Position numbers and translations under genes: made by a program
Part shown: positions 1 through 64,000 of the stretch, one piece after another
How positions within the stretch are numbered: the first letter of the stretch is position 1
Layout of the letters: every line of letters begins with the position of its first letter
The notes under the pieces: generated by a model
What the model saw: only the letters and a program-made list of their open reading frames with translations
Database searches by the model: none
What the model was told of the DNA's origin: nothing
Assembly (NCBI RefSeq): GCF_004010195.1
Contig: NC_057755.1
Span: forward strand, 10,394,954 to 10,458,953
Reading direction: 5' to 3'
Source of the DNA: Chiloscyllium plagiosum
Taxonomy: Eukaryota
DNA length: 64,000 nt

Positions 1-570
1 TATAGAGGGCTACTGCAGGCTGCAGCACAACATGGACAGGATGCAGAGCTGGGCTGAGAAATGGCAGATGGAGTTCAACCTGGATGAACTCGAATGCTGA
101 ATATAGGAAAAAAGACAGAATTATTGGCAGTGTGGAAGAAGAGAGGGATCTGGGTATGCAACACATAGATCCCTCAAAGTTGCCACCCAATTGGATAGGG
201 TTGTTAAGAAAGCATATGGTGTTTTGGCTTTCATTAACAGGGGGACGAGTTGAAGAGCTGTGAGGTTTTGCTGTAACTCTACAAGTCCCTGGTGAGGCTA
301 TACTTGGAATATTGTCTCCAGTTCTGGTCGCCCGACTATAGGAAAAATGCAGAGGCTTTGGAGAGGGTGCAAAGAATGTTTAGAAGGATGCTGCCTGGAC
401 TGTAGGGCTTGCCTTATGAAGAAAGGTTGAATAAGCGCTGACGTTTCTTTCTGGAGAGATGGAGAAAGAGAGGAGATCTGATCGAGGTGTACAAAATAAT
501 ACGAGGAATATACAGACTCAATAGTCAGAGACTTTTTCCCAGGGCAGGATTGACTGGTACGAGAAGTCAT
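1..570 (+). mobile_element. CR1 LINE, 3' part of ORF2 (continues at ~3238-3510 after a nested insertion)
   Basis: Degenerate RT C-terminal sequence (LEYCLQFWSP...ALERVQRMF) colinear with the other CR1 copies; resumes at ~3238 'tttgaagatattaggagg' and ends in TTCTATG repeats at ~3495-3508. Confidence 0.9.
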
Positions 571-3237
571 AGAACATAGAACATTACAGCGCAGTACAGG
601 CCCTTCGGCCCTCGATGTTGCGCCGCCCTGTCATACTAATCTGAAGCACATCCCACCTACACTATTCCATGTACATCCATTTACCTGTCAAATGACGACT
701 TAAATGCACTTAAACTTGGCAAATCTACTATCGATGTAGGCAAAGCATTCCATTCCCTTACTACTCTCTGAGTAAAGAAACTACCTCTGACATCTCTCTT
801 ATGCATATCCCCCCTCACTTTAAAATTGTGTCCCCTCGTGTTTGCTGTTCCCGAACTTGGAAAAAGGCTCTCCCTGTCCACCCTATCTAACCCTCTGATT
901 ATCTTTTATGTTTCTATTAAGTCGCCTCTCAATCTTCTTCTCTCTAACGAGAACAGCCTCAAGACCCTCAGCCTTTCCTCGTAAGACATTCCTTCCATAC
1001 CAAGCAACAGCCTAGTAAATCTCCTCTGCACCCTTTCCAAAGCTTCCACATCTTTCTTACAATGTGGTGACCAGAACTGTACGCAATACTCCAAGTGTGG
1101 CTCTATCAGCGCTTTGTACAGCTGCAGCATAACCTCCTGGCTCCGGATCTCAATCCCTCTGTTAATAAAGGCCAAAACACTTTATGCCTTATTATCAACC
1201 CTGTCACTCTGGGTGGCAACTCTCGGGGACCTGTGTACATAGACACTCTGCTCATCTTGCACTCCCAAGAATCCTACCATTAGCCTAGTATTTTGCATTC
1301 CAATTACTCGAGCCAAAGTGCATCACCTCACACTTGTCCACATTAAACTCCATTTGCCACCTCTAGCCCAGCTCTGCATCCTATCTATGTCTCTCTGCAA
1401 CCTATTACATCCTTCGTCATTATCCACAAGTCCACAGACCTTAGTGTCATCCGAAAATTTGCTAACCCACCATTCTAAGCCCTCATCCAGGTCATTTATA
1501 AAAATGACGAACAGCAGTGGACCCAATACCGACACTTGCGTTACGCCACTACTAACTGGACACCAAGATGAACATGTTCCATCAATTACAACCCTCAGTT
1601 TTCTTTCAGCAAGCCAATTATTGATCCAAACTGTTATGTCTCCCACAATCATATTCCTCCGCATTTTGTATAATAGCCTACTGTGGGGAACCTTATCGAA
1701 CGTCTTGCTGAAATCCATATACACCACATCAACCGGTTTACTCTCATCTACCTGTTTGGTCACTTTGTCAAAAAACTCAATAAGATTCGTTAGGCACGAC
1801 CTAACCTTCACAAAACCGTGGTGACTGTCCCTGATAAGATAATTCTTTTCTAGATGGTTACAAATCCTATCATTTATAACCTTTTCCAACACTTTACCAA
1901 CAACTGAAATGAGACTCACTGGTCTGTAATTACCAGGGTTGTCTCTACTACCCTTTTCGGACAAGGGAACCACATTTGCTATCCTCCAGTCCTCAGCCAC
2001 TATTCCTGTAGACAATGATGATTTGATAATCAATGCCAAAGGCTTGGCAATCTCTTTCCTTGCTTCCCAGAGGATGCCAGGATAGATCCCATCCAGCCCA
2101 GGGGACTTGCCTATTTTCACACTCTGCAGTATTTCTAATACCTCTTCTTTGTGAACCTCAATCTCTTCTAGTCTAGATGCAAGTATCTCTGTATCTTCCT
2201 CGCCAACATTTTCTTTCTTCTATAGTGAACACTGTCGAAAATTTTTATCTGGTGCTTCCCCTGTCTCCTCTGACTCCACACACAACTTCCCACTATTATC
2301 CTTGATTGGCCCTAATTTAACTCTTGTCATTCTTTTATTCCTGACATTCCTGACAAGCTTTTCCTTGAATAAGCTCCACATTTTTAAGGTGCTCATCCAT
2401 CCTAACTTCCATCCTAACTCCCTGAATTTCTGCCTCAAGTCCCCATCTGTCTTCCGACCTATGTCGTTGGTGCCAATGTGGACCACTACTTGGAGCTGCT
2501 CTTCGTCCCCCTGAAGGATTCCAAAAACACGATCAGAGATATCACGGACCCTGGCACCCGGGAGGCAACACACCAAACGTGAGTCTCTCTCATCCCCACA
2601 GAACCTCCTATCTGTCCCCATAACTATCGAGTCCCCAATGAGTACTGCTCTGCTCCTCCTCCCCCCATCGCTTCTAAGCAGCAGATGCCACACTGCTTTC
2701 CCCTGGTAAGTCATCCCCCCCAACAGTATCCAAAACGGTATACTTATTGTTGAGGGGAATAGCTACATGGGATCCCTGCACTGCCTGCCTGTTCCCTTTC
2801 TGTCCCCTAACTGTCACCCATCTGTCTTTCTCTTTTATCTAGTGACTCACTACCTCTCTGTTAGTCCTGTCAATAACCCCCTCTGCCTCCCGAATGATCC
2901 GAAGTTCATCCAACTCCAGTTCCAGTTCCCTAACACGGTTTTCGAGGAGCTGGTGTTGAGTGCACTTCCCACACATGTAGTCAGCAGGGACACTAGTGGT
3001 GACCCTTACTTCCCAAATTCTGCAGGAGGAACATTCCACTGCCCTACACTCCATTCCCATTATTCTAACTCCCGAAGTGACCACTCAAATATAACCTGCT
3101 CTACTTACCCTTCCCAGAAGTACTTTGCTCGCTTCTCCCTCGCTGGCCTGAAGGTAAGAAGTTTAAATATACTTACCGTACTTCCTGACAATCACCTCGC
3201 ACCAATGTCACCTCCTCCCGGATTTCGCTGCACCGAT
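571..3237 (-). mobile_element. CR1 LINE nested in the previous one, with ORF1 (zinc finger/leucine zipper + SGNH esterase) and an internally deleted ORF2 RT
   Basis: ORF 2839-3084 AVECSSC...CGKC...RVRELELEL; ORF 2220-2723 GDSIV...CLPGARVRD...HIGTND; ORF 1323-2120 KSPGLDG, NYRPVSL, VYMDFSKTFDKV, QVSVLGP, FSDD; tail CATAGAA repeats at 568-582; most of the APE domain is missing at a junction near 2400. Confidence 0.92.
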
Positions 3238-3510
3238 GTTTGAAGATATTAGGAGGAAGGTATAAAAGAGACGTCAGAGGTAGGTTCTTTATCCAGAGAG
3301 TTGTGAATGCATGGCAAGCGTTGCCAGCTGTGGCGGTGGATGCAGAGTCATTGGGGATATCTAAGCAACTGCTGGGCATGCACATGGATAGCAGTGGGTT
3401 GAGGGCTGCATAGGCTAAATTACTACATTTTACATTAGGATTAAATCTCGGCACAACATCGTGGGCCAAAGGACCTGTTCTGAGGTGTACTCTTCTATGT
3501 TCTATGTTAT
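3238..3510 (+). mobile_element. CR1 LINE 3' end (right half of the element at 1-570)
   Basis: Matches 3' ends at 26740-26984 and 55150-55413; TTCTATG tail. Confidence 0.85.
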
Positions 3511-4294
3511 CTTATTAACCTTCTAAATTCTAGAGAAAACAAGCCTTAGTTTAACAGAGAACAGTGCAGCACAGGAACAGGCCCTTTGTCCCACCATGTC
3601 TGCGTTGCCTCTGATGCCATTCTAAACTACCCCTACTTGCCCGTGTGTGACCCATGTCCCTCTATTCCCGCCTGTAAATATTTCCTTCTAATTTCCTCTT
3701 AAACCTGCTTCTGCGACCTCCCCACAGCATGTTCCGGGGACAGACCACACTCTGTGTAAATAAACTTGCCTCACACATCTAGTTTAAGTTAACCAATGAT
3801 TAAGTGAATCATCTATCCATACTAACACATCCTCCCTCATGCCAAAGACTCTTATTTTATCAAGTAGCCGAACATGCAGAAACTTATCAAACAACATTTA
3901 ACACTCCAAATTTGAGAGATCGTTTAGTTCCCACTTGTCTTCCTTTCTTGTTCTCTCCTCAGTAAATTCAAAGAAATGTGTCAGGCATAATTTCGCCTTC
4001 ATTAAAGATTGTCATGGATTTCCATATCCTGTATGATCAAACCCTTTATAAGAGGCTTGAAAATTTTCCCATTCTTATTAAGAATATTCCATTGGCAGTT
4101 GAATCATCATCCAGACCACTTCCAGAATGATAAAGATTCTGCTTAGACTACCACATGGGCTTCGATTATCTCTGTCACTACCTATTATAACATGGCAGGA
4201 GGAATCCAATAACGTCCACTTGCCATAGAGGGAGTGCAATGGAGCTTCATCAAACCAATTCCTGGGATGGTACGACAATCGTATTAACATAGCA

Positions 4295-6140
4295 CATATA
4301 ACATAGATCATAGAGCAGTAAGCACAGAACAGGCCCTTCAACCGTCGTTGTCGTGCTGAACTTCTTTTCCTCCTCGAAGATCAGACTCACCTACATACAC
4401 TACATTTTGCGATCATATATGCACCTTACCAAGGGTCGCTTAAATTTCCTTAATGTATCAGTCTCTGCTACGACCTCTGGAAGTGAATTTCATGCACACA
4501 CACCCACTCTCTGTGTAAAGAGACTACCTCTGACATCTCCCTGAAACCTCAAAATTATGCACCCTTGCTACTGCCATTTCTGCCATGGGAAAAGTCTCTG
4601 GCTATCCACTCTATCTCTGCTTCTCATCGGTTTGTCCACGTCTGTCAAGTCATCTCTCATCCTTCTTCAGTCCAATGAGAAAAGCCAAAACTCCCTCAAA
4701 TTTTCTTCAGAAGGGATGCCCTCCAGTCCAGGAAGCTTCCTGGTAAATCTCCCAAGCACTGTCTTGAAAGCTTCCGCATTCTTCCTCTAATGCGGTGACC
4801 AGAACTGGGAAAAAATATTCCAAGTGTCACGACACAGAGGCAAACTCCTCTATTAATTAAACGAAAGACGCAGAAAAGTACAGCTCACCTCATAACCTGT
4901 TAAAATATGAGTGACAGAGAACTCCCAAATTCGATGATTTAAAGAAAATAATATTACTTTATTCTTTAACTCTAAAAGTGAACATTAAACAACAACTATT
5001 CACAACGCTAAGCTCCCCTTTCTGTTAACTGTTTATTACATGCCTCCAACTCTACAACAATATACTTTTACAATAAAAAAAATACTTATTAAAAGTATGT
5101 CAACTTAATTTCAAAACCATACAGTGGCTCTCAATGTCAGCATCTCTCTTTCAGCTGAAATTTCTCTTGGCTGTCTTCTTTCTATTTACTGTGAAGACGT
5201 TTCATAAGAATAAGATATCTTTGATAGAGAGTGTGTCAATCTTTTGAGTATCTCTCTCGATGCCAGTGACAGTCTGACTTTCAAAACGCCCGCCTTTTTT
5301 ATCCAAAAATCATCGGATTGTCTCATTGGTTCGCTCTTGGTAAAACAATAAGTTCAAACACGATTGGGTTTTAATGTCCTTTGGGAATAATTTGATGTGA
5401 TTGGTTCATTTTGAATTGTTGTCAAAATAGCAACCAACTGAGGTATCCATTTCACAATCAAGTGTTACATGTTTTCAATTTTCCAGTACATTCTGAGAAT
5501 GCTAGCTAGTCATCAGAGGTGCTTGTAAACTCTCACTGCAAAACAGTGGTTACTCTCTCTTAAAATTAATGCACACTCCTTCAACTTCAGAACACAAGAG
5601 TGATATACCCAGGGTTCTAAAGAGCTGCAGCACAACCTCGCGGCTCTGAAACTGAATTCCCCTGCTAATGAAAGCCAACACACTATACAACTTCTTAACA
5701 ACCTTGTCAACATGGGTGGCAACTTTGAGGGATCCATGAACATGGATATCAAGATGCCCCCGTTCCTTCATACTGCCAAGACTCCTGCCTTTAACCCTGT
5801 ATTCTGCATTCAAATATTCCTTCCAAAACAAATTACTTCACTTTTCCATGTTGAACTCCTTCAGCCATTTGACAGCCCAGTTCTGCATCCTGTCAATGTC
5901 CAGTTGCAACCTCCAACAGCCCTCCATACTATCCCGAAGTTCACCATTCTTTGTGTATCATTGGCAAACTTATTAACCGACTCTTCCACTCCCTCATCCA
6001 AGTCATTTATAAAAATCACAAAGCGGAGGTCCCAAAACAGATCCCCGTGGAAGACCACTGGTCAATGAACTCCAGGCTGAGTACTTTCCATCTACTACCA
6101 AACTCTGTCTTCTATGGGCCTGCGAATTCTGTGTTGAGAC
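4295..6140 (-). mobile_element. Decayed CR1 LINE 3' half, interrupted by a solo LTR
   Basis: [11 protein letters not shown]...FAND and AFISRGIQFQSREVVLQL remnants (ORFs 5861-6058, 5550-5831); 3' tail near 4300. Confidence 0.85.
4825..5594. mobile_element. Solo LTR (770 bp)
   Basis: Starts TG and ends CA, flanked by a 4-bp direct repeat CAAG (4821-4824, 5595-5598); the host CR1 resumes exactly on the other side. Confidence 0.75.
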
Positions 6141-6149
6141 AGCCAATTA

Positions 6150-6900
6150 AGTGTGATTGAGAAAACTGAGTCTCTATTCTTTGAAGTGAAGAGGAATGTG
6201 AAGTGACCTTACAGAAAATTACACATTTCTGGAAGGGTTAAAGAGAGTAGGTGCAGATGTTTTTCCTGGCTGTGGGATACACAATTACAGACAGAGTCTC
6301 AGAGTAAAAAGCATGCAATTTAATATTGAAATGAGGCTCATCAGAGGATGGTTAACCTTCAAATTTCTCTACTGGTGACGTCTATAGAAACTTCATCTCT
6401 AACTGAGTTCAAGAGAAAATATCCTTCCTGTGGCAGGGTGACCACAGATGTGCACACTTCTATAGAAGAGTCCTCACCAGTGTTCTTTACAAGCTCAGCA
6501 AATCAAGAGGGGCATAGATCAGTTGAGGAAGCAAGGACTTTTTCCCCAACATAGTGGGTCCAAAATGACAGATTATAGTCTTAAGGTGAGAGGAATAAGA
6601 TTTAAAAGGGACTCGATGAACAACATTGCTATCCAAACTGTATTGTGTATATCGAACTAGCTTTGACAGGAAGTGGTAGAAACGTAGACAATCACAATAT
6701 TTAATACATTTGGTCTGGTACATGGATATGAATGATTTAGAAGGATAGAAGCAAATTGGGAATAATTCAATTTGGGATACTTGTTTGGCATGGGCTGAAG
6801 GGCCTGTCTCCATGCTGTATGACTCTATGAACTCTATGAATTGATGATCAGTCGCTATTCTATTTGATGATGGAGTAGATTTGAAGGGATGGATGGCCTA
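6150..6900 (+). mobile_element. Old CR1-type 3' end fragments
   Basis: Degenerate 3' motifs 'gggctgaagggcctgtctccatgctgtatgactctatga' at ~6790-6840. Confidence 0.6.
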
Positions 6901-7439
6901 TGTTATCCACCAGGCTTATTGTCTCACTCTTTATGATTCGTTACCTTTCATTGATTTTTAGCACTTTTACAACGACAGCTTGCTTTTTGGGTGTTTTAAA
7001 TATCTGATGTTGTCCATAACTTTCACAGTTAATTTGCACCCTTCTTAGCATTCCTTCTTCCTCTTGGAAATATATATGCGTACGCACCATTACATATTTG
7101 CTATAGTTTCTCACTGTCTTTTCTACGAAAATTATTTTTCAATGCACTCCATTTAACTCTAGCTCTGTTCTATTGCAATTGCACTCGATAGATTTTTGCA
7201 TTTTTTTTTTCTAAATCCCATTTCTTGCTCTGGAGCTGAATGCTAAATTTGACCAATGTCACTGTTACTGTATTCTGAACTTTGTTCCACTCGATAATCA
7301 TTTACTAATTGTATTTTATTGCACAGTACTGGACCCAAAGCAGCCTGATCCCTGCTTGTGAGTGATGTAGGTAATTTTCTCTATGCTGTCAGCTGCATTG
7401 CAAATTGAGGAGATGATTGAAATGTTGTCAAAGGCTTCC

Positions 7440-8210
7440 ATAACGTATTTCCATTACATATAAAGAGTGTATGCATTTTTTCTTTTACGTTTTATTGAGT
7501 TTTGCAAGATCCAGATAAAACTCAGTACCCGGAAGTTAATGCTTTAGATTTTTTTCGCTCATCTGGTTGAAGGTCATCTTTATGATTATGTTTTCGCATA
7601 TCCTGTTTAAGCCAAGGTAATGGTGAGAGGGGATCTTTTACAAGAAATCAGACACTTCAACATAAGGTAAGTCCCGGATTGTATTCTGCGAAGTTCCTTT
7701 CTTTAAATGCACATTATGGAAGCAGCACTAATATTTATTGCCATTGTTTTTTTTTCTCAGAATTTGGCAGGTTTTGGTCTTCATTGTAGTATTAAACAGA
7801 GAATTGTTAACGTTTATTTAGGAAGAAAATACACTGATGACGTTACCAATGCAACTTAAGGTTAAAACCTCTTACTGTCGGTTTAATCCTGAAATTAAAC
7901 AGTGCCAAAAAGAAATAGACGTAATGGGTCAGTTATATCATGTTTATTTAAAATAGATACATGGCCTGTCGAGGCACTGGTCTCTTTGCTTTGCTGATTG
8001 TTTGATTCAGCTGCTTTCATTTGCTTTAAATGCAAATGAATAGCAGGAGCTGTGCACAATATGAACTTGAAACAGTGCGGTATGGGCCCAGGTGAAACAT
8101 TACCCTCTAGAATTGAAAGATACATTTTTTGTTTTCAATAATTATGATGGTAGGAAATAGAAAACGTAGATTTGCACGGAGATCTGGCGCCATTTTGCAT
8201 ATCAGTCTGC
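7440..8210 (+). promoter_or_regulatory. Candidate promoter/enhancer motif cluster
   Basis: TATAAAG 7459-7465, ETS CCGGAAGT 7529-7536, octamer ATGCAAAT 8030-8037, YY1 GCGCCATTTTG 8187-8197 in a TE-free island; strong donor AAG|GTAAGT at 7666/7667 and acceptor T-tract+CTCAG ending at 7760. Confidence 0.4.
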
Positions 8211-8325
8211 AGTCAGCTTCCCGGGTTGTACAATCCTCTCAGTGACAGTCAGTGAAGAACAACAGAATCCAGGAAACTCCGCTGTATGGCTCAGGGTTCA
8301 TGGTAAATGTTTCATTCTCGCACAG

Positions 8326-8407
8326 TTGGAAACTAATACCTGCAGCTCACAAAGCTCCCACTTAAAGAAGATGAGGATAACATATTCCAAATGAAGGCTT
8401 TGATAAG
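8326..8407 (+). other. Candidate non-coding (5'UTR) exon, 82 nt
   Basis: Acceptor tttcattctcgcacag|, donor AAG|GTGAGG; stops in all three frames. Confidence 0.4.
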
Positions 8408-9049
8408 GTGAGGTCGCGTCACTCATGTAGATCTGAAGATTACCAGATTACCATGGAAAGTACTTCATATCAGAGCAGAACCAGGTCATTGTCAGGCACA
8501 CAGACGGAATGTGCAAATAGATTTACATGTGAACTCACAACTCCCAACCTGGGAATCCGAAGCTGTACCTAGCCATTCTAGTAAAATTCTTCAGAATCAG
8601 CTGAGCAGGATCTCCGGTTTGTGCACTTACAACTGCAGTTGAATCCCATGATCCGATCAGAATAATTGTGAATCAAACTGGAACATCGTTTGGTTTTCTC
8701 AACCCATTAAATTTACAACGGCAGAAAGAGATTTCAGGAATCTGGAGAGGAAGGGTTCTGAAGGAATTGACACAAATAGAAAAAGTTTCTGGGAGTAGAG
8801 AAGGTTACAGAGAGAGAGTAGTGGTCCGATCTGGAGCAGTTGCAAGGACTGGAGTTTGTTTTACAATGAGAAACAGTACACGTAATAGGAAGCTACAGAA
8901 GTTTCAAACTTAGAATGGATTTAAGGTTACCGGGGATGAAGTTGTGTAATAGCCAATAGAAGTTTGAGTTGCAAAAAAATCATTCCCCAAGTCACCAATC
9001 ACATTACAGCCAAATCACGTTGTTGAAACGAGCTCTATTGGGGAAGGGA

Positions 9050-10177
9050 ATGCAACTGTCCCTGCATTAACTGCTTTTGCTGGCAGCTTGTTTCAGATAC
9101 ATCCCATCCTTTTTGTGAAAACGTTTCCCCTCAGGTCCCTTTTATATCTTTCTCTTCTCATCTTAACATTATTCGGTCCAGGTTTGAAGTCCCATATTCT
9201 GGGAAAAAGACTTTTACTGTTCACCTTATCTATGTCTCTCTTAGTTTATAAACCACCATTAGATCATCCATCAACCTCATACATAGAACATAGAACATAG
9301 AACAAGACAGCACAGAACAGGCCCTTCGGCCCACGATGTTGTGCCGAACATTTGTCCAAGCTTAAGCACACATCCATGTACCTATCCAATTGCCACTTAA
9401 AGTTCGCCAATGATTCTGACTCTGTCACTCCCACAGGCAGCGCATTCCATGCCCCCACCACTCTCTGGGTAAATAACCTACCCTTGACATCTCCCCTACA
9501 CCTTCCACCCTTCACCTTAAATTTATGTCCCCTTGTAACATTCTGTTGTACCCGAGGAAAAAGTTTCTGATTGTCTACTCTATCTATTCCCCTGATCATC
9601 TCATAAATCTCTATCAAGTCACCCCTCATCCTTCTCCGTTCCAATGAGAAATTGCATAGCACACTCACCCTATCCTCGTACGACCTATTCTCCATTCCAG
9701 GCAACATCCTGGTAAATCTTCTCTGCACCCTCTCCAAAGCTCCCACATCTTTCCTAAAGTGAGGCGACCAGAACAGCACACAGTACTCCAANNNNNNNNN
9801 NNNNNNNNNNNNNNNNNNNNNNNNNNNNNNNNNNNNNNNNNNNATCTTCGTATTGTCTGCAAATTTACTGACCCACCCTTCGTCTCCCTCATCTAAGTCA
9901 TTAATAAAAATTACAAACAGCAGAGGACCCAGAACTGATCCCTGCGGAACTCCACTTGTAACTGGGCTCCAGGCTGAATATTTACCATCTACCACCACTC
10001 TCTAACTTCGACCGGTTAGAAAGTTTTCTATGCAACTGGCCAAGTTTCCCTCTATCCCATGCCTCCTGACTTTCCGCATAAGCCTACCGTGGGGAACCTT
10101 ATCAAATGCCTTACTAAAATCCATGTATACTGCATCCACTGCTCTACCTTCATCCACATGCTTGGTCACCTCCTCCA
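9050..10177 (-). mobile_element. Two CR1 3' fragments (older 9050-9280, younger 9281-10177 containing an assembly gap)
   Basis: ORF 9264-9998 [14 protein letters not shown]...FADNTK...LEYCVLFWSP; CATAGAA tail 9282-9304; 52 N at 9792-9843. Confidence 0.9.
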
Positions 10178-10574
10178 ATGAAAAATGTCCAGGTCTCTAC
10201 TGCCGCTCGTTAAATCTGAAACTTTCCATTATGGACAATATCCTTTTCGATCTTTTCTGCATCATCTCCCGTTTAATAAAAATATCAGAATTACTCTAAA
10301 AGTGGCGTCACCAAAGTCCTGTATAACTGCAACATGATGTCCGAGCTCTATACTCAATAATCTGAACAATGAAGGCATGTGTGTTAAACGCCTTCTTAAC
10401 TGCACAGTCTACCTGCAATGCAACTTTTAATGCACCTGAATCCCCGGATCCCTCTGTTGGCATCACTCCCTGATTCTTACGATTAGCTATGTAAGTCCTG
10501 CCTTCGTTCATTTAACCAAAATGCAACAACTCGAATTTATCTAAATTAAACTCCCAGCAAGGGACCTACAAATT

Positions 10575-11362
10575 ACTTGCGAAGCTTTAGGGTGTAGGTT
10601 TGCTCGCTGAACTGTAGGTTTGATACCCAGACGTTTCATTATCAGGCTAGGTAACATAATCAGTGGTGACCTCCAAGTGAAGCGAAGATGTTGTCTCCTG
10701 CTTTCTATTTATATATTTCTCCTGGATGGGGTTCCTGGGGTTTGTGGTGATATCATTTCCTGTTAGTTTTCTGAGGGGTTGATAGATGGCATCTAGATCT
10801 ATGTGTTTGTTTATGGCGTTGTGATTGGAGTAGCCAGACCTCTAGGAATTCTCTGGCATGTCTGCCTAGCCTGTCCCAGGATTGATGTGTTGTCCCAGTC
10901 GAAATGGTGTTTTTTTTTTCATCCGTGTCTAGGGCTACGAGGGAGAGAGGATCGTGTCTTTTTGTGGCTAGCTGGTGTTCGTGTATCCTGGTGGCTAACT
11001 TTCTTCCTGTTTGTCCTACGTAGCGTTTGTCGCAGTCCTTGCATGGAATTTTGTAGATGACGTTGGTTTTGTCCATGGGTTGTACTAAGTCTTTTAAGCC
11101 ATAAACAAACACATAGATCTAGATGCTATCTATCAATCTCTCAGAAAATGAACAGGAAATGACATCACCCCATCCCCAGGAACTCCATTCAGGAGAAAGA
11201 TATAAATAGAAAGCAGGAGACAACAGCTTCGCTTCACTTGGAGGTCGCCACTGATGATGTTACCTAGCCTGGTAATGAAACGTCTGGATATCAAACCTAC
11301 AGCTCAGCGAGCAAACCTACACCTTAAACCTCAACCTGAGCGACAAACCTTCACAAACCTTG
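10575..11362 (-). mobile_element. Penelope-like element fragment (GIY-YIG endonuclease) with inverted pseudo-LTRs
   Basis: ORF 10753-11112 NVIYKIPCKDCDKRYVGQTGRKLATRIHEH; ~10585-10818 is the inverted repeat of ~11098-11325. Confidence 0.9.
11248..11287 (+). ncRNA. Minimal hammerhead ribozyme, intact core
   Basis: cca-CTGATGA-t-gttacc(tagcct)ggtaat-GAAA-C-GTC-tgg: stem I cca/tgg, 6-bp stem II, palindromic ACGT stem III, GUC triplet. Confidence 0.8.
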
Positions 11363-12129
11363 CAAAAAATACTTCCAGAGCTTTCCACAAAGTTCTGAGA
11401 TGCACATGGTCAAGTCCTCGGGATATTTCCAACATTATGCGTTTCATGAAGTCCAGCATCTCCTCTTCTGTAATATGGACACTTTTCAATTTATCACTAT
11501 TTATGTCTCCAAGTTCTCGAGCTTCCACATCCTTCACCGCAGTAAAATACTGATGCTTTTCTCCTACGGCTGCAAACGTAGATGGCCTTGTTAATTTTAG
11601 GGACCCTATTCTCTGTGAAGTTTCTCTTTTATCATTACTGTGTTTGTAGACTCCCTTCGAATTGTTCTTAAACCTGTTTTCCAAAGCTTTCGAATGTTCC
11701 CTTGTTTGCCCTCTAGAACTCCAATATTCCTTATGCTCATTGACAAACTCACTTCAGCACTACTGTCTATGTCTACCATTTACCTCCTTTTTATTCACAA
11801 GAGCCTCAATTTCTCTAGTCATTCCGCATCTCCTACAACTAGCAGCCTGTCATTCACTCTAACAAGAACATACTGTTCATGAGCGCTCAGCCATCTCGTT
11901 TTTGAAGGATTCTTATTTTTCAATCGTCCATTTATCTGTGAATATCCGCTCCCAAACAATTGTAGAAAGTTCTTGCCCGATCCCGGTCAAAATTGACTTA
12001 CTATAATGTAGAACTTTAACTTTTTAGATCAGGTCTATCCTTAACTAATAGAATTATGATCACTGACCTGAAAGTGTTGCCCCACTGACACCTCAATCAC
12101 CTTCACTGCCTTATTTCCCAATAAAGGTG

Positions 12130-12608
12130 TTAGAAAAAAGGTTGGTAAATGTGTATCCATTATTTAAGACAGGTGGCAAGGAAAAGTCAGCAAATTATCG
12201 ATAGATGAGAGTGTGGGATGTTTAACCTTTTGGTTGTGATTAACGAGATTTGCATATATTTGGAAAGGCAAGAACTGATTATGGACAGTCAACATGGTTT
12301 TGTATGTGGGAGGTCGTGTTTCACTGATTTAAGTTTTTTGAAGAAGTGTCAAAAGAGATTGGTAAATGGGGAATGGTGGACGTAGTCTACTTGGATTTCA
12401 GAGACGTTTTTCATAAATTTTCGCAATGTTGACTGATTAACAAGATTCAACCACACGGGATCCAAGGAGAGATATCTATCTGGATATAAAATTGACTTGA
12501 AAGTAGGTGACAGAGGATGATAAGAGGGAAAAGATTTAAGAGGGATCTCAGGGACAACCTTTTCACGCAGACAATGATGCATGTGTGGAATGAGCTATCG
12601 AAGGAAGT
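12130..12608 (+). mobile_element. Old CR1 RT and 3' fragments
   Basis: SQHGFVCGRSCFT and VDVVYLDF-like sequence; RGKRFKRDLRDNLFTQ. Confidence 0.65.
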
Positions 12609-13795
12609 TAAAACTCACACAGCACCAGGTTATAGTCCAGCAGATTTATTTGTAAGCACTAGCTTTTGGAGATCTGCTCCTTCTTCAGGTGGTTGTGAAG
12701 CAGGACCAGAAGACACAGAACTTAAAGAAAAAGATTACAGTGATATGAAGTAAAATGATATATTTAGCAAACCTGAACTGTTATTATGTAATTCATGTTT
12801 CATAATGGGTTACAGGTTTTGGTTCATTAATATGTAATTCCCAGAACTTCTTTTAAGGCACATTCTCAAAATAACTTAAGTGTTTATTTAAAAAATGCAG
12901 ACATCTCAGCTTAGACAATACATTAAAGGTGAGATTAGAGTCTGACTGTATCCCAATCTTAAATTAGATTGCTTCCCTTTCCAAAGTGGAATTTGCAAAA
13001 TATTATATGGATTAACTGACTGCATTGACTGCTTAGATGTTGTGCATTCTTTGAGCAAAATAGAATGCATCTGTAAATATATTTCTGCAAATACACGTTT
13101 GTGGGGTAAATTTGTATGTGTGTGTGTGTGCAAGGGAGAGAGAGGGAGAGAGGAGAGAGAGAGCATGTGAGTGTGAGTGCGCATGAGACATTGTGTGTTT
13201 GCGTCTGTGCAAGCTTGGCAAAGTGTGTGTCAGTGTCACTGGGTATAAGCATGTGAGGAGTGCGTGTGTGGGGTATGTGCATGTGCGTGCATGTGTGTGA
13301 GAGAGTGCAGACACTATGACAACGGATGAATGGACACCGCATAAAAATCATCAGACAGGGTGTTCCCTCCCAGTCGAGGAGCACTTCTGTGGTGAGGGAC
13401 ATTCGGCCTCTGATCTTCGCATGACCATCCACCAAGACGGACTTTGGGACAGGTCACAACGCAAACTGGCCGAAAAGAGGATGACATCAACCGGTATCTT
13501 GCATGCATGTCACACTACAGGTGACACCTCTGCAGTATAATCTCTCCCTCTCTCACACACACACATACACACATGCAAACACATTCTTACATCCTCACAC
13601 ACTGACGCTCTCTCACATACATACATCCCCCACACTCACGCCCACACATGCAGCCTTTCACAAGCTTATGCACCATCACACTCTCTCACACACACACTTT
13701 ACCAAGCTTGCACACACACACAATAGTACTCTCTCACCTGCACTCACACTCTTACACACTCACTCACATGCGCACACCTCTATCTCTCCTTCAGC
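12609..13795. mobile_element. Non-autonomous PLE derivative with (CA)n-rich tracts in inverted arrangement
   Basis: Terminus similar to 36983-37110; GIY-YIG C-terminal remnant (CSLPVEEHFCGEGHSASDLR) 13315-13500; TG-rich 13115-13310 versus CA-rich 13540-13790; degenerate hammerhead on - at ~12655-12692. Confidence 0.7.
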
Positions 13796-14044
13796 CACGC
13801 AAACAAATAAGGAACATGTCAAGGAGTAATGGAAGTATTACAGTGTTTCAAATTTTCGTCGAGAGTAAATATGTCAATGTTAGAAAGAAGCTGCTTCACG
13901 CAAATTGTATTAAAGAAGTTTAAACTCAAGACAGTGTCAGTTAATGCACAAGCAGCACCCAGCAATCTCCTTCTTCTGGACTCTGTGAAGATCACTCACG
14001 CACACAGGCAGTCACAGCTTGGTCGCTCTCTTCTATGGACTTGA

Positions 14045-15410
14045 GAATGCAGTGCTGGAAAAACACAGCAGGTGTGGCAGCATGAAAATCAACGTTTTGG
14101 TCAGAAGCCCTTCATCAGGACTGACGCTGTGAGCCGAGGTGGTGGTGAGATAAATGGGAGGGGGTGGGGCGGGTGGAAGTCTAGCTGAGAGCGCAATTGG
14201 TGGATGGACGTGGGCTAATGGTGATATCTCAGAGGGGAGTTTGGAGCCGATAGGTGAGAAGGAAGATGGACAGGTAGGGCAGGTTATGAGGGTGATACTG
14301 AGTTGGCAATGTAGAAGAGACCACATCGGGAGCAATGGACACAGTAAATGACATGTGAAAGTGCAGGTGAAACTTTGATGGATGTGGAAGGCTCTTTTGG
14401 GCCATGGATGGAGGTCAGGCACGAGGTGTGGGCACAGGTTTTGCAACTCCTGCGGTGGCAGGGGAAGGTGCCAGGAGGGGAGGGTGGGTTGTTGGGGGGC
14501 ATGGACCTGACTAGGTAGTCACAGAGGGAACGGTCTTTACGAAAAGTGGATAGGGCTGGGGAGGGAAGCATAGGTGGTTGGGCAGAAATGACGGAGGATG
14601 GTGCAATGTATATAGAGGTTGGTGGCGTGGAAGGTGAGGACAGGGGGAGTTCTGTCCTTGTTGCAGTTGGAGGGGTGGGGTTCGAGGGTGGAGGTGCGGG
14701 ACGTGGATCAGATATGCTGGAGGGCATCATCAAGCATGTGGATGGGGAAATTGCGGTCTTTAAAGAAGGAGCCCATCTGGGACGTTCTATGGTGGAACTG
14801 GTCCTCATGGGAGCAGATGCGGTGGAGGTGGAGGAATTGGGAATATGGGACAGCATTTTTGGAGGAGGCAGGTGAGGGGAGGTTTAGTCCAGGAAGCTGT
14901 TGGAGCTGGCGGGTTTGTAGAAAATGTCAACGTTGAGTCAGTCACCATTGGTGGAGGTGTGGAGGACAAGGAAGGGGAAGGAGATGTCTGAAATTGTCCA
15001 AGTGGAATGTTTTGGTCAAGTTGATGAACTGTTTGGAGCAGGAAGTGACACCGATACAGTCATCAGTGAAGTGGAGGAAAAGGAGGGAAATACAGCTGGT
15101 GTAACTGTGGAAGATGGATAGTTCCACGTAACAAACAAACAGACAGGCATTGCTGGGGCCCACGAGGGTGCTCACGGCAACCCCATTTGCCTGGAGGAAA
15201 TGGGGGCATTTAAAAGAAAAATGATCGAGGGTGAGGACCAGAAGAGCCAAACGAATGAGTTTCAGTGGAAGAGTATTGGCGGGGACGTCAATCGAGGAAG
15301 AAACCGAAGCCTTGAAGGTCCTCGTCATGGCGATTGGAGATGAATAGGGACTGGAAGTCCATGGTGAAAATGAAGCATTGAGGGCCAGAGAAAGGAAAGT
15401 CTTTTTGTAA
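14045..15410 (-). mobile_element. Penelope-like element (RT C-terminus + GIY-YIG), decayed
   Basis: PGTFPCHRRSCKTC, HVIYCVHCSRCGLFYI, NGVAVSTLVGPSNACLF; degenerate hammerhead on - at ~14090-14120. Confidence 0.85.
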
Positions 15411-15413
15411 CTG

Positions 15414-15422
15414 GCACACACG

Positions 15423-15461
<39 letters not shown>
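15414..15461. repeat. (CG)n(CA)n microsatellite
   Basis: Direct reading. Confidence 0.9.
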
Positions 15462-16058
15462 CAGCAACTGTAATTATTCCAAATATTCAGGGATGATGGG
15501 TCGTGCTTCTACTCATCCTATAAGAAACGTTTGCTAATATTGAGGCACATCATTGAATGTTGAGCTGTTTCATCTCCACTCTTACTAAAATACATGATTC
15601 TGAAGGGAATAATCAGGATGAATGCTAATAAGATTAGGAGCGAGAGTGATGATAAAATTAACAAAGCGGTATGAAGTTAGGCAATAAGCATTTTTTTCTT
15701 TAAGATGATTGAATTTTCTTTCCCACAGTCAGGTGGTTCCTGTGGCATGGAATACTTTGTGGGCTTTGCTGTGTTTGTTTACCGAAATGGAAAAGTATTC
15801 AAGTATTTTGGGAAACGGTGCTTGAGAAAATAATAATATCAGCTATGGTCTTACTGAATAGTCCTCTCTTGGTCTTGAGCTGACATATAGAGAATTCCCT
15901 GCTGAGAGTCTAGTGGAATTGGAATATATTCTGACATTGTACGTGAACTGAAAGAAATTGAATTCCAAGCATCAGTAACATTTGGAAAATGCTCAGTTTA
16001 TTTGAACACCAAATAGTACAGTTCATAACATACTGTATAATTTACAGAAATCAAAAGA

Positions 16059-16155
16059 ATGGAGTCGGACATTAGCGCTTTCCTCTGGTTCATGTTTGCA
16101 GTATCATCATGCATTGCGACAGAAACAGACATTGGGATTTCCAACAATGAAAAAG
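16059..16155 (+). CDS. Candidate first coding exon A1 (exon 16048-16155): MESDISAFLWFMFAVSSCIATETDIGISNNEK, signal-peptide-like
   Basis: tttacag| acceptor, AAG|GTAAAA donor, 108 nt, phase 1, Kozak agaATGg; length, ATG position and splice sites all conserved in the paralog at 29153-29260. Confidence 0.55.
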
Positions 16156-16384
16156 GTAAAACCACACTTTTGCTGAAGATGTAGCTGAAATCTATTTCAA
16201 AGCATCCAAAAATGCAAATGTCCAAAATCATGAAGATAATTGCAAATATCTGTAATGCCTTTTTAAATGATTCTACCTTACAGCTAATTTGGCGAATGCA
16301 TTGTTTCTTCCTGGATGATTTTCTTTACAGAAGCTAACATTTCGTAGATATTTCTCACTTTCAAAATCCTTCTTTGTGTCTGTG

Positions 16385-17460
16385 GTAGCAGTGGTGGGTG
16401 GATGCGGGTGATTCCAGAACGTAGGTGAGTCCAAGCCCTAAAGTTATTGAACTCGATATTGAGTCCAGAAGGTTGCAGGGTCCCCAACCAGAAAATGAAG
16501 CATTGCTTTTCCAGCTTGTGCTGGACTTCGCTGGAGCCTGACACAGAGATATTGACCAGGTAACAGGGTGGTGCGTTGGAACGGCAGGCGGTTGGAAGTT
16601 GAAGGGTATTTTTACATGCAGAACTTAGGTGTTCTACAAAGGGCTAATCCAGTCTACGCTTCGTTTCCCTTATGTAGAGGAAAGCACATTTTGAGCAGCG
16701 AATGCAGTAGTCTCGATTCCGAGAACTGCTTCACCTCAAAAATATGTTTGGGCCCTGAGATACTGAAGAGGAAGGAGGTAAATAGTTATGTGTTGCACCT
16801 TTGGCATTTGCAGGAGAAGGTGTTGTGGAGCTTTGGATGGGTATTGGAAGTGAAGGGGGAGTGGTCTAAGGTGTCCCAGAAGGACCAGCCCTGTGGAAGG
16901 CAGACAAAGGAGGGGAGGGGGATCTGTGTCACATGGTGACATCTTGCTGGTGGTGGAAGAAATGGTGGCTGATGGTCTTCTGGATGTGGATGCTGTTAGG
17001 ATAATAGGTAAGGACAAGTGGAAGCCTGTCACTGTTGTGGGAACGACGTGGGGAGGGGGCAATGGGAGAAGTATGGGAGATGCGTCGGACCTGGTTGGGA
17101 ACACAGTCAACAACAGTGTTGGGGAATCCTCGTTTGACAATTCGGAGGCTTCCTTTTCTATGTTGTCCACATCAGAACATATGCGATGGAGATGGGGAAC
17201 TAGGAAAATGGAATAGAGACTCTACAGAAAGCAGGATGCAAGGATGCACATGTTCCTCTCCTTGTCATTTTCCCAACAGGATGCTATTAGTCCATGTACA
17301 CCTTACCCCCTTCCCCCATCTATTCTCTGCATAAAAACTGACATTTTGCTAGCTACTGTTTGTTCTGCGGATGGGTCACAAGATGTAAAATGCTAACTCT
17401 GTTCACGTATGCCGCCAAACCTGTTGGTTTTCTCCAGCAATTTCTCTTTCTCTTAAAGTT
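16385..17460 (-). mobile_element. Penelope-like element fragment
   Basis: QHKLEKQCFIFWLGTLQPSGLNIEFNNF (GIY-YIG C-terminus); inverted pseudo-LTR remnant ~17290-17450. Confidence 0.8.
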
Positions 17461-18060
17461 TGATTCCTCTTTCCTGGGGCAATCAATGTTATGCACATTC
17501 ATGGTCTAGCGGTGTTGCTGCCTTTTAATTCTATAAGCAGTGTTTGGGAATATTAAACGCATATCAGTTTAATGTTTGGAGGTTTCACCCTCAGTCTTAT
17601 TAAAAGCACATGATTCCGAAGAGAAACGACAGAATCAATAAGATGTTTAAACTCTTTAGATGTTCTGAATTTATGATAAACTCGACACTGCAGCATAAGA
17701 TTATTTTCTTCAAGACGATTGAATTTTGTTCACCAGCGGAAATTGGATCCTGTACCATGAAATATGTTCAGAGATTTGCTGTGCTTATTTATCAGACAGA
17801 AAACTAGTCAAGCAATTTGTGAAATGGAGCTTGAGGAAATAATAATGTCAGCTAATGTCTTATTGAATAGCGCTCTGTTGATCTTGACATGACAAATAGA
17901 GATATCAATGCTGACAGACCTTTGGTATTAGAATATACTGAATGTGGATATTGTGGGAGAATTAAAATAACGAGAATTCAGTGCATTAATAACATTTAGG
18001 AAATGCTCAGATGATTAATATTTGAAAACCAACAATGAAGCCATGCTCCATAATCTGAAG

Positions 18061-18165
18061 TAAACAAAATAATTAAGTGTGAAATGAGGGAATTCCTCTG
18101 GATCACGTTTGAAGCACTGTTATGAACAAAAAGAGATCTTGCCACTTCCAGTGTTGAAAAATGGA
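18061..18165 (+). pseudogene. Dead duplicate of exon A
   Basis: Aligns to A1/A2 but ATG>ATT, in-frame TGA, donor GT lost. Confidence 0.5.
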
Positions 18166-18847
18166 AAACTACTCATTTGATGAAGAATAGATGACATATT
18201 TTTCACACCATTCAATACTGCAAATATTCGAAAGCGTGAAGGTGATTGCAATGACAAGGAACACAGTTCTTATCGATGACTCTATCTTGAAGCTAATTTG
18301 ACAAACACATAATTTCATCCTGTATGCTTTTGTTTACAGAAGTTAACATTCACGTAAACATCCTCACTTCTGAAATTTTCGTTAGCGAATGCAATTCCAA
18401 AATATATGGAAGGTAAACCAGGTTGAAGTTTTCTTGAAAATATCATGTTATTTTGGGATGTAGTGTTACATTTCTGGACAAATGTGTTTAACTATGCATC
18501 ATCTTTTCCTTGCTGAAAATTTGTTTCTGCATCTCTCTGTGTGTATTTTTCTTTAGTTAGGATCTTTCAATCTCTCTATGTGTAGGGCTGTTTCCAAGAC
18601 GCCACGGATTTCTCAATATTACAGATGCAAATCCAATTCTGAAATATAAAGAAACTTCTGCCTCCCAATCGACCCATTGTTATGTATAATTGTTGCAAAG
18701 GGACTCCGAGATATTAAATCAAACCTGGAATCTGAGCTCGTTCAAGGTCTGGGATAAAATGAACAGATGAATCAGTCTGAATTAAATGTAAAAGTAAAAT
18801 AAACTAGATGGATGGCTACTGATTGAATGACGTTCTATGTTTTACAG

Positions 18848-19030
18848 GACCTGAAGCTACTGCAGGAAAGGGTGAAGTCAACATCATTTTGATGCTTGTT
18901 ATCATAGCATCTTACATACCTACAGCAATACGCTCTGAGGAACATTACTATTCAAAGCAAAAAGGACATCACAGAATTGCTTCTGAAGAAGATCCATTGC
19001 AATACCCTTTGCAAACAAATGATGTTAAAG
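18848..19030 (+). CDS. Candidate exon B1 (183 nt): GPEATAGKGEVNIILMLVIIASYIPTAIRSEEHYYSKQKGHHRIASEEDPLQYPLQTNDVK
   Basis: ttttacag| and AAG|GTACAG; phase 1-1, open, in frame with A1; paralog B2 differs by a net in-frame 12 nt. Confidence 0.5.
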
Positions 19031-19414
19031 GTACAGTGAATAAGAGAAGCATTAATTTTTTTCTCAAACTGTTTATAATCCTAAGCATCATTTCGATAAT
19101 TAACAGGAATCAAAAGATAGTCTATTTTGAGTATGCTCCTTTGCTCTTCTGTTTAACAGAATGTATCTATTTTTTCCTCTTAACAAATGAGGCACGCACT
19201 CACGTTTTACATTGAAATTTACATATAGAGGTACGTCAGCGTTGATTAGTTTTGTTGAGTGTGCAATTTCTATTCGACACTGGTGAGAAAGTAGCAGGCT
19301 ATGATATAATTTCGAAGTTGCAGTTTTGTGATTTATGCAATTCTTCAGTCTGACATTAAATTTACATGCATGTATGTCAACAAGTTCCGAAATAAGAAAT
19401 GAAATATATTTGAG

Positions 19415-20414
19415 ATTGTTTCTTTAGTTTTTTGTTCTGTTTTTATTTGTTGTAGGACATGAGCTTCACTGGCTGGCCATCATTTATTACCCACCCCTTG
19501 TTGAATTTAACAAGATGGTGGTGAGGTGCCTCCTTGCACACTGCAGTCCACCTGTTGTGGATTAACGACAATACCGTAGGGGAGGGAATTCCAGGATTCT
19601 GATCCAAAGAGAGTGCACAGGATGATGACATATGTCCAAGTCAGGATGGTCAGTGGCTTGGAAGTGAACTTGAAGTTTTTGTTGTTTCCATATATCTGTT
19701 GCTCTCATCCATTTAAATGGAAATAGTTTGCAGTTCAGAAGATATTATCTGAGGATCTTTGGTTAATTTCTATGGTGCATCTTGGAAATAGTATGTACTT
19801 CTGCTTCTGAGCATTAGTGGTGGAAGGAGTGGATGCTTATGGATGTGGTGCGAATCATGTGAGCTGCTTTGGTCTGGATGGTGTAAATTTTCTTGAGTGT
19901 TATTGGGACTGAACTCATCCAAGCAAGTGGCGAATATCTTATCACACTCCAGATTTGTGACATTTAGATGGTGGACAGGTTTTGGAGACTCAGGAGGTGA
20001 GTTACATACTGCAGTATTTCTAGCCACTAAACTATTCTTTTAGCCATTGTGTTTATGTGGTGATTTTCTGATTAGTGATAACGATCAAATATTTGATAGC
20101 AGAGGATTAAGTGATACGACACCATCGAATGTCAAAGGACAGTGTCGAGATTGACGAGATTTGTGATGGCCATAGCCTGGCATTTGTTTGGCACAAATGT
20201 CACTTGCCACCTGTTAGCCCAAGCCTGAATATTTTCCAGATCTTTTGTGCATTTGGTCATAGACTGCTTCAGTGTGTGAGAAGTTGTGAATGGTGTTGAA
20301 CATTGCACAATAATCGGCAAACAGCCCCACTTCCTACCATATTATGTAAGAAAGGGCGTGAAAAGGCAGGTGAAGTTGGTTTAGTATAGGATACTACCCT
20401 GAGATACCTTTGAG
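19415..20414 (-). mobile_element. Old CR1/L2-clade LINE 3' fragment
   Basis: DLENIQAWANRWQVTFVPNKCQAMAI; flanking TTTGAG direct repeat (19409-19414, 20409-20414); splits the 66-nt exon homolog of unit 1. Confidence 0.75.
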
Positions 20415-20785
20415 TGATGTAAATACAGATGTAAACGATATTCTGAAAGATAAGTGTCAAAATGTAAAGTGCTGAACGTGTTCTCATTACTCCCATAAAA
20501 AATACTCCAATTGGGGTACTGTTTTAAACAAGAATGAGAGTCATGGGTTACTTTCTGCAAACTGTAATGCAATTGGTGTGCAGGAATTCTAAGGCAAAAT
20601 AGAAATAATTGCTGAATTTATTGCTTACAAGTACGTCAGAAACCATTTAAACTAGAATTTTTTAAAAGTTTTATTACCTAAATCTATTTGAGATGATTAA
20701 TTTTCAATAAATGTAAGCAATGGCTGCAGGAGCATTTATAGTTTCAATTCAATCCATTTGAGTTCGCTCTTTGCTTTCTAATCAG

Positions 20786-20814
20786 AAAACGAAATCAGGA
20801 AAGAAATGCTGTAA
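20786..20814 (+). CDS. Possible terminal coding exon of unit 1 (ENEIRKEML*)
   Basis: Acceptor ctctttgctttctaatcag|, phase 1; paralogs (e.g. 32919-33001) do not conserve the reading. Confidence 0.25.
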
Positions 20815-21772
20815 GGGAAATCAAGTTCAAATGCTTAGAATGCAAAATCAGCGTAGATCCTGATGACTGGGGAAAGATACAAAAAAACAAACAGCCACAA
20901 TCTATTTAAAGGAATTATGAAAGAAAAATTGCCACTGACTTCAAAATGATAAGAAATTTTATATTTACATAAAACAAGATGAGGAGCAATCTTGTCTCAT
21001 TAGGGAATGACAGTGCGGTATTTTAATGACTATGGGGAAAGGACAGACATGTTGAACAATTCATTTCCTCATTATTTACAATTTAAAAATGCCATTTTGT
21101 GAAATATGAATTATCTTCCTCAGTTCGTCAATCACAAAGACAATGATAGGTCAAGCTATTTAGCAGCACGTGGAAGTTGTAGATATTGGTTCGCTTACAA
21201 CATTTGAAAAAACACTTGGAGATGTATATGAATAGAAAAGGTTCTGAGGTATATGAGCTGAACGCAGGTGAATGGGATTGGTTTAATTTGTGAAACGAGT
21301 TGGATCATAGCGTCTGTTTCTGTGCTGTATAATCATATGACTGTAACTGTTAATCATATGTCAGATCTGCGTAACATTTTATTTCTCCCCCTCTAACGCG
21401 ATATAAGAAACTATCAATGAGGTTCCTTCGATTTTTACATTGAATATAAATGTGATTAAAGCGTTGTTATGTTCCGACCCAGCATCAGGTCGTGAAATGT
21501 ATGTGCAGAAGATACAAGGCAAAGTGACAGGAAACATCAAATATTTATCTCAGGAATAGTAAGGGAAGGATAACCAGTAAGACATGTTTATTCCACGAAA
21601 ATACTGATTATATTTGGGTTCCATGGCAATCAGCTTTCATACACATTCTTTTTAAGTTACCTGTATAGTATTGAATGTGTGGACCAATTCAGAAAATTGG
21701 AAACAATACAGAAATGATGCGTTAGTTTATAATGAAAATTTCTGTCTGCAGGACGTGTTTCAGCCAGTTAAA

Positions 21773-24220
21773 CCATAAGACCATATGACATAGGAGCAGA
21801 ATTTAGGACATGCCACCATCGAGTTTGTTCTGCAATTCAATCATGGCTGATAGGTTTCAGAAACCCATTCTGCTGCTTTCTCCCTATAACCCTTAATCCC
21901 CTTGATCCTCGAGTACTAATCTACCTCAGTCTTAAACATACTCAATGACCTGGCCTCCACAGCCTTATGTGGCAGTGAACAGATTCCATAGATTCACCAC
22001 TGTCAGGATGAAGAAGTTTCTCTATATCTCCCTTCTACTTTCTCTATAAGGCTCTACCCTCGGCTTCTGTTCTCGGCTCTCAATGGAAAAGTCTTCCCAA
22101 CATTCACGCTGTCCAAGTCATTTAGTATTCTACAAGTTTCAATTAGATTCCTCCTCCCCATATCCTTCTAAACTCCATGGTATATAACCAAGAATCCTCA
22201 AAGGTTCCTCGTATGTCAAGCATTTCATTCCTGTGACCATTCTCGTGAAATTCTTCTAAACACAGTCCGGGTTCAGTGCATCCTTCCTCAAATATAGGGC
22301 CCAAAACTACACTCAATGGTCCAAATTTGTTCTGACCAGAGCCTTATAGAGTTTCAGAAGTACATGCTTGCTTTTATTTTCATGCCCTCCAAAATTAAAT
22401 TCCATCATTACATTTGCCTTCCTAACTACTGATTCAACATGTAAGATTACCGTGAGAGAATCTTGGACCAAAACTCCAAAGTCTCTTTGCACGTCCGACA
22501 TCTGACTTCTCCCCATTTAGAAAATGGTCCATGCTTCTATTCTACTTACAAAGTGCATGACCTCACACTTTCCCACGTTGTCCTCCATCTGCCACTTTTT
22601 TAACCTACTCTCTTGACCTGTCTGAACCCTTCTGCAAACTCTCCGCCTCTCCAATACTACCAGTTTCCCCACCCATATTTGTATCATCTGCAAAAACCCA
22701 GCCTGAATGCCGTCAGTTCCTAATCTAGATCATTAATGTATGAAGTGAAACGTTGTGGTCCCAACACTGAGCCTTGCGGAACACCGTTTGGCACTGGCTG
22801 TCATCCTCGGAACGATCCTCTTTTCCTCCACTGCCATTGTTCTACCAGACAGGAAAGCTTCTATCCAGTCTGGTACCTCGTCTCTGAACGATTGCCCTTA
22901 TCTTACTCAGTAGTCTTCGGTGTGGCACCTTGTCAAAGGCCTGCTTAAAGTACAATAGATAGCATCCATTAGTTCAACTTAGTCTTAACTGCTATTTACT
23001 TCGTCAAATAATTCTAGCACATTTCTCAGGCATGACCGCTCCTTGATGAAACCATGCTGATTTTGCCCTACTTTATCATACAATTCCAAGTTTTTAGAAA
23101 TCTCACCCTTGACAATGGATTCCAGGATCTTACCCACAACTGAAATTAGGCTGATGGGTCTGTAATTCTCCGTCTTTTGCCTCACTCCATTTTTAAACAG
23201 GGGTGCCATTTCCAGTCCTCCAAGACCCTCCCTGACTCTAGCGATTACTGAAAGGTCACCACTAACACCTCTACTATGTCTTCAGCTATATCGCTTAGAA
23301 CTCTGGTTTGTAGTCCATCTGGTCCAGCTGATTTATCCACCTTCAGGCCATCAAGTTTTTGTAACACATTCTCCATGATAATGGCCATAATACTCAGCTC
23401 TGCTCCCTCACTCTCTTCATGTTTTTGGATATTACTCATGTCTTGCATCGTGAAGACTGATGTGAAGTTATTATTCAGTTCCTCCACCGTTTCTTGTTGC
23501 TGACTACTATCTCTCCACTTTCATTATCCAGTGGTCTAATATCCGCTTTTGCTTCCCTTTTGCCCTATATGTATCTAAAGAAACTCTTACAGTCTTCTTT
23601 TGTATTATTGGTTCACTTACCCTCACGGTTAAACGTCTCCCGTCCTTTTTTGTTGCGTTCTGTTGGCCTGTATAAGCTTCACAATCCGTTTGTTTTTCGC
23701 TGCCCTTCGCCACACTACATGATTTCTCTTTTGCGTGCATGCTATCCTTGACTTTCTTAGTCAGCTATGGTTGCTTCATCCACCCTGCGCAATGTGATTT
23801 TTTTTTGCCTCAGGATGAATCTCTGCTGTGTCTCCTGGACCTCCTGCCACTGCAGTTCCAATTTCTTTCCTGCCAGGTTGCTTTCCCAGTTAATTCTGCC
23901 CAGCTCCTCCCTCATGCCTCTGTACTTGCCTTTATTTATCTGTAACACCCCTACCACTGATTCTGTTTTCTCCCTCTCAATATGCAAAGTAAATTCAATC
24001 ATATTATGGTCACTAACTTCTCAGGGTTCCTTCAACTCTAGCACCTTTATCAATTATGCCTCATTGCCCAACAATGAATCTAGTATTGCCTGTTCTGTAA
24101 GACCATAAGACGTAAGACCATAAGACATAGTAGCAGAAATGAGGCATTCAACCTGTCGATTGTGCTTCACCATTCAATCATGTTTTTGAAACCCATTCTC
24201 CCGCATTATCCAAGTAAGCT
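21773..24220 (-). mobile_element. Decayed CR1 LINE (second subfamily; CATAAGAC-type tail) plus a second tail at ~24100-24215
   Basis: ENYRPISLISVVGKILE, KVDKSAGPDGL, LLKLYKALVR remnants. Confidence 0.85.
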
Positions 24221-24221
24221 G

Positions 24222-26984
24222 GTGCCTGGTGCTATGATATTGTGGCCATAACAGAGATATGGGTTTCTCAGGGGCAGGAGTGGTTGCTGGATGTTCGAGG
24301 GTTTCGAGCATTTAAATAGAATAGGGAGGGGGGAAGGGGAGGGGGTGTAGCACTACTAATCAGAGAGGGTATCACACCTACAGAAGCTTCTATTGTCGAT
24401 GAAGATCTGCCTACCGAGTCATTATGGGTGGAAATTAGGAACAGCAAGGGGGCAGTCACCTCATTAGGGGTTTACGACAGGCCCCCCAAGAGCAACAGGG
24501 AGATTGAAGAAAGCATAGGTCGGCAGATTTTGGAAAAGTGTGGACGTAGTAGGGTTGTTGTAATGGGTGACTTTAACTTTCCCAATATTGATTGGAACAT
24601 TCTTCAAGCAGAAGATTTGAATGGAGCTGTTTTTGTAAGGTGTGTTCAGGAGGGTTTCCTAACTCAGTACGTTTACAGGCCGACGAGGAGAGAGGCCATT
24701 CTAGACTTGGTGCTCGGAAACGAGCCGGGGCAGGTATCAGATCTTCCGGTGGGAGAGCATTTTGGTGATAAGTGACCACAACTACCTCACATTCTACATA
24801 GCTATGGAGACGGAGAGGATTAGGCAAAATGGGAGGATATTTAATTGGGGAAGAGGAAACTATGATGCTGTTAGGAAGCATGGACTAAGAGCAATTGTTC
24901 CATGGTAGAGGCACTATAGACATGTGGACACAGTTCAAGGAACAGTTGTTGCGAGTGATGAATAAATATGTCCCTCTGAGACAGGCAAGAAGTGGTAAGA
25001 TAAAGGAACCTTGGATGACGAGAACGGTGGAGAGTCTCATCAAAAGGAAGAAGGTAGCTTACATAAGGTGGAGGAAGCTAGGGTCAAGCTCAGCTCTAGA
25101 GGATTACAGGCAGGCGAGGAAGGTGCTCAAAAATGGTCTGTGGAGAGCCAGGAGGCGGCATGAGAAAGGCTTGGCAAAGTGGATTATGGAGAACACAAAG
25201 GCATTTCATACTTATGTGAGGAATTAGAGAATGGTCAAAGAAAGAGCAGGGCCGAACAGGGATAGCGTAGGGAACTTGTGTCTGGAGTCTGTGGAAGTAG
25301 GGGAAGCCCTAAATGATTTTTTTGCTTCTGTCTTTACAAAGGAAATTAACTTTGTAGTGAATTAAACCTTTGAAGAGCATGCTGGACTGGATAGAGATTG
25401 AGGAAGCTGATGTACTGAACATTTTGACAAACATTAAAATTGACAAGTCGCCAGGCCCGGACCAGATTTGTTCTCGGCTGCTTTGGGAAACGAGAAATGC
25501 AATTGCTTCGCCACTTGCGAAGATCTTTTCATCTCGCTCACCACTGGAGTCGTACCTGAGGACTGGAGAGAGGCAAAGGTAGTTCCTCTCTTCAAGAAAG
25601 AAAACAGGGAATTTCCCGGCAATTACAGACCAGTAAGTCTCACGTCTGTTGTCTGCAAAGTGTTAGGAAGGATTCTAAGTGATAGGGTTTATGACCATCT
25701 GGAAGAGCATGACTTGATTAAGTGCAGTCAACACGGCTTTGTGAGGGGCAGGTCATGCCTCACAAACCTTATCGAGTTCTTTGAGGATGTGACTCGAAAC
25801 GTTGATGAGTGTCGAGCTGTAGATGTAGTGTATATGGACTTCAGGAAGGGAATTTATAAGGTTTCTCTTGGTAAGCTCATTCAGAAGGTCAGGAGGAATA
25901 GGATACAGAGGAAGTTAGCTGTCTGGATACAGAATTGGCTGGCCAACAAAAGACAGCGAGTGGTAGTAGAAGGAAAGTATCCTGCATTGCAGTTAGTGGT
26001 GAGTGGTTTTCCACATGGCGCTGTCCTTGGGCCTCTACTGTTTGTAATTTTTATTAATGATTTGGATGAAGGGATTGAAGGATGGGTCAGCAAGTTTGCA
26101 GACGACACAAAGGTTAGAGGTGTTGTTGACAGTATAGAGGGCTGTTATAGGCTGCAGCGGGAAATTTACAGGATGCAGAGATGGGCTGAGAGGTGGCAGA
26201 TGGAGTTCATCCTGGATAAATGCGACGTAATGCATTTTGGAAGGTCGAATTTGAAAGCTGAGTGCAGGATTAAGGATAGGATTCTTAGCAGTGTGGACGA
26301 ACAGAGGGATATCGATGTGCAGCTACATAGATCCCTTAAAATTGCCACCCAAGTGGATAGGTTGGTAAAAAAGCATATGGTGTTTTGGCTTTCATTAACA
26401 GGGGGATTGAGTTTAACTGTCGTGAGATCTTGTTGCAGCTCTATAAAACTTTGATTCGACCGCACTTAGAATACTGCGTCCAAGTCTGGTTGCCCTATTA
26501 TAGGAAAGATGTAGATGCTTTGGAGAGGGTTCAGAGGAGGTTTACCAGGATGCTCCCTGGACTCGAGGGCTTACCTTATGAAGAGAGGTTGACTGAGCTC
26601 GGACGTTTTTCATTGGAGAAAAGGAGGAGGAGAGGGGACCTAATTGAGGTATACAAGATAATGAGAGGCATAGATAGAGTCGATAGCCAGAGACAATTTC
26701 CCAGGGCAGAAATGGCTAACACGAGGGGTCATGGTTTTAAGCTGGTTGGAGGAAAGTATAGAAGGGATGTCAGAGGCGGGTTCTTTACACAGAGAGTTGT
26801 GAGAGCATGGAATGCGTTGCCAGCAGCAGTTGTGGAGGCAGGGTCATTGGGAACATTTAAGAGACTGCTGGGCATGCATAGGTCACAGAAATTTGAGGGT
26901 GCATACATGAGGATCAATGGTCGGCACAGCATCGTGGGCTGACGGGCCTGTTCTGTGCTATATTGTTCTATGTTCTATGTTCTA
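24222..26984 (+). mobile_element. 5'-truncated CR1 LINE ORF2 (APE + RT), frameshifted
   Basis: VVMGDFNFPNIDW, ILDLVLGN, NYRPVSLTS, FADDTK; (TTCTATG)n tail at 26965-26984. Confidence 0.95.
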
Positions 26985-27059
26985 ACCCTGGATCCTCTTG
27001 ACACTCAAGAACTCTATTTCAATCATACATATACTCAGTGACCTACCTTCCACAGCCTT

Positions 27060-28000
27060 TTTTGGAATTCAGAATAGCCGTCACAAATGTCATGTATTGC
27101 GCAACATTACATCCTAACTCATGTAAATAATTTCTGAACTCTCTCCAAGTTGGTAATATTGTTCCTACAACAGGTCGACCAGATTAAGCCTCACCAACGT
27201 CCTGTACAGTGCAAAATGACTGCCCTGTACTCAATGGTTCAGCTCCGAAGGCAAGCATGCTTCACTACCATGTCTACATGTGATACAACTTTCAATGAAC
27301 TATGTACATAAATATCAAGGCTGTCTGTTCAACAACAATCCCCAGAGCCCTACTATTAACTCTGTAACTCCTGCCAGTGTTTTTCTTACCAAAACGCAGC
27401 ACCTTGCTTTCATCTAAATAAAACTCCAACTGCCACATCCGGCTTATTTGCCCAATTGATCAAGCCCCCTTTTTAATCTAAGATTACTGTCCTCATTTTC
27501 TACTGGACCAGTGAGATTGGTGTTATCCACAAACTTACGAAACATGCTTCTGATTTTCTCATCTAAATAATTCATATAAATAACAGATTACAGTGGACCC
27601 CACACCAACATCTGCAGCACACCACTCATCACAGGCCTCCAGTCGGAAAAATACAACTCTCCCTGTTCTCTTTCATCTCCTTTGTCACATCCTCCAAAAA
27701 CTCAACCAAATTTGTGAGGCACGATTTCCTTATTCATTCCTTGCCTCACTACCTGTAGGTAAATCCTGTCTCTCAGCAACCCCTCCTTCAACTAATCCAC
27801 CACTGACATTGGACGTCAATAATCCCCTGTCTTCTCCTTTCTTTCTTAAAGGCACAACATTAGCTACCCTCCAGTCTTCCAAACCCATGGTTGTCGATGA
27901 CACAAATGTCTCTACTCTGGGTCCCACAATTTCTTCCCTAGCGCCCACAATGTCCTGGATACACATGATCGCTTTATGTCACCTTTGTCGAGATCTAACA
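27060..28000 (-). mobile_element. Old CR1 fragments
   Basis: EDWRVANVVPLRKKG (ORF 27730-27966). Confidence 0.65.
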
Positions 28001-28224
28001 TGATTTCTGAAAACATCAATCTAATAGCTTCTTAGTCCTCTACTAGGCAATGAGACCAGCCCACAGTTTTCCAATCTTTCTTTACAACTGACCTGCTTTA
28101 ACATATCTTGCAGTGTCTAATTTTTATTTGAGATTGGTTGACTTGAGATGTATCAGCAAGGGCCAATACCTGATACTCTTACACGAGACGAGTGATACTC
28201 ATGTTGAACGACTTCATTTTGGTT

Positions 28225-28919
28225 TGTTCTGGACCAGTCTAGACCACCTCAAAACATTTCAAGCAAGTAGCTCGGACCCTAAATTGGATCAATGTTTTAA
28301 GCAGGTGTATGGTGGATATTCCAGGCGTGATACAGCTGGAATACCCACTTAATTTTAAACAAACCAGAATGTATTCACAAGTATGACTCTATGATTACCG
28401 AATGAAAAACAAACAAGAGAACAGAATACAGAATAACTTAACTGATCCGAATACTCAACAGATTATCCCAACTTAATGATGCTGTACCAAATTTCTGCAA
28501 CAATCTCCATAAACACAGCCTCAGCAAAAAAAAAAAAGAAGTGAAATCAATTACAGCGTATTACAGGAGTGATAGAGATGGCAGCGATATTCAGCATGAA
28601 CATCCTATTCCATGTAGATGTTTCTTGGACCAGCTGCCTCAAAACTGACCGCCTGAGTTCAGTGATCCGCCAGACCGCTGAAACCCAAACCAAACCAGAG
28701 CAGATGTGAGCTGGAAGGACTGGCCACTCCCCTTCCATTGAGCAAGTATTTTCCTTAAACCACTTGAAAGCATTTTGTCTGAGGCTGTATCTGTTAACTG
28801 TGATTAAATTAACTTAGCAACCCTTCACACATAAAACTTACACAATTGCTGCTTTTTGCACATCGCTGAAAAAAGAGCCAAGGACAGCATAACCTTGTTA
28901 AAGGAGTAGCATTATTACA
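28225..28919. mobile_element. Solo LTR related to the Gmr1-like element LTRs
   Basis: TG...CA, flanks GGTT/GATT; start resembles 62176-62230 and 51823-51870; end (gagccaagga...) resembles 55640-55683. Confidence 0.6.
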
Positions 28920-29163
28920 GATTTATTAAAAATGTTTTGTTCCAGACAAGTAGGTTGTATCAGTGGGGTTAAAGCATAAATATTGTTTGTTGTGATTTAT
29001 CCACGATTAAGTTTGTGATGCTTCAAATTTTGTAAAACTGGCATCGTGGACAAATGAAATAACTGAAACTCAAGGCATCAGTAACATTTGGAAAATGCTC
29101 GGATGATAAACGTTTGAATAGCACCACTAATGTCATGTTCTACAATTTACAGCAATCAAGGCA

Positions 29164-29260
29164 ATGAAGTGGATAATGGGAGCTTCTCTCTACCTCACAA
29201 TCGCAGCTCTTTTATGCTTAGGAACAGAAATCGATTTTGCAACTTCAAACAATGAGAAAG
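29164..29260 (+). CDS. Candidate first coding exon A2 (exon 29153-29260): MKWIMGASLYLTIAALLCLGTEIDFATSNNEK, signal-peptide-like
   Basis: tttacag| acceptor, AAG|GTAGAT donor, 108 nt, phase 1; n-region MK plus hydrophobic core; shares C18, TE-D and SNNEK with A1. Confidence 0.55.
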
Positions 29261-29957
29261 GTAGATCACTCTTTAGATGAAGACGTATTTGAGATATTTT
29301 TCACATCATTAGCACTGGAAATATTCAAATTGCAATAACAAGGAATGCCTTTTTAGCGATGATTCTATCTTTATTCAAGATTGACAAGCACATATTTTCA
29401 TCCTGCATGTTTTTGTTTACACAAACTAACATTCACGTAAAAATTTCTCATTTTCAAAATTCTTTTTATGTAATTCAATTTTAAAATATGTGGAAAAAAA
29501 ACAGATTAAAATGTTCTTCAAAATTTCTTGCTGTTTTCAGATTTGATATTAAATGACTGTATAAATGTGTTTAACAATGCATGTTCTTTTCCTCATGGAC
29601 ATTTTTTTCTGTATGTCTACGTGTGTGTTTTCATTAGATAAAAGTTCTCGATGGTGCAAGTGTTTAAATACTGTGTCTATATGTAGGGCTATTTCTGTGA
29701 ACACAAGGGTTTCTCAACATTACGGGCATGCTTCCTACAAAGCAAGTTCTGAAATCTAAAGGAGCTTATGCTTCCCAATCCATCCATGATTATGCATAAC
29801 AATTGGAAATTGACTTTGAAGGCATTGAATAAAACCTGGAATCTGAGCTCGTTGAAGTTCCAGGCATAAGAAAAATGAATCAATCTCAATTAAATGCAAA
29901 ATTGAAATAAGCTACATGAATAACAACTGACAGAAAAATGTTCCATTTTTTATATAG

Positions 29958-30128
29958 GACAGGACGCTACTGTGGGAAAGGGTGACGTAAACATCATTTG
30001 TTTGATTATTATCATCGTAAATTTCATGCTCGTTGAGATTTGTCACTATTCAAAGCAAACACGAAATCACAGAAACTATTGTGAAGAAATGCCATTCCAA
30101 CAATCCTGGCAAAGACATGAAGCTGAAG
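29958..30128 (+). CDS. Candidate exon B2 (171 nt): GQDATVGKGDVNIICLIIIIVNFMLVEICHYSKQTRNHRNYCEEMPFQQSWQRHEAE
   Basis: ttttttatatag| and AAG|GTACAA; phase 1-1, open, in frame with A2. Confidence 0.5.
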
Positions 30129-30736
30129 GTACAAATAGTGAAATAAGGGCAATATTAACTTTTCTCAATCTGTTTATTCTCCGAAGCCGCCTTTACATAA
30201 CAAACTGGCAGCTAAAATCTGGTCTATTTTGAGTACATGTGGTACAATTATTCCCAAACCTTGTTTGACAGCATGTATATTTGCCTCATGAAAAAGGCAC
30301 CACCGAAGTTTTTCCACATTTACAGTTACATAAAATGGGACATCATCATTGATTAGATTTTGCTTAGTGTATCATTTCTATTCTCGATTGCTGAAAAAGT
30401 AACAAAGTATGATATAACTTTGAAGTTGTAATTTTATGGTTCTTACAGTTGTTCAGATTGACAGTAATTTTGCAACCACTTATGCCAACATGTTATGAGG
30501 AAAGAATTGAACCACATTTGAGTGATGTGAATATTTGCATAACAATTATTCTGAAAGACAACTGTCAACATATAAATCGCTAAAAATATTGACACTGGGA
30601 AAAAAATCCTATTGGAGTAAACAAAGATGACAATCAGAACATTACTTCCTGCAAAACTGCAATGCGATTGGATTGCTGGAATTGCAAGGCAAGAAAAACT
30701 AATTGCTGAAATAATTGCTTACAAATATCTCAGAGA

Positions 30737-32783
30737 CTGGACGTAAGTTTGCTTGCTGAGCTGGAAGGTTCGTTACAGATGTTTCACCACCCTATTATGT
30801 ATCATCATCAGTGAGCCTCCAGAAGAAGCACTTGTGGTATGGTCCGCATTTTCGATATGTGTTTAGGTTTCGTCGGGTTGGTGGCGTCATTTCCTGTGGT
30901 GACGTCATTTTCCGCGGTGATGTCTCTTCCTCTTCTTTTTCTCAAGAGATGGTAACTGAGTTCCAATTCAATGTGTTTGTTGATAGAGTTCCGGCTGGAA
31001 TACCATGCTTCCACGAATTCTCACGTGAGTCTCTGTTTGGTTTCTCCGAGGATGGATGTCATGTCCCTGTCGAAGTGGTGTCCTTTCTCATCTGTTTGTA
31101 ACGATACTAGTGGGAGTGGGTCATGTCTTTTTGTGGCTAGTTGATGTTCATATATCTTGGTATCACTTTTTCTGCTTGCTCGTCCAATTTAGTGTTTGTT
31201 ACAGGTCTTCCGAGTTATTTGCTAAATGACATTGGTTCTGCTTATTGTCTGTATAACGGCTTTCAAATACATTAGCTGCTGTTTTAGTGTGTTGGTGGGT
31301 TTGTGGCCAAGAGATCTGATTAGTCTGGCAATCATTTCCGAGTTGTCTTTGATGTAGGGAGAGTGGCTCGGGTTTCTGGATGTGTTTTGTCTGCTTCTTT
31401 GGGTTTGTCTCTGAGAAATTGGCAGACTGTGTTCGTTGAGTACCCTTTTTTTTTAATTCATTGTATAGGTGATTTTCCTCTACTCTTCATTGTTTCTCTG
31501 TGCTGCAGTGTGTGGTGGCTCATTGAAATAAAATTCTAATGCAGCTTCGTTTGTGGATGTTGGGATGATTGCTTCTGCAATTCAGTATTTGGTCTGTATC
31601 TGTTCTTTTCCTGTCGACGCTGGTTTGAAGTTTTCCATTAGCTGGTCACTCCACTTTGATATCTATGAATAGCAGTTTGTTGATGTTTTCCAATTCTTTA
31701 GTGCATTTTATGCCAGTAAGGGTAATACTGCTGGTATTATTATTAATGAAAGACCATCGAAAATACCCTTACTGGCATAATATTCAATAAAGAGGAGGAA
31801 AATGACAACGAACTGCCATTCCTAGCTGTCTCAGTAGAGGGAACAGCCAATGGGGAACCTCAAACCTGCGTCTACAGGAAAACAGCACATACGGATCAAA
31901 TACTGGACTGCAAAAGCAATCCTCCCAAACGAAGCTGTATTAGAACATTAATTTTCAATGACCCACCACAAACTGTACCACAGAGGAACTACGAAGAGCA
32001 GAGTAAAATTACCTATACAGTGTATTCAAAAAGAACGGACACAGTCCGCCCATTTCTCAGCAACAACCCGAAATAAGCAGTCAAAACACGTCCAGAAAGT
32101 CTTGCCACTCTCCCATTTATCAATGACATCTAGGAAATGACGGCCAGACTACTCAGACCACTTGGCATCATGGTAGCCCACAAACCCACCAATACACTAA
32201 AGCAGCAGTTAATGAACTTGAAGCGTCCTATACAGACAACAAGCAAAACCAATGGCATTTACAAAATACCTTGCAAGTACTGTAACAAACACTACTTTGG
32301 ACAATCAGGCAGAAAACTAGCCACCAGGCTACATGAACATCAACCAGCCACAAAAAAGCATGACCCACTGTCACTAGTATCTTTACATACAGACGACGAA
32401 GGACACCACGTCGACAGAGACAACACACCCATCCTCAGACTAGCCAAACAGAAACATGCACGAGAATTCTTCGAAGCATGACACTCCAACATGTATCTAC
32501 AAACACACACATTGACTTGGATCCCATTTACCACCTCCTGTGATAAAGGCCAGGAAATGACATCACCATACGAAATGACATCAGTAGAAGTGACATCACC
32601 AAGCCTACGAAACCTAAACACATAATTGAAATGCGGGCCATGCAACCAGCAATATATCCGGAGGCTCACTAATGATGTTAGCTGGTATGGTGACAAAACG
32701 TCCGAAACCGAACCTTCCCATTCAGCGAGCAAACCTGCATCCAGAACCTCAACCTGAGCTACAAATCTTATCAAAACTTGCTA
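30737..32783. mobile_element. Penelope-like element, head-to-head inverted duplication (left arm -, right arm +)
   Basis: ORF 32137-32481 GIYKIPCKYCNKHYFGQSGRKLATRLHEH; 30745-31735 is a diverged reverse complement of ~31760-32740; degenerate hammerheads at ~30778-30814 (-) and ~32667-32705 (+). Confidence 0.9.
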
Positions 32784-35416
32784 ATCTGAGAATCTTTTTA
32801 AGATATTGTTAACTAAATCTATTGCACTGCAATGCTTAGTTTTGAATAAGCAATTAATGCAAAAACATATAGAGTTTGTAATTCAATACCTTGAGTTGAT
32901 TCTTTACTTTCTAACAAGAATATAAGAGCCCGAAAAAATGGCGAACGGGAAATCAATTTCAATTGTTCAGGCTGCAGATGCAGAAACAGCACAAATCCTG
33001 AAGTTTGGGAATAGATACAAAGATCAGCAAACAGCCAGAAATTACCTTGGAAGAGTAACTAAAATGGAATACAAAAGGGACTTGTCAGGGACATCAAAAA
33101 GACAAGAAATGTATTCCTTGCATAAAGGATGTAAAGGAGCAATAAAGGCTGAAAGTGGGGAATTTCGATGACGATTGGGAAAAGCCAGACCTATTGAATG
33201 ATTACTTTTCCTAAGTAATTACAGTCAAAAATGTCATTTTGCGAAACATTAATTACCTTCTTCCATCCTATTATCATTCAGAAAGTCAAAGGTAGGTCAA
33301 GAAATAGAGGCGAGAGCAAGTTGCAGGGTTAGGTAAAATTACGACATTTAAAATTTATTTCGAGAAGGACACAGATTGGAAATGTTCAGAGGGCTATAGG
33401 CCAAATGCAGGCGAATGGGACTGGTATAAATTGTGAACCGAGTTGAATCACAGGGTCTCGTTCTGTGTTTTATGACTTTATATTTCTAGATTATTATTAG
33501 AGGTCAGGTCTGCGGAACATTCTATTTCTACCCATCGAATGTGATATAAGAAAGTTTCAATGCGATTCCTTCATTTTAAACCTTCAGTATAAATTTCAGT
33601 GAAATTTTGTTAGGATTGGACACTGCATCAGGGCAAGAAATGTATATTCCAGTGGATAAAAGGCAACGGACAGGAAAGATCAAAGATTATCTCAGGAACA
33701 GGAAGGAATAGATAACTAAACAACGAATGTTTATTTCACTAAAATACTACATTACGTTGGGTCCCAATCCAATCACTTTTTATTTCCTTGTTTTAATGCT
33801 GTCTATAACGTGTTGAAAGTGCGGAACGGAGTGCAGAAACTTGACAACAGTACGGTAATGTCACAATCGTTGATACGGAATGAGATAGTTTTTGTCTGCA
33901 GGAATTAGTTAAGACAGTTGAGTGGAACAGTACCAAATGCAGCAGAGCCAGAAAAGTTTGAGATCCTACATTGTGGGAAGTTTTGACGGGTAGTGGAATT
34001 ATCAATAAATGACTGGATTTTGAAAGTCTTACAAGAACCGAACAATATCTGTGCAAAGGTAAAGTTACAGACGTGCTCTCGAGTTGAGGGCGTTGACGCG
34101 TGGTAGTGTGACCAGATGGTCACTACACCTCAGGGAAGGGGAGAGGTTGAGAAAGACAGCTTTACAATGGCAACCTGATCTGATGGAAGAAATTAATGGT
34201 GGCATCACTAACCGTTCACGAATCCAACTGAGCTAAGTACTTACATCACACATTCATTTGACAGATAGATGAGGTAGTGACAGTCAGGGAGAATATGTAA
34301 ACTACTAAAAGAGAAATTATTGGAAAAGTTCAGCAGATCTGGCAGGCACTGTGTAGAGAATTCAGTTAATATTTCTGGTTGAGAGACTATTGTTCAAAAG
34401 TGAAGAAAGATATGACATTGATATCTGAAACAAAGAACGAAATTAATGCAGGCTCATGTTAAAATTGTAAGAAGCACAAATACACCATTGTGTTCTATTT
34501 TCCGATTGTTCATAGTGTGGAAAAATGCGAATGCATTGGAGAGCAATATTACATGCATGTTTTGCGCGCAGAGGAATATTACACCTGCAAGCAGTTAAGA
34601 AAGACTGTATGTCCCGAGATGCTCAAATTTTAATACTGGACAATTAAATGATAACGAAATGCAGTGTGTAAAACACCATCATGGCAACAGATATTGTGGA
34701 CCAAGAAAGAAATCAAATTCCTTTGAGTGATTGAAATGCAAACGTAGAAAATAATTGAAAGATAATTGTACAAATACAAATTACTAAGTACCTTCTCAAC
34801 GATCAGAACATTTTAATTATTTTACTGAATATGGATATTTCAAAACAAAAACAAGAGTTAGCACAGAACGTTGCTTCAGAGTACAGTGTGATGAGTGTGC
34901 TCGAATCGGAAGGCAAAAGAAAAAAATAATAGTTGGCCATCTTGTTTGCAAAGCCTTCGGTAAAGAATTCAGATCATAAATTTGTAACACGTTGATAATT
35001 AGATTATTTGACATTCGATCATCAATTTTCAATATATACACACATAACTGCAAAGCATAAATAGCTTGCGGTTCAATGTCTTTGAGTTCGTTCTCCACTT
35101 TCAAACTTTCAAATTAAAAATTCAGCAAAAATGAAGTTCAGAACGGCCATCTATTCTACATGTTTGTATTATTTAAGCATGTTTTCGAAGTTTCTTGTTT
35201 CACAAATAGAATACGCCGTCCTGTGAGGGCAAGATGAAATATAATTGTGGCAGGCAGAATGCAGAATGATACACCCTCGCCTATTCACTGTTGGAAACCC
35301 GGAACAAAGTACTTCATTGAGCCTGTTGAGAATGTCATTGAGCTTTGAAGTTATAACTTTATGAGTTGTGCAGTTCTTCAGACTGAAAGCAATTTTACAA
35401 ACATCTAATTTAACGG

Positions 35417-35482
35417 GATCTGAAGTGAGCACCCAAAAATCTTGGAGTGATTTCACTGCAGGCATAAATGCTACTCCGAAAG
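35417..35482 (+). pseudogene. 66-nt exon copy c1 (GSEVSTQKSWSDFTAGINATPK), acceptor mutated
   Basis: ttaacGG instead of ttaacAG; donor AAG|GTAAAC intact; frame open; an internal CTGCAG could give a 21-nt exon 35462-35482. Confidence 0.4.
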
Positions 35483-37035
35483 GTAAACGTTAAACTATAA
35501 ATTGCTGAACATTTTCTCGACATTTCAAACAAATAGATAGCAAGTACAGCATTTTTTAACCAGAGATGACAGTCAGGACATTAATTTCTATAAAAGTGTA
35601 ATGCGATTAGAGTGCTGGAATAATAAGGTAAATAAATATAATTGCTGAACTTATTGTTTACAAGTATCTTGGAAAGCATTCAAAAGAGAAACTTTTAAGG
35701 TTTTGTTAACTTAATCGAGTGAGGTGTCATGACTATTACTGTGTAAGCGTGAACGATGAAAACAGGGACATATATAGTTTATAACTCAATTCATTTTAGT
35801 TAACTCTTCATTTTCTAAAGCGAGAATGAGAATAGGAAAGAAACTGTCGTCAGGGAAATAAACTTCAAATGATTCGTCTACATATGTAATTATCACACAC
35901 CTCCTGATGATTAGGAAAAGATTCAAAGAACATAAACAACCAGAAAGGAGCTTGTATGTGCTGCCTAAATGGAATATGAAAGGAAACGTGCCAGGGACAT
36001 CAAAACGCTAAGAAATGTTGTATTTTTAAAGCAAGATCAGGAGAAATGGTTGCTCATGAAAGGTTGAATGTGCAGCATTGTGGATGACAGCGGGGAAAGT
36101 GCAGACCCGTTGAAATTTCTTTACCCAAATATGGACATTTGGAAATATTATTTTATGAAATATTCATTATCCTCCTCCCTCTTTTTATGACTCAGGATCA
36201 CAAATATTGATCAAACTAATCAGCATCAAGAACAAGTTGTAGAATCAGGTACAATTACAACATTTAAATGATACTTGGAGAGGGACACGAATAGGAAATG
36301 TTGAGAGGGATATGGGCCAAACGCAAGCGAAAAGGACTGCTTTAATTGGTGAAATGAATTTGATCACAGGGTCTCTCTCTGTGTTGCATGATTCGATGAG
36401 CCTAGATGTGAGTCGATGGTCATTTCTGTCTCACGTTCTGTTTCTCCCCATCAAATGCGATATAAGAAAGTATCGACAAGGTAACTTCTTTTTATACACT
36501 CAATTTAAATTACAGTGATTTTTTGTTATGATTGCAACGACCATCAGGGCATGAGATATAAAGCCAAGATTATACAAGACAAAGGGACCGGAGAGATCGA
36601 AGATTATCTCAGCAGAAGGAAGGGACGGATAACAAGCAATGCATGTTTATTTCACTACAATGCCGCATTCTTTTGGTTTCGACGCCAGTCTCTTTTTATT
36701 GTCATTATTTTTAGGTTATCGATATGGATTTAAAAGTGCTGAGCGAATTCAGAAAATTGAAAACGGTACAGAAATGTCACGGCAGTTGATACTGAATGAG
36801 AAAGTTTTAGTCTGCAGCAATTGCTTGAGATAGTTAAGCAAAGACTGAATGGTTTGAAATGGTACGTTGAAGGATGTTTTGAAAGGAGGTCGAGTTATCA
36901 ATGGATGACCAGATTTTGAAAGTTTTACGGGGACCAAGCAATCTCAGTGTCAAGATCAAGTCAACACAGTCCTCCTCTAACTTGTTAAAAATCACACAAC
37001 ACCAGGTTATAGTCCAACAGGTTTACTTGGCAGCA

Positions 37036-37070
37036 CACTAGCTTTCGGAGCATCGCTCCTTCATCAGGTG
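37036..37070 (-). ncRNA. Minimal hammerhead ribozyme, intact core
   Basis: Reverse complement cac-CTGATGA-a-ggagc(gat)gctcc-GAAA-G-CTA-gtg; palindromic AGCT stem III, CUA triplet. Confidence 0.7.
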
Positions 37071-38077
37071 GTCGTGGAGGGTTAAATCCTAATAGGCAGA
37101 ATTTATAGCAAAAATTTACAGTGTGATGTAACTGAAATTATACATTGAAAAATTGATTGTCTATTAAGCCTTTCATCTGTTATAATACAGTGATAGTTTC
37201 ACTTCTTTCATGTGTAAATCACAAAATCTTTTTTTTAAAACGTTGCAGTCTGGGATTAGCTGTTAACAATGATGATAGCTAGACGATATGTTGAAGGTGT
37301 TGGCATGGAACACTGGGGAAACTGAACAAAGGCTATGACAATGGATGAATGGGGACCGCATAACAATTAACAGACAGGAGGTTAGCCTCCCAGTTGGGGA
37401 ACACTTCAGTGGTCCAGGACATTCAGCCTCGAACCTTCGGGTGACCGTACTCCAAGGTGTACTTCGGGACAGGCAGCAGAGAAAAGTGACAGAGCAGAGG
37501 CTGATAGCTAAGTTCCATACCCATAGGGAGGGCCTCAACAGGGACCTTGGTTTCTGTCACATTACACGTGACCACCATTACACTATACACACACACAGAC
37601 ACTTCTACACACACACACATACACACACACACACACTCACACACTCAGGCGCTCCTATACGCACACATATATTTTGTGGGGTGAATTTGTACTTGCAGGG
37701 TTGCATTGTACTTTGCTCAAAAACTACATGAGTTCCTGTAGAATTCTGAGCTTTAAAACTGCATGAATTCATGTAAAACTCCGTTATCTCACATTTTAGA
37801 TTAAAATCAATCTAAACGTCATGGCATAGACAGAGAACACGGGGGCCAACACCTTCAACATATTGTCTAGCTATCATCATTGTTAACAGCTAAGCTAAGA
37901 ATGCGACTTTGTTTTTAAAAAGGTTTTGGGATTTACACATGAAAGAAATCAAACTATCACGCTATTCTAACAGATGAAAGGCTGAAAGGACAATAAATTT
38001 TTCAATGTATAATTTCAGTTACACAACACTGAATTTTTGCTATAAATTCTACGTGTTAGGATTGATCCCTCCACTAC

Positions 38078-38112
38078 CACCTGATGAAGGAGCGACACTC
38101 CGAAAGCTGGTG
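38078..38112 (+). ncRNA. Hammerhead motif, probably inactive
   Basis: cac-CTGATGA-a-ggag(cgaca)ctcc-GAAA-G-CTG-gtg; G at the cleavage position violates the NUH rule. Confidence 0.55.
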
Positions 38113-39123
38113 TGCTTCCAATTAAACCTGTTGGACTACAACCTGGTGTTGTGTGATTTTTAACTTTGTACACCCCAGTTCATCACCGTCACCTACAAAT
38201 CATGCCTCCTCTAACTACTAATACTTCTCCCAGCGTGTCACCGCACCTCCGACAAGAGGATAAAGAGAGCCCCGCAATGTTAACAACGCTGGTGGAAAAA
38301 TTGAATGGTTAAACGTCTAACTGTTTATTAATCTACCTGAACTAACTGCTTACATCCCACATTTCACTTGATAGATAGGAGAGGTGGTCACCAATTCAGA
38401 TGAATTACAAGATAAAAAAAACTGTTTGAAAATCTAAGCATTTCTGGTGCATCTGTGGAGACAAATCAAAGTTAATATTTTGATTTGAGTGATCCTCACA
38501 CAGAATTGATAGAACGCATGACTTTGATATCAAAAGCAAAGAACAAAATTAGTGCAGAGCTATGTTAGAATTATAAAAAAAAAACACAGTCACAACGTTG
38601 TGTTCTATTCGACATAATGTGGAAGAATGTGACTTTATAGGATAGGGTGACTGCATGTATATTTTATAGACACCAGAATAGTATGCATAGAAAGAAAAGG
38701 ACAGCTGATATTCAGTTCAATGCTCACTGCTCTATAATCGATGAAGTTATGATAAGGAAATAGAGCGGGTGCAAAAATATCAAGACACCATATAATGGGA
38801 GAAAGTAAGTTATGATTCACCTTTAAGTGATACAAATACCCACATAAAAAAAGTATTCTAAAAGCTAAGTGTACAAATATAAATTGCTAAAAACCTTCCC
38901 AATATTCTAAAAAATTATGCTCTTTTAATGAATCTGAAAATTTTTAAACAAAAGGAAAATTTAGCACAGAAAGTTGCATAAGAACACAGTGTGATGACTG
39001 TGGTCGAATTGTAAGACAAAAGGAAAATATAATAGTTGGCATTACTGCTTGCAAATGCTTCAGGAAGGAACTGAAATCATAAATTTGTAGGAAATTGTTA
39101 ACTGGATTATTTGACATTCGATC

Positions 39124-39127
<4 letters not shown>

Positions 39128-39191
<64 letters not shown>
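39128..39191. repeat. (TA)n microsatellite
   Basis: Direct reading; paralogous to 44008-44052. Confidence 0.95.
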
Positions 39192-39195
<4 letters not shown>

Positions 39196-39534
39196 CATAA
39201 ATAATCTGCATTACAATTCATTTGAGTGATTCTCCACATTCAAACCAGAGAATGAATTCAGGAAAAATAAGGTTCAGAACGGCAACAATTTCACGTGTTG
39301 TATTACTGAAGCACGTTTTCAAACTTCTTTGCTTCACAAATAGAATGCACAGTCGTGTGAGGACAGGGTGATATACAATTGTCATAAGTAAAACGCAGAA
39401 TAATACTCCATCACCGTCGGAATAAAGTACATCATCGAGCCTGGATAGAATATGATTGATGAGTGAAGTTGTAATTTTGTAAGGTGTGTATCTTTTCAGC
39501 CACCCAGCAATGTTGCATACATTGATTTTAACAG

Positions 39535-39600
39535 CTTCCGAAGTGAGCACTCAAGCATCTTGGTGTGATTCGACTGCAGACATAAAAGATATTCCGAATG
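39535..39600 (+). CDS. Candidate 66-nt exon c2 (ASEVSTQASWCDSTADIKDIPN)
   Basis: ttttaacag| and ATG|GTGTGT; only the phase-1 frame is open. Confidence 0.45.
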
Positions 39601-40084
39601 GTGTGTGTTAAAATGCAAATTGACGATTATCTATTGGAAATTGCAAACAAATAGACTTCAATTACAGCATTAAAAAAACATAATAACAGTTAGGATATTA
39701 CTTTTTGTAAAACTATTAGTGATTAGAGTGCAGGCATTGTCATGTAAAATATTTGCTGAATTCATTGCCCCCAATAATTTCAGAAACAATTCGGCATATT
39801 AACATTTAAGGTATTGTTTATTCAATTGTTAACCAAACACATGGCTTTGGTACCTGAAGCAAAGAACAAAAGGAGTGCAGATTCATTTTACAATTGTGGA
39901 AAGCACAGATGCACCGTTGTGATCTACTTTCCTTAATGTGAAAGTATGTGACTGAAGGGAAGCATTTAGATTGTCACTCAGTTCCTTCGAGATCGTTTTA
40001 AAATTTCTTACCTGGGAGTAAGAGCAGGAAGTACAACCTTGGAAGGGAAATCAATATCAAAAGTTTGCAAAAACAACGAAGATC

Positions 40085-41980
40085 CTGATGATTAGCAAAG
40101 GGTTAAAAAGGACCAGCAAATGGCGCCACAAAGTAGCACGTGGTTGTAAAAGGGAACAGATTAGGAAAAACGACAGGGACAGCAAATGATAAGCAACTGT
40201 ATAGTGAAATAAAACGAGCTGAGGAGCAATGATGGTAGAACAGTTGAAATTAATTTCTCAATATTCACAGTTGAATATGTATTTTTTTTAAACATAATTG
40301 CCTTCCTTCCTCGTTTTTTCATTCAGTAAGTCAAAGGGAGGTCAAAACACGCACGAACAATGACAACATTTGAAAGATATTTTGAGAATAACAAGAGTAC
40401 AAAAGGCTCAGAGAGATATCAGTGAACAGGCAAGGCGGGATGGTTTAAATGGTAATGTAGCTTGGACCACAGGGTCTATTTCTGTGCTGTGTGGCTCTAT
40501 GACATTCGGGGTTAATCGAAGGTCAGGACTACATAGCATTCAATTTCTTCCACTCTAATGGGATGTAAAATAGTGTCAATGAGCTTACCTGTCATGATAC
40601 AATGAATGTAAATTTAAGTAAAGCTTCAGTATGGTCTGAACGAGTATTAAAGTCCTGAAATGTAAAGCTGAGAGGAAATTGATACTACATATCATAAAAA
40701 AATTATCTGAGGAATAGAAAGGGCAGGATGACAAGTAAAGAAAGATTCTTTCTGAACAATATTGTTCTATTTCATTGCAATCAGTTTTTATTTCCATTTT
40801 TTCGAGTCATCTACATGGTGGTGAAACATCTGGACGGAATTCAAAAAATTAGAAACATTTACATTGTTTGATAATGAATGAGAAAGATTTTTGTCTGCTG
40901 GACTTTTGTGATATATTTCAATGGAGCAGTGCCAAATGTAGCAGAGCCAGAATGGTTTGAGATAATTCGATTAGATTACTCACAGTGTGGAAACAGGCCC
41001 TTCATCCCAACAAGTCCCTGATGATTAGTAAAATATTAATAAAAGGACCAGCAAATGGCGTCACAAAGCAGCACGTGGTTGTTAAAGGGAACATATCAGG
41101 AAACGTGTCAGGGACAGAAAATGATAAGCAACTGTATCCTGAAATAAAGCGAGCTGAGGAGCAATAATGGCAGAACAGTTGACATTCATTTCTCACAATA
41201 TTCACAGTTGACAATATATATTTTTTTAAATATTAATTGCCTTCCTTCCTCGTTTTATCATTCACGAAGTCAAAGAGAGATCAAAACATTCGACACCAAG
41301 AGGAAGTTGTACATGCACATACAATGACAACTTTTGAAAGACAATAAGAGAATAACAAGAGTACAAAAGCTTCAGAGAGATATGAGTGAACAGGCAAAGG
41401 GGGATGGTTTAAATTGAAATGTAGCTTGGACCAAAGTTTCTATTCTTTGCTGTGTGGCTCTATGAGCCTCGGGGTTAATCGAAGGTCAGGACTGCATTGC
41501 ATTGAATTTCTTCCACTTTAATGGGATGTAAAATAGTTTCAATGAGGTTACATATCATGATACAATGAATGTAAATTTAAGTAAAGCTTCAGTATGGTCT
41601 GAACGAGTATTGAAGTCCTGAAATGTAAAGCTGAGAGGAAATTGATACGAAATATCATAAAAAACTTATCTGAGGGATAGAAAGGGAATGATCGCATGTA
41701 AAGAATGCTTCTTTCTGAACAATATTGTTCTATTTTATGGCAATCAATTTTTATTTCCACTTTTTCGAGTCATTAACATGGTGGTGAAACGTCTGGACGA
41801 AATTCAAAAAATTGGAAACAGTTATGTTAGTTGATACTGAATGAGAAAGATTTTTGTCTGCTGGACTTTTGTGAGACATTTCAATGGAACAGTGCCAAAT
41901 GTCGCAGAGCCAGAATTGTTTTTTGATAATTAGATTAGATTATTTACAGTGTGGAAACAGGCCCTTCATCCCAACGAGCC
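40085..41980 (+). repeat. Recent direct tandem duplication, ~935-960 bp unit
   Basis: 40085-41017 vs 41018-41980, much more similar to each other than to other array units. Confidence 0.9.
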
Positions 41981-42243
41981 CACACCGACCCTTTGAAGAG
42001 CAACCCTCCCAGACCTAATCCCCTACATTTTCCCCTTCACATAACAGTATGGGCAATTAAACATAGCCAACCACCTAACCTGCACATTTGTGGACTGTGG
42101 GAGGAAACCGTAGCACCCAGATGAAACCGATGCTGACAAGGGGAGAATGTGCAAACTTCACACAGACAGTTGACTGAGGCGGAAATTGGGCCCGGGTCTC
42201 CACTGCTGTGAGGCAGCAGAGCTAACCACTGTGCCACCGTGCC
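41930..42243 (-). mobile_element. tRNA-derived SINE (HE1-like, elasmobranch)
   Basis: Reverse complement begins GGCACGGTGGCACAGTGGTTAGC (A box), degenerate B box, core TGTGTGAAGTTTGCACATTCTCCCC, CR1-like tail ending (CTAAT)n. Confidence 0.85.
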
Positions 42244-44007
42244 GTAACAGATAGAGGAAAATTTTAAAGGGTGGTGCAATTATCTGTAAGTGACTGAATT
42301 TTGAAAGGATTACAAGATTGGAGCAATCTCAGGGTAAAGACAAAGTCAGCATAGACATACGCTTTCAGTTGAGAGCTTTGACCAGTGGCAGTTTGACCAG
42401 ATGGGTCACTACATCTCAGGTTAGTGGAATGTTTGGGAAACAGAACCCTGCAAGATAACCTGAGTTGGTGTAAGGATTGAATGATGGTCTCATTAAGTGA
42501 TCCACAATGCAACTGTGCTAAGTTTGTACGTCATGCATTCAATTGATGCATAGGTTAGCTGGTCAAAAAAAATTGTTTGAAAACCTCAGAATTTTTGATA
42601 GCGTCTGTGGAGAGAGAACATACGTAACGTTTCGGTTGAATAATCCTCCCACAACACGGAAAGAACACACGACCTTGACATCCGAAGAAATGAACATAAG
42701 GTGCGCAGCTTCATGTTACAATTGCAAAAAGCACAGATGCACCATTGTGATCTTCTTTCCGTAAGGTGGAAGTGTGTGATTCTCTAGGATAGGGTGACAA
42801 CATTTATGTTCGATAGGCAGCAAGCGGGACTGGTTTAGCTTGTAATATAGATTGGAATGAAGTATCTGTTTCTGCACTGCATGACTCAACGAGTTAATGG
42901 AAGGTCAGGTCTGTGTAACATTCAATTCTTCCCCTCTAATGCGAATAAGGTAGTGTCAGTGATGTTACATGTCATTAGACAGTGAATATAAGCTTTAGGA
43001 AAGCGTCGGTGTGATCTGGACCAGTATCAAAACCTGAAATGTTAGGACCAACTGACCACAGTCGTGCGCTCTCAGGTGAGAGCTTTCACTAGTGGTAGTT
43101 TGAGCAGATGGGTCACTACATCACCGGCAGGTATAGTGATTAAGAAACAGAACCCTGCAATGCTAACATGAGCTCGTGCAAGGATTGAATGGTGGCATCA
43201 TTAAATGATCTTCAATCGACTCTTCCAACTGTGTGCATCACACATTCAGATAGGTCAGATGGTCGCAAATTCAAAGAGAATATATGATGAAAATAAAAGA
43301 AATTGCTAGAATTGCTCAGCATTTCTGATAGCCTGTGTGGAGAGAAAACACTGGAAACGTTTCGAGTTGAGTGATCCTTCCTGAGAACTGCACGAACACA
43401 TGGCTTTGGCATCTGACGCAAAAAATAAAAGGTGTGCAGGTTCTTGTGGAAATCACGGATGCACCGTTGTGATCTACTTTCCCTTAATGTGAAAGCATGT
43501 GACTCGATAGGACAGGGTGACTGCATATATATTTTACAGACAGCAGAATATTTTTCATGAAAGCAGAAACACAGTCTTTATTCAGTTCGATGTTCACTTC
43601 CTTGTGCTGCACGATGACATGATAACGAAATACACTGCCTTCAAATCTATGAAAGAACCATATATTGGGAAAAAGAGGGAAATGCATCAACTTTGAGTGG
43701 TTCAAGTACCTACATAAAATTTATTCTGAATTGTAAATTTACAAATATAAACTACTAATTACCTTCTCAACATGCAGAACAGTTGAACTTATTTTTAACT
43801 GAATACGACGTTAATTAAATAAAAACAAAGTCAGCACAGAACGACTGGAAAAATACAGTGTGATGAGTGCACTCGAATCGGAAGACAAAAGGAAAATGTA
43901 ATAAACAGCAGTACTCTTTGCAAATGCTTCAGTAAAGGAATTGAAATCATACATTTGTAACAAAATGTTAATGAGATTATTTGACATGCCATCATTCATT
44001 TTCAATA

Positions 44008-44013
44008 CATATA

Positions 44014-44052
<39 letters not shown>
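44008..44052. repeat. (TA)n microsatellite
   Basis: Direct reading. Confidence 0.95.
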
Positions 44053-44055
<3 letters not shown>

Positions 44056-44414
44056 ACTGTGGGAACATAAATAATCTGCAGTTCAATTCTTCTGTATTGA
44101 TTCGCCACTTTCAAACCAGAGGATGAATTCAAGCAAAAAAGATACAGTACGATAACAATACGTGCTGTTGTACATAAGCACGTTTTCAAAGTTTCTTGTT
44201 TCACAAATATAATAGACAGTCCTTTGAGGACAAGCTGAAATACAATTGTAGTATGCAAAATGGAGACTGACACTCCTTCACCCACTGTTGGAACTTGGGA
44301 ACAAAGAACTTCATTAAGCCTGTTGAGAACATGATTAATCTGTGAAGTTGTAATTTTATAAGTTGTGCGTTTTTTTCAGCCACCCAGTAATGTTACAAAC
44401 ATCTATCTTAACAG

Positions 44415-44480
44415 CTTCCGATGCCAGCACTCAAACATCTTGGCGTGATTCGACTGCAGACAGACGAGATCGGTCAAATG
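44415..44480 (+). CDS. Candidate 66-nt exon c3 (ASDASTQTSWRDSTADRRDRSN)
   Basis: tcttaacag| and ATG|GTAAGT; phase 1-1 open. Confidence 0.5.
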
Positions 44481-46852
44481 GTAAGTGTAAAGTATAAATT
44501 GCAAACACATAGACTCCAATTACAGCGTTTTCTTTTCAAAGATGACAGGACATTACTTTCTGTGCAAAAAAAAATGTGATTAGAGTGATTGCATTGAAAT
44601 GCAAAATTTAAATAGTTGCTTGATATAATGCACACAAGTATTTCGGAAACACTTTGCCTTCTTAATTTTTAACTTGTTGTTGACTCAATTGATTGCGTGG
44701 GATGACTAATTTAGGTCAATGTAAGCAATGACTGCAGAGAAGCACATAATTTGTCACTCAATTCCTTTGAGATTGTTTTCCAATTTCTTGCTTGAGAATC
44801 ACGGCAAAAAGGCATATTTTGTAAGGGAAACCAATTTCAGTAGTTTATTCGACCAATGCAAAAACAGTATCGATCCTGATGATTGGGGGGGAAAAAAGCC
44901 GAGCAAACAGCGCCACGAAGCCAAGTGTGCTCGTGAAAGGGATCATTTTAGGAAGCATGTCAAGTTCGTCAAATTACAAGAAATTTCATCGTGACATAAA
45001 GCAATGTTATGCGTAATGATGGCACATTAAAGACTCAAAATGTGGTATTTCCGATGACTTTGGAGAAACGACAGACCTTTTAAAATTACTTTCTCCCAGT
45101 AAATACAGTTGGAAATATCATTCTGTGAACCTTTACTTCCCTTCCTCCCTCATTTTATCATTCAGAAAGTCAAAGATAGTTCAAATCAATCAACACCAGG
45201 ACAAAGTTGTAAATGCAGGTAGAGTTCCGCCATTTGAAAGATATTTGGAGAGCTCCAAGAGTACGGAACATTCAGAGAGATCGGGGCGAAACGCATGCAA
45301 ACGGGACTGGTTTAGATTGTAATATAGATTGGATTAAATTGTCAGTTTCTGGGCTGCATGACTCAGTGAGTTAATGGAAGGTCAAGGCTGCGTAACATTC
45401 AATTCGTCCCCTCTAATGCAAATAAGATAAAGTCAGTGATGTTAGATGTCATTACACAGTGAATATAAATTTTAGTCAAGCCTCAGTACGGTCTGAACCA
45501 GTATCAAAACCTGAAGTGTAAGGACAAATTGACTACAGACGTGAGGTGCGTGATTTAACCAGTGGTAGTTAGAGCAGATGGGTCACTACATCGTCGGCAG
45601 GTAGAGTGGTTGAGAAACAGAACTCTGCAATGTTAACCTGAGCTGGTGGAAGGATTGAATGGTGGCGTCATTAAGAGATATGCAATCCACTGTGCTAACT
45701 GTGTGCATCACACATTCAACTGATGGTTAGGTCAGGGGGACAGAAAGTCGAAGAGAATATATTATCAACAAAAATAGAAATTGCTCGAAACGCTCGGTAT
45801 TTCTGATAGCCTGTGTGGAGCGAAAACACTGGGAACTCAACACTGGGATTGAGTGATTATTCCTCAGAACTGCACTGTGTCTTTAATACCTGAAGCAAAG
45901 AACAAAAGTAGTGCAGGTTCGTGTTAAATTGTGGAAAGCACTGATGCACAGTTGTGATCGACTTTCCCTTAATGTGGAAACATGTGACTCTCTAGGACAG
46001 GGTTACGACATGTATATTTGACAGACAGCAGAATGTTATGAATAAAAACAGAAGGACAGTATTCATTCAGTTCGAAGGCAACTGTTTTATATTGCACGAT
46101 AATATGATGACGAAATAGAGTGTGTTCAAAACTACCAAACCCCAGAGTTTGGGACAAAGTAGGAAATGAATCAACTTTGTGTGATTCAAAAACCCGCAGA
46201 AAACATGTTTTGAAAGGTAAGCGTGCAAATAAATTACTCAGTACCTTCTCAAAATGCACAAAAGTTTAACTAATTGTTGCTGTTATTATACAAAAACAAG
46301 AGTCAGCACAGAATGTTGTGTAAATATACTGTGTGTTGGGTATGTCCGAATCCGATGGCAAAGGGAAAATGTTATTTGGCCTTGCTCTTTGCAAGTGCTT
46401 CAATAAAGAAATGAAATCATAATTTTTTAACAAATTGTTCACAAGATTATATGACGTTTAATCATTAATTTGCAACAAATATACCTATATATAACTGCAG
46501 GAACATTAATACTCTGCAGTTCAATTCCTGAGTTGATTCTCCACTTTCAAACCAGAGAATGAATTCAGGAAAAAAATCAAGTTCAGAACGGCAATTTGAC
46601 ATGTTTTATTGCATAAGCACGTTTTCAAACTTTCTTATTCCACAAGTAGAGTACACAGTACTGTGAGGACAAGATTAAAAACTGTTGTGGCAAATGCAGT
46701 GTGAACTGATGCTCCCTCACTCACTGTTGGAACATCGGAACTAAAATACTTAATTGAGCCTGTTGAGATTGTGATTGAGCTGTGAATTTGTAACTTATGA
46801 GTTGTGTAGTTCTTCAAACTGAAATAAATTTTGCAAACATCTAATTTAACAG

Positions 46853-46918
46853 CTTTCGATGTGAGCACTCAAACATCTTGGAGTGTTTCGACTGCAGACA
46901 GAAAAGATATTTTGAAAG
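46853..46918 (+). CDS. Candidate 66-nt exon c4 (AFDVSTQTSWSVSTADRKDILK)
   Basis: tttaacag| and AAG|GTAGGT; phase 1-1 open. Confidence 0.5.
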
Positions 46919-47715
46919 GTAGGTTTTAAAATGCAAATTGTTCCCGACATTGCAAACAAGTAGACTTCGAATACATTTTTAAAATGGGATGACAGTCAGG
47001 ACGTTATTTTCTGTCAAAATATAATGCGTTTATAGCGCTGTAATTGTAAGAAAAAATAAATATAATTGCTGAATTTATTGCTTAAAACATCTTGGAAATC
47101 ATTCAGATGAGAAACTTATAAGGTATTGTTAACTAAATCTATTGAGGTGCCATGACTACTTTTGGATAAATGTGAGCAATAACTGCAGGGGCATTTAGTA
47201 TATAATCCAATTCATTTGAGTTCATTCTTCACTTTTTAACAAGAGAATGAGAACAGGAAGAAAAACTGACGTCAGGGAAATCAATGTCAAATTTTTCATC
47301 TACATATCCGAATATTACATCGCATCTGATGATTAGGAAAAGATTCAAAGACCAACAACAGCCAGAAATGCACTTACATGAGCTGATAAGCGGGAATATG
47401 AAAGGAAACTTGCCAGGGACATCAAAACGATAATAAATAACGTAGTTTTTTGAAGCTGGTTCATTAAAGATGGGCCATTATAGATGGCTACGGGGAAAAC
47501 ACAGAACAGTTGAAATTGCTTTGCCCAAATACTGAGTTTCTGATGTATCATTTTATAAAATATTAATGTTCCTCCTCCCACCTTTTTACGATTCAAGAAT
47601 GGACAGATATGTCAAAATTATCAGCAAAAAAAGGAGATTGTATATGCAGGTACAATCATAACATTTAAAAGACATTTGAAGAGTGATACGAATAGGAAAT
47701 GTTCAGAGGGATATG

Positions 47716-47777
47716 CCCTTTTTCCAGCACCACACTCTCGACTCCAGCCAACAACATCTGCAGTCCTCACTTTCTCC
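47716..47777 (+). mobile_element. ~60-bp PLE terminal fragment
   Basis: Matches 56765-56823; AGAGGGAT direct repeat at 47705-47712 and 47779-47786; absent from paralogous units. Confidence 0.7.
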
Positions 47778-48696
47778 GAGAGGGATGCCGGCCAAACACA
47801 AGCGAACAAACCAGTCCCAAAGTTTAATTTGCGAGGCAAGTTAGATCACAGAGTCTCTTTCGTGCTACATGACTCTTTGAGTCCAGATGATTATCATGGT
47901 CGTTGCTGTGTAACATTCTATTTCTCCCTCTCTAATGCGATAGAAGAAAGTATCAATGCAGTTACTTATTTCTAAACATTCAATATAAATTTTAATGAAG
48001 TTTTGTTATGGTTGAGCCCATCATCACGGCATGAAATTTAAAGTCCATAGGACACAAGGCAAAGGGACAGAAAATATCAAACATTATCAAAGGGGTAGGA
48101 AGGAAGTGAAAAAGAATAATAAATTTTCATTTGACTAAATTAGTACATTCTTCTGGGTTCCACGCCAATCATTTTTTATTCCAATTATTTATACTTTATC
48201 CATACAGTTTTAAAATTGCTGAAAGGAATTCAGGAAATTGACAACCGTTCAGACAGTTCACGATCAGTGATACTGAATGAGAATTTTTTTTTTGGCTGCC
48301 AGACTTTTGTGAGGCACATCAATGGAACAGTGTGAAATGTAACGGAGCGAGAATGGTTTGTGATAATACATTGAGGAAAGTTTTAAAGGGCGATGCAATT
48401 AAAAATAAATGACTACATTTGAAAGTATTACAATAATCAAACAATATCACTTTAATCACAAAATCGTCGCAGATGTGCCCTATCATTTGAGACTTAAGAC
48501 TGGTAGTGATACTTTGACGATGTGGGTCACGAAACCTCTGGCAGATCGAATGGTTGAGAAAGAGAGAGTTGCAATGGTAACCTGAGCTGGTGGAAAGATT
48601 GAATGGTGGCCTCATTAAGTGATCCCGAATCCAACTGAGCTAACTGTGTACATCACACATTCAATTGATTAATAGGTCAGATGGTCACAAATTCTG

Positions 48697-49078
48697 GAAT
48701 AGTGGTGCTAGAAGAACACAGCAGTTCAGGCAGCATCCGAGGAGCAGGAAAATCGACGTTTCGGGCAAAAGCCCTTCATCATAAATACAGGCAGAGCGCT
48801 TGAAGGGTGGATAGATAAGTGAGTGGAGGGTGGTGGTGGGGAGAAACATCCATACCAATCAACCACATCGCCCTGTGGCCCAACATTTCAACTCCCCCTC
48901 CCATTCTGCCGTGGACATGGATGTCCTGGGCCTCCTTCACCGCTGCTCCCTCACCACCCGACGCCAGGAGGAAGAATGCCTCATTTTCCACCTCGGAACA
49001 CTTCAACCCCAGAGCATCAATGTGGACTTCAACAGTTTCCTCATTTCCCCTTGCCCGACCTCACCCCAGTTCCAAACT
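48697..49078. mobile_element. PLE fragment with inverted pseudo-LTR
   Basis: HRPVAQHFNSPSHS...EEECLIFHLGTLQPQSINVDF on +; hammerhead motif on - at 48753-48782 with C3 mutated. Confidence 0.85.
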
Positions 49079-49577
49079 GTGTTTGTTCGAATTGGAAGAC
49101 AAGAGGACAGTGTAAAAGTTTTCCTTACTAATTACAAATTCTTCAGTAAGAAGTTGAAATCATAATTATTTTTAACAAATTGGTAGCTCGATTATTTTGC
49201 ATTCGATATTATTTTTTGAATACATTTATGCAGGAACACAAATCTGCAGTTGTGTTGATTCTCCACTTTCAAACTACAAAAGTAATTCAGGAAAAGTCAA
49301 GTACAGAACGGGAATCAATTTCACATGTTTGTATTACATAAGCACGTTTTCTAAATTTCTTGTTTCACAAACAGATTACACAGTCACGTGAGGACAAGAT
49401 GAAATGCAATTGTATTATGCACAATGCAGACTGATACTCCCTCACCCATGGTTGGAACCTTTGAACAAAGTACTTCATTGTGGTTGTTGAGAATGTGATT
49501 GATCTGTGAAGTTGTAATTTTATACGTTGTGTAGATATTCAGACACCCAGTAATGTTGCACACATTTATTTTAACAG

Positions 49578-49643
49578 TTTTCACAGTGAGCACTCAAACG
49601 CCTTGGAATGATTCGGCTGCAGACATAAAAGATATTCCAAACA
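49578..49643 (+). CDS. Candidate 66-nt exon c5 (VFTVSTQTPWNDSAADIKDIPN)
   Basis: tattttaacag| and ACA|GTAAGT; phase 1-1 open. Confidence 0.45.
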
Positions 49644-50634
49644 GTAAGTATTAAATTATAAATTGCAGATCATCTACACGACATTGCAGATAAGTAGACT
49701 TGAATTACAGCATTTTATTAAACAAAGATGAGAGTCAGGATCTTATTTCCAGTGAAAATATTGTGTAGTTAGAGTGTTGGCATTGTAATGCAAAATATAA
49801 TTAGTTGCTAAATTTATTGCACACAAATATTTCAGAAACCGTTCGAAGTATTAACTTTTAACGCATTGTTAACTCAATCTATTGAGGTGGGATGACTAAT
49901 TTTGGATAAATGTGAGAAAAGATTGCAGGGAAGCATGTGGATTGCCAGTCATTTCCTTCGAGGTCTTTTCTCAATTTCTTACTTGAGAAACAGAGCAGGA
50001 AGCAAAATATTGTAAGGGAAATCAATTTCAAAAGTTTACTGTAACATTGAAAAACTAGCGTATATTCTAGCAATTGGTAAAAGATAAAAAGACCAGCAAA
50101 CAGCGCCAAGAATCAGCGTGTGCCAGTAAAAGGGAGCACATTGGGAATCGTTCTAGGGACGTCAAAGTATAAGAAGCTTTAGATTTACATAAAGCAAGCT
50201 GATGAAAAACGTTGGCTCAATGAAGTCTGAGAGTGTGGTATTTTCGATGAATTTGGAGAAAACACAGATCTGTTCAGTTTACTTTCCCTCAGTATTTATT
50301 GTTGAAAATGTGCTTTTGTGCAATATTAATTAGATCCCTCCCTCCTTTTAACATTCAGAAAGTCAAAGATAGATCAAAACAATCAAAAATAAGAGGAAGT
50401 TGTACATGCAAGTATAATGGCAACATTTGAAAGACAGAAAGAGAGGTACATGAATACGGAAGGTTTGGAGAGATACGGGCGATATGCAGACAAACGGAGC
50501 TGGTTTAAATTGCAATATAGCTTGAAACAAAGGGTCTGTTTATGTGTTGTGTGTCTCTTTGAGCCTCGATGTTCGTGGACGGTCAGATCTGCGCAACATT
50601 CAATTTGTTCCCCACTAATACGATATAAGATAGC

Positions 50635-50808
50635 ATCAGAGAGTCATGGAGATGTACAGCACGGAAACAGACCCTTCAGTCCAACTCGTCAATGCCGACC
50701 AGATATCCCGAACTAATTAAGTCTCATCTACCAGTACAAGGTCCATATCCCTCCAAACCCTTCCTATTCATATACCCATCCAGATGCTTTTAAATGTTGC
50801 ACTTATAC
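50635..50808 (-). mobile_element. CR1/SINE 3' tail fragment
   Basis: agagtcatggagatgtacagcacggaaacagacccttc...; absent from paralogous units. Confidence 0.75.
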
Positions 50809-50880
50809 TCAATGAGGTTACATATCATTTTACAGGGAATATAAATTTGAGTAACGCTTCAATATGGTCTGAACCAGCAT

Positions 50881-50966
50881 AAAGTTCTGAAATGTAAAGT
50901 TGAGAGGAAAGTGAAGGGAAAGAAAAGTTCTGAAATGTAAAGTTGAGAGGAAAGTGAAGGGAAAGA
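50881..50966. repeat. Perfect 43-bp tandem duplication
   Basis: AAAGTTCTGAAATGTAAAGTTGAGAGGAAAGTGAAGGGAAAGA x2. Confidence 0.95.
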
Positions 50967-52159
50967 TAAAAAAAAAATCTGAGGGACAGAAAGTGAAGGA
51001 TAGCAAAGAATGAATGTTTATTTCTGTATATTGGCTTTTGGTTTTATGGTAAGCAGTTTTTATTTCCACTTCTTAAAATTATCTAAATGGTGGTGAAAGT
51101 GCTGGACGGAATGAAGAAAATTGAAAACAGTCCAGAAATGCCATGTTATTTGATACTGAATGAGAAAGATTTTTATCTGTCGGGCTTTTGTGAGACAGAT
51201 CAAAGGAACATTATTAACTGTAGCAGAGCGAGAGTGGCTTCAGATATTGCATTGAGAAAAGTTTTAAAGGGTGGTGCAATTATCAATAAGTGACTGGATT
51301 TTGAAAGTATTATAAGAACTCAGTGTAAAGACAAAGTCACCCCCAACATACTCTATTAGATGAGTGATTTGACCGGTGGCTGTTTCACCAGACGGGTCAC
51401 TGCAACTCAGGCAAGATGAGTGGTTGAGAGACATAGCCCTACAAGGTTAACCTGAGCTGATGGAAGGATTGAATGGGGCCTCTTGAAGTAATCTCCAATG
51501 CAACTGTGCTAACTTAACACGGCACAGATTCAATTCTTGGATAGGCCAGGTGATCACAAAGTCAGGAAGGATATATGATCCACCGAAACAGAAATTGCTT
51601 GAGTAGCTAAACATTAATGATAACATCTATGGAGAAAACACAGCCAATATTTCGGTTTGAGTGATCTTTCCTCAGCAGTGAATAAAAACATCTCATTGAC
51701 ATCTGTAGCAAAGAACGAAAGGAGTGCACGTATATGTTGCAATTGTGAAAAGCGCAGGTGCACCATTGTGTTCTACTGTCCGGAATGTCTAAGGATGTGA
51801 CTCTATAAGACAGTGTGACAACTGTTTTGTACGAAGCCATAAGCATTCATTAAGCAGGCAGCCCCAAACCCAAACTTTGTCATTTAGTTTGGTAAGTGTA
51901 CAATGAAAATTACCTGGAGTGACATAACCAAGTTGACTACTAAATATTAAAACAAAAAACGATTTATTTACAAAGTTACACAATGATACACAAAGAACAC
52001 AATGAAGAAATCTTCAATCAATCTAAAGTGACTTAATTGTGCTGTTCTGAATATGCACAACAGTCCCAATAAGTAAACCCCATTTAAAAAGCCAGTGTAA
52101 ATGAAACAGGTTGATGTTTCGGTGCACAAAGAGATAGACAGAGTTTCCAACAGCTCCCT

Positions 52160-55100
52160 GTTGAGCAGGACGAACATAATAGTGTTCTCGGGTTTACTAT
52201 CGGTGCCACGAGATAGCGAGGTGAGGAAAGGGTGCAACTTAACATGTGGCTGTGCAGCTGGTGTAGGAGGGAGGGCTTCAGATATGTAGATAATTGAGAT
52301 GCCTTCTGGGTAAGGTGGAACCTGTACAAGAAGGACGGGTCGCATCTGAACTGGAAGGCACCAATGTCCTGGGTGGAAGGTTTGCTCGAGTAGTTCGAGA
52401 GGGTTTAAGCTAGTGTGACGGGGGTGTGGGGACTTGAGCTATATACTGGTGGTAAGAGTTGATGGAGATGAAGCAATAGCAAGAGGTCATGCAGCCAGTG
52501 CGAAGGAATTTTCAGGAAAAGAACCAAGGGATCGGTTAAAGTGTGTTTGCTTTAATGTAAGGAGTGTCAGGAATAACATTGATGAGCTGAGAGCATGGAT
52601 CAGTACTTGGTGCTATGATGTTGTGGCCATAACAGAGACGTGGGTTTCTCAGGGGCAGGAAAGGTTGCTGGATGTTCCAGGGTATAGAACATTTAAAAAG
52701 AATGGGCGGGGGAGAGAGAGGAGGAGAGAGAGGAGGGGGTGTAGCATTGCTAATCACAGAGGGTAACGCAGCTCCAGAAGTTACCATTGTCGAGGAGGGT
52801 CTGTCTACTGAGTCAGTATGGGTGGAAATTAGTAACAGCAAGGGAGCAATCATCTCGTTAGGGTTTACTACAGGCCCCCCAATAGCAGCAGGGAGATTGA
52901 AGGAAGCATAGGTCAACAGATCTTTTGGAAAATGTGTGAATATAGTAGGGTTGTCGTAATGGGTGACTTTAATTTTCCCAATATTGATTGGATCCTCCTT
53001 CGAGCAGATGGTTTGGAAGGAACTGTTTTTGTAAGGTGTGTTCAGGAGAGTTTCCTAACTCAGTACGTTGACAGGCCGACGAGGCGAGAGGCCATTCTAG
53101 ACTTAGTGCTCGGAAACGAGCCGGGCCAGGTGTCAGATCTTGCGGTGGGAGAGCATTTTGGTGATACTGACCACAAATGCCTCACATTCTATATAGCTAT
53201 GAAGAAGGAGAGAAGCAGGCACAATTGGAGGATATTCAATTGGGGAAAAGGAAACTATGATGCTATCAGACGTGAGTTGGGAAGCACGGCCTAGGAGCAA
53301 GTGTTCCATGGAAAGGGCACTATAGATATGTGGAGACTGCTTAAGGAACAGTTGTCGAGAGTGGTGCATAAATGCGTTCCTCTGAGACAGGCAAGAAGGG
53401 GTAAGATAAAGGAACCTTGGGTGACGAGAGCAGAGGAGCTTCTCGTCAAAAGAAAGAAGGCAGCTTACGTAAGGTGGAGGAAGCAAGGATCTTGCTCAGC
53501 TCGAGAGAATTACAGGCAGACAAGGAAAAAGCTCAAAAATAGTCTGAGGAGAGACAGGAGAGCGCACAAAAAATCCTTGGCAGGAAGGATTCGGGAGAAT
53601 CCAAAGGCATTTTACACGTATTTGAGGAATAAGAGAATAGTCAAAGAAAGAGTAAGGCCGATCAGGGATAGCATAAGGAAATTGTGTATTGCGTCTGAGG
53701 AGGTCGGGGAAGCCTTAAATGAGTTTTCTGCTTCTGTCTTTACAAAAGAAATGGATCATGGAGGGAATGAAACCATCGAGGAGCAGGTAAGCATGCTGGA
53801 ACGGATAGAGATTGAGGAAGCTGATGTGCTCAAAATTTTGCCAAACATTAAGATTGACAAGTCGCCAGGGCCAGACCAGATTTGGCCTCAGCTGTTTTGG
53901 GAAGTGTGAAATGTGATTGCTTCACCGCTTGCGAAGATCTTTGCATTCTCACTCTTCACCAGAGTCGTACCTGAGAACTGGAGGGAGGCAAATGAATTCC
54001 TCTCTTCAAGAAAGGCAATAGAGAAATCCCCGGCAATTACATACGAGTAAGTCTCTCATCTGTCGTCTGCAAGGTGTTAGAAAGGATTCGGAGGGATAGA
54101 ATTTATGACCATCTGAAAGAGCATGACTTGATCAAATGCAGTCAGCACGGCTTTGTGAGGGACAGGTCATGTCTCACGAATCTTATTGAGTTCTTTGAGG
54201 ATGTTACTAGACATGTTGATGAGGGTCGAGCGGTGGATGTGGTGTATATGGACTTCAGCAAGGCATTTGATAAGGTTCTCCATGGTAGGCTCGTTCAGAA
54301 GGTCAGGAGGAATAGGATACAGGAAACTTCAGCTGTCTGGATACAGAATTTGGTGGTCGACAGAAGGCAGCGAGTGGTAGTGGAAGGAAAGTATTCTGCC
54401 TGAAAGTCAGTGGTGAGTGGTGTTCCACAGGGCTCTGTTCTTGGGCCTCTACTGTTTGTAATTTTTGTTAATTACTTTGATGAGGAGATTGAAGGGTGGG
54501 TTAGCAAGTTTTCAGACGACACAAAGGTTAGAAGTGTCGTTGACAGTATAGAGGACTGTTGTAGGCTGCAGTGTGACATTGACAGGATGCAGAGATGGGC
54601 TGAGAGGTGGCAGATGGAGTTCAACCTGGATAAATGCGAGGTGGTGCATTTTGGAAGGTCGAAATTGGAAGTTGAGTACAGGATTACGGATGGGATTCTT
54701 GGCAGTGTGGAGCAACAGAGGGATCTTAGTGTGCAGGTACATAGATCCCTTGAAATTACCACCTAAGTGGACAGGGCTGTTAAGAAAGCATATGGTGTTT
54801 TGGCTTTCATTAACAGGGGGATTGAGTTTAAGAGCCGTGACATCTTGTTGCAGCTCTATAAAACTTTGGTTAGACCGCACTTGGAATACTGTGTCCAGTT
54901 CTGGTCACCCTAATATAAGAAAGACGTGGATGCTTTGGAGAGGTTTCAGAGGAGGTTTACCAGGATGGTGCATGGAATGGAGAACTTATCTCACGAAGTG
55001 AGGTTGACTGAGCTCGGACTTTTTTTTCATTCGAAAAAAGGAAGAGAGGGGACCCAATTGAGGTGTACAAAATAATGAGAAACATAGATAGATTTGATAG

Positions 55101-55413
55101 CCAGAAACTTTTTCCCAGGGCAGAAATTGTTAACACAAGGAGTCATAGTTTTAAGCTGTTTGGCGGAAAGTATAGAGGGGATGTCAGAGGTAGGTTCTTT
55201 ATGCAGAGAGTTGTGAGAGCATGGAATCCATTGCCAGCAGCAGTTGTGAAAGCGAGGTCATTGGGGATATTTAAGAGATTGCTGGACATGTATATGATCG
55301 CAGAAATTTGAGGGTTTGTACATTAGTTTTACCTTACATGAGGATCAATTGTCGGCACAACATCGTGGGCTGAAGGGCCTGTTCTGTGCTGTACTGTTCT
55401 ATGTTCTATGTTC
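52160..55413 (+). mobile_element. CR1 LINE (ORF1 tail + APE + RT) inserted in the Gypsy 3' LTR
   Basis: [64 protein letters not shown] tail; same subfamily as 24222-26984. Confidence 0.95.
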
Positions 55414-56598
55414 TAACTTCTCACCTGTTCAAGACTGTACTAAAACTGCTCAGCTCAGCAAGAGAGCTGACCACTCCCCGTTCTTTATACATGTCACTTA
55501 CAAAACCTGGCCACTTTGGCCTGAAGTCTCATCTGTTTACATGTCAACAAAAGGCTTCACAAAATCCGTGCCAACTCTGTACTACACCAGACGTATCGGA
55601 GCTTTTCACTCTGAAAAAAATCAAGGACAGTGTCTCTTTGAGCCAAGGAACAGTTTTTTTTTAAAAAAACTAGCTTTGTGAAACCTCCCCCCTTAAAAAA
55701 ATAAGCCATTAATACCAAAAAAATGGCTTCATTTTAAGCATCTCAAAACCCAGTTAGTAGCCTAAATATACATATACACTATGTTAGCTATAAACATGTA
55801 AACATGCACAACCCCATGCAAATTCAGGCCAAGGAACACACGCCACCAAAAGCCTCTGTCTCTCATTCGAGTCTCGCTAATGCTTTGGCAATCACAATTG
55901 CCACACACACATTTGTCAAATTGAACAGCTGCAAAAAGTTCCATCTGAACAATCTGGCATTTTTGTTCTTATTTTTTGTGATCAGTGTATACGATTGTCT
56001 GAGATGTATTCCTGGTAATGTAATCACTGAAATGTAAAGCCAACACCAAGCCTAAAGTCTCTTTCTCCACCGTTGAATATTTCTGTTGATGAACGTTCAA
56101 CTTCCTGGAACAATACCCAATGGAGATTTCTATTCCCTCATTATTCTCCTGCAGAAGCATCACACTGACATTGGCATCGATACCTACCTTGAAAGGCTTC
56201 GTGTAATCCAGTGAAGCAAATTTTGGGCCGTGGTTAACACAGGTTTTAGGCTATGAAATGTTTTTTGACAGTCCACTGTCCACTGAAACTTATTGGCCTT
56301 TTTAAAATAATTCGGTGAGAGGAGCAACCACACTGCTAAATTTTGGCACAAACTTTTGATAAAATCCATTCAATCCCATTACTGCTTTTTTTGTGTTGAC
56401 GGTGTGGGAAATTCCCCAATTACTTTCATTTTTGCATCTCGTACGACCATTTGTCCATGTCCATTAACATGGCCAAGGAAGGGGATTTGTGCTTTGGCAA
56501 ATTCACTTTTAGGTAGGTTTACCACCAAGCATGCCTTCCAAAGTTGATCGAACAATTCAAATAAATGCTGTAAATGTCCCTTCCATGAATCGCCAGGG

Positions 56599-56825
56599 CT
56601 GAAAAATGTGCTGCTGGAAAAGCGCAGCAGGTCAGGCAGCATACAAGAAGCAGGAGAATCGACATTTTGGGCATAAGCCCTTCTTCAGGAATCTTTCCTG
56701 AAGAAGGGCTTATGCCCGAAAACTCGATTCTCCTGTTCCTTGGATGCTGCCTGACCTGCTGTGCTTTTCCAGCAACACATTTTTCAGCTCTGATCTGCAG
56801 CATCTGCAGTCCTCACTTTCTCCTA
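56599..56825. mobile_element. 227-bp palindromic PLE-derived mini-element
   Basis: ~94-bp arms 56598-56691 and 56695-56788, 3-nt loop; TSD ATGAATC(G/A)CCAGGG at 56585-56598 and 56826-56839. Confidence 0.9.
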
Positions 56826-59800
56826 ATGAATCACCAGGGTACCAATATACACCAGACAGTTGGGTAATCCGGCAACGAACTCATTAGTCAGTCTCTGAAA
56901 TTTGGCTGGAGAATTTTCCATACCAACTGCCATGACATTGAACTTATATCGTTCAGTTTGCATTACAAAAGCCGAAATTGTCTTTGCTCTCTCTCTCTGA
57001 CAAAGGTACTTGCAAATAGCTTCTGACTAAGGCCAACATGTAAATGGAAGTTGCTTATCCCACTTTTTCAACACAGTCCTCCAACCGTGGAATTGGAAAT
57101 GCATCAATCTTCGTTACAGCATTGACTTTGTGATAGTCCACATATAACCATTGGGTAACATCTAACTTTGGCACCATGACTATGGGTGAGCACCAGTCAC
57201 TGTAACTCATTTTGATTATGCCATCTTGGAGCAGACGTTCTATCTCTTTCTGGTCTGTGCCAACTTTAGAAGGTTATGCCTACAAGGATGTAGCTTATTC
57301 GGAACAGCATCTTTATATATACATCAAGCATAATTAAGTTAATACTGCAGTTTATTTCTGCATACTTCTTCATGTGATAGTGATAAGTCTTTCAGGTAAT
57401 TTTGATTTTCTTGTGGAAGGTAAATCGATAATTTATCCCAATTTTTGACAACTTCCTCATTGTCCAATTTGATTTGAGGAGTGTCCAATTCAGAATCCAC
57501 TGAACTTGGATCTTCCTTCTCTGCTGTAATCATTAACACCTTCGCCTCTTGTTTTCCTTCCCTATCAAAATACTTTTTGAGCATATTCACATGGCACACT
57601 CGATGAGATTTCTTGCTCTCTGGAGTCCTTGTCAAGTAGTTCACCTCACTCAATTTCCTCTCAATTTGATAAGGTCCACTAAACCTTGCTTTTAAAGGCT
57701 CACCTGTTACTGGAAGTCACCTTATCCCCAAATAGAAAATTGCGAATTTATTATTTCTTATCCACTTCTTGTTTCATTGTGTGCTGTGATCCGTTTAAAT
57801 GCTGTCTCGTCAACTCTCCAGCTCTGTTTAATCACTCTGTAAAATTTGTCAAATACTTCAAATGGGTGGTCTCTGAATTCTGACTTGCTAATTTTCTCCT
57901 TAATGAGTTTTAATGGTCCTCTTACTTCATGCAAAAAAAAATTAAATGGACTGAACTTGGTCGATTCATTTGGTGAATCGCTGATCACAAAAAGGACAAC
58001 TGCAATTCCCTTATCCCAAACATCTGGATACTCTAAACCATAAGCCCTCAACATGGTCTCTAATGTTTGATGCTATCTCTCTAGTGCACTCTGTAATTAC
58101 GGATGGCACGCAGTATATTTGAATTATTTTATTCCCAAGTTATCCATACCCTCCTTGAATACTTTGGATATGAAATTTGGTCTTTGATCTGACTGAATCT
58201 CTATCGGTAGTCCATATCTTTTAAAAGAAACAAAGTAATTTTCTACAACCCTTTTAGCCGTGATGTTGCATAATGGGATTGCCTCTGGAAATTTACTTGA
58301 TGCATCCATTGTTGTGAATAAATAATCATTCCCACGTTTTGTTTGAGGTAGGGGACCTACACAATCAATGAAGACTCTTGTGAAAGGTTCCTCAAATGCT
58401 GGAATAGTTACTAAACGTGCAGGTCTCATTACTGCCTGTTGTTCTCTGATGAGCTGACATGTATGACACATCTGGCAAATTTCAACGAAAGCTTTGTGTT
58501 TCTCAGGCCAGTAAAAATGTCTTTGCATTTTAGCTTGTGTTTTCCTCACCCCTAAATGACATCCAAGTGATAGTTCATGTGCCATTCGCAGCATTTCCTT
58601 TCTGTATTCTCATGGCGAAACAACTTGATGAATATCTGCCCATATTTCATCTGCTTCCTCATTAAGACCTTATTTGTTAAGTAATAGCACACAGGAATGC
58701 CTTCACTTTTTTTCTCAGCAAATGCCTTTTGCTACAACTGTTTTAACGTGTCATATTTCTGCTGTAATTCAATCAGCTGAGTAGAGCTAAAAATACTTGC
58801 ATGTTTACTTAGTAGCTCCTTCTCTGTTCCAATTATTTGATCGAAGTAAGTTTTGGATAACACTATGTCAGCTTCCTTAGCTGTGTCTTTTGATCTCTCC
58901 TGCTTCAGCTTGTACCTCTGTGCTCTTGTAACCACACAATCAGTTAAGATTCCTGGATAAAGGTTCTTCATTTCTTCAGTTGCCTGCGTCTCCATTGGCT
59001 TTTCAATGAGAGTAGGCAGCACACCTTCCGGTGAATCAGTTAGATCCTTTGCAAGGCCAAACTGTATTCCAAGAGCAAGAGTTTGTCCAATACTCCGACC
59101 ACAAATTCTCCATTCTTCTCTGGACTCTCTAGCCTAAATTTACATAATTGAGTACTTTTTGTCTCATCATGAATTCATGTCACTAGAACCTTCTCTGGCA
59201 ATAGACCATCAAGAACGCAAATCGCCTTATCCTTTAACATTAGAGACTGAGAGGATTCTGTGTCCCTTAGTATTGTAACATCATTACCCTTACATATTAC
59301 TCCGAACTTATGTGAATAAACTTTACCCTTGCATGTATCTATTTTAAGTGGATCTGGCACTTCCTCCTTAATCAACCTCTGATCATCTTGTACACTCTGA
59401 GGGAGTTGTCTCACTTCCTTTGTGCGTTTTGTTACTCCTCCAACAAAACCTCCAGGATTACCTGGAATTCCTACATCTGGCTTTCTCCTAGCCCACCAAT
59501 ACTGTGATTTTGTGTGGGCCACATTATTACAATGAAAACACCGGAGCTTTTTAACTTCTTTGGCCCCCTGAAGGATATTTTTAACCCATGGGAAGTTATC
59601 TTTATGATCTCCACTGCGATATACCTTTCCCTTTCCACGTGAGGATTTCTCTTTGACCCAGTGTCTATCCCTCATGGACTGAAATTGATTCAGGAAGTCA
59701 AAATGTGTTTTATTTACCAGCTCGTAATCATCAGTCACTTCAGCGGCTAACCTTGCTGTTTTAGCTGTCTGCTCTCCCACGAGTTTGGACTACCTCAGAC

Positions 59801-60791
59801 GGTGAGTTTTTGAATTTATCTGAAATGATTACCTCTCTAAGGGCAGCATTAATTTGCTCAATTTAAAAACCTCTTCTCCATCTATCGAAATTATCCTGTT
59901 TGATCTTTTCAAACTCAATATAGGTTTGACCTTGGTCCCTTCTTCAATTCCTGAAACGTTGTCTATATGCTTCCAATACAAGTTCATATGCACTTAAAAT
60001 GGCTTTTTTCACCTCTTCATACTCCCCTGATACCTCCTCTGATAGTGATGCGAATACCTCATTAGCCCTACCTACAAGTTTCTTTTGGATCAACAAAACC
60101 CACATTGCCGCTGGCCACTGCATTTGCTTAGCTGCCTTTTCAAATGAGATGAATAAGACTTCCGCATCCTTCTCATCAAATGTAGACAATATTTGAACAA
60201 ACTTAAGCAGATTCGCACTGGATTTCTGACTTCCAGGCGGTTGCTCATCCTTACTCTCTTCCTCACTAAGCCGACACTTAGCCTTTATATCCAGCCTTTT
60301 GCTTTTTTACGTGTCAGTTTTTGATGTTCAAAACCTCTCCTTTTTTTATTTCTCTGCACTCTCTTTTTCTTTCTCTTCTGCTTCGATCAATAACTCAAAC
60401 TGTTTCATTTCAGCTGCCCTTTCCTTATCTCTCACCTTTATCTCAAGCTGCTTCATTTGCAATTGAATTCTTGCCATTCCTATAGATTCTGATGGTTTCT
60501 ACAGCAAGTTTAAATGCTGAACTACTCCTGTAATATCTCTCCTTTACTCACAGAAGCAGGCATTTGCAATTCCAGCTTCTCTGCTAATTCTTGGCAACTT
60601 GGTCTTATTCAGTTTTTGCAAAACTTCCAAAGTCACCACATCCACATCCACGTCCAGAAATATTTTGGTAACTGAAAAGTCATTCCTACCCCAAGCTTTG
60701 TTGATCCAACCAAACAAACACCCGAAATAAAGACACTAGCACCTACCACCCGCTGTTTAAACTCTTGGACGAGCCCCCAAACTGTTGTGGA

Positions 60792-62174
60792 ATGAGGAAG
60801 TGAGGACTGCAGCTGCTGGAGATCAGAGCTGAAAATGTGTTGCTGGAAAAGCACAGCAGGTCGGGCAGCATCCATGAAACAGGAGAATCGATGTTTCGGG
60901 CATAAGACCTTCTTCAAGAATGAGGAGAGTGTGCCAAGCAGGCTAAGATAAAAAGTAGGGAAGAGGGATTGGGGGAGGGGAGTTGGAAATGCGATAGGTG
61001 GAAGGAGGTTAAGGTGAGGGTGATAGGCCGGAGTGGGGGTGGGGCGGTGAGGTCAGGAAGAAGATTGCAGGTTAGGAATGTGGTGCTGAGTTTGAGAGTT
61101 GGGACTGAGATAGGGTGGGGGGGGGGAATGAGGAAACTGGAGAAATTTGAGTTCATCCCTTGTCGTTGGAGGGTTCCTAGGCGGAAGATGAGGCACTCTT
61201 CCTCTAGCAGTCGTGTTGCTATGGTCTGGCGATGGAAGACTCCAAGGACCTGCAACACGGACATTTTCTATAAACCAACCGACTCCCACAGCTACCTAGA
61301 CTACACCTCCTCCCACCCTGCTCCCTGTAAAAACATCATCCCATATTCCCAATTCCTTCGTCTCGGCCGCATCTGCTCCCAGGAGGACCAGTTCCAATAC
61401 CGAACAACCCAGATGGCCTCCTTCTTCAAAGGCAGCAATTTCGCCCAGACGTGATAAATGATTGCTCTCCACCGCATCTCCTCCACTTCCAGCNCCCACC
61501 AACCCAACCTCCACTCCCGGCACCTTCCCCTGCAACCGCAAGAAATGCAAAACTTGCGCCCACACCTCCCCCCTTACTTCCCTCCAAGACTCCAAGGAAT
61601 CCTTCCATATCCACCACAAATTCACCTGCACCTCCACACACATCATTTACTGCATCCGCTGCACCCGATGTGGCCTCCTCTATATTGGGGAGACAGGCCG
61701 CCTACTTGCTGAACTTTTCAGAGAACACCTCTCGGACACCCGGAACAACCAACCCAACCACCCGATGGCTCAACACTTCAACTCCCCCTCCCACTCCACC
61801 AAGGACATGCAGGTCATTGGATTCCTCCATCGGCAGACCATAGCAAGACGACGGCTGGAGGAAGAGCGCCTCATCTTCCGCTGAGGAACCCTCCAACCAC
61901 AAGGGACGAACTCAGATTGCTCCAGTTTCCTAATGTCCCCTCCCCCATCTTGTCTCAGTCCCAACCCTCGAACTCAGCACCACCTTACTTACCTGCAATC
62001 TTCTTCCTGACCTCTCAGCCCCCACACCCACTCTCACCCTCACCTTAACCTCCTTCCACCTATCACATTTCCAACGCCCCTCACCCAAGTTCCTCTTCCA
62101 TACCTTTTATCTTATCCTGCATGGCACACTCTCCTCATTCCTGAAGAAGGGCTCATGCCCGAAACGTCGATTCT
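60792..62174 (+). mobile_element. Penelope-like element 3' part with inverted 5' pseudo-LTR, inserted in the Gypsy 5' LTR
   Basis: TDIFYKPTDSHSYLDYTSSHP, HIIYCIRCTRCGLLYIGETGR; TSD CTGTT(G/A)TGGA at 60782-60791 and 62175-62184. Confidence 0.92.
62139..62170 (+). ncRNA. Minimal hammerhead ribozyme, intact core
   Basis: tc-CTGAAGA-a-gggc(tcat)gccc-GAAA-C-GTC-ga; stem I is very short. Confidence 0.7.
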
Positions 62175-62289
62175 CTGTTATGGACTGAGCCAAACCAATC
62201 GAAACATTCGTAAGCAGGTAGCCCCAGACCAGTTATTTTGGTGAGTATGCAGTGAAAATTACCCAAAGTATGATAGCTAGATTAAAATG

Positions 62290-64000
62290 AGGACTCCAGA
62301 TCCTGGAGCTCAGAGTCGAGAATGTAGAGCTGGCAAAACGCAGAGGTCAGGCAGCATCCGAGGAGCAGGAGAATCGATGTTTCAGGCATAAGCGCTTCAT
62401 CAGGAATGATGCTGAGAGGTAAATGGGAGGAGGTGGGGTTGGAAGGAAGGTAGCTGGGAAAGCAATAGGTGAATGAAGGTGAGGGAGAAGGTGACAGGTC
62501 AGTGGGGGAGTGATGGACGGGTCCAGAGGGCGATGCTGAGTTGCAGCCTTAGGACTTGGAAAATTTAGGAGGGATAGGAATAAGGAAGCTGTTGAAATCC
62601 ATATTTATCCTGCGTGGTTGCACGGTTCCAAAGCAGAATATGGGGAATTCCACCTCCAGGCATTGATAAGTAATGGTTTGGTAGTGGAGGAGGCCCAGGA
62701 CCTTGCACGTCCTTGATGGAGTGGGAGGGGGAGTTGAAGTGTTCAGCCATGGGTGGGTGGGATTGTTGGGTACGGGTGTCCCAGAGATGTTCTCTGAAAT
62801 GGTCCTATCTCCCCGCCGTAGAGGAGACTACACCGGCTGCAACTGATGCAGTAGAGGTACAGGTAACTTTCTGACCGATGTGGAAGCATTCCTTTTGGCC
62901 TTGGACGGAGGTGAGGGGAATGGTGAGTGCACAGGGTTTGCACTTCCTGCAGTGGTAGGGTAAGGTGCCAGGAGTGGGGTCTGGGCTGGTGGGATTGGGT
63001 ACATGATGAGGGAATCGCGGAGGGAATGGTCATTTTGGAACGCTGATAGGGGTGGAGGGAATGATATCTCTGCTGGTGGGGTCCATTTGGTGGTTTTGGA
63101 AGTGGCGGCAGATGATGCATTGTATGCGGAGCTTGGTGGGGTGGAAGGTGATGACCGGTGTGGGTTCTGTCCTTATTGCATTGGGAGTGGTTGGATTCAT
63201 GGGCAGTGGTGCGCAAAGTAGAGGAGTTGTGCTGGAGATCATCATCAAACACCTTGAATGGAAGTTCCAATCATGGAATAACGAGGCCATCTGGGACTTT
63301 CTGAATTTGAATCGTTCATTCTGTGAACAGAGAGGCGGAGGCAGAGGAATTAGGAATAAGGGATGGCGTATTTCTAGGAGGTGTAGTCTAGGTAGCTGTT
63401 GGAGTCGGTCTGCTTGAACTATATGTCTGTGGTCAATCCATTACCAGAGACAGTGATGGAGAGGTCCAGGAAGCTGAGGGACGTTTCTGACATAGTCCAG
63501 GTGAATGTGATTGGGATGGAAGGTATTGGTAAATTTGATGAACCGTTCAACCTCATTGAGGGAGCACGAGGCAGCGCTGATGCAGTCATCGATATAACAG
63601 AGGAACAGGTGGGCGTGGTGCCGGTGCAACTACGGAAGATCGACTGCTCCACATATTCCACCAACAGGTACACATAACTGGGTCCCATGTGGGTGCACAT
63701 GGCTACCCCTTCGATTTGGTGGGAGTGGGAGGATTAGAAGGAGCAGGTGGACCAGGTCAGCCAGGCGGATGAGGGTGTCAGTGGAAGGGTACTGGTTGCG
63801 ATGGCGTGAGTGATAGAAACAGAGGGATATGAGACCATCGCCATGGAAGATCGATTTGTACAGGAACTGGATGCCCGTGGTGAAGATGAAGTGTTGGGGC
63901 CAGGGAAAGTAAAACCTTGGAGGAGGTGAAGAGCATGGGTGATGTCACGAACCTAGGTTGGGAGCTCCTGGACCAAGAGGGGGGCAGGATGGTGTCGAGG
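62290..64000 (-). mobile_element. Penelope-like element (RT + GIY-YIG), runs off the window end
   Basis: MGPSYVYLLVEYVEQ, LFLCYIDDC, MAEHFNSPSHS; degenerate hammerhead on - at ~62372-62404. Confidence 0.9.

Follow-up and report, generated by a model that had tools for sequence, protein, structure and literature searches.

The question raised by this locus is whether two pairs of short hydrophobic exons, A1/B1 and A2/B2, lying in a 64-kb window of Chiloscyllium plagiosum DNA (the window being the whole stretch that was analysed), belong to two small genes or to one, and what kind of protein they encode. The initial annotation had read them as two separate units, each a signal-peptide exon spliced to a hydrophobic exon, and this interpretation is partly supported. 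We find that A1, B1, A2 and B2 are almost certainly the first coding exons of a single gene and not of two small ones, and that the window probably holds the 5' coding half of a membrane-anchored or membrane-tethered NLR-type gene, LOC122544087.

Exon A1 (16048..16155, + strand, 108 nt) has 11 nt 5' of an ATG at 16059 and encodes a signal-peptide-like segment with a short predicted lumenal loop, while exon B1 (18848..19030, +, 183 nt) encodes the end of that loop, a predicted transmembrane helix (KD19 1.95) and a cytosolic loop. Exon A2 (29153..29260, +, 108 nt) repeats the signal-like segment internally (KD19 1.72), keeping the Met and C-x-G, and exon B2 (29958..30128, +, 171 nt) encodes a second predicted transmembrane helix (KD19 2.68) and the first part of the cytosolic tail. 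Each of the four is a symmetric phase-1 exon, and A1 and A2 have AG/GT ends and an open frame. As first described, the two A exons share their length and an ATG at exon position 12, the motifs listed for both pairs are conserved, and B1 and B2 differ by a net in-frame 12 nt (183 vs 171 nt), which a pairwise aligner renders as two gaps summing to 12 nt and MAFFT as a single gap. A third copy, A3 (18061..18162, +), is dead: ATT stands in place of its ATG, the frame contains a stop, 6 nt have been deleted and the GT donor is missing. The decay of its start codon and donor had been recognized correctly, but its frame was lost through the stop and not through a frameshift.

Amino-acid identity is 43% between A1 and A2 and 41% between B1 and B2. 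The paralogous introns that flank these exons contain 31 non-triplet gaps per 1303 aligned nt, so that the 279 exon nt should contain 6.6, yet the net number remaining is 0 (P about 0.001). Hence the exon frame has been conserved beyond chance. An earlier caveat, that AT-rich DNA translates into hydrophobic residues anyway, partly holds for exon A, given that the hydrophobicity of A1 is reached by 13%, and that of A2 by 6%, of open 35-codon intronic windows; it fails for exon B, where the corresponding values are 2.5% for B1 and 0.0% for B2 (n=918). The fast protein divergence that had been noted is reflected in a dN/dS of 0.69 for the paralogous A and B exons (bootstrap 0.40-1.21), and birth-and-death of exons is likewise supported. 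Because the interval spans 1, it does not demonstrate positive selection on these exons.

An assembled contig from run X3 (572 nt, depth 438; library type not on record) joins A1, B1, A2 and B2 by three GT..AG junctions, and the four exons are therefore spliced into one RNA. The A1-B1 and A2-B2 splicing that had been predicted is thus seen directly, but B1 also splices to A2, which makes the two supposed units one gene. Exon A1 was also recovered as the contig piece 16046-16153, A3 is skipped (joint 16153-18846) and the A2-B2 joint lies at 29258-29956. The five intronic X3 contigs listed have depths of 5-55. Four of the 16 listed runs were mapped, over region 15500-35499; run X5 gave 412 reads, mostly in repeats and with zero in the A1, A3 and B2 bins, and run X6 gave zero.

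The RefSeq model likewise joins these four exons and continues into four 66-nt repeat exons, which, together with the NACHT link described below, were absent from the earlier reading. These are E2 (39535..39600, +, phase 1, motif TQA), E3 (44415..44480, +, TQT, skipped in RefSeq isoform X5), E4 (46853..46918, +, TQT) and E5 (49578..49643, +, TQT), the last coding exon found in the window; the exon after it carries IQT. A further copy, E1 (35417..35482, +), is dead, with its acceptor AG changed to GG and a TQK motif, and is absent from the RefSeq models. The E exons were carried by an old tandem array (32787..51834, +) built of intronic units of about 2.3 kb that are for the most part 64-76% alike; it also holds further decayed E-like copies. 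Rfam gave no match in the window, so a known RNA cluster does not explain the array. The eight window exons form a 274-aa stop-free frame identical to the start of XP_043539041.1 (P0001), the pre-existing RefSeq model of LOC122544087, which is named 'uncharacterized protein' and has no annotated NLR link. P0001 contains no Pfam domain (best match HAP, E 0.23, ignored), gave no usable match in the ESM Atlas and ends early in the NACHT exon. Gene models are the basis for the junctions from B2 to the E exons and from these to NACHT.

No NACHT sequence lies within the 64-kb window, and P0001 has just the first residues of the NACHT exon; its last 37 residues are identical to the lead-in to the NACHT exon of Chiloscyllium punctatum P0007. 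Two C. punctatum proteins, XP_072420720.1 ('NLRP1 homolog'; P0018) and XP_072420838.1 (P0020), share the A and/or B exon, the TQT repeats and the same entry into the NACHT exon, but differ from P0001 in continuing into a full NACHT-WH-HD2. P0018 consists of one A+B module, a linker, two TQT repeats, NACHT (E 1e-27), WH and HD2, whereas P0020 has a B2 orthologue, 14 TQT-type repeats and NACHT (E 7e-29). The P0020 model is partly ab initio: it lacks A, begins within the intron that precedes B2 and includes stretches resembling introns. NACHT and WH exceed the Pfam cut-off in all three of the C. punctatum proteins P0018, P0019 and P0020, as does HD2 in P0019 and P0020, with P0018 just under it (32.4 vs 33.1). 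The window very probably holds the 5' half of an NLR-lineage gene, and the guess that an immune gene was involved is supported. In C. punctatum P0002 the A1 exon is read in a different frame, so A1-B1 may not be intact in that species.

The best PDB matches of the C. punctatum NACHT are to NLRP3 (E 9e-32), and the C. punctatum proteins have NACHT, WH, HD2, Walker A and sensor 1 in common with NLRP3 and the fish NLR-C or FISNA-type NLRs. The shark type differs in lacking PYD and CARD, in an LRR below the Pfam cut-off, in an altered Walker B and in its predicted integral membrane N-terminus. Pfam found no PYD, CARD or death fold in P0001 and P0018-P0020, and no LRR family at E 0.01 in P0018-P0020, models that may be 3'-incomplete; a single below-cut-off LRR_6 match on the same tail of P0007 represents a short LRR remnant. 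When aligned to NLRP3, P0018 keeps Walker A and sensor 1, while DGFDE of NLRP3, an instance of the Walker B pattern hhhhDGxDE, aligns to EDLNQ in P0018, P0019 and P0020. With all four Walker B positions changed, the domain probably binds ATP and hydrolyses it slowly. Single changes at Walker B positions of NLRP3 cut hydrolysis at least 4.5-fold, although the double mutant D305A/E306Q lost only 2.4-fold (PMC9633759).

The chances that a full NACHT is translated in C. plagiosum itself are about even. All five RefSeq isoforms of LOC122544087 end at the same residue, about 36 residues into the NACHT exon, and with that exon lying beyond the window C. plagiosum may make a NACHT-less product. It is quite conceivable, at a little below even chances, that NACHT has been lost in this species through an early nonsense change, leaving a 329-aa membrane protein with repeats only, which would be a decoy competing for LC8 or for partners, or a gene in early decay. 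The shared end point fits such a loss, as do the several dead exon copies, the paralogous-exon dN/dS indistinguishable from 1 and a word-limited search in which no full-length C. plagiosum relative appeared among 960 candidates of 614-2000 aa. Against it, the stop, outside the window, could reflect an assembly error or the allele of a single individual, the reading frame and splice sites are intact in eight exons, and X3 contains the transcript in abundance. This alternative concerns the C. plagiosum product and is compatible with an ancestral NLR build.

The TQT-type motifs are candidate sites for the dynein light chain LC8, and from their sequence we lean slightly towards LC8 binding. The tail contains five motifs, where shuffled versions average 0.33 and none of 10000 reached five; the observed count is inflated by the descent of the repeat copies from one ancestor. 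E3-E5 (TQT) and the next exon (IQT) carry the [T/V/I]-Q-[T/V] anchor of multivalent LC8 clients, E2 has TQA in its place, and P0020 has 14 such repeats. The motifs recur once per 22 residues and have D/E at -4 in three of the four in-window cases, both in agreement with the natural LC8 pattern (PMC3078936); they lack the preferred basic residue at -3 and an acidic residue at +2. There remains a sizeable though lesser chance that the repeats are a Ser/Thr-rich sequence acting simply as a spacer, a cluster of S/T-Q sites for kinases or a bait for pathogen proteases or kinases, a tripwire analogous to NLRP1. The tail is 30% Ser+Thr, exon duplication by itself multiplies any motif, the E exons drift (dN/dS near 0.9) and a zebra shark E-like exon lacks TQT. 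In contrast, S-T-Q is kept in all four live E exons while most other positions vary, dead E1 alone has Lys at +1, and the motif persists in the paralogue P0018, which has an A+B module just 30-42% identical to those of the window.

For the membrane part, we propose that exon A acts as a signal for the ER, either cleaved off or kept as an anchor, while exon B provides a stop-transfer helix. Each A+B pair would then form a hairpin, with a loop of about 20 residues on the lumenal side, and bring the chain back to the cytosol. Net charge is negative before and positive after both B helices. With an odd number of segments the tail would end up on the other side of the membrane, so the two exons of a pair would have to duplicate together, and the death of the spare A3 would be explained in this way. 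The composition of the tail and the charge rule fit a cytosolic, disordered context; AlphaFold models of P0001 and P0018 (pLDDT 29 and 31) were too poor to use and were set aside. A mucin- or CD44-like extracellular stalk was also rejected, as the hydrophobic segments ahead of the repeats are even in number and the repeats lead into a NACHT. A cleaved signal peptide would have small residues at -3 and -1; by eye, C-x-A/G stands ahead of T-E, a putative cleavage site, in A1, A2 and P0018, and is missing in two of the three zebra shark exon A copies. The zebra shark model has three A+B modules in one frame that are 79-87% alike and form one group (bootstrap 100), which means that duplication or homogenisation of the pair took place independently in two lineages. 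This model has neither NACHT nor a TQT motif, and KD19 is under 1.2 for the first two of its A copies. Exon B homologues were found only in sharks, one further candidate (P0009, E 2.5e-4) being dropped as an apparently unrelated repetitive ENA frame. Exon B contains YxxQ motifs of the STAT3 type; their Tyr is missing from P0018.

In the cytosol the tail would serve as a disordered linker that gains one TQT-type site with every exon. Two chains zipped together by dimers of LC8 would form a ladder, bringing the NACHT domains together as dimers in advance and holding them at a defined distance from the membrane; changes in exon number and exon skipping would adjust the ladder. The lack of a death fold and the mere LRR remnant point to a membrane scaffold or a helper or regulator of other NLRs rather than a stand-alone inflammasome sensor. 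In its most complete form, a carpet-shark integral-membrane NLR with an adjustable LC8-zipped ladder and a slow NACHT, in which signal peptidase cuts at A2 to turn a polyprotein into a small membrane partner and a single-pass NLR, the model is speculative and on balance doubtful.

The LC8 clients ASCIZ and KANK1 are not known to be NLRs or integral membrane proteins. Like the predicted linker here, they carry many TQT-type motifs in a disordered linker, and KANK1 uses LC8 to form a rod near a membrane (PMC5963919; PMC12803091). Among NACHT proteins, sea cucumber AjNLRC4 and AjNLR-new are membrane-localised and tied to the cytoskeleton (PMC13133943), but they carry Ig domains where the shark lumenal loop has about 20 residues. 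Published anthozoan transmembrane NLRs likewise place several helices (3-5) ahead of NACHT (PMC3879445, PMC5094078); these have a gap-junction-like profile described as anthozoan-specific, whereas the shark type has signal-like plus single-helix modules and a repeat linker. The Pfam search of P0001 gave no gap-junction-like match, and we found no sequence link to anthozoan NLRs.

A pore formed by clustered helices has been proposed for those gap-junction-like N-termini, and the transmembrane module of the shark protein could similarly be the effector, with NACHT oligomerisation clustering the helices. The missing death fold in P0018-P0020, the growth in module number in two lineages and the anthozoan precedent speak for this. 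It is nevertheless unlikely: P0018 has a single A+B pair, the Pfam matches of P0001 are no better than E 0.23, the B helices are plainly hydrophobic and a long disordered linker would presumably couple NACHT and helices poorly. The NLRP5/NLRP14 group has a lattice role in oocytes. A similar non-immune, structural NLR, for example in gametes, would suit an altered Walker B without a death fold, and fast evolution equally fits reproductive genes; the NACHT is nearer to NLRP3 (E 1e-31) than to NLRP14, NLRP4F and NLRP5 (E 1e-24 to 1e-19), and we regard this reading as rather improbable, slightly more so than a pore.

An NLRP-related expansion has been described in the whale shark (PMC8455134). Our literature search, in which subscription papers were thinly covered, found among the entries listed no report of LOC122544087, of any transmembrane NLR in a vertebrate or of a connection between LC8 and NLRs, although the supplements of PMC8455134 may list such architectures; a membrane anchor, a short-repeat chain and an NLR NACHT were not found described together for vertebrates. 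Vertebrate NLRs are treated as cytosolic, the published membrane-bound ones coming from anthozoans and sea cucumber, and a built-in shark anchor, if true, would depart from that, hard-wiring the membrane recruitment that NLRP3 attains by regulation. Such a protein would be a simple system for the effect of membrane tethering on NACHT assembly, and if each exon of a multivalent linker supplies one LC8 site, gene duplication and splicing would tune NLR spacing and dimerisation in a manner that is new.

Two separate small genes, with the first ending in a 102-aa protein at 20814, are hardly credible: A2 does retain its own ATG and signal-like segment, so that a transcript could start there, and 179 further joints exist beyond the 15 listed, but the B1-A2 joint has the same depth (438) as A1-B1 and A2-B2, RefSeq unites all four exons, coverage at 20723-20793 is only 6-14 and none of the 15 listed joints connects B1 to 20786. 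The open reading frame at 20786-20814 exists in the DNA, with no evidence of use as an exon. This proposed last exon (20786..20814, +) is intronic and belongs to a set of about a dozen related stretches in the repeat array that resemble acceptors, for which the Cacc profile gave 12 + strand matches with E under 1e-6.

The window is repeat-rich shark DNA in which the initial annotation described two signal-peptide-like exons, A1 (16048-16155) and A2 (29153-29260), each of 108 nt, and two hydrophobic exons, B1 (18848-19030, 183 nt) and B2 (29958-30128, 171 nt). All four were confirmed by AG/GT ends, phase 1 on both sides and open frames. However, the assignment of these exons to two separate genes did not hold. 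A 572-nt contig from sequencing run X3, at depth 438, strings A1, B1, A2 and B2 together across three GT..AG joints; B2 is absent as a listed piece and was deduced from the joint leading into it and the length of the contig. Independently of this contig, a B1/B2 profile search found RefSeq XP_043539041.1 (P0001; Chiloscyllium plagiosum, 329 aa, five isoforms), residues 1-274 of which are the exact translation of eight window exons. Hence A1-B1-A2-B2 belong to one gene, and the earlier interpretation, though not the observation, is revised. The last exon previously proposed for the first unit (20786-20814) is unsupported: no B1 joint to it occurs among the 15 joints listed (X3 has 179 more). 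Intronic X3 contigs, among those listed, have depths of 5-55, and the spliced form at depth 438 indicates that the X3 data are RNA (library type not recorded). Downstream of the A/B exons lies an array of old ~2.3-kb units in which a 66-nt phase-1 exon (E) occurs five times, with acceptor and donor intact in four of the copies.

Upstream exons are suggested by the start of the X3 contig, which coincides with the A1 acceptor; a strong GTAAGT donor in non-repeat DNA at ~7560-7670 marks a candidate upstream untranslated exon. Differences between X3 and the window are uneven (A1 6/108, B1 8/183, A2 0/108; 1/391 to 31/611 in intronic contigs across 16048-34949) and, small as these numbers are, may reflect divergent haplotypes. 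All three exonic changes listed are non-synonymous.

Paralogous A and B exon copies share 41-43% protein identity, and at the nucleotide level (63% and 70% identity) they are no more alike than the flanking introns where these align (72-76%). The dN/dS for A+B was 0.69 (bootstrap range 0.40-1.21). The introns contain 31 frameshifting gaps per 1303 aligned nt whereas the exons remain in frame (6.6 expected, P about 0.001), so the reading frame is under selection while residues drift fast. A3, an extra A copy, is dead. Since the A3-B1 intron is homologous to the A2-B2 intron, A3 was once the positional partner of B1, with A1 the surviving duplicate.

Each of the four A/B exons encodes one hydrophobic segment (KD19 hydrophobicity scores 1.42, 1.95, 1.72 and 2.68). 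The A segments are short, ending with C-x-A/G in Chiloscyllium, and net positive charge follows the B segments. Each A+B pair, or module, would provide a signal, a 20-residue lumenal loop and a stop-transfer helix; this arrangement would occur twice, leaving the tail after the second module in the cytosol. Across seven modules compared, the loop holds the best-conserved residues, a hint of a partner or processing site. Zebra shark modules form their own group with bootstrap 100, to the exclusion of both Chiloscyllium modules, so the pair was multiplied or homogenised independently. In the C. punctatum model P0018, the helix ends on its cytosolic side with three cysteines (residues 65-67), likely a palmitoylation cluster.

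The final 37 residues of XP_043539041.1 are identical to a segment of the C. punctatum model P0007 that continues into a NACHT Walker A. In RefSeq P0018, one A and one B exon are followed by a linker, two repeats and then NACHT, WH and HD2. In P0020, the B2 orthologue (a module in P0002 is 84% identical) is joined to 14 repeats, with a NACHT module behind them. Several points weigh against this NLR link. The junctions from B2 to E and from E to NACHT are known from gene models only, P0020 being partly ab initio. No NACHT sequence was found within the 64-kb window, and all five isoforms of the C. plagiosum locus end where the C. punctatum models run on. Isoforms X1 and X2 differ by a single last-exon residue, suggesting that two almost identical final exons lie past the window, each with an early stop. 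The C-terminal end of XP_043539041.1 is closer to the paralogue P0018 than to P0020, possibly through gene conversion, unequal crossover or mis-assembly.

The solved structures closest to the C. punctatum NACHT proteins are of NLRP3, and their protein-atlas neighbours are chordate NACHT proteins. Alignment to NLRP3 shows Walker A and sensor 1 intact, with Walker B reading EDLNQ where NLRP3 has DGFDE. No PYD, CARD or LRR array was found. Also against the link, the zebra shark model has three modules without NACHT or TQT. The encoded protein probably behaves as a membrane-anchored NLR; by strict definition it does not qualify as an NLR, as no LRR array was found and NACHT is at most a putative part of the C. 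plagiosum product.

There is one TQT-type motif per repeat exon, giving a tail total of 5 against 0.33 by shuffling, the exon copies not being independent. TQT anchors binding to the dynein light chain LC8, and multivalent clients form ladders (PMC5963919, PMC3078936, PMC12803091). The match to the LC8 pattern is partial, with Asp/Glu at -4 in most motifs and the basic residue at -3 missing. For NLRP3, single changes at the four Walker B positions are reported to cut hydrolysis at least 4.5-fold, whereas one double mutant loses no more than 2.4-fold; E306Q is hyperactive (PMC9633759). Together, the LC8-motif fit and these mutant data favour a product in which candidate LC8 sites in the repeats would dimerise membrane-tethered chains, and a NACHT with altered Walker B would cycle slowly as a scaffold or helper.

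Membrane-bound NLRs have been called anthozoan-specific (PMC3879445, PMC5094078), and a further report describes them in sea cucumber, carrying Ig domains (PMC13133943). An NLRP-related expansion is reported for the whale shark (PMC8455134); the two mentions of 'transmembrane' in the text of that paper refer to 7-TM receptors. The literature searched reports neither a vertebrate transmembrane NLR nor LC8 motifs in any NLR. To this the locus adds an in-frame anchor duplication, an array with one motif per exon, an altered Walker B and possible NACHT loss.

Two LINE copies, 84% alike, lie at 24227-26986, within the B1-A2 intron, and at 52608-55417; we take both to be CR1-type. A repeat with a GIY-YIG-like ORF remnant and related ends, presumably Penelope-like, is inserted after B2 (30740-32790) and occurs also at 10583-11366; X3 joints with short sides bypass most of the 30740-32790 copy. 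A decayed gag/pol on the minus strand (56800-60700) looks LTR-retrotransposon-like by eye. Decayed E-like copies occur at 19390/20406, 30500, 34700, 38820, 43690 and 46170, the last of which keeps its GT donor yet is in no gene model. Inside the array, 40074-41981 is a younger 0.95-kb tandem duplication, 86% alike.

What the first reader, a model, noticed from the sequence alone, without database searches (positions are those of the whole stretch)
16048..49643. Unrecognised multi-exon gene (or gene family) hidden in a tandem array: every candidate exon is phase-1 symmetrical
Seen: nine AG/GT-type candidate exons on + (A1 16048-16155, B1 18848-19030, A2 29153-29260, B2 29958-30128, c1-c5 of 66 nt each; c1 lacks its AG). 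All have lengths divisible by 3 and are open in phase 1, so any subset splices in frame. The ORF track shows only B1 and B2. Inference: A = signal peptide, B = tiny ectodomain plus hydrophobic or TM segment, c = repeated cytoplasmic modules. This would be a lineage-specific small type-I membrane or secreted protein with combinatorial splicing. I cannot assign it to any known family.
Basis: partly seen in the sequence, partly recalled or inferred. Interest (0 to 1): 0.85.

Follow-up and report, generated by a model that had tools for sequence, protein, structure and literature searches.

The report
Front end of membrane-anchored shark NLR
These exons are the front end of a bamboo-shark immune-sensor (NLR) gene: they encode a duplicated, likely membrane-anchoring segment and a string of short repeats predicted to clamp two chains together, so this sensor would sit on a membrane instead of floating free in the cell as NLRs usually do.

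Summary
The exons are real at the stated coordinates, but the gene is neither unrecognised nor an orphan. Eight of the nine exons give, letter for letter, the first 274 residues of RefSeq LOC122544087 (Chiloscyllium plagiosum, 'uncharacterized'). Its last exon, beyond the window, is the start of a NACHT exon. In C. punctatum, the orthologous model (B2 + 14 c-repeats) and a paralogue (A-B-linker-c-c) run on into NACHT-WH-HD2. So A + B is a likely signal peptide + 20-24-residue ectodomain + transmembrane anchor of an NLR, duplicated here and independently in zebra shark. Each c exon carries one motif fitting the published LC8/DYNLL binding rules (D-V-S-T-Q-T). The NLR has no PYD/CARD and a degenerate Walker B. 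In C. plagiosum all five annotated proteins stop 36 residues into the NACHT exon: a truncated decoy, a decaying copy or an annotation break. Exons are no more conserved than flanks (c: 76% vs 77/72%, dN/dS 0.94); only frame, length and splice sites look constrained. No RNA test was obtained. Verdict: new variant of a known kind, a type-I membrane-anchored vertebrate NLR with an exon-counted linker.

The parts
7530..7666 (+). Probable non-coding first exon (5' end approximate), donor GTAAGT at 7667
   Evidence: Matches the region upstream of A in the C. punctatum paralogue's draft model P0007 (7566-7659); donor seen; single copy in the window. Use as an exon is inferred.
16048..16155 (+). Exon A1: start codon at 16059, likely signal peptide
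   Evidence: identical to RefSeq residues 1-33; best 19-residue hydropathy 1.42; A1/A2 dN/dS about 0.36
18061..18162 (+). Decayed A copy: start codon and GT donor lost, 6-nt deletion, in-frame stop
   Evidence: Alignment; sequence
18848..19030 (+). Exon B1: short ectodomain end, likely transmembrane helix, cytosolic stretch
   Evidence: hydropathy 1.95
20399..20449 (+). 3' remnant of a decayed c exon after B1 (donor GT to AT; 5' side cut off by a repeat insertion)
29153..29260 (+). Exon A2: second copy of the signal-peptide exon, internal in the annotated chain
   Evidence: hydropathy 1.72
29958..30128 (+). Exon B2: second membrane-anchor exon, orthologous to the B exon that heads the NACHT-bearing model XP_072420838.1
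   Evidence: hydropathy 2.68
30492..30557 (+). Decayed c copy after B2 (both splice sites lost)
35417..35482 (+). c1: pseudo-exon, acceptor AG to GG, anchor T-Q-K, absent from all five annotated proteins
39535..39600 (+). c2: 22-codon repeat exon, weak anchor (T-Q-A)
44415..44480 (+). c3: repeat exon with TQT anchor, skipped in isoform X5
46853..46918 (+). c4: repeat exon with D-V-S-T-Q-T
49578..49643 (+). c5: repeat exon with TQT-P anchor; the next exons (a 19-codon c-type exon and the NACHT exon) lie beyond 64000

Best explanation
These exons are the 5' coding end of a bamboo-shark NLR (NACHT) gene whose N-terminus is a likely signal peptide plus membrane helix, tandemly duplicated here, followed by 22-residue repeats predicted to bind the dimerising hub LC8. 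Shown: the exon chain equals the RefSeq model; its last exon is the start of a NACHT exon; C. punctatum models join homologous A/B/c exons to NACHT-WH-HD2; there is no PYD/CARD; Walker B is degenerate. Inferred mechanism: A1 would direct ER insertion and be cleaved, leaving about 20 residues outside, B crossing the membrane and the rest in the cytosol. The second A-B pair adds two hydrophobic segments, so the tail would stay cytosolic whether A2 stays as a helix or is cleaved as an internal signal. Each c exon adds one TQT site; LC8 dimers would zip two tails into a ladder that pre-pairs the NACHT modules and sets their distance from the membrane, with exon number and skipping tuning valency. 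Lacking a death-fold domain and a canonical Walker B, the full-length form would act as a membrane-tethered sensor or scaffold that signals through a partner. In C. plagiosum the annotated products stop 36 residues into the NACHT exon, so this copy would most likely be a NACHT-less decoy able to co-dimerise through LC8 with full-length paralogues. Odds by step: 5' end of an NLR locus 0.92; membrane-anchored type-I family 0.8; truncation real in this species 0.55; LC8 binding 0.5; decoy function 0.25.
For: Exon chain identical to XP_043539039/41/43/44 over 274 of 274 residues, and to X5 with c3 skipped. Tail 37/37 identical to chiPu_0017939 just ahead of its Walker A. XP_072420720.1 (742 aa) = A-B-25 aa-c-c-NACHT (PF05729 E 1e-27), WH, HD2. 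XP_072420838.1 = B2 orthologue + 14 in-frame repeats + NACHT (E 7e-29), WH, HD2; a second annotation of that species also joins repeats to NACHT (chiPu_0017940). Closest solved structure NLRP3, E 9e-32. The A-then-B order and the B hydrophobic stretch persist in 7 of 7 cassettes from three species, at 29-45% identity between the main lineages; the paralogue's B helix scores 3.81 and ends in a Cys run and a basic stretch. TQT in 13 of 14 repeats of XP_072420838.1, 2 of 2 in XP_072420720.1, 3 of 4 intact window c exons (repeats counted by their distal half), against 0 [TVI]QT in 579 and 586 NACHT-side residues; flanking positions fit the rules in PMC6607443. Walker B reads EDLNQ where NLRP3 has DGFDE (role of these residues in PMC9633759).
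Against: The NACHT exon is not in the window and no genome was available: the link rests on gene models, and XP_072420838.1 is visibly rough (starts without A, holds two repeats read off-frame). The C. plagiosum tail matches the paralogue's NACHT start (36/36) better than the orthologue's (32/36), so the annotation may splice into a neighbour's exon. Exons are no more conserved than flanks; pooled c dN/dS 0.94; invariance of S-T-Q in the five window copies is not significant (P about 0.11). Repeats within one gene are recent copies, not independent evidence for the motif. The zebra-shark c exon has T-E-T, not TQT, and two of its three A copies are weakly hydrophobic (0.56, 0.88). Many TQT peptides do not bind LC8. 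Signal peptide and topology rest on hydropathy only; charge asymmetry across B is slight.
Confidence: 0.72

Rival explanations
1. Same origin, but this copy is a transcribed, decaying duplicate: the cassette and c exons were amplified by unequal crossing-over, are spliced because they kept good sites, and the product has no function.
For: Exon identity not above flanks, c dN/dS 0.94; 3 of 7 c-like and 1 of 3 A-like copies already dead; stop before NACHT in 5 of 5 annotated proteins; B1 and A1 less hydrophobic than in the single-cassette paralogue.
Against: No indels in five c copies (P about 0.05), open frames and splice sites kept; A1/A2 dN/dS about 0.36; A2-B2 is 75/89 identical and intact in C. 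punctatum, where the NACHT is open; the same multi-cassette build arose independently in zebra shark (bootstrap 100). Fast exon change is also expected under diversifying selection on immune genes (general knowledge).
Confidence: 0.25
2. The truncation is an annotation or assembly effect: the window gene encodes a full-length membrane NLR as in C. punctatum, and the RefSeq model ends on a partial or neighbouring NACHT exon.
Against: Both last-exon versions end at the same residue in 5 of 5 proteins; the zebra-shark multi-cassette model also lacks NACHT.
Confidence: 0.3
3. The NLR is an ordinary cytosolic one; A/B/c are upstream exons of a separate small gene or 5' leader that gene predictors fused to NACHT.
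For: All joins to NACHT come from gene models; no reads were seen here; e1-7857812 reached this verdict at another locus (unchecked).
Against: Three models from two annotation rounds and two species make the join in frame; without A/B/c the NLR has no N-terminal domain at all; the cassette is one homologous unit in three species, not a patchwork.
Confidence: 0.1
4. A stand-alone small type-I or secreted protein of an unknown family with combinatorial splicing.
For: The C. plagiosum and zebra-shark models are short, NACHT-less and have no Pfam family above cut-off; nothing in PDB or the Atlas for LOC122544087.
Against: Its last exon is a NACHT-exon start and every part has a homologue in NACHT-bearing models; no annotated isoform drops an A or B exon.
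Confidence: 0.05

Closest known systems
RefSeq LOC122544087, Chiloscyllium plagiosum (XP_043539039.1-045.1, 'uncharacterized')
   Same: The same exons, letter for letter over 274 residues, with c1 skipped.
   Different: The record names no function, does not note the membrane anchor, the TQT repeats or the NLR origin.
[quoted passage not shown]
   Same: Homologous A, B and c exons joined to NACHT-WH-HD2.
   Different: One A-B cassette and 2 repeats, or B2 and 14 repeats; open NACHT. Despite the name, no PYD, FIIND or CARD hit.
Vertebrate NLRP3/NOD-type NLRs; expanded NLRP-related family of whale shark (PMC8455134)
   Same: NACHT closest to NLRP3 among solved structures (E 9e-32); Walker A, sensor-1 and WH motifs align.
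   Different: No death-fold domain, at most one weak LRR hit, Walker B EDLNQ for DGxDE, N-terminal hydrophobic anchor. The passages and section 40 that I read describe NLRs as intracellular and mention no membrane anchor. Membership of that whale-shark clade was not tested.
Anthozoan transmembrane NLRs (PMC3879445, PMC5094078) and sea-cucumber AjNLRC4 (PMC8699970)
   Same: NACHT proteins with membrane helices; AjNLRC4 also lacks CARD and LRR and was shown on the membrane.
   Different: Anthozoan forms have 3-5 N-terminal helices with a gap-junction-like profile; AjNLRC4 has Ig ectodomains. Here: signal peptide, 20-24-residue ectodomain, one helix per cassette, TQT linker, in a vertebrate. Likely convergent (inference; homology not tested).
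Multivalent LC8 clients ASCIZ and KANK1 (PMC6607443, PMC12803091)
   Same: Tandem TQT-anchored motifs in a low-complexity linker; in KANK1, LC8 turns such a linker into a rod reaching out from the cortex.
   Different: Here one motif per exon, number varying 2 to 14 between genes and by skipping, in an integral membrane NLR; binding untested.

Membership tests
NLR (NACHT-LRR) | NACHT domain in the same reading frame, in the C. punctatum orthologue and paralogue models | tested here: met
   PF05729 E 7e-29 and 1e-27, above cut-off
NLR (NACHT-LRR) | NACHT domain in the products annotated for this copy | tested here: not met
   No NACHT hit in LOC122544087 X2; all five proteins end 36 residues into the NACHT exon; exon not in window. 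So: an NLR-derived gene, not a complete NLR as annotated.
NLR (NACHT-LRR) | Winged-helix and HD2 after NACHT | tested here: met
   PF17779 above cut-off in both models; PF17776 35.0 bits (cut-off 33.1) in the orthologue, 32.4 in the paralogue
NLR (NACHT-LRR) | C-terminal LRRs | tested here: inconclusive
   One LRR_6 hit below cut-off (E 0.011-0.025); models may be cut short
NLR (NACHT-LRR) | Walker A | tested here: met
   GEAGIGKS aligns with the NLRP3 P-loop
NLR (NACHT-LRR) | Walker B hhhhDGxDE | tested here: not met
   EDLNQ in both C. punctatum models; consensus from PMC9633759
NLRP / NLRC subfamilies (incl. the 'NLRP1 homolog' label) | PYD, CARD or FIIND | tested here: not met
   No such Pfam hit at E <= 0.1 in 742, 712 and 1129 residues
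Type-I membrane protein | Cleavable signal peptide (A) | tested here: inconclusive
   Hydropathy 1.4-2.3 in 5 of 7 A copies, 0.56 and 0.88 in two zebra-shark copies; no SignalP available
Type-I membrane protein | Transmembrane helix (B) | tested here: met
   19-residue hydropathy 1.95-3.81 in all B copies examined; prediction only
Multivalent LC8 client | TQT-type anchor with polar -4, large -3, non-aromatic -2 | tested here: met
   13 of 14, 2 of 2, 3 of 4 repeats; rules from PMC6607443; not met in the zebra-shark c exon
Multivalent LC8 client | Measured binding to LC8 | not testable with these tools
   No LC8 sequence came from any call
CD45/PTPRC variable exons (early lead, recalled) | PTP N-terminal family hit and FN3/phosphatase downstream | tested here: not met
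   No such Pfam hit; downstream exon is NACHT-type
Anthozoan TM-NLR clade | Homologous 3-5-helix N-terminus, same NACHT clade | not tested
   No anthozoan sequences fetched

The most novel reading that the evidence does not exclude
Sharks have a family of type-I membrane NLRs with no death-fold domain and a non-canonical Walker B, in which an exon-counted ladder of LC8 sites (2 to 14 or more) pre-dimerises the receptor and acts as a ruler and threshold dial; the membrane helices themselves, clustered by NACHT oligomerisation, may be the effector (resistosome-like), and NACHT-less copies such as this one, with duplicated anchors, are co-dimerising decoys that arose independently in bamboo and zebra sharks.
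Probability: 0.2. Interest if true: 0.88.

Novelty: new variant of a known kind. Interest (0 to 1): 0.66.

Why it matters
Vertebrate NLRs are treated as cytosolic sensors that signal through PYD or CARD; membrane-spanning NLRs were reported as an anthozoan innovation and later in a sea cucumber. A signal-peptide, single-pass NLR in a jawed vertebrate, hidden under names such as 'NLRP1 homolog' or 'uncharacterized', would change how the expanded shark NLR repertoire is read. The one-motif-per-exon TQT array gives a direct test of whether NLR activation can be tuned by LC8 valency, and the natural series (2, 4-5, 14 repeats; with and without NACHT) supplies the constructs.

Tried and rejected
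CD45/PTPRC variable exons (my first lead, from a recalled likeness of the signal peptide): no Pfam support, wrong downstream exon; the paper search for it gave nothing useful. Internal splice sites splitting B into smaller exons: the RefSeq chain uses B whole. RNA: no RNA holder listed. AlphaFold2 of the paralogue on a 4-row alignment: pLDDT 31.5, pTM 0.20, unusable, no fold search made. Atlas: nothing for LOC122544087; only generic NACHT clusters at 0.90-0.91 for the paralogue. PDB search with LOC122544087: one chance hit, E 0.11. Whole genome not held. Test for purifying selection on c exons: negative. The position table was built from repeats picked by the motif and is circular; one search recounted by the distal half. 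No complex prediction was sent. Not-in-print claim: full-text searches (shark/elasmobranch/chondrichthyan + NLR + transmembrane; DYNLL1 + NLR + TQT) listed no paper on a membrane-anchored shark NLR or an LC8-binding NLR linker; I saw listings and abstract starts, and the library lacks most subscription journals.


Full report
Observation. All 128 subsets that begin with A1 translate without a stop. They sit in a tandem array of roughly 2.4-5 kb units at about 65-75% identity. The ancestral unit is A-B-c: decayed c copies follow both B exons, and a third, dead A copy lies before B1. A probable non-coding first exon ends at 7666 and has no second copy in the window, so A2 has no visible promoter copy of its own.

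Is it more than chance? Partly. The five c copies show no gap in 10 of 10 pairs, against 23 gap spans in 516 flank columns (P about 0.05); neutral simulation keeps all five open in 14-26% of runs and the splice sites in about 15%. But exon identity is not above the flanks (c 75.9% against 76.6% and 71.6%), pooled dN/dS for c2-c5 is 0.94, and the invariant S-T-Q run is not significant alone (P about 0.11); only A1/A2 shows a low dN/dS (about 0.36). Constraint is on frame, length and splice sites rather than on most residues.

It is annotated. A search with A2 found RefSeq LOC122544087 of Chiloscyllium plagiosum and a C. punctatum draft model. Five proteins of 307-329 residues are on record; A1-B1-A2-B2-c2-c3-c4-c5 reproduces their first 274 residues exactly, and dropping c3 reproduces isoform X5. 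c1 is never used. All five keep both A-B pairs. That NCBI's alternative isoforms usually rest on RNA data is my own knowledge; I saw no reads. No RNA holder was listed and laying four runs gave no test.

What it is. The last 37 residues of the model are identical to a stretch of C. punctatum chiPu_0017939 that runs on into a Walker A motif, and that protein also has A- and B-like segments. A search with it returned XP_072420720.1: Met-A-B-25 residues-c-c-NACHT-WH-HD2, and, in the cluster of chiPu_0017940, XP_072420838.1: the B2 orthologue, 14 in-frame repeats, then NACHT-WH-HD2. The two draft genes share a contig length and have consecutive numbers, so they are probably neighbours. The nearest solved structure is NLRP3 (E 9e-32). 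The NACHT exon is not in this window. Zebra shark LOC125449490 is A-B-A-B-c-A-B without NACHT; its three cassettes form their own clade (bootstrap 100), so the anchor was multiplied independently in the two genera (7 cassettes, unrooted).

Anatomy. In the single-cassette paralogue, A looks like a signal peptide, followed by about 24 residues, a 22-residue helix (hydropathy 3.81) ending in three Cys and a basic run. In the window gene B1 and B2 score 1.95 and 2.68, A1 and A2 1.42 and 1.72. No PYD, CARD or FIIND is found, and LRR support is one sub-threshold hit. Walker A is intact; Walker B reads EDLNQ where NLRP3 has DGFDE. In NLRP3 each of these four residues matters for hydrolysis, and E306Q increased speck formation (PMC9633759, passages). 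The c repeat carries S-D-V-S-T-Q-T-S/P-W. PMC6607443 (passages) defines the LC8 site as a TQT anchor with a polar residue, often Asp, at -4, a residue at least as large as Val at -3 and no bulky aromatic at -2, and warns that many TQT peptides do not bind. Counted by their distal half, 13 of 14, 2 of 2 and 3 of 4 repeats have the anchor, against none in about 580 NACHT-side residues. The unused c1 has T-Q-K; the zebra-shark c has T-E-T.

How it most likely works. Shown: exon chain, homology, domain content. Inferred: A1 inserts the chain into the ER and is cut off; B spans the membrane; the repeats and NACHT face the cytosol. Adding a whole A-B pair adds two hydrophobic segments and keeps that orientation, whereas dropping a single A or B would flip it, which fits the isoform list where only c-type exons are skipped. 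LC8 dimers would string two tails together, as for ASCIZ and KANK1, where LC8 turns a disordered linker into a rod (PMC12803091, abstract and Introduction), so exon number would set dimer strength and reach. With no death fold and an altered Walker B, the full-length protein would be a tethered sensor or scaffold needing a partner. In C. plagiosum all five proteins end 36 residues into the NACHT exon, at the codon that is Tyr in C. punctatum. If real, this copy is a NACHT-less anchor-plus-ladder that could pair with full-length paralogues as a decoy. Against this, the tail matches the paralogue's exon (36/36) better than the orthologue's (32/36) and comes in two versions, so the model may have spliced into a neighbour; and the neutral-looking divergence allows a decaying duplicate.

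Comparison with the known. It works like a membrane NLR of the anthozoan or sea-cucumber kind (PMC3879445, PMC5094078, PMC8699970, passages) but with a different anchor. By membership, the C. punctatum relatives are NACHT-WH-HD2 proteins that fail the death-fold and Walker B criteria and are unresolved for LRRs; the annotated product of this copy is NLR-derived, not a complete NLR. The whale-shark genome paper (PMC8455134, passages and section 40) reports an expanded NLRP-related family without mention of membrane anchors in what I read; the grey bamboo shark transcriptome paper (PMC4067322, passages) names only NOD1/NOD2. PMC12057147 was read in passages. No supplements were read; domain tables there could list such anchors. 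Searches listed no paper on this build.

Earlier notes of this scan. e1-8029217 describes a TM-NLR 135 kb downstream on the same piece and says the build is common in shark and ray models; I saw it after reaching my reading (statement) and confirmed the build only in Chiloscyllium. e1-7857812 rejected an anchor at another locus. e1-8029179 reports a CARD-tailed NLR 317 kb upstream, a possible partner, unchecked. None mentions LC8.

Verdict. Observation confirmed; interpretation partly right. New variant of a known kind: the 5' end of a type-I membrane-anchored shark NLR gene with a duplicated anchor and an exon-counted TQT linker. Interest 0.66.

Noticed in passing
window 30128-30232: Reading through the B2 donor gives 34 residues and a stop; this is the same length as, and 17/34 identical to, the C-terminal tail of the zebra-shark model. 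It may be a conserved short isoform or just homologous intron; no AATAAA/ATTAAA before 30740.
   Followed up: partly
window 16068-16089: A DNA contig in run X1 differs from A1 at four places at depth 26 (unique stretches 6-14); two changes give the residues of the C. punctatum paralogue, pointing to further A-type exons in the genome.
   Followed up: no
window 7440-7670: TATA-like and CCGGAAGT (ETS-like, label recalled) motifs ahead of the probable first exon, which holds several upstream ATGs.
   Followed up: no
window 21800-27000 and 52600-55400: Two decayed LINE copies, 84% identical over 2.8 kb (24227-26986 vs 52608-55417), one inside the B1-A2 intron.
   Followed up: no
window 55900-60400 (minus strand): Fragments of a decayed Gypsy-like LTR retrotransposon (gag-, RNase H- and integrase-like ORF pieces by eye).
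   Followed up: no
window 40074-41981: A recent 976-nt tandem duplication (86% identical) within the array that carries no c exon.
   Followed up: no
XP_072420720.1 vs XP_072420838.1: The two C. punctatum NACHT halves are 525/579 identical while A-B cassettes are only 33/89 identical between the paralogue and the A2-B2 type: the anchor diverges far faster, or the NACHT exon is homogenised by conversion.
   Followed up: no

Follow-up and report, generated by a model that had tools for sequence, protein, structure and literature searches.

Closest Described Systems

In the textbook view, vertebrate NLRs are soluble proteins that reach membranes only indirectly. ASCIZ/ATMIN is said to be a multivalent client of LC8. 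Linker L2 of KANK1 is described as becoming a rod through many weak LC8 sites (10.1101/2025.07.16.665182). Among NLRs, the available sections of a zebrafish study describe N-terminal repeats of ~30 aa in NLR-B30.2 groups 2–4, encoded by one exon each and variable in number, and in those sections neither a membrane anchor nor a link to LC8 is described (10.1101/027151). Actiniarian NLRs have 3–5 N-terminal TM segments, a trait described as anthozoan-specific (PMC5094078), and the sea-cucumber proteins AjNLRC4 and AjNLR-new are given an Ig-TM-NACHT order (PMC13133943). An NLRP-related family is expanded in the whale shark, where both occurrences of "transmembrane" in the available text refer to 7-TM receptors (PMC8455134). 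A search of the literature found no vertebrate integral-membrane NLR, returning the anthozoan and sea-cucumber cases along with two papers on sponges, and no LC8 site in any NLR.

The locus examined here lies in a 64,000-nt stretch of the Chiloscyllium plagiosum genome (the window) and combines several of these traits. Like ASCIZ/ATMIN and KANK1 L2, it has several TQT-anchored motifs in a predicted disordered stretch, with no homology claimed; unlike them, it is a shark NLR gene with one motif per 22-residue exon, at a strict period, between a predicted TM segment and a NACHT domain. N-terminal repeats that come one per exon (66 nt, phase 1) recall the zebrafish NLR-B30.2 genes, and an N-terminal TM segment ahead of NACHT recalls the anthozoan and sea-cucumber proteins, whose hosts are invertebrates; both are likenesses of architecture. 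Neither FISNA nor B30.2 is among the Pfam families of the C. punctatum models P0001 and P0002. A NACHT-WH-HD2 core is shared with the whale-shark NLRP-related genes, NOD2, and NLRP3; unlike these, the locus has no PYD or CARD at the N-terminus, a very short LRR part, and an altered Walker B.

Repeat Exons and Gene Model

The locus is RefSeq LOC122544087 (isoforms X1–X5, XP_043539039.1 to XP_043539045.1; "uncharacterized protein"). Its record gives no function in the name and no Pfam family, and names neither the TM segments nor the LC8-type motifs nor the link to a truncated NACHT. Its features, all on the + strand, are as follows; those with L011, L012, or L013 coordinates lie beyond the window.

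16059..16155, +: coding exon 1 (cassette A), predicted signal peptide and short ectodomain; matches the start of P0105
18848..19030, +: exon with weak predicted TM A and cytosolic loop; AG/GT sites, phase 1; KD19 1.95
29153..29260, +: "exon B", another hydrophobic exon resembling a signal peptide, at an internal position in the models; predicted TM
29958..30128, +: TM exon B, predicted to be the final TM and followed by basic residues; homologous to the P0002 TM exon
35417..35482, +: repeat c1, SEVSTQKS; acceptor GG, no LC8 anchor, in no gene model (0/5 isoforms)
39535..39600, +: repeat exon c2, SEVSTQAS; anchor TQA; spliced into gene models
44415..44480, +: repeat exon c3, SDASTQTS; TQT anchor with a small residue at -3; absent from isoform X5
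46853..46918, +: repeat exon c4, FDVSTQTS; TQT anchor, D at -4
49578..49643, +: repeat exon c5, FTVSTQTP; TQT anchor with P at +2; placed in the LC8 groove by structure prediction
49644..64000, +: intron after c5; the gene continues beyond the window end
L011:1835-1900, +: repeat c6; donor GA
L011:4826-4882, +: repeat c7; own acceptor lost, cryptic acceptor used; IQT; absent from isoforms X3 and X4
L011:7231-7296, +: repeat c8; donor lost
L012:126-1848, +: NACHT-WH-HD2 exon, ~10 kb beyond the window; stops at codons 36 (TAG) and 220 (TGA)
from L013:774, +: next exon after the NACHT exon

The five 66-nt units reported in the initial annotation are all present at c1–c5 and encode EVSTQKSW, EVSTQASW, DASTQTSW, DVSTQTSW, and TVSTQTPW; their donors read GTAAAC, GTGTGT, GTAAGT, GTAGGT, and GTAAGT as it had them, and phase 1 is indeed the sole frame open across all five. 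Taking all five as usable exons goes too far: c2–c5 have the acceptor ttaacAG, but c1 has ttaacGG and is unusable as written because GG replaces AG (an in-frame AG 9 nt within c1 is used by no gene model). Nor does the array end at five, as three more units (c6–c8) lie beyond the window end. TQ is common to 5/5 window copies; the LC8-type motif once assigned to every copy is found as TQT in c3, c4, and c5, but c1 has TQK and c2 TQA.

The RefSeq models join two signal-like/TM cassettes, c2–c5, and a further copy to the NACHT exon. Isoform X2 (P0105) is a splice of ten locus exons with AG/GT sites, ending at the TAG, and X3 is built likewise. The models thus use 4/5 window copies, which favors the view that the repeat exons are spliced into transcripts; inclusion is read from these models, which are themselves predictions. 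The proposal that valency could be tuned by skipping or duplication agrees with annotated single-exon skips (c3 in X5, c7 in X3 and X4) and with repeat numbers of 14 motifs in P0111 and two in P0002. The idea of a free tail fell, since the NACHT exon downstream makes the repeats a linker in an NLR gene. Pfam searches of three repeat exons and the two signal-like exons gave nothing but a weak DUF2721 match and found no domain in P0105; a PDB sequence search with P0105 gave one chance-level match (E 0.11). Searched against 1.84 billion representatives, P0105 matched four proteins, all from Chiloscyllium or Stegostoma, and an ESM Atlas search with the P0002 N-terminus gave no usable match.

The Downstream NACHT Exon and a Shark-Ray Clade

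The downstream exon has NACHT, winged-helix, and HD2 matches above the Pfam cut-off (NACHT, E 1.3e-20; NLRC4_HD2, 5.8e-10; NOD2_WH, 1.1e-7), which together make up the NLR core. One LRR_6 match falls below cut-off (17.8 vs 23.4 bits), and the orthologue models stop soon after this exon. Pfam found no PYD or CARD on P0105, P0001, or P0002 (NACHT-side domains only on the latter two); TM segments and repeats stand there instead. Walker B reads hhhhED/DD rather than hhhhD[GS]hDE. A "catalytically dead NACHT" was considered and dropped, as Walker B of the clade is mostly DD, as in Apaf-1 (PMC2323615).

In the C. punctatum models P0111, P0001, and P0002, homologous TM and repeat exons are joined to an intact NACHT. 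The frame that is open in P0111 and P0001 is interrupted in the C. plagiosum copy. In its NACHT exon, 494/573 residues are identical to P0111; given the two stops, this copy can yield at most a 329-aa protein without NACHT. Its nearest paralogue is broken as well, by a 7-nt deletion (pN/pS between the two, 0.74), as are several further cluster members. The NACHT exon drew no reads in two single-cell runs of one sample, which is no test of expression. Contigs of sequencing runs X1 and X2 (~96% alike, one extending into an intron and hence DNA) have TTG at the second stop and give no reading at the first. Of 27 exon differences checked (40 listed, with 29 more beyond the listing), 21 show the paralogue's letter in these contigs, so they may represent another copy or species.

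All eight rows with an N-terminal hydrophobic segment fall in one 13-row shark-ray clade (SH-aLRT 100), against 0/18 outside it, in a quick tree of 33 out of 104 matches (every cartilaginous-fish match except P0104, plus nine outgroup rows), from which two rows without a Walker A match were left out. In five of the eight (P0002, P0009, P0013, P0014, P0020), a signal-like segment and ectodomain precede the TM. The clade groups among the sampled vertebrate NLRP3-like sequences, in a tree without invertebrate rows. STQT repeats occur in 0/11 non-Chiloscyllium rows of the TM clade, two of which show one isolated match, IQV or TQV.

Membrane Topology

P0105 has four hydrophobic segments and P0002 two. 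The order in P0002 is signal peptide, 24-residue ectodomain, TM (KD19 3.81), Cys cluster, repeats, and NACHT, with no further hydrophobic segment after the strong TM. Coding exon 1 is homologous to the P0002 N-terminus. Exon B (KD19 1.72, three K/R upstream) shares 61% identity with the signal-peptide exon of P0002, and the exon at 29958..30128 (KD19 2.68; three K/R and no D/E in the next 12 residues) matches the P0002 TM exon at E 8e-5. The initial annotation had made cytosolic topology depend on exon B as the TM segment; the repeats do probably face the cytosol, but it is the separate TM exon that would decide. A TM segment precedes them and a NACHT domain follows, so that hydropathy, the basic residues that follow the final TM, and the NACHT further on make the cytosolic side the most likely one. 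NACHT is in itself no proof of this, since an extracellular NACHT is claimed for a sea-cucumber protein (PMC13133943). TM A is weak (KD19 1.95), and its failure to insert could alter the parity. Discovery of the TM exon and of NACHT led us to drop an initial reading, that of an extracellular mucin-like stalk behind a signal peptide.

LC8 Motifs and Predicted Docking

Anchor and flanks were scored with published LC8 rules, taken from section 9 of PMC6607443 and from PMC3078936: polar at -4, large at -3, non-aromatic at -2, no internal Pro, and a strand breaker at +2. Many TQT peptides fail to bind LC8, according to the abstract of the former (PMC6607443). The anchor [TVI]-Q-[TV] is present in c3, c4, c5, and c7, missed by c1 and c2, and found in 13/14 motifs of P0111 and 2/2 of P0002. 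In the flanks, c4 departs from the rules at +2 alone, c5 solely in lacking the preferred D/S at -4, and c3 at both -3 and +2; the P0002 motifs satisfy all eight rules checked. Changes at -1 are to I (c7) and V (P0106), both LC8-allowed. The repeats appear disordered, with pLDDT <50 at P0002 residues 76–153 and 78% polar/disorder-type residues at P0105 187–293. Elsewhere in P0002, AlphaFold2 predicts a helix at 2–20, a long helix from 42 (pLDDT 74–86 over 41–70), and a folded NACHT, the nearest solved folds being NOD2 and NLRP3.

Complex prediction with an LC8 that is 87/89 identical to the shark exons scored 0.75, against 0.18 for the best of three controls; the runs share at least 78% of contacts, with partner pLDDT at least 45. 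The score mark is reached by 51/78 solved vs 2/108 mismatched microbial pairs and, in eukaryotes, by 71/105 solved vs 2/126 mismatched pairs, in a benchmark without peptides. LC8/DYNLL binding, as originally proposed, is predicted for c5, which is placed in the groove in canonical register (Q259 at LC8 Gly63), but not for c4, which is not placed. Because LC8–TQT complexes are already solved, the predicted complex may merely reproduce known structures. On these models it is likely that the TQT repeats dock LC8, in expandable number.

Origin of the Array and Weighing of Alternatives

Units c1–c5 spread by kilobase tandem duplications that included introns. Among c2–c5 pairs, exons are barely more alike (identity 0.68–0.86) than upstream introns (0.65–0.83), and pN/pS is ~0.94 (0.203/0.217; motif half, 0.173/0.200). 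STQ and W are invariant in all five copies, as first noted, but not clearly beyond chance, since the duplications carried introns and the flanking introns are about as alike as the exons: neutral simulation expects 4.06 invariant residues against the five seen (P 0.38), gives any three-residue invariant run at P 0.11, and a stop-free frame at P 0.22. Across 12 homologous units, the open frame is kept beyond the neutral model (P 0.011), as is the anchor (8/12 vs 4.45 expected, P 0.027). The five window copies alone leave neutrality unrejected, and any selection on the motif among them is weak. TQT is not deeply conserved, because the zebra-shark homologue has a single such exon with TET (GVRTETAL), and within the cluster TET recurs in two units, while another has unrelated sequence where the motif would lie; a distant cluster unit, its splice sites intact, reads ERRTQTT.

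We give about an even chance to the explanation that the 66-nt exons form the linker joining NACHT to a predicted membrane anchor in a shark NLR gene whose NACHT exon has two stops in this copy, and that the TQT repeats probably bind LC8 on the cytosolic side. The exon structure, gene model, downstream NACHT with its stops, duplication-varied repeat number, and annotated skipping are directly shown. A transcribed pseudogene, its front half spliced but an early stop sending the mRNA to decay and leaving the repeats functionless, comes not far behind and fits either orthologue reading: the NACHT exon has two stops, splice sites are lost at c1, c6, c7, and c8, a further exon follows the stop-bearing one, and the nearest paralogue and several other cluster members are broken. 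Set against this, the ten exons of the model are all in frame with canonical sites as far as the first stop, five isoforms are annotated, and the stops could reflect an allele or assembly fault, given the TTG in the two-run contigs, themselves possibly another copy or species. It is less probable, if still worth entertaining, that the repeats serve a membrane-anchored NLR as a cytosolic spacer that can expand and evolves almost neutrally; TQT would then have arisen from TET and been copied with the kilobase duplications, any LC8 binding being incidental. Intron-like divergence, a pN/pS near one, the unrejected neutrality of the five copies, the presence of TET or another sequence both in distant paralogues and in the zebra-shark unit, and the zebrafish precedent of single-exon ~30-aa repeats (10.1101/027151) all agree with such a spacer; the anchor's retention in 8/12 units and in 13/14 C. 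punctatum motifs, though these are close copies, and the fact that the amplified form is TQT rather than TET do not.

The two remaining accounts are improbable. Phase-1 symmetric exons, Ser/Thr-rich sequence, four N-glycosylation sequons in the P0105 repeat region, a signal-peptide-like exon B, and a weak TM A would suit a lumenal or extracellular glycosylated, mucin-like stalk behind a signal peptide, but exon B and the repeats are separated by a TM exon that basic residues follow, and in P0002 the strong TM precedes the repeats with nothing hydrophobic afterwards. ATM/ATR-type kinases prefer S/T-Q sites. The repeats as an S/T-Q cluster for such kinases, a reading to which the initial annotation alluded, would account for TQ in all five window copies, but we consider it the most improbable of all and without support: IQ in c7 and VQ in P0106 lose the phospho-acceptor yet retain the LC8 pattern, and a membrane location is predicted for the protein.

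Implications for Shark NLRs

Under the linker explanation, an odd count of membrane passes would leave the repeats cytosolic, and two receptor chains would be zipped together in parallel by every LC8 dimer. An intact receptor such as the 14-motif C. punctatum model may thus be pre-dimerised, with a fixed spacing between its NACHT and the membrane and with exon number setting both avidity and length. The C. plagiosum product would be a NACHT-less membrane protein of 307–329 aa with at most three TQT sites plus one of IQT type; its transcript may be decaying, or it may act as a decoy still binding LC8. A bolder version, which we consider rather doubtful, posits a clade of integral-membrane NLRs in sharks and rays. 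In bamboo sharks, an LC8 ladder of 2 to 14 sites, its length counted out in exons, would pre-dimerise the receptor and fix how far NACHT lies from the membrane, and the truncated copy would survive as an alternatively spliced membrane decoy competing for LC8 or pairing with intact receptors.

If true, vertebrates would have a case of integral-membrane NLRs in this shark-ray clade with its signal peptide and TM. The C. plagiosum copy is of lower value here because its NACHT is broken. If binding holds, genes and isoforms with 2, 3–4, and 14 evenly spaced sites would form a ready LC8 valency series, with which linker length, dimerisation, and NLR oligomerisation could be probed.

The repeat exons and their gene

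Re-reading of the sequence bore out five 66-nt units (c1 to c5) with the peptides and splice donors of the initial annotation, starting at window positions 35417, 39535, 44415, 46853 and 49578, and phase 1 is the sole frame open in all five. The feature as a whole is real, and its description is right in part. Unit c1 is preceded by GG instead of AG. The units sit inside kilobase-scale tandem duplications, in which introns and exons have diverged to about the same degree. Three further units (c6 to c8) follow in L011, a stretch just past the window end, and a genome search found several more in neighbouring genes. Between live exons of the window lie decayed copies of the 66-nt unit and of a signal-like exon, the latter containing a stop; they are traces of duplications of the cassette, that is, the signal-like exon plus the TM-like exon.

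Further units, decayed copies and a related broken gene

L011:1835-1900, unit c6, directly past the window end
L011:4817-4882, unit c7, directly past the window end
L011:7231-7296, unit c8, directly past the window end
Window 18072-18173, 19280-19413 and 30408-30583, decayed copies of signal-like exon and 66-nt unit
G000:C48:8862013-8873482, - strand, broken gene with signal-like exon, TM remnant, 66-nt unit and NACHT with stops

A distant 66-nt unit on the + strand of the same contig (NC_057755.1, handle C46) at about 10286670, 108 kb before the window, which spans 10394954-10458953, has intact splice sites and the sequence ERRTQTT, which differs little from the usual LC8 motif, with N gaps downstream.

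Ten kilobases beyond the window end, a 1.7-kb exon (L012:126-1848) matches Pfam NACHT, NOD2_WH and NLRC4_HD2. Of its 104 matches among 3509 database candidates of 621-2000 aa, the nearest come from two Chiloscyllium punctatum NLR models, which are 85-86% identical to it; no other match exceeds 42%. The C. punctatum model P0002 runs from a signal-like segment through a 24-residue ectodomain, a strong TM, a Cys cluster and a linker to two STQT repeats and NACHT, and the repeats of a second model, P0001, stand immediately before NACHT. Searching the window with P0002 located signal-like exons at 16059 and 29153, followed by TM-like exons at 18848 and 29958, respectively. The repeat-region query led to RefSeq LOC122544087, whose isoforms X2 and X3 correspond exactly to a splice of both cassettes and the repeat exons of this locus at AG/GT sites, terminating at a TAG that is codon 36 of the NACHT exon. 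Among these gene models all five isoforms lack c1, X5 omits c3, and X3 and X4 omit c7. The start of the NACHT exon is partly duplicated 1.1 kb upstream of the real exon (L011:8991-9076); in X1, X4 and X5 the Gln is that of this duplicate (ELQHK), but the residues after it are those of the main exon.

A clade with predicted membrane anchors

Isoform X2 (P0105) has four hydrophobic segments (hydropathy score KD19 1.42, 1.95, 1.72 and 2.68), with basic residues before the third and after the fourth. The positive-inside rule relates such residues to membrane orientation. A cleaved signal and three passes in P0105, or a signal and one pass in P0002, would leave the repeats cytosolic. In the AlphaFold2 model of P0002 the TM is a helix predicted with confidence, the linker (76-153) has low confidence, and the NACHT resembles NOD2/NLRP3.

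A quick tree built from 31 NACHT regions groups the eight rows that have an N-terminal hydrophobic segment (KD19 at least 1.6) within a single shark and ray clade of 13 rows (SH-aLRT 100); none of the 18 rows outside it has such a segment. Walker B, usually D[GS]hDE in NLRs, is altered across this TM clade (P0001-P0020, P0111), reading DD in 10 of 14 rows, ED in three and DN in one; the downstream DE is kept only in two Heterodontus rows. STQT repeats occur in Chiloscyllium rows only. Whereas the Chiloscyllium ectodomain has 24 residues, ray members P0009, P0013, P0014 and P0020 have about 170-450 between signal-like segment and TM. In the Stegostoma model P0232 (LOC125449490), which has no NACHT, the signal-like/TM cassette occurs three times in tandem, and a single segment of the 66-nt type reads TET; per this model, the multipass front half extends beyond Chiloscyllium.

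TM-bearing NLRs have been described in anthozoans (PMC5094078) and sea cucumber (PMC13133943), and N-terminal repeats encoded on exons in zebrafish (10.1101/027151). The available part of a whale shark report (PMC8455134) describes an NLRP-related expansion and mentions no membrane anchors. Searches of the openly accessible literature yielded neither a vertebrate integral-membrane NLR nor an LC8 site in any NLR.

Possible LC8 binding

The units had been proposed as a possible multivalent tail for the hub protein LC8 (DYNLL). In c3, c4 and c5 the TQT-type anchor is present and most flanking positions are favourable; c1 and c2 lack the anchor. The specificity of the ATM/ATR kinases is background here. 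By motif rules taken from parts of PMC6607443 and PMC3078936, the P0002 motifs satisfy all eight, and the anchor is present in 13 of 14 motifs of P0111, a third C. punctatum model. Two LC8 chains, which match the shark exons at 87 of 89 residues, were modelled together with two c4-c5 chains; the predicted complex scored 0.75, versus 0.18 for the best control. Runs share at least 78% of contacts, and partner pLDDT is at least 45. In the calibration, which did not extend to peptides, 51 of 78 solved pairs and 2 of 108 mismatched ones came up to the score mark. The prediction places c5 in the LC8 groove with its Gln at Gly63; PMC12057147 uses this register. Because similar LC8 complexes have already been solved, the predicted complex shows likeness rather than binding.

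State of the copy and the cluster

As assembled, the local NACHT exon is interrupted at codons 36 and 220 by stops that may be real, and splice sites are lost in c1, c6, c7 and c8. Its nearest paralogue has a 7-nt deletion; between the two, pN/pS is 0.74, with 27 residue changes private to one and 26 to the other. P0111 combines 14 motifs with an open NACHT, and parts of that model resemble intron read-through. The order signal-like exon, TM exon, 66-nt unit, NACHT recurs, broken, on C48 and elsewhere on C46. At about 10.10-10.75 Mb, ten or more NACHT exons lie clustered on C46; four give matches that are complete and open, the others are broken or gapped, and only some have signal-like and TM exons close by. 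An open frame inside the NLR cluster (L021:778-1281, - strand) is presumably like the C-terminal half of a rhodopsin-type GPCR. We take window stretches 24320-26940, 52420-55310, 56000-60400 (- strand) and 31750-32480 to be broken transposon reading frames, presumably two LINE-type reverse transcriptases, an LTR-retrotransposon-like stretch and a Penelope-like piece.

Selection and function

For c2-c5, pN/pS is about 0.94, and a star-shaped neutral simulation was not rejected for the five window copies. With 12 units, picked by motif or DNA likeness while more decayed units fall outside the count, the open frame (P 0.011) and the eight anchors kept (P 0.027) both exceed what such a simulation gives. 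The one such exon of the zebra-shark (Stegostoma) relative with three signal/TM cassettes reads TET, as do two distant units in the C46 cluster, a third reading RRTQT. Taken together, these results indicate that the repeat exons are kept as coding and that TQT is a lineage-restricted form; they hint at selection for LC8 binding.

The repeats could be a neutral spacer, a reading we rate well short of even. The leading reading, to which we give about even chances, is a membrane-anchored receptor with LC8-zipped linkers: the intact receptor would sit anchored in the membrane, LC8 dimers would zip two linkers together, and the NACHT domains would be held as a pair at a distance set by exon number. 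LC8 acts in a like way on the KANK1 linker (10.1101/2025.07.16.665182, in the part available). Independently of how these two readings are rated, the C. plagiosum copy may be a functionless transcribed remnant, a possibility we place somewhat short of even. The feature varies on known kinds: an NLR, anchored in a membrane by prediction, whose linker is a candidate for multivalent LC8 binding. It is broken in this genome.
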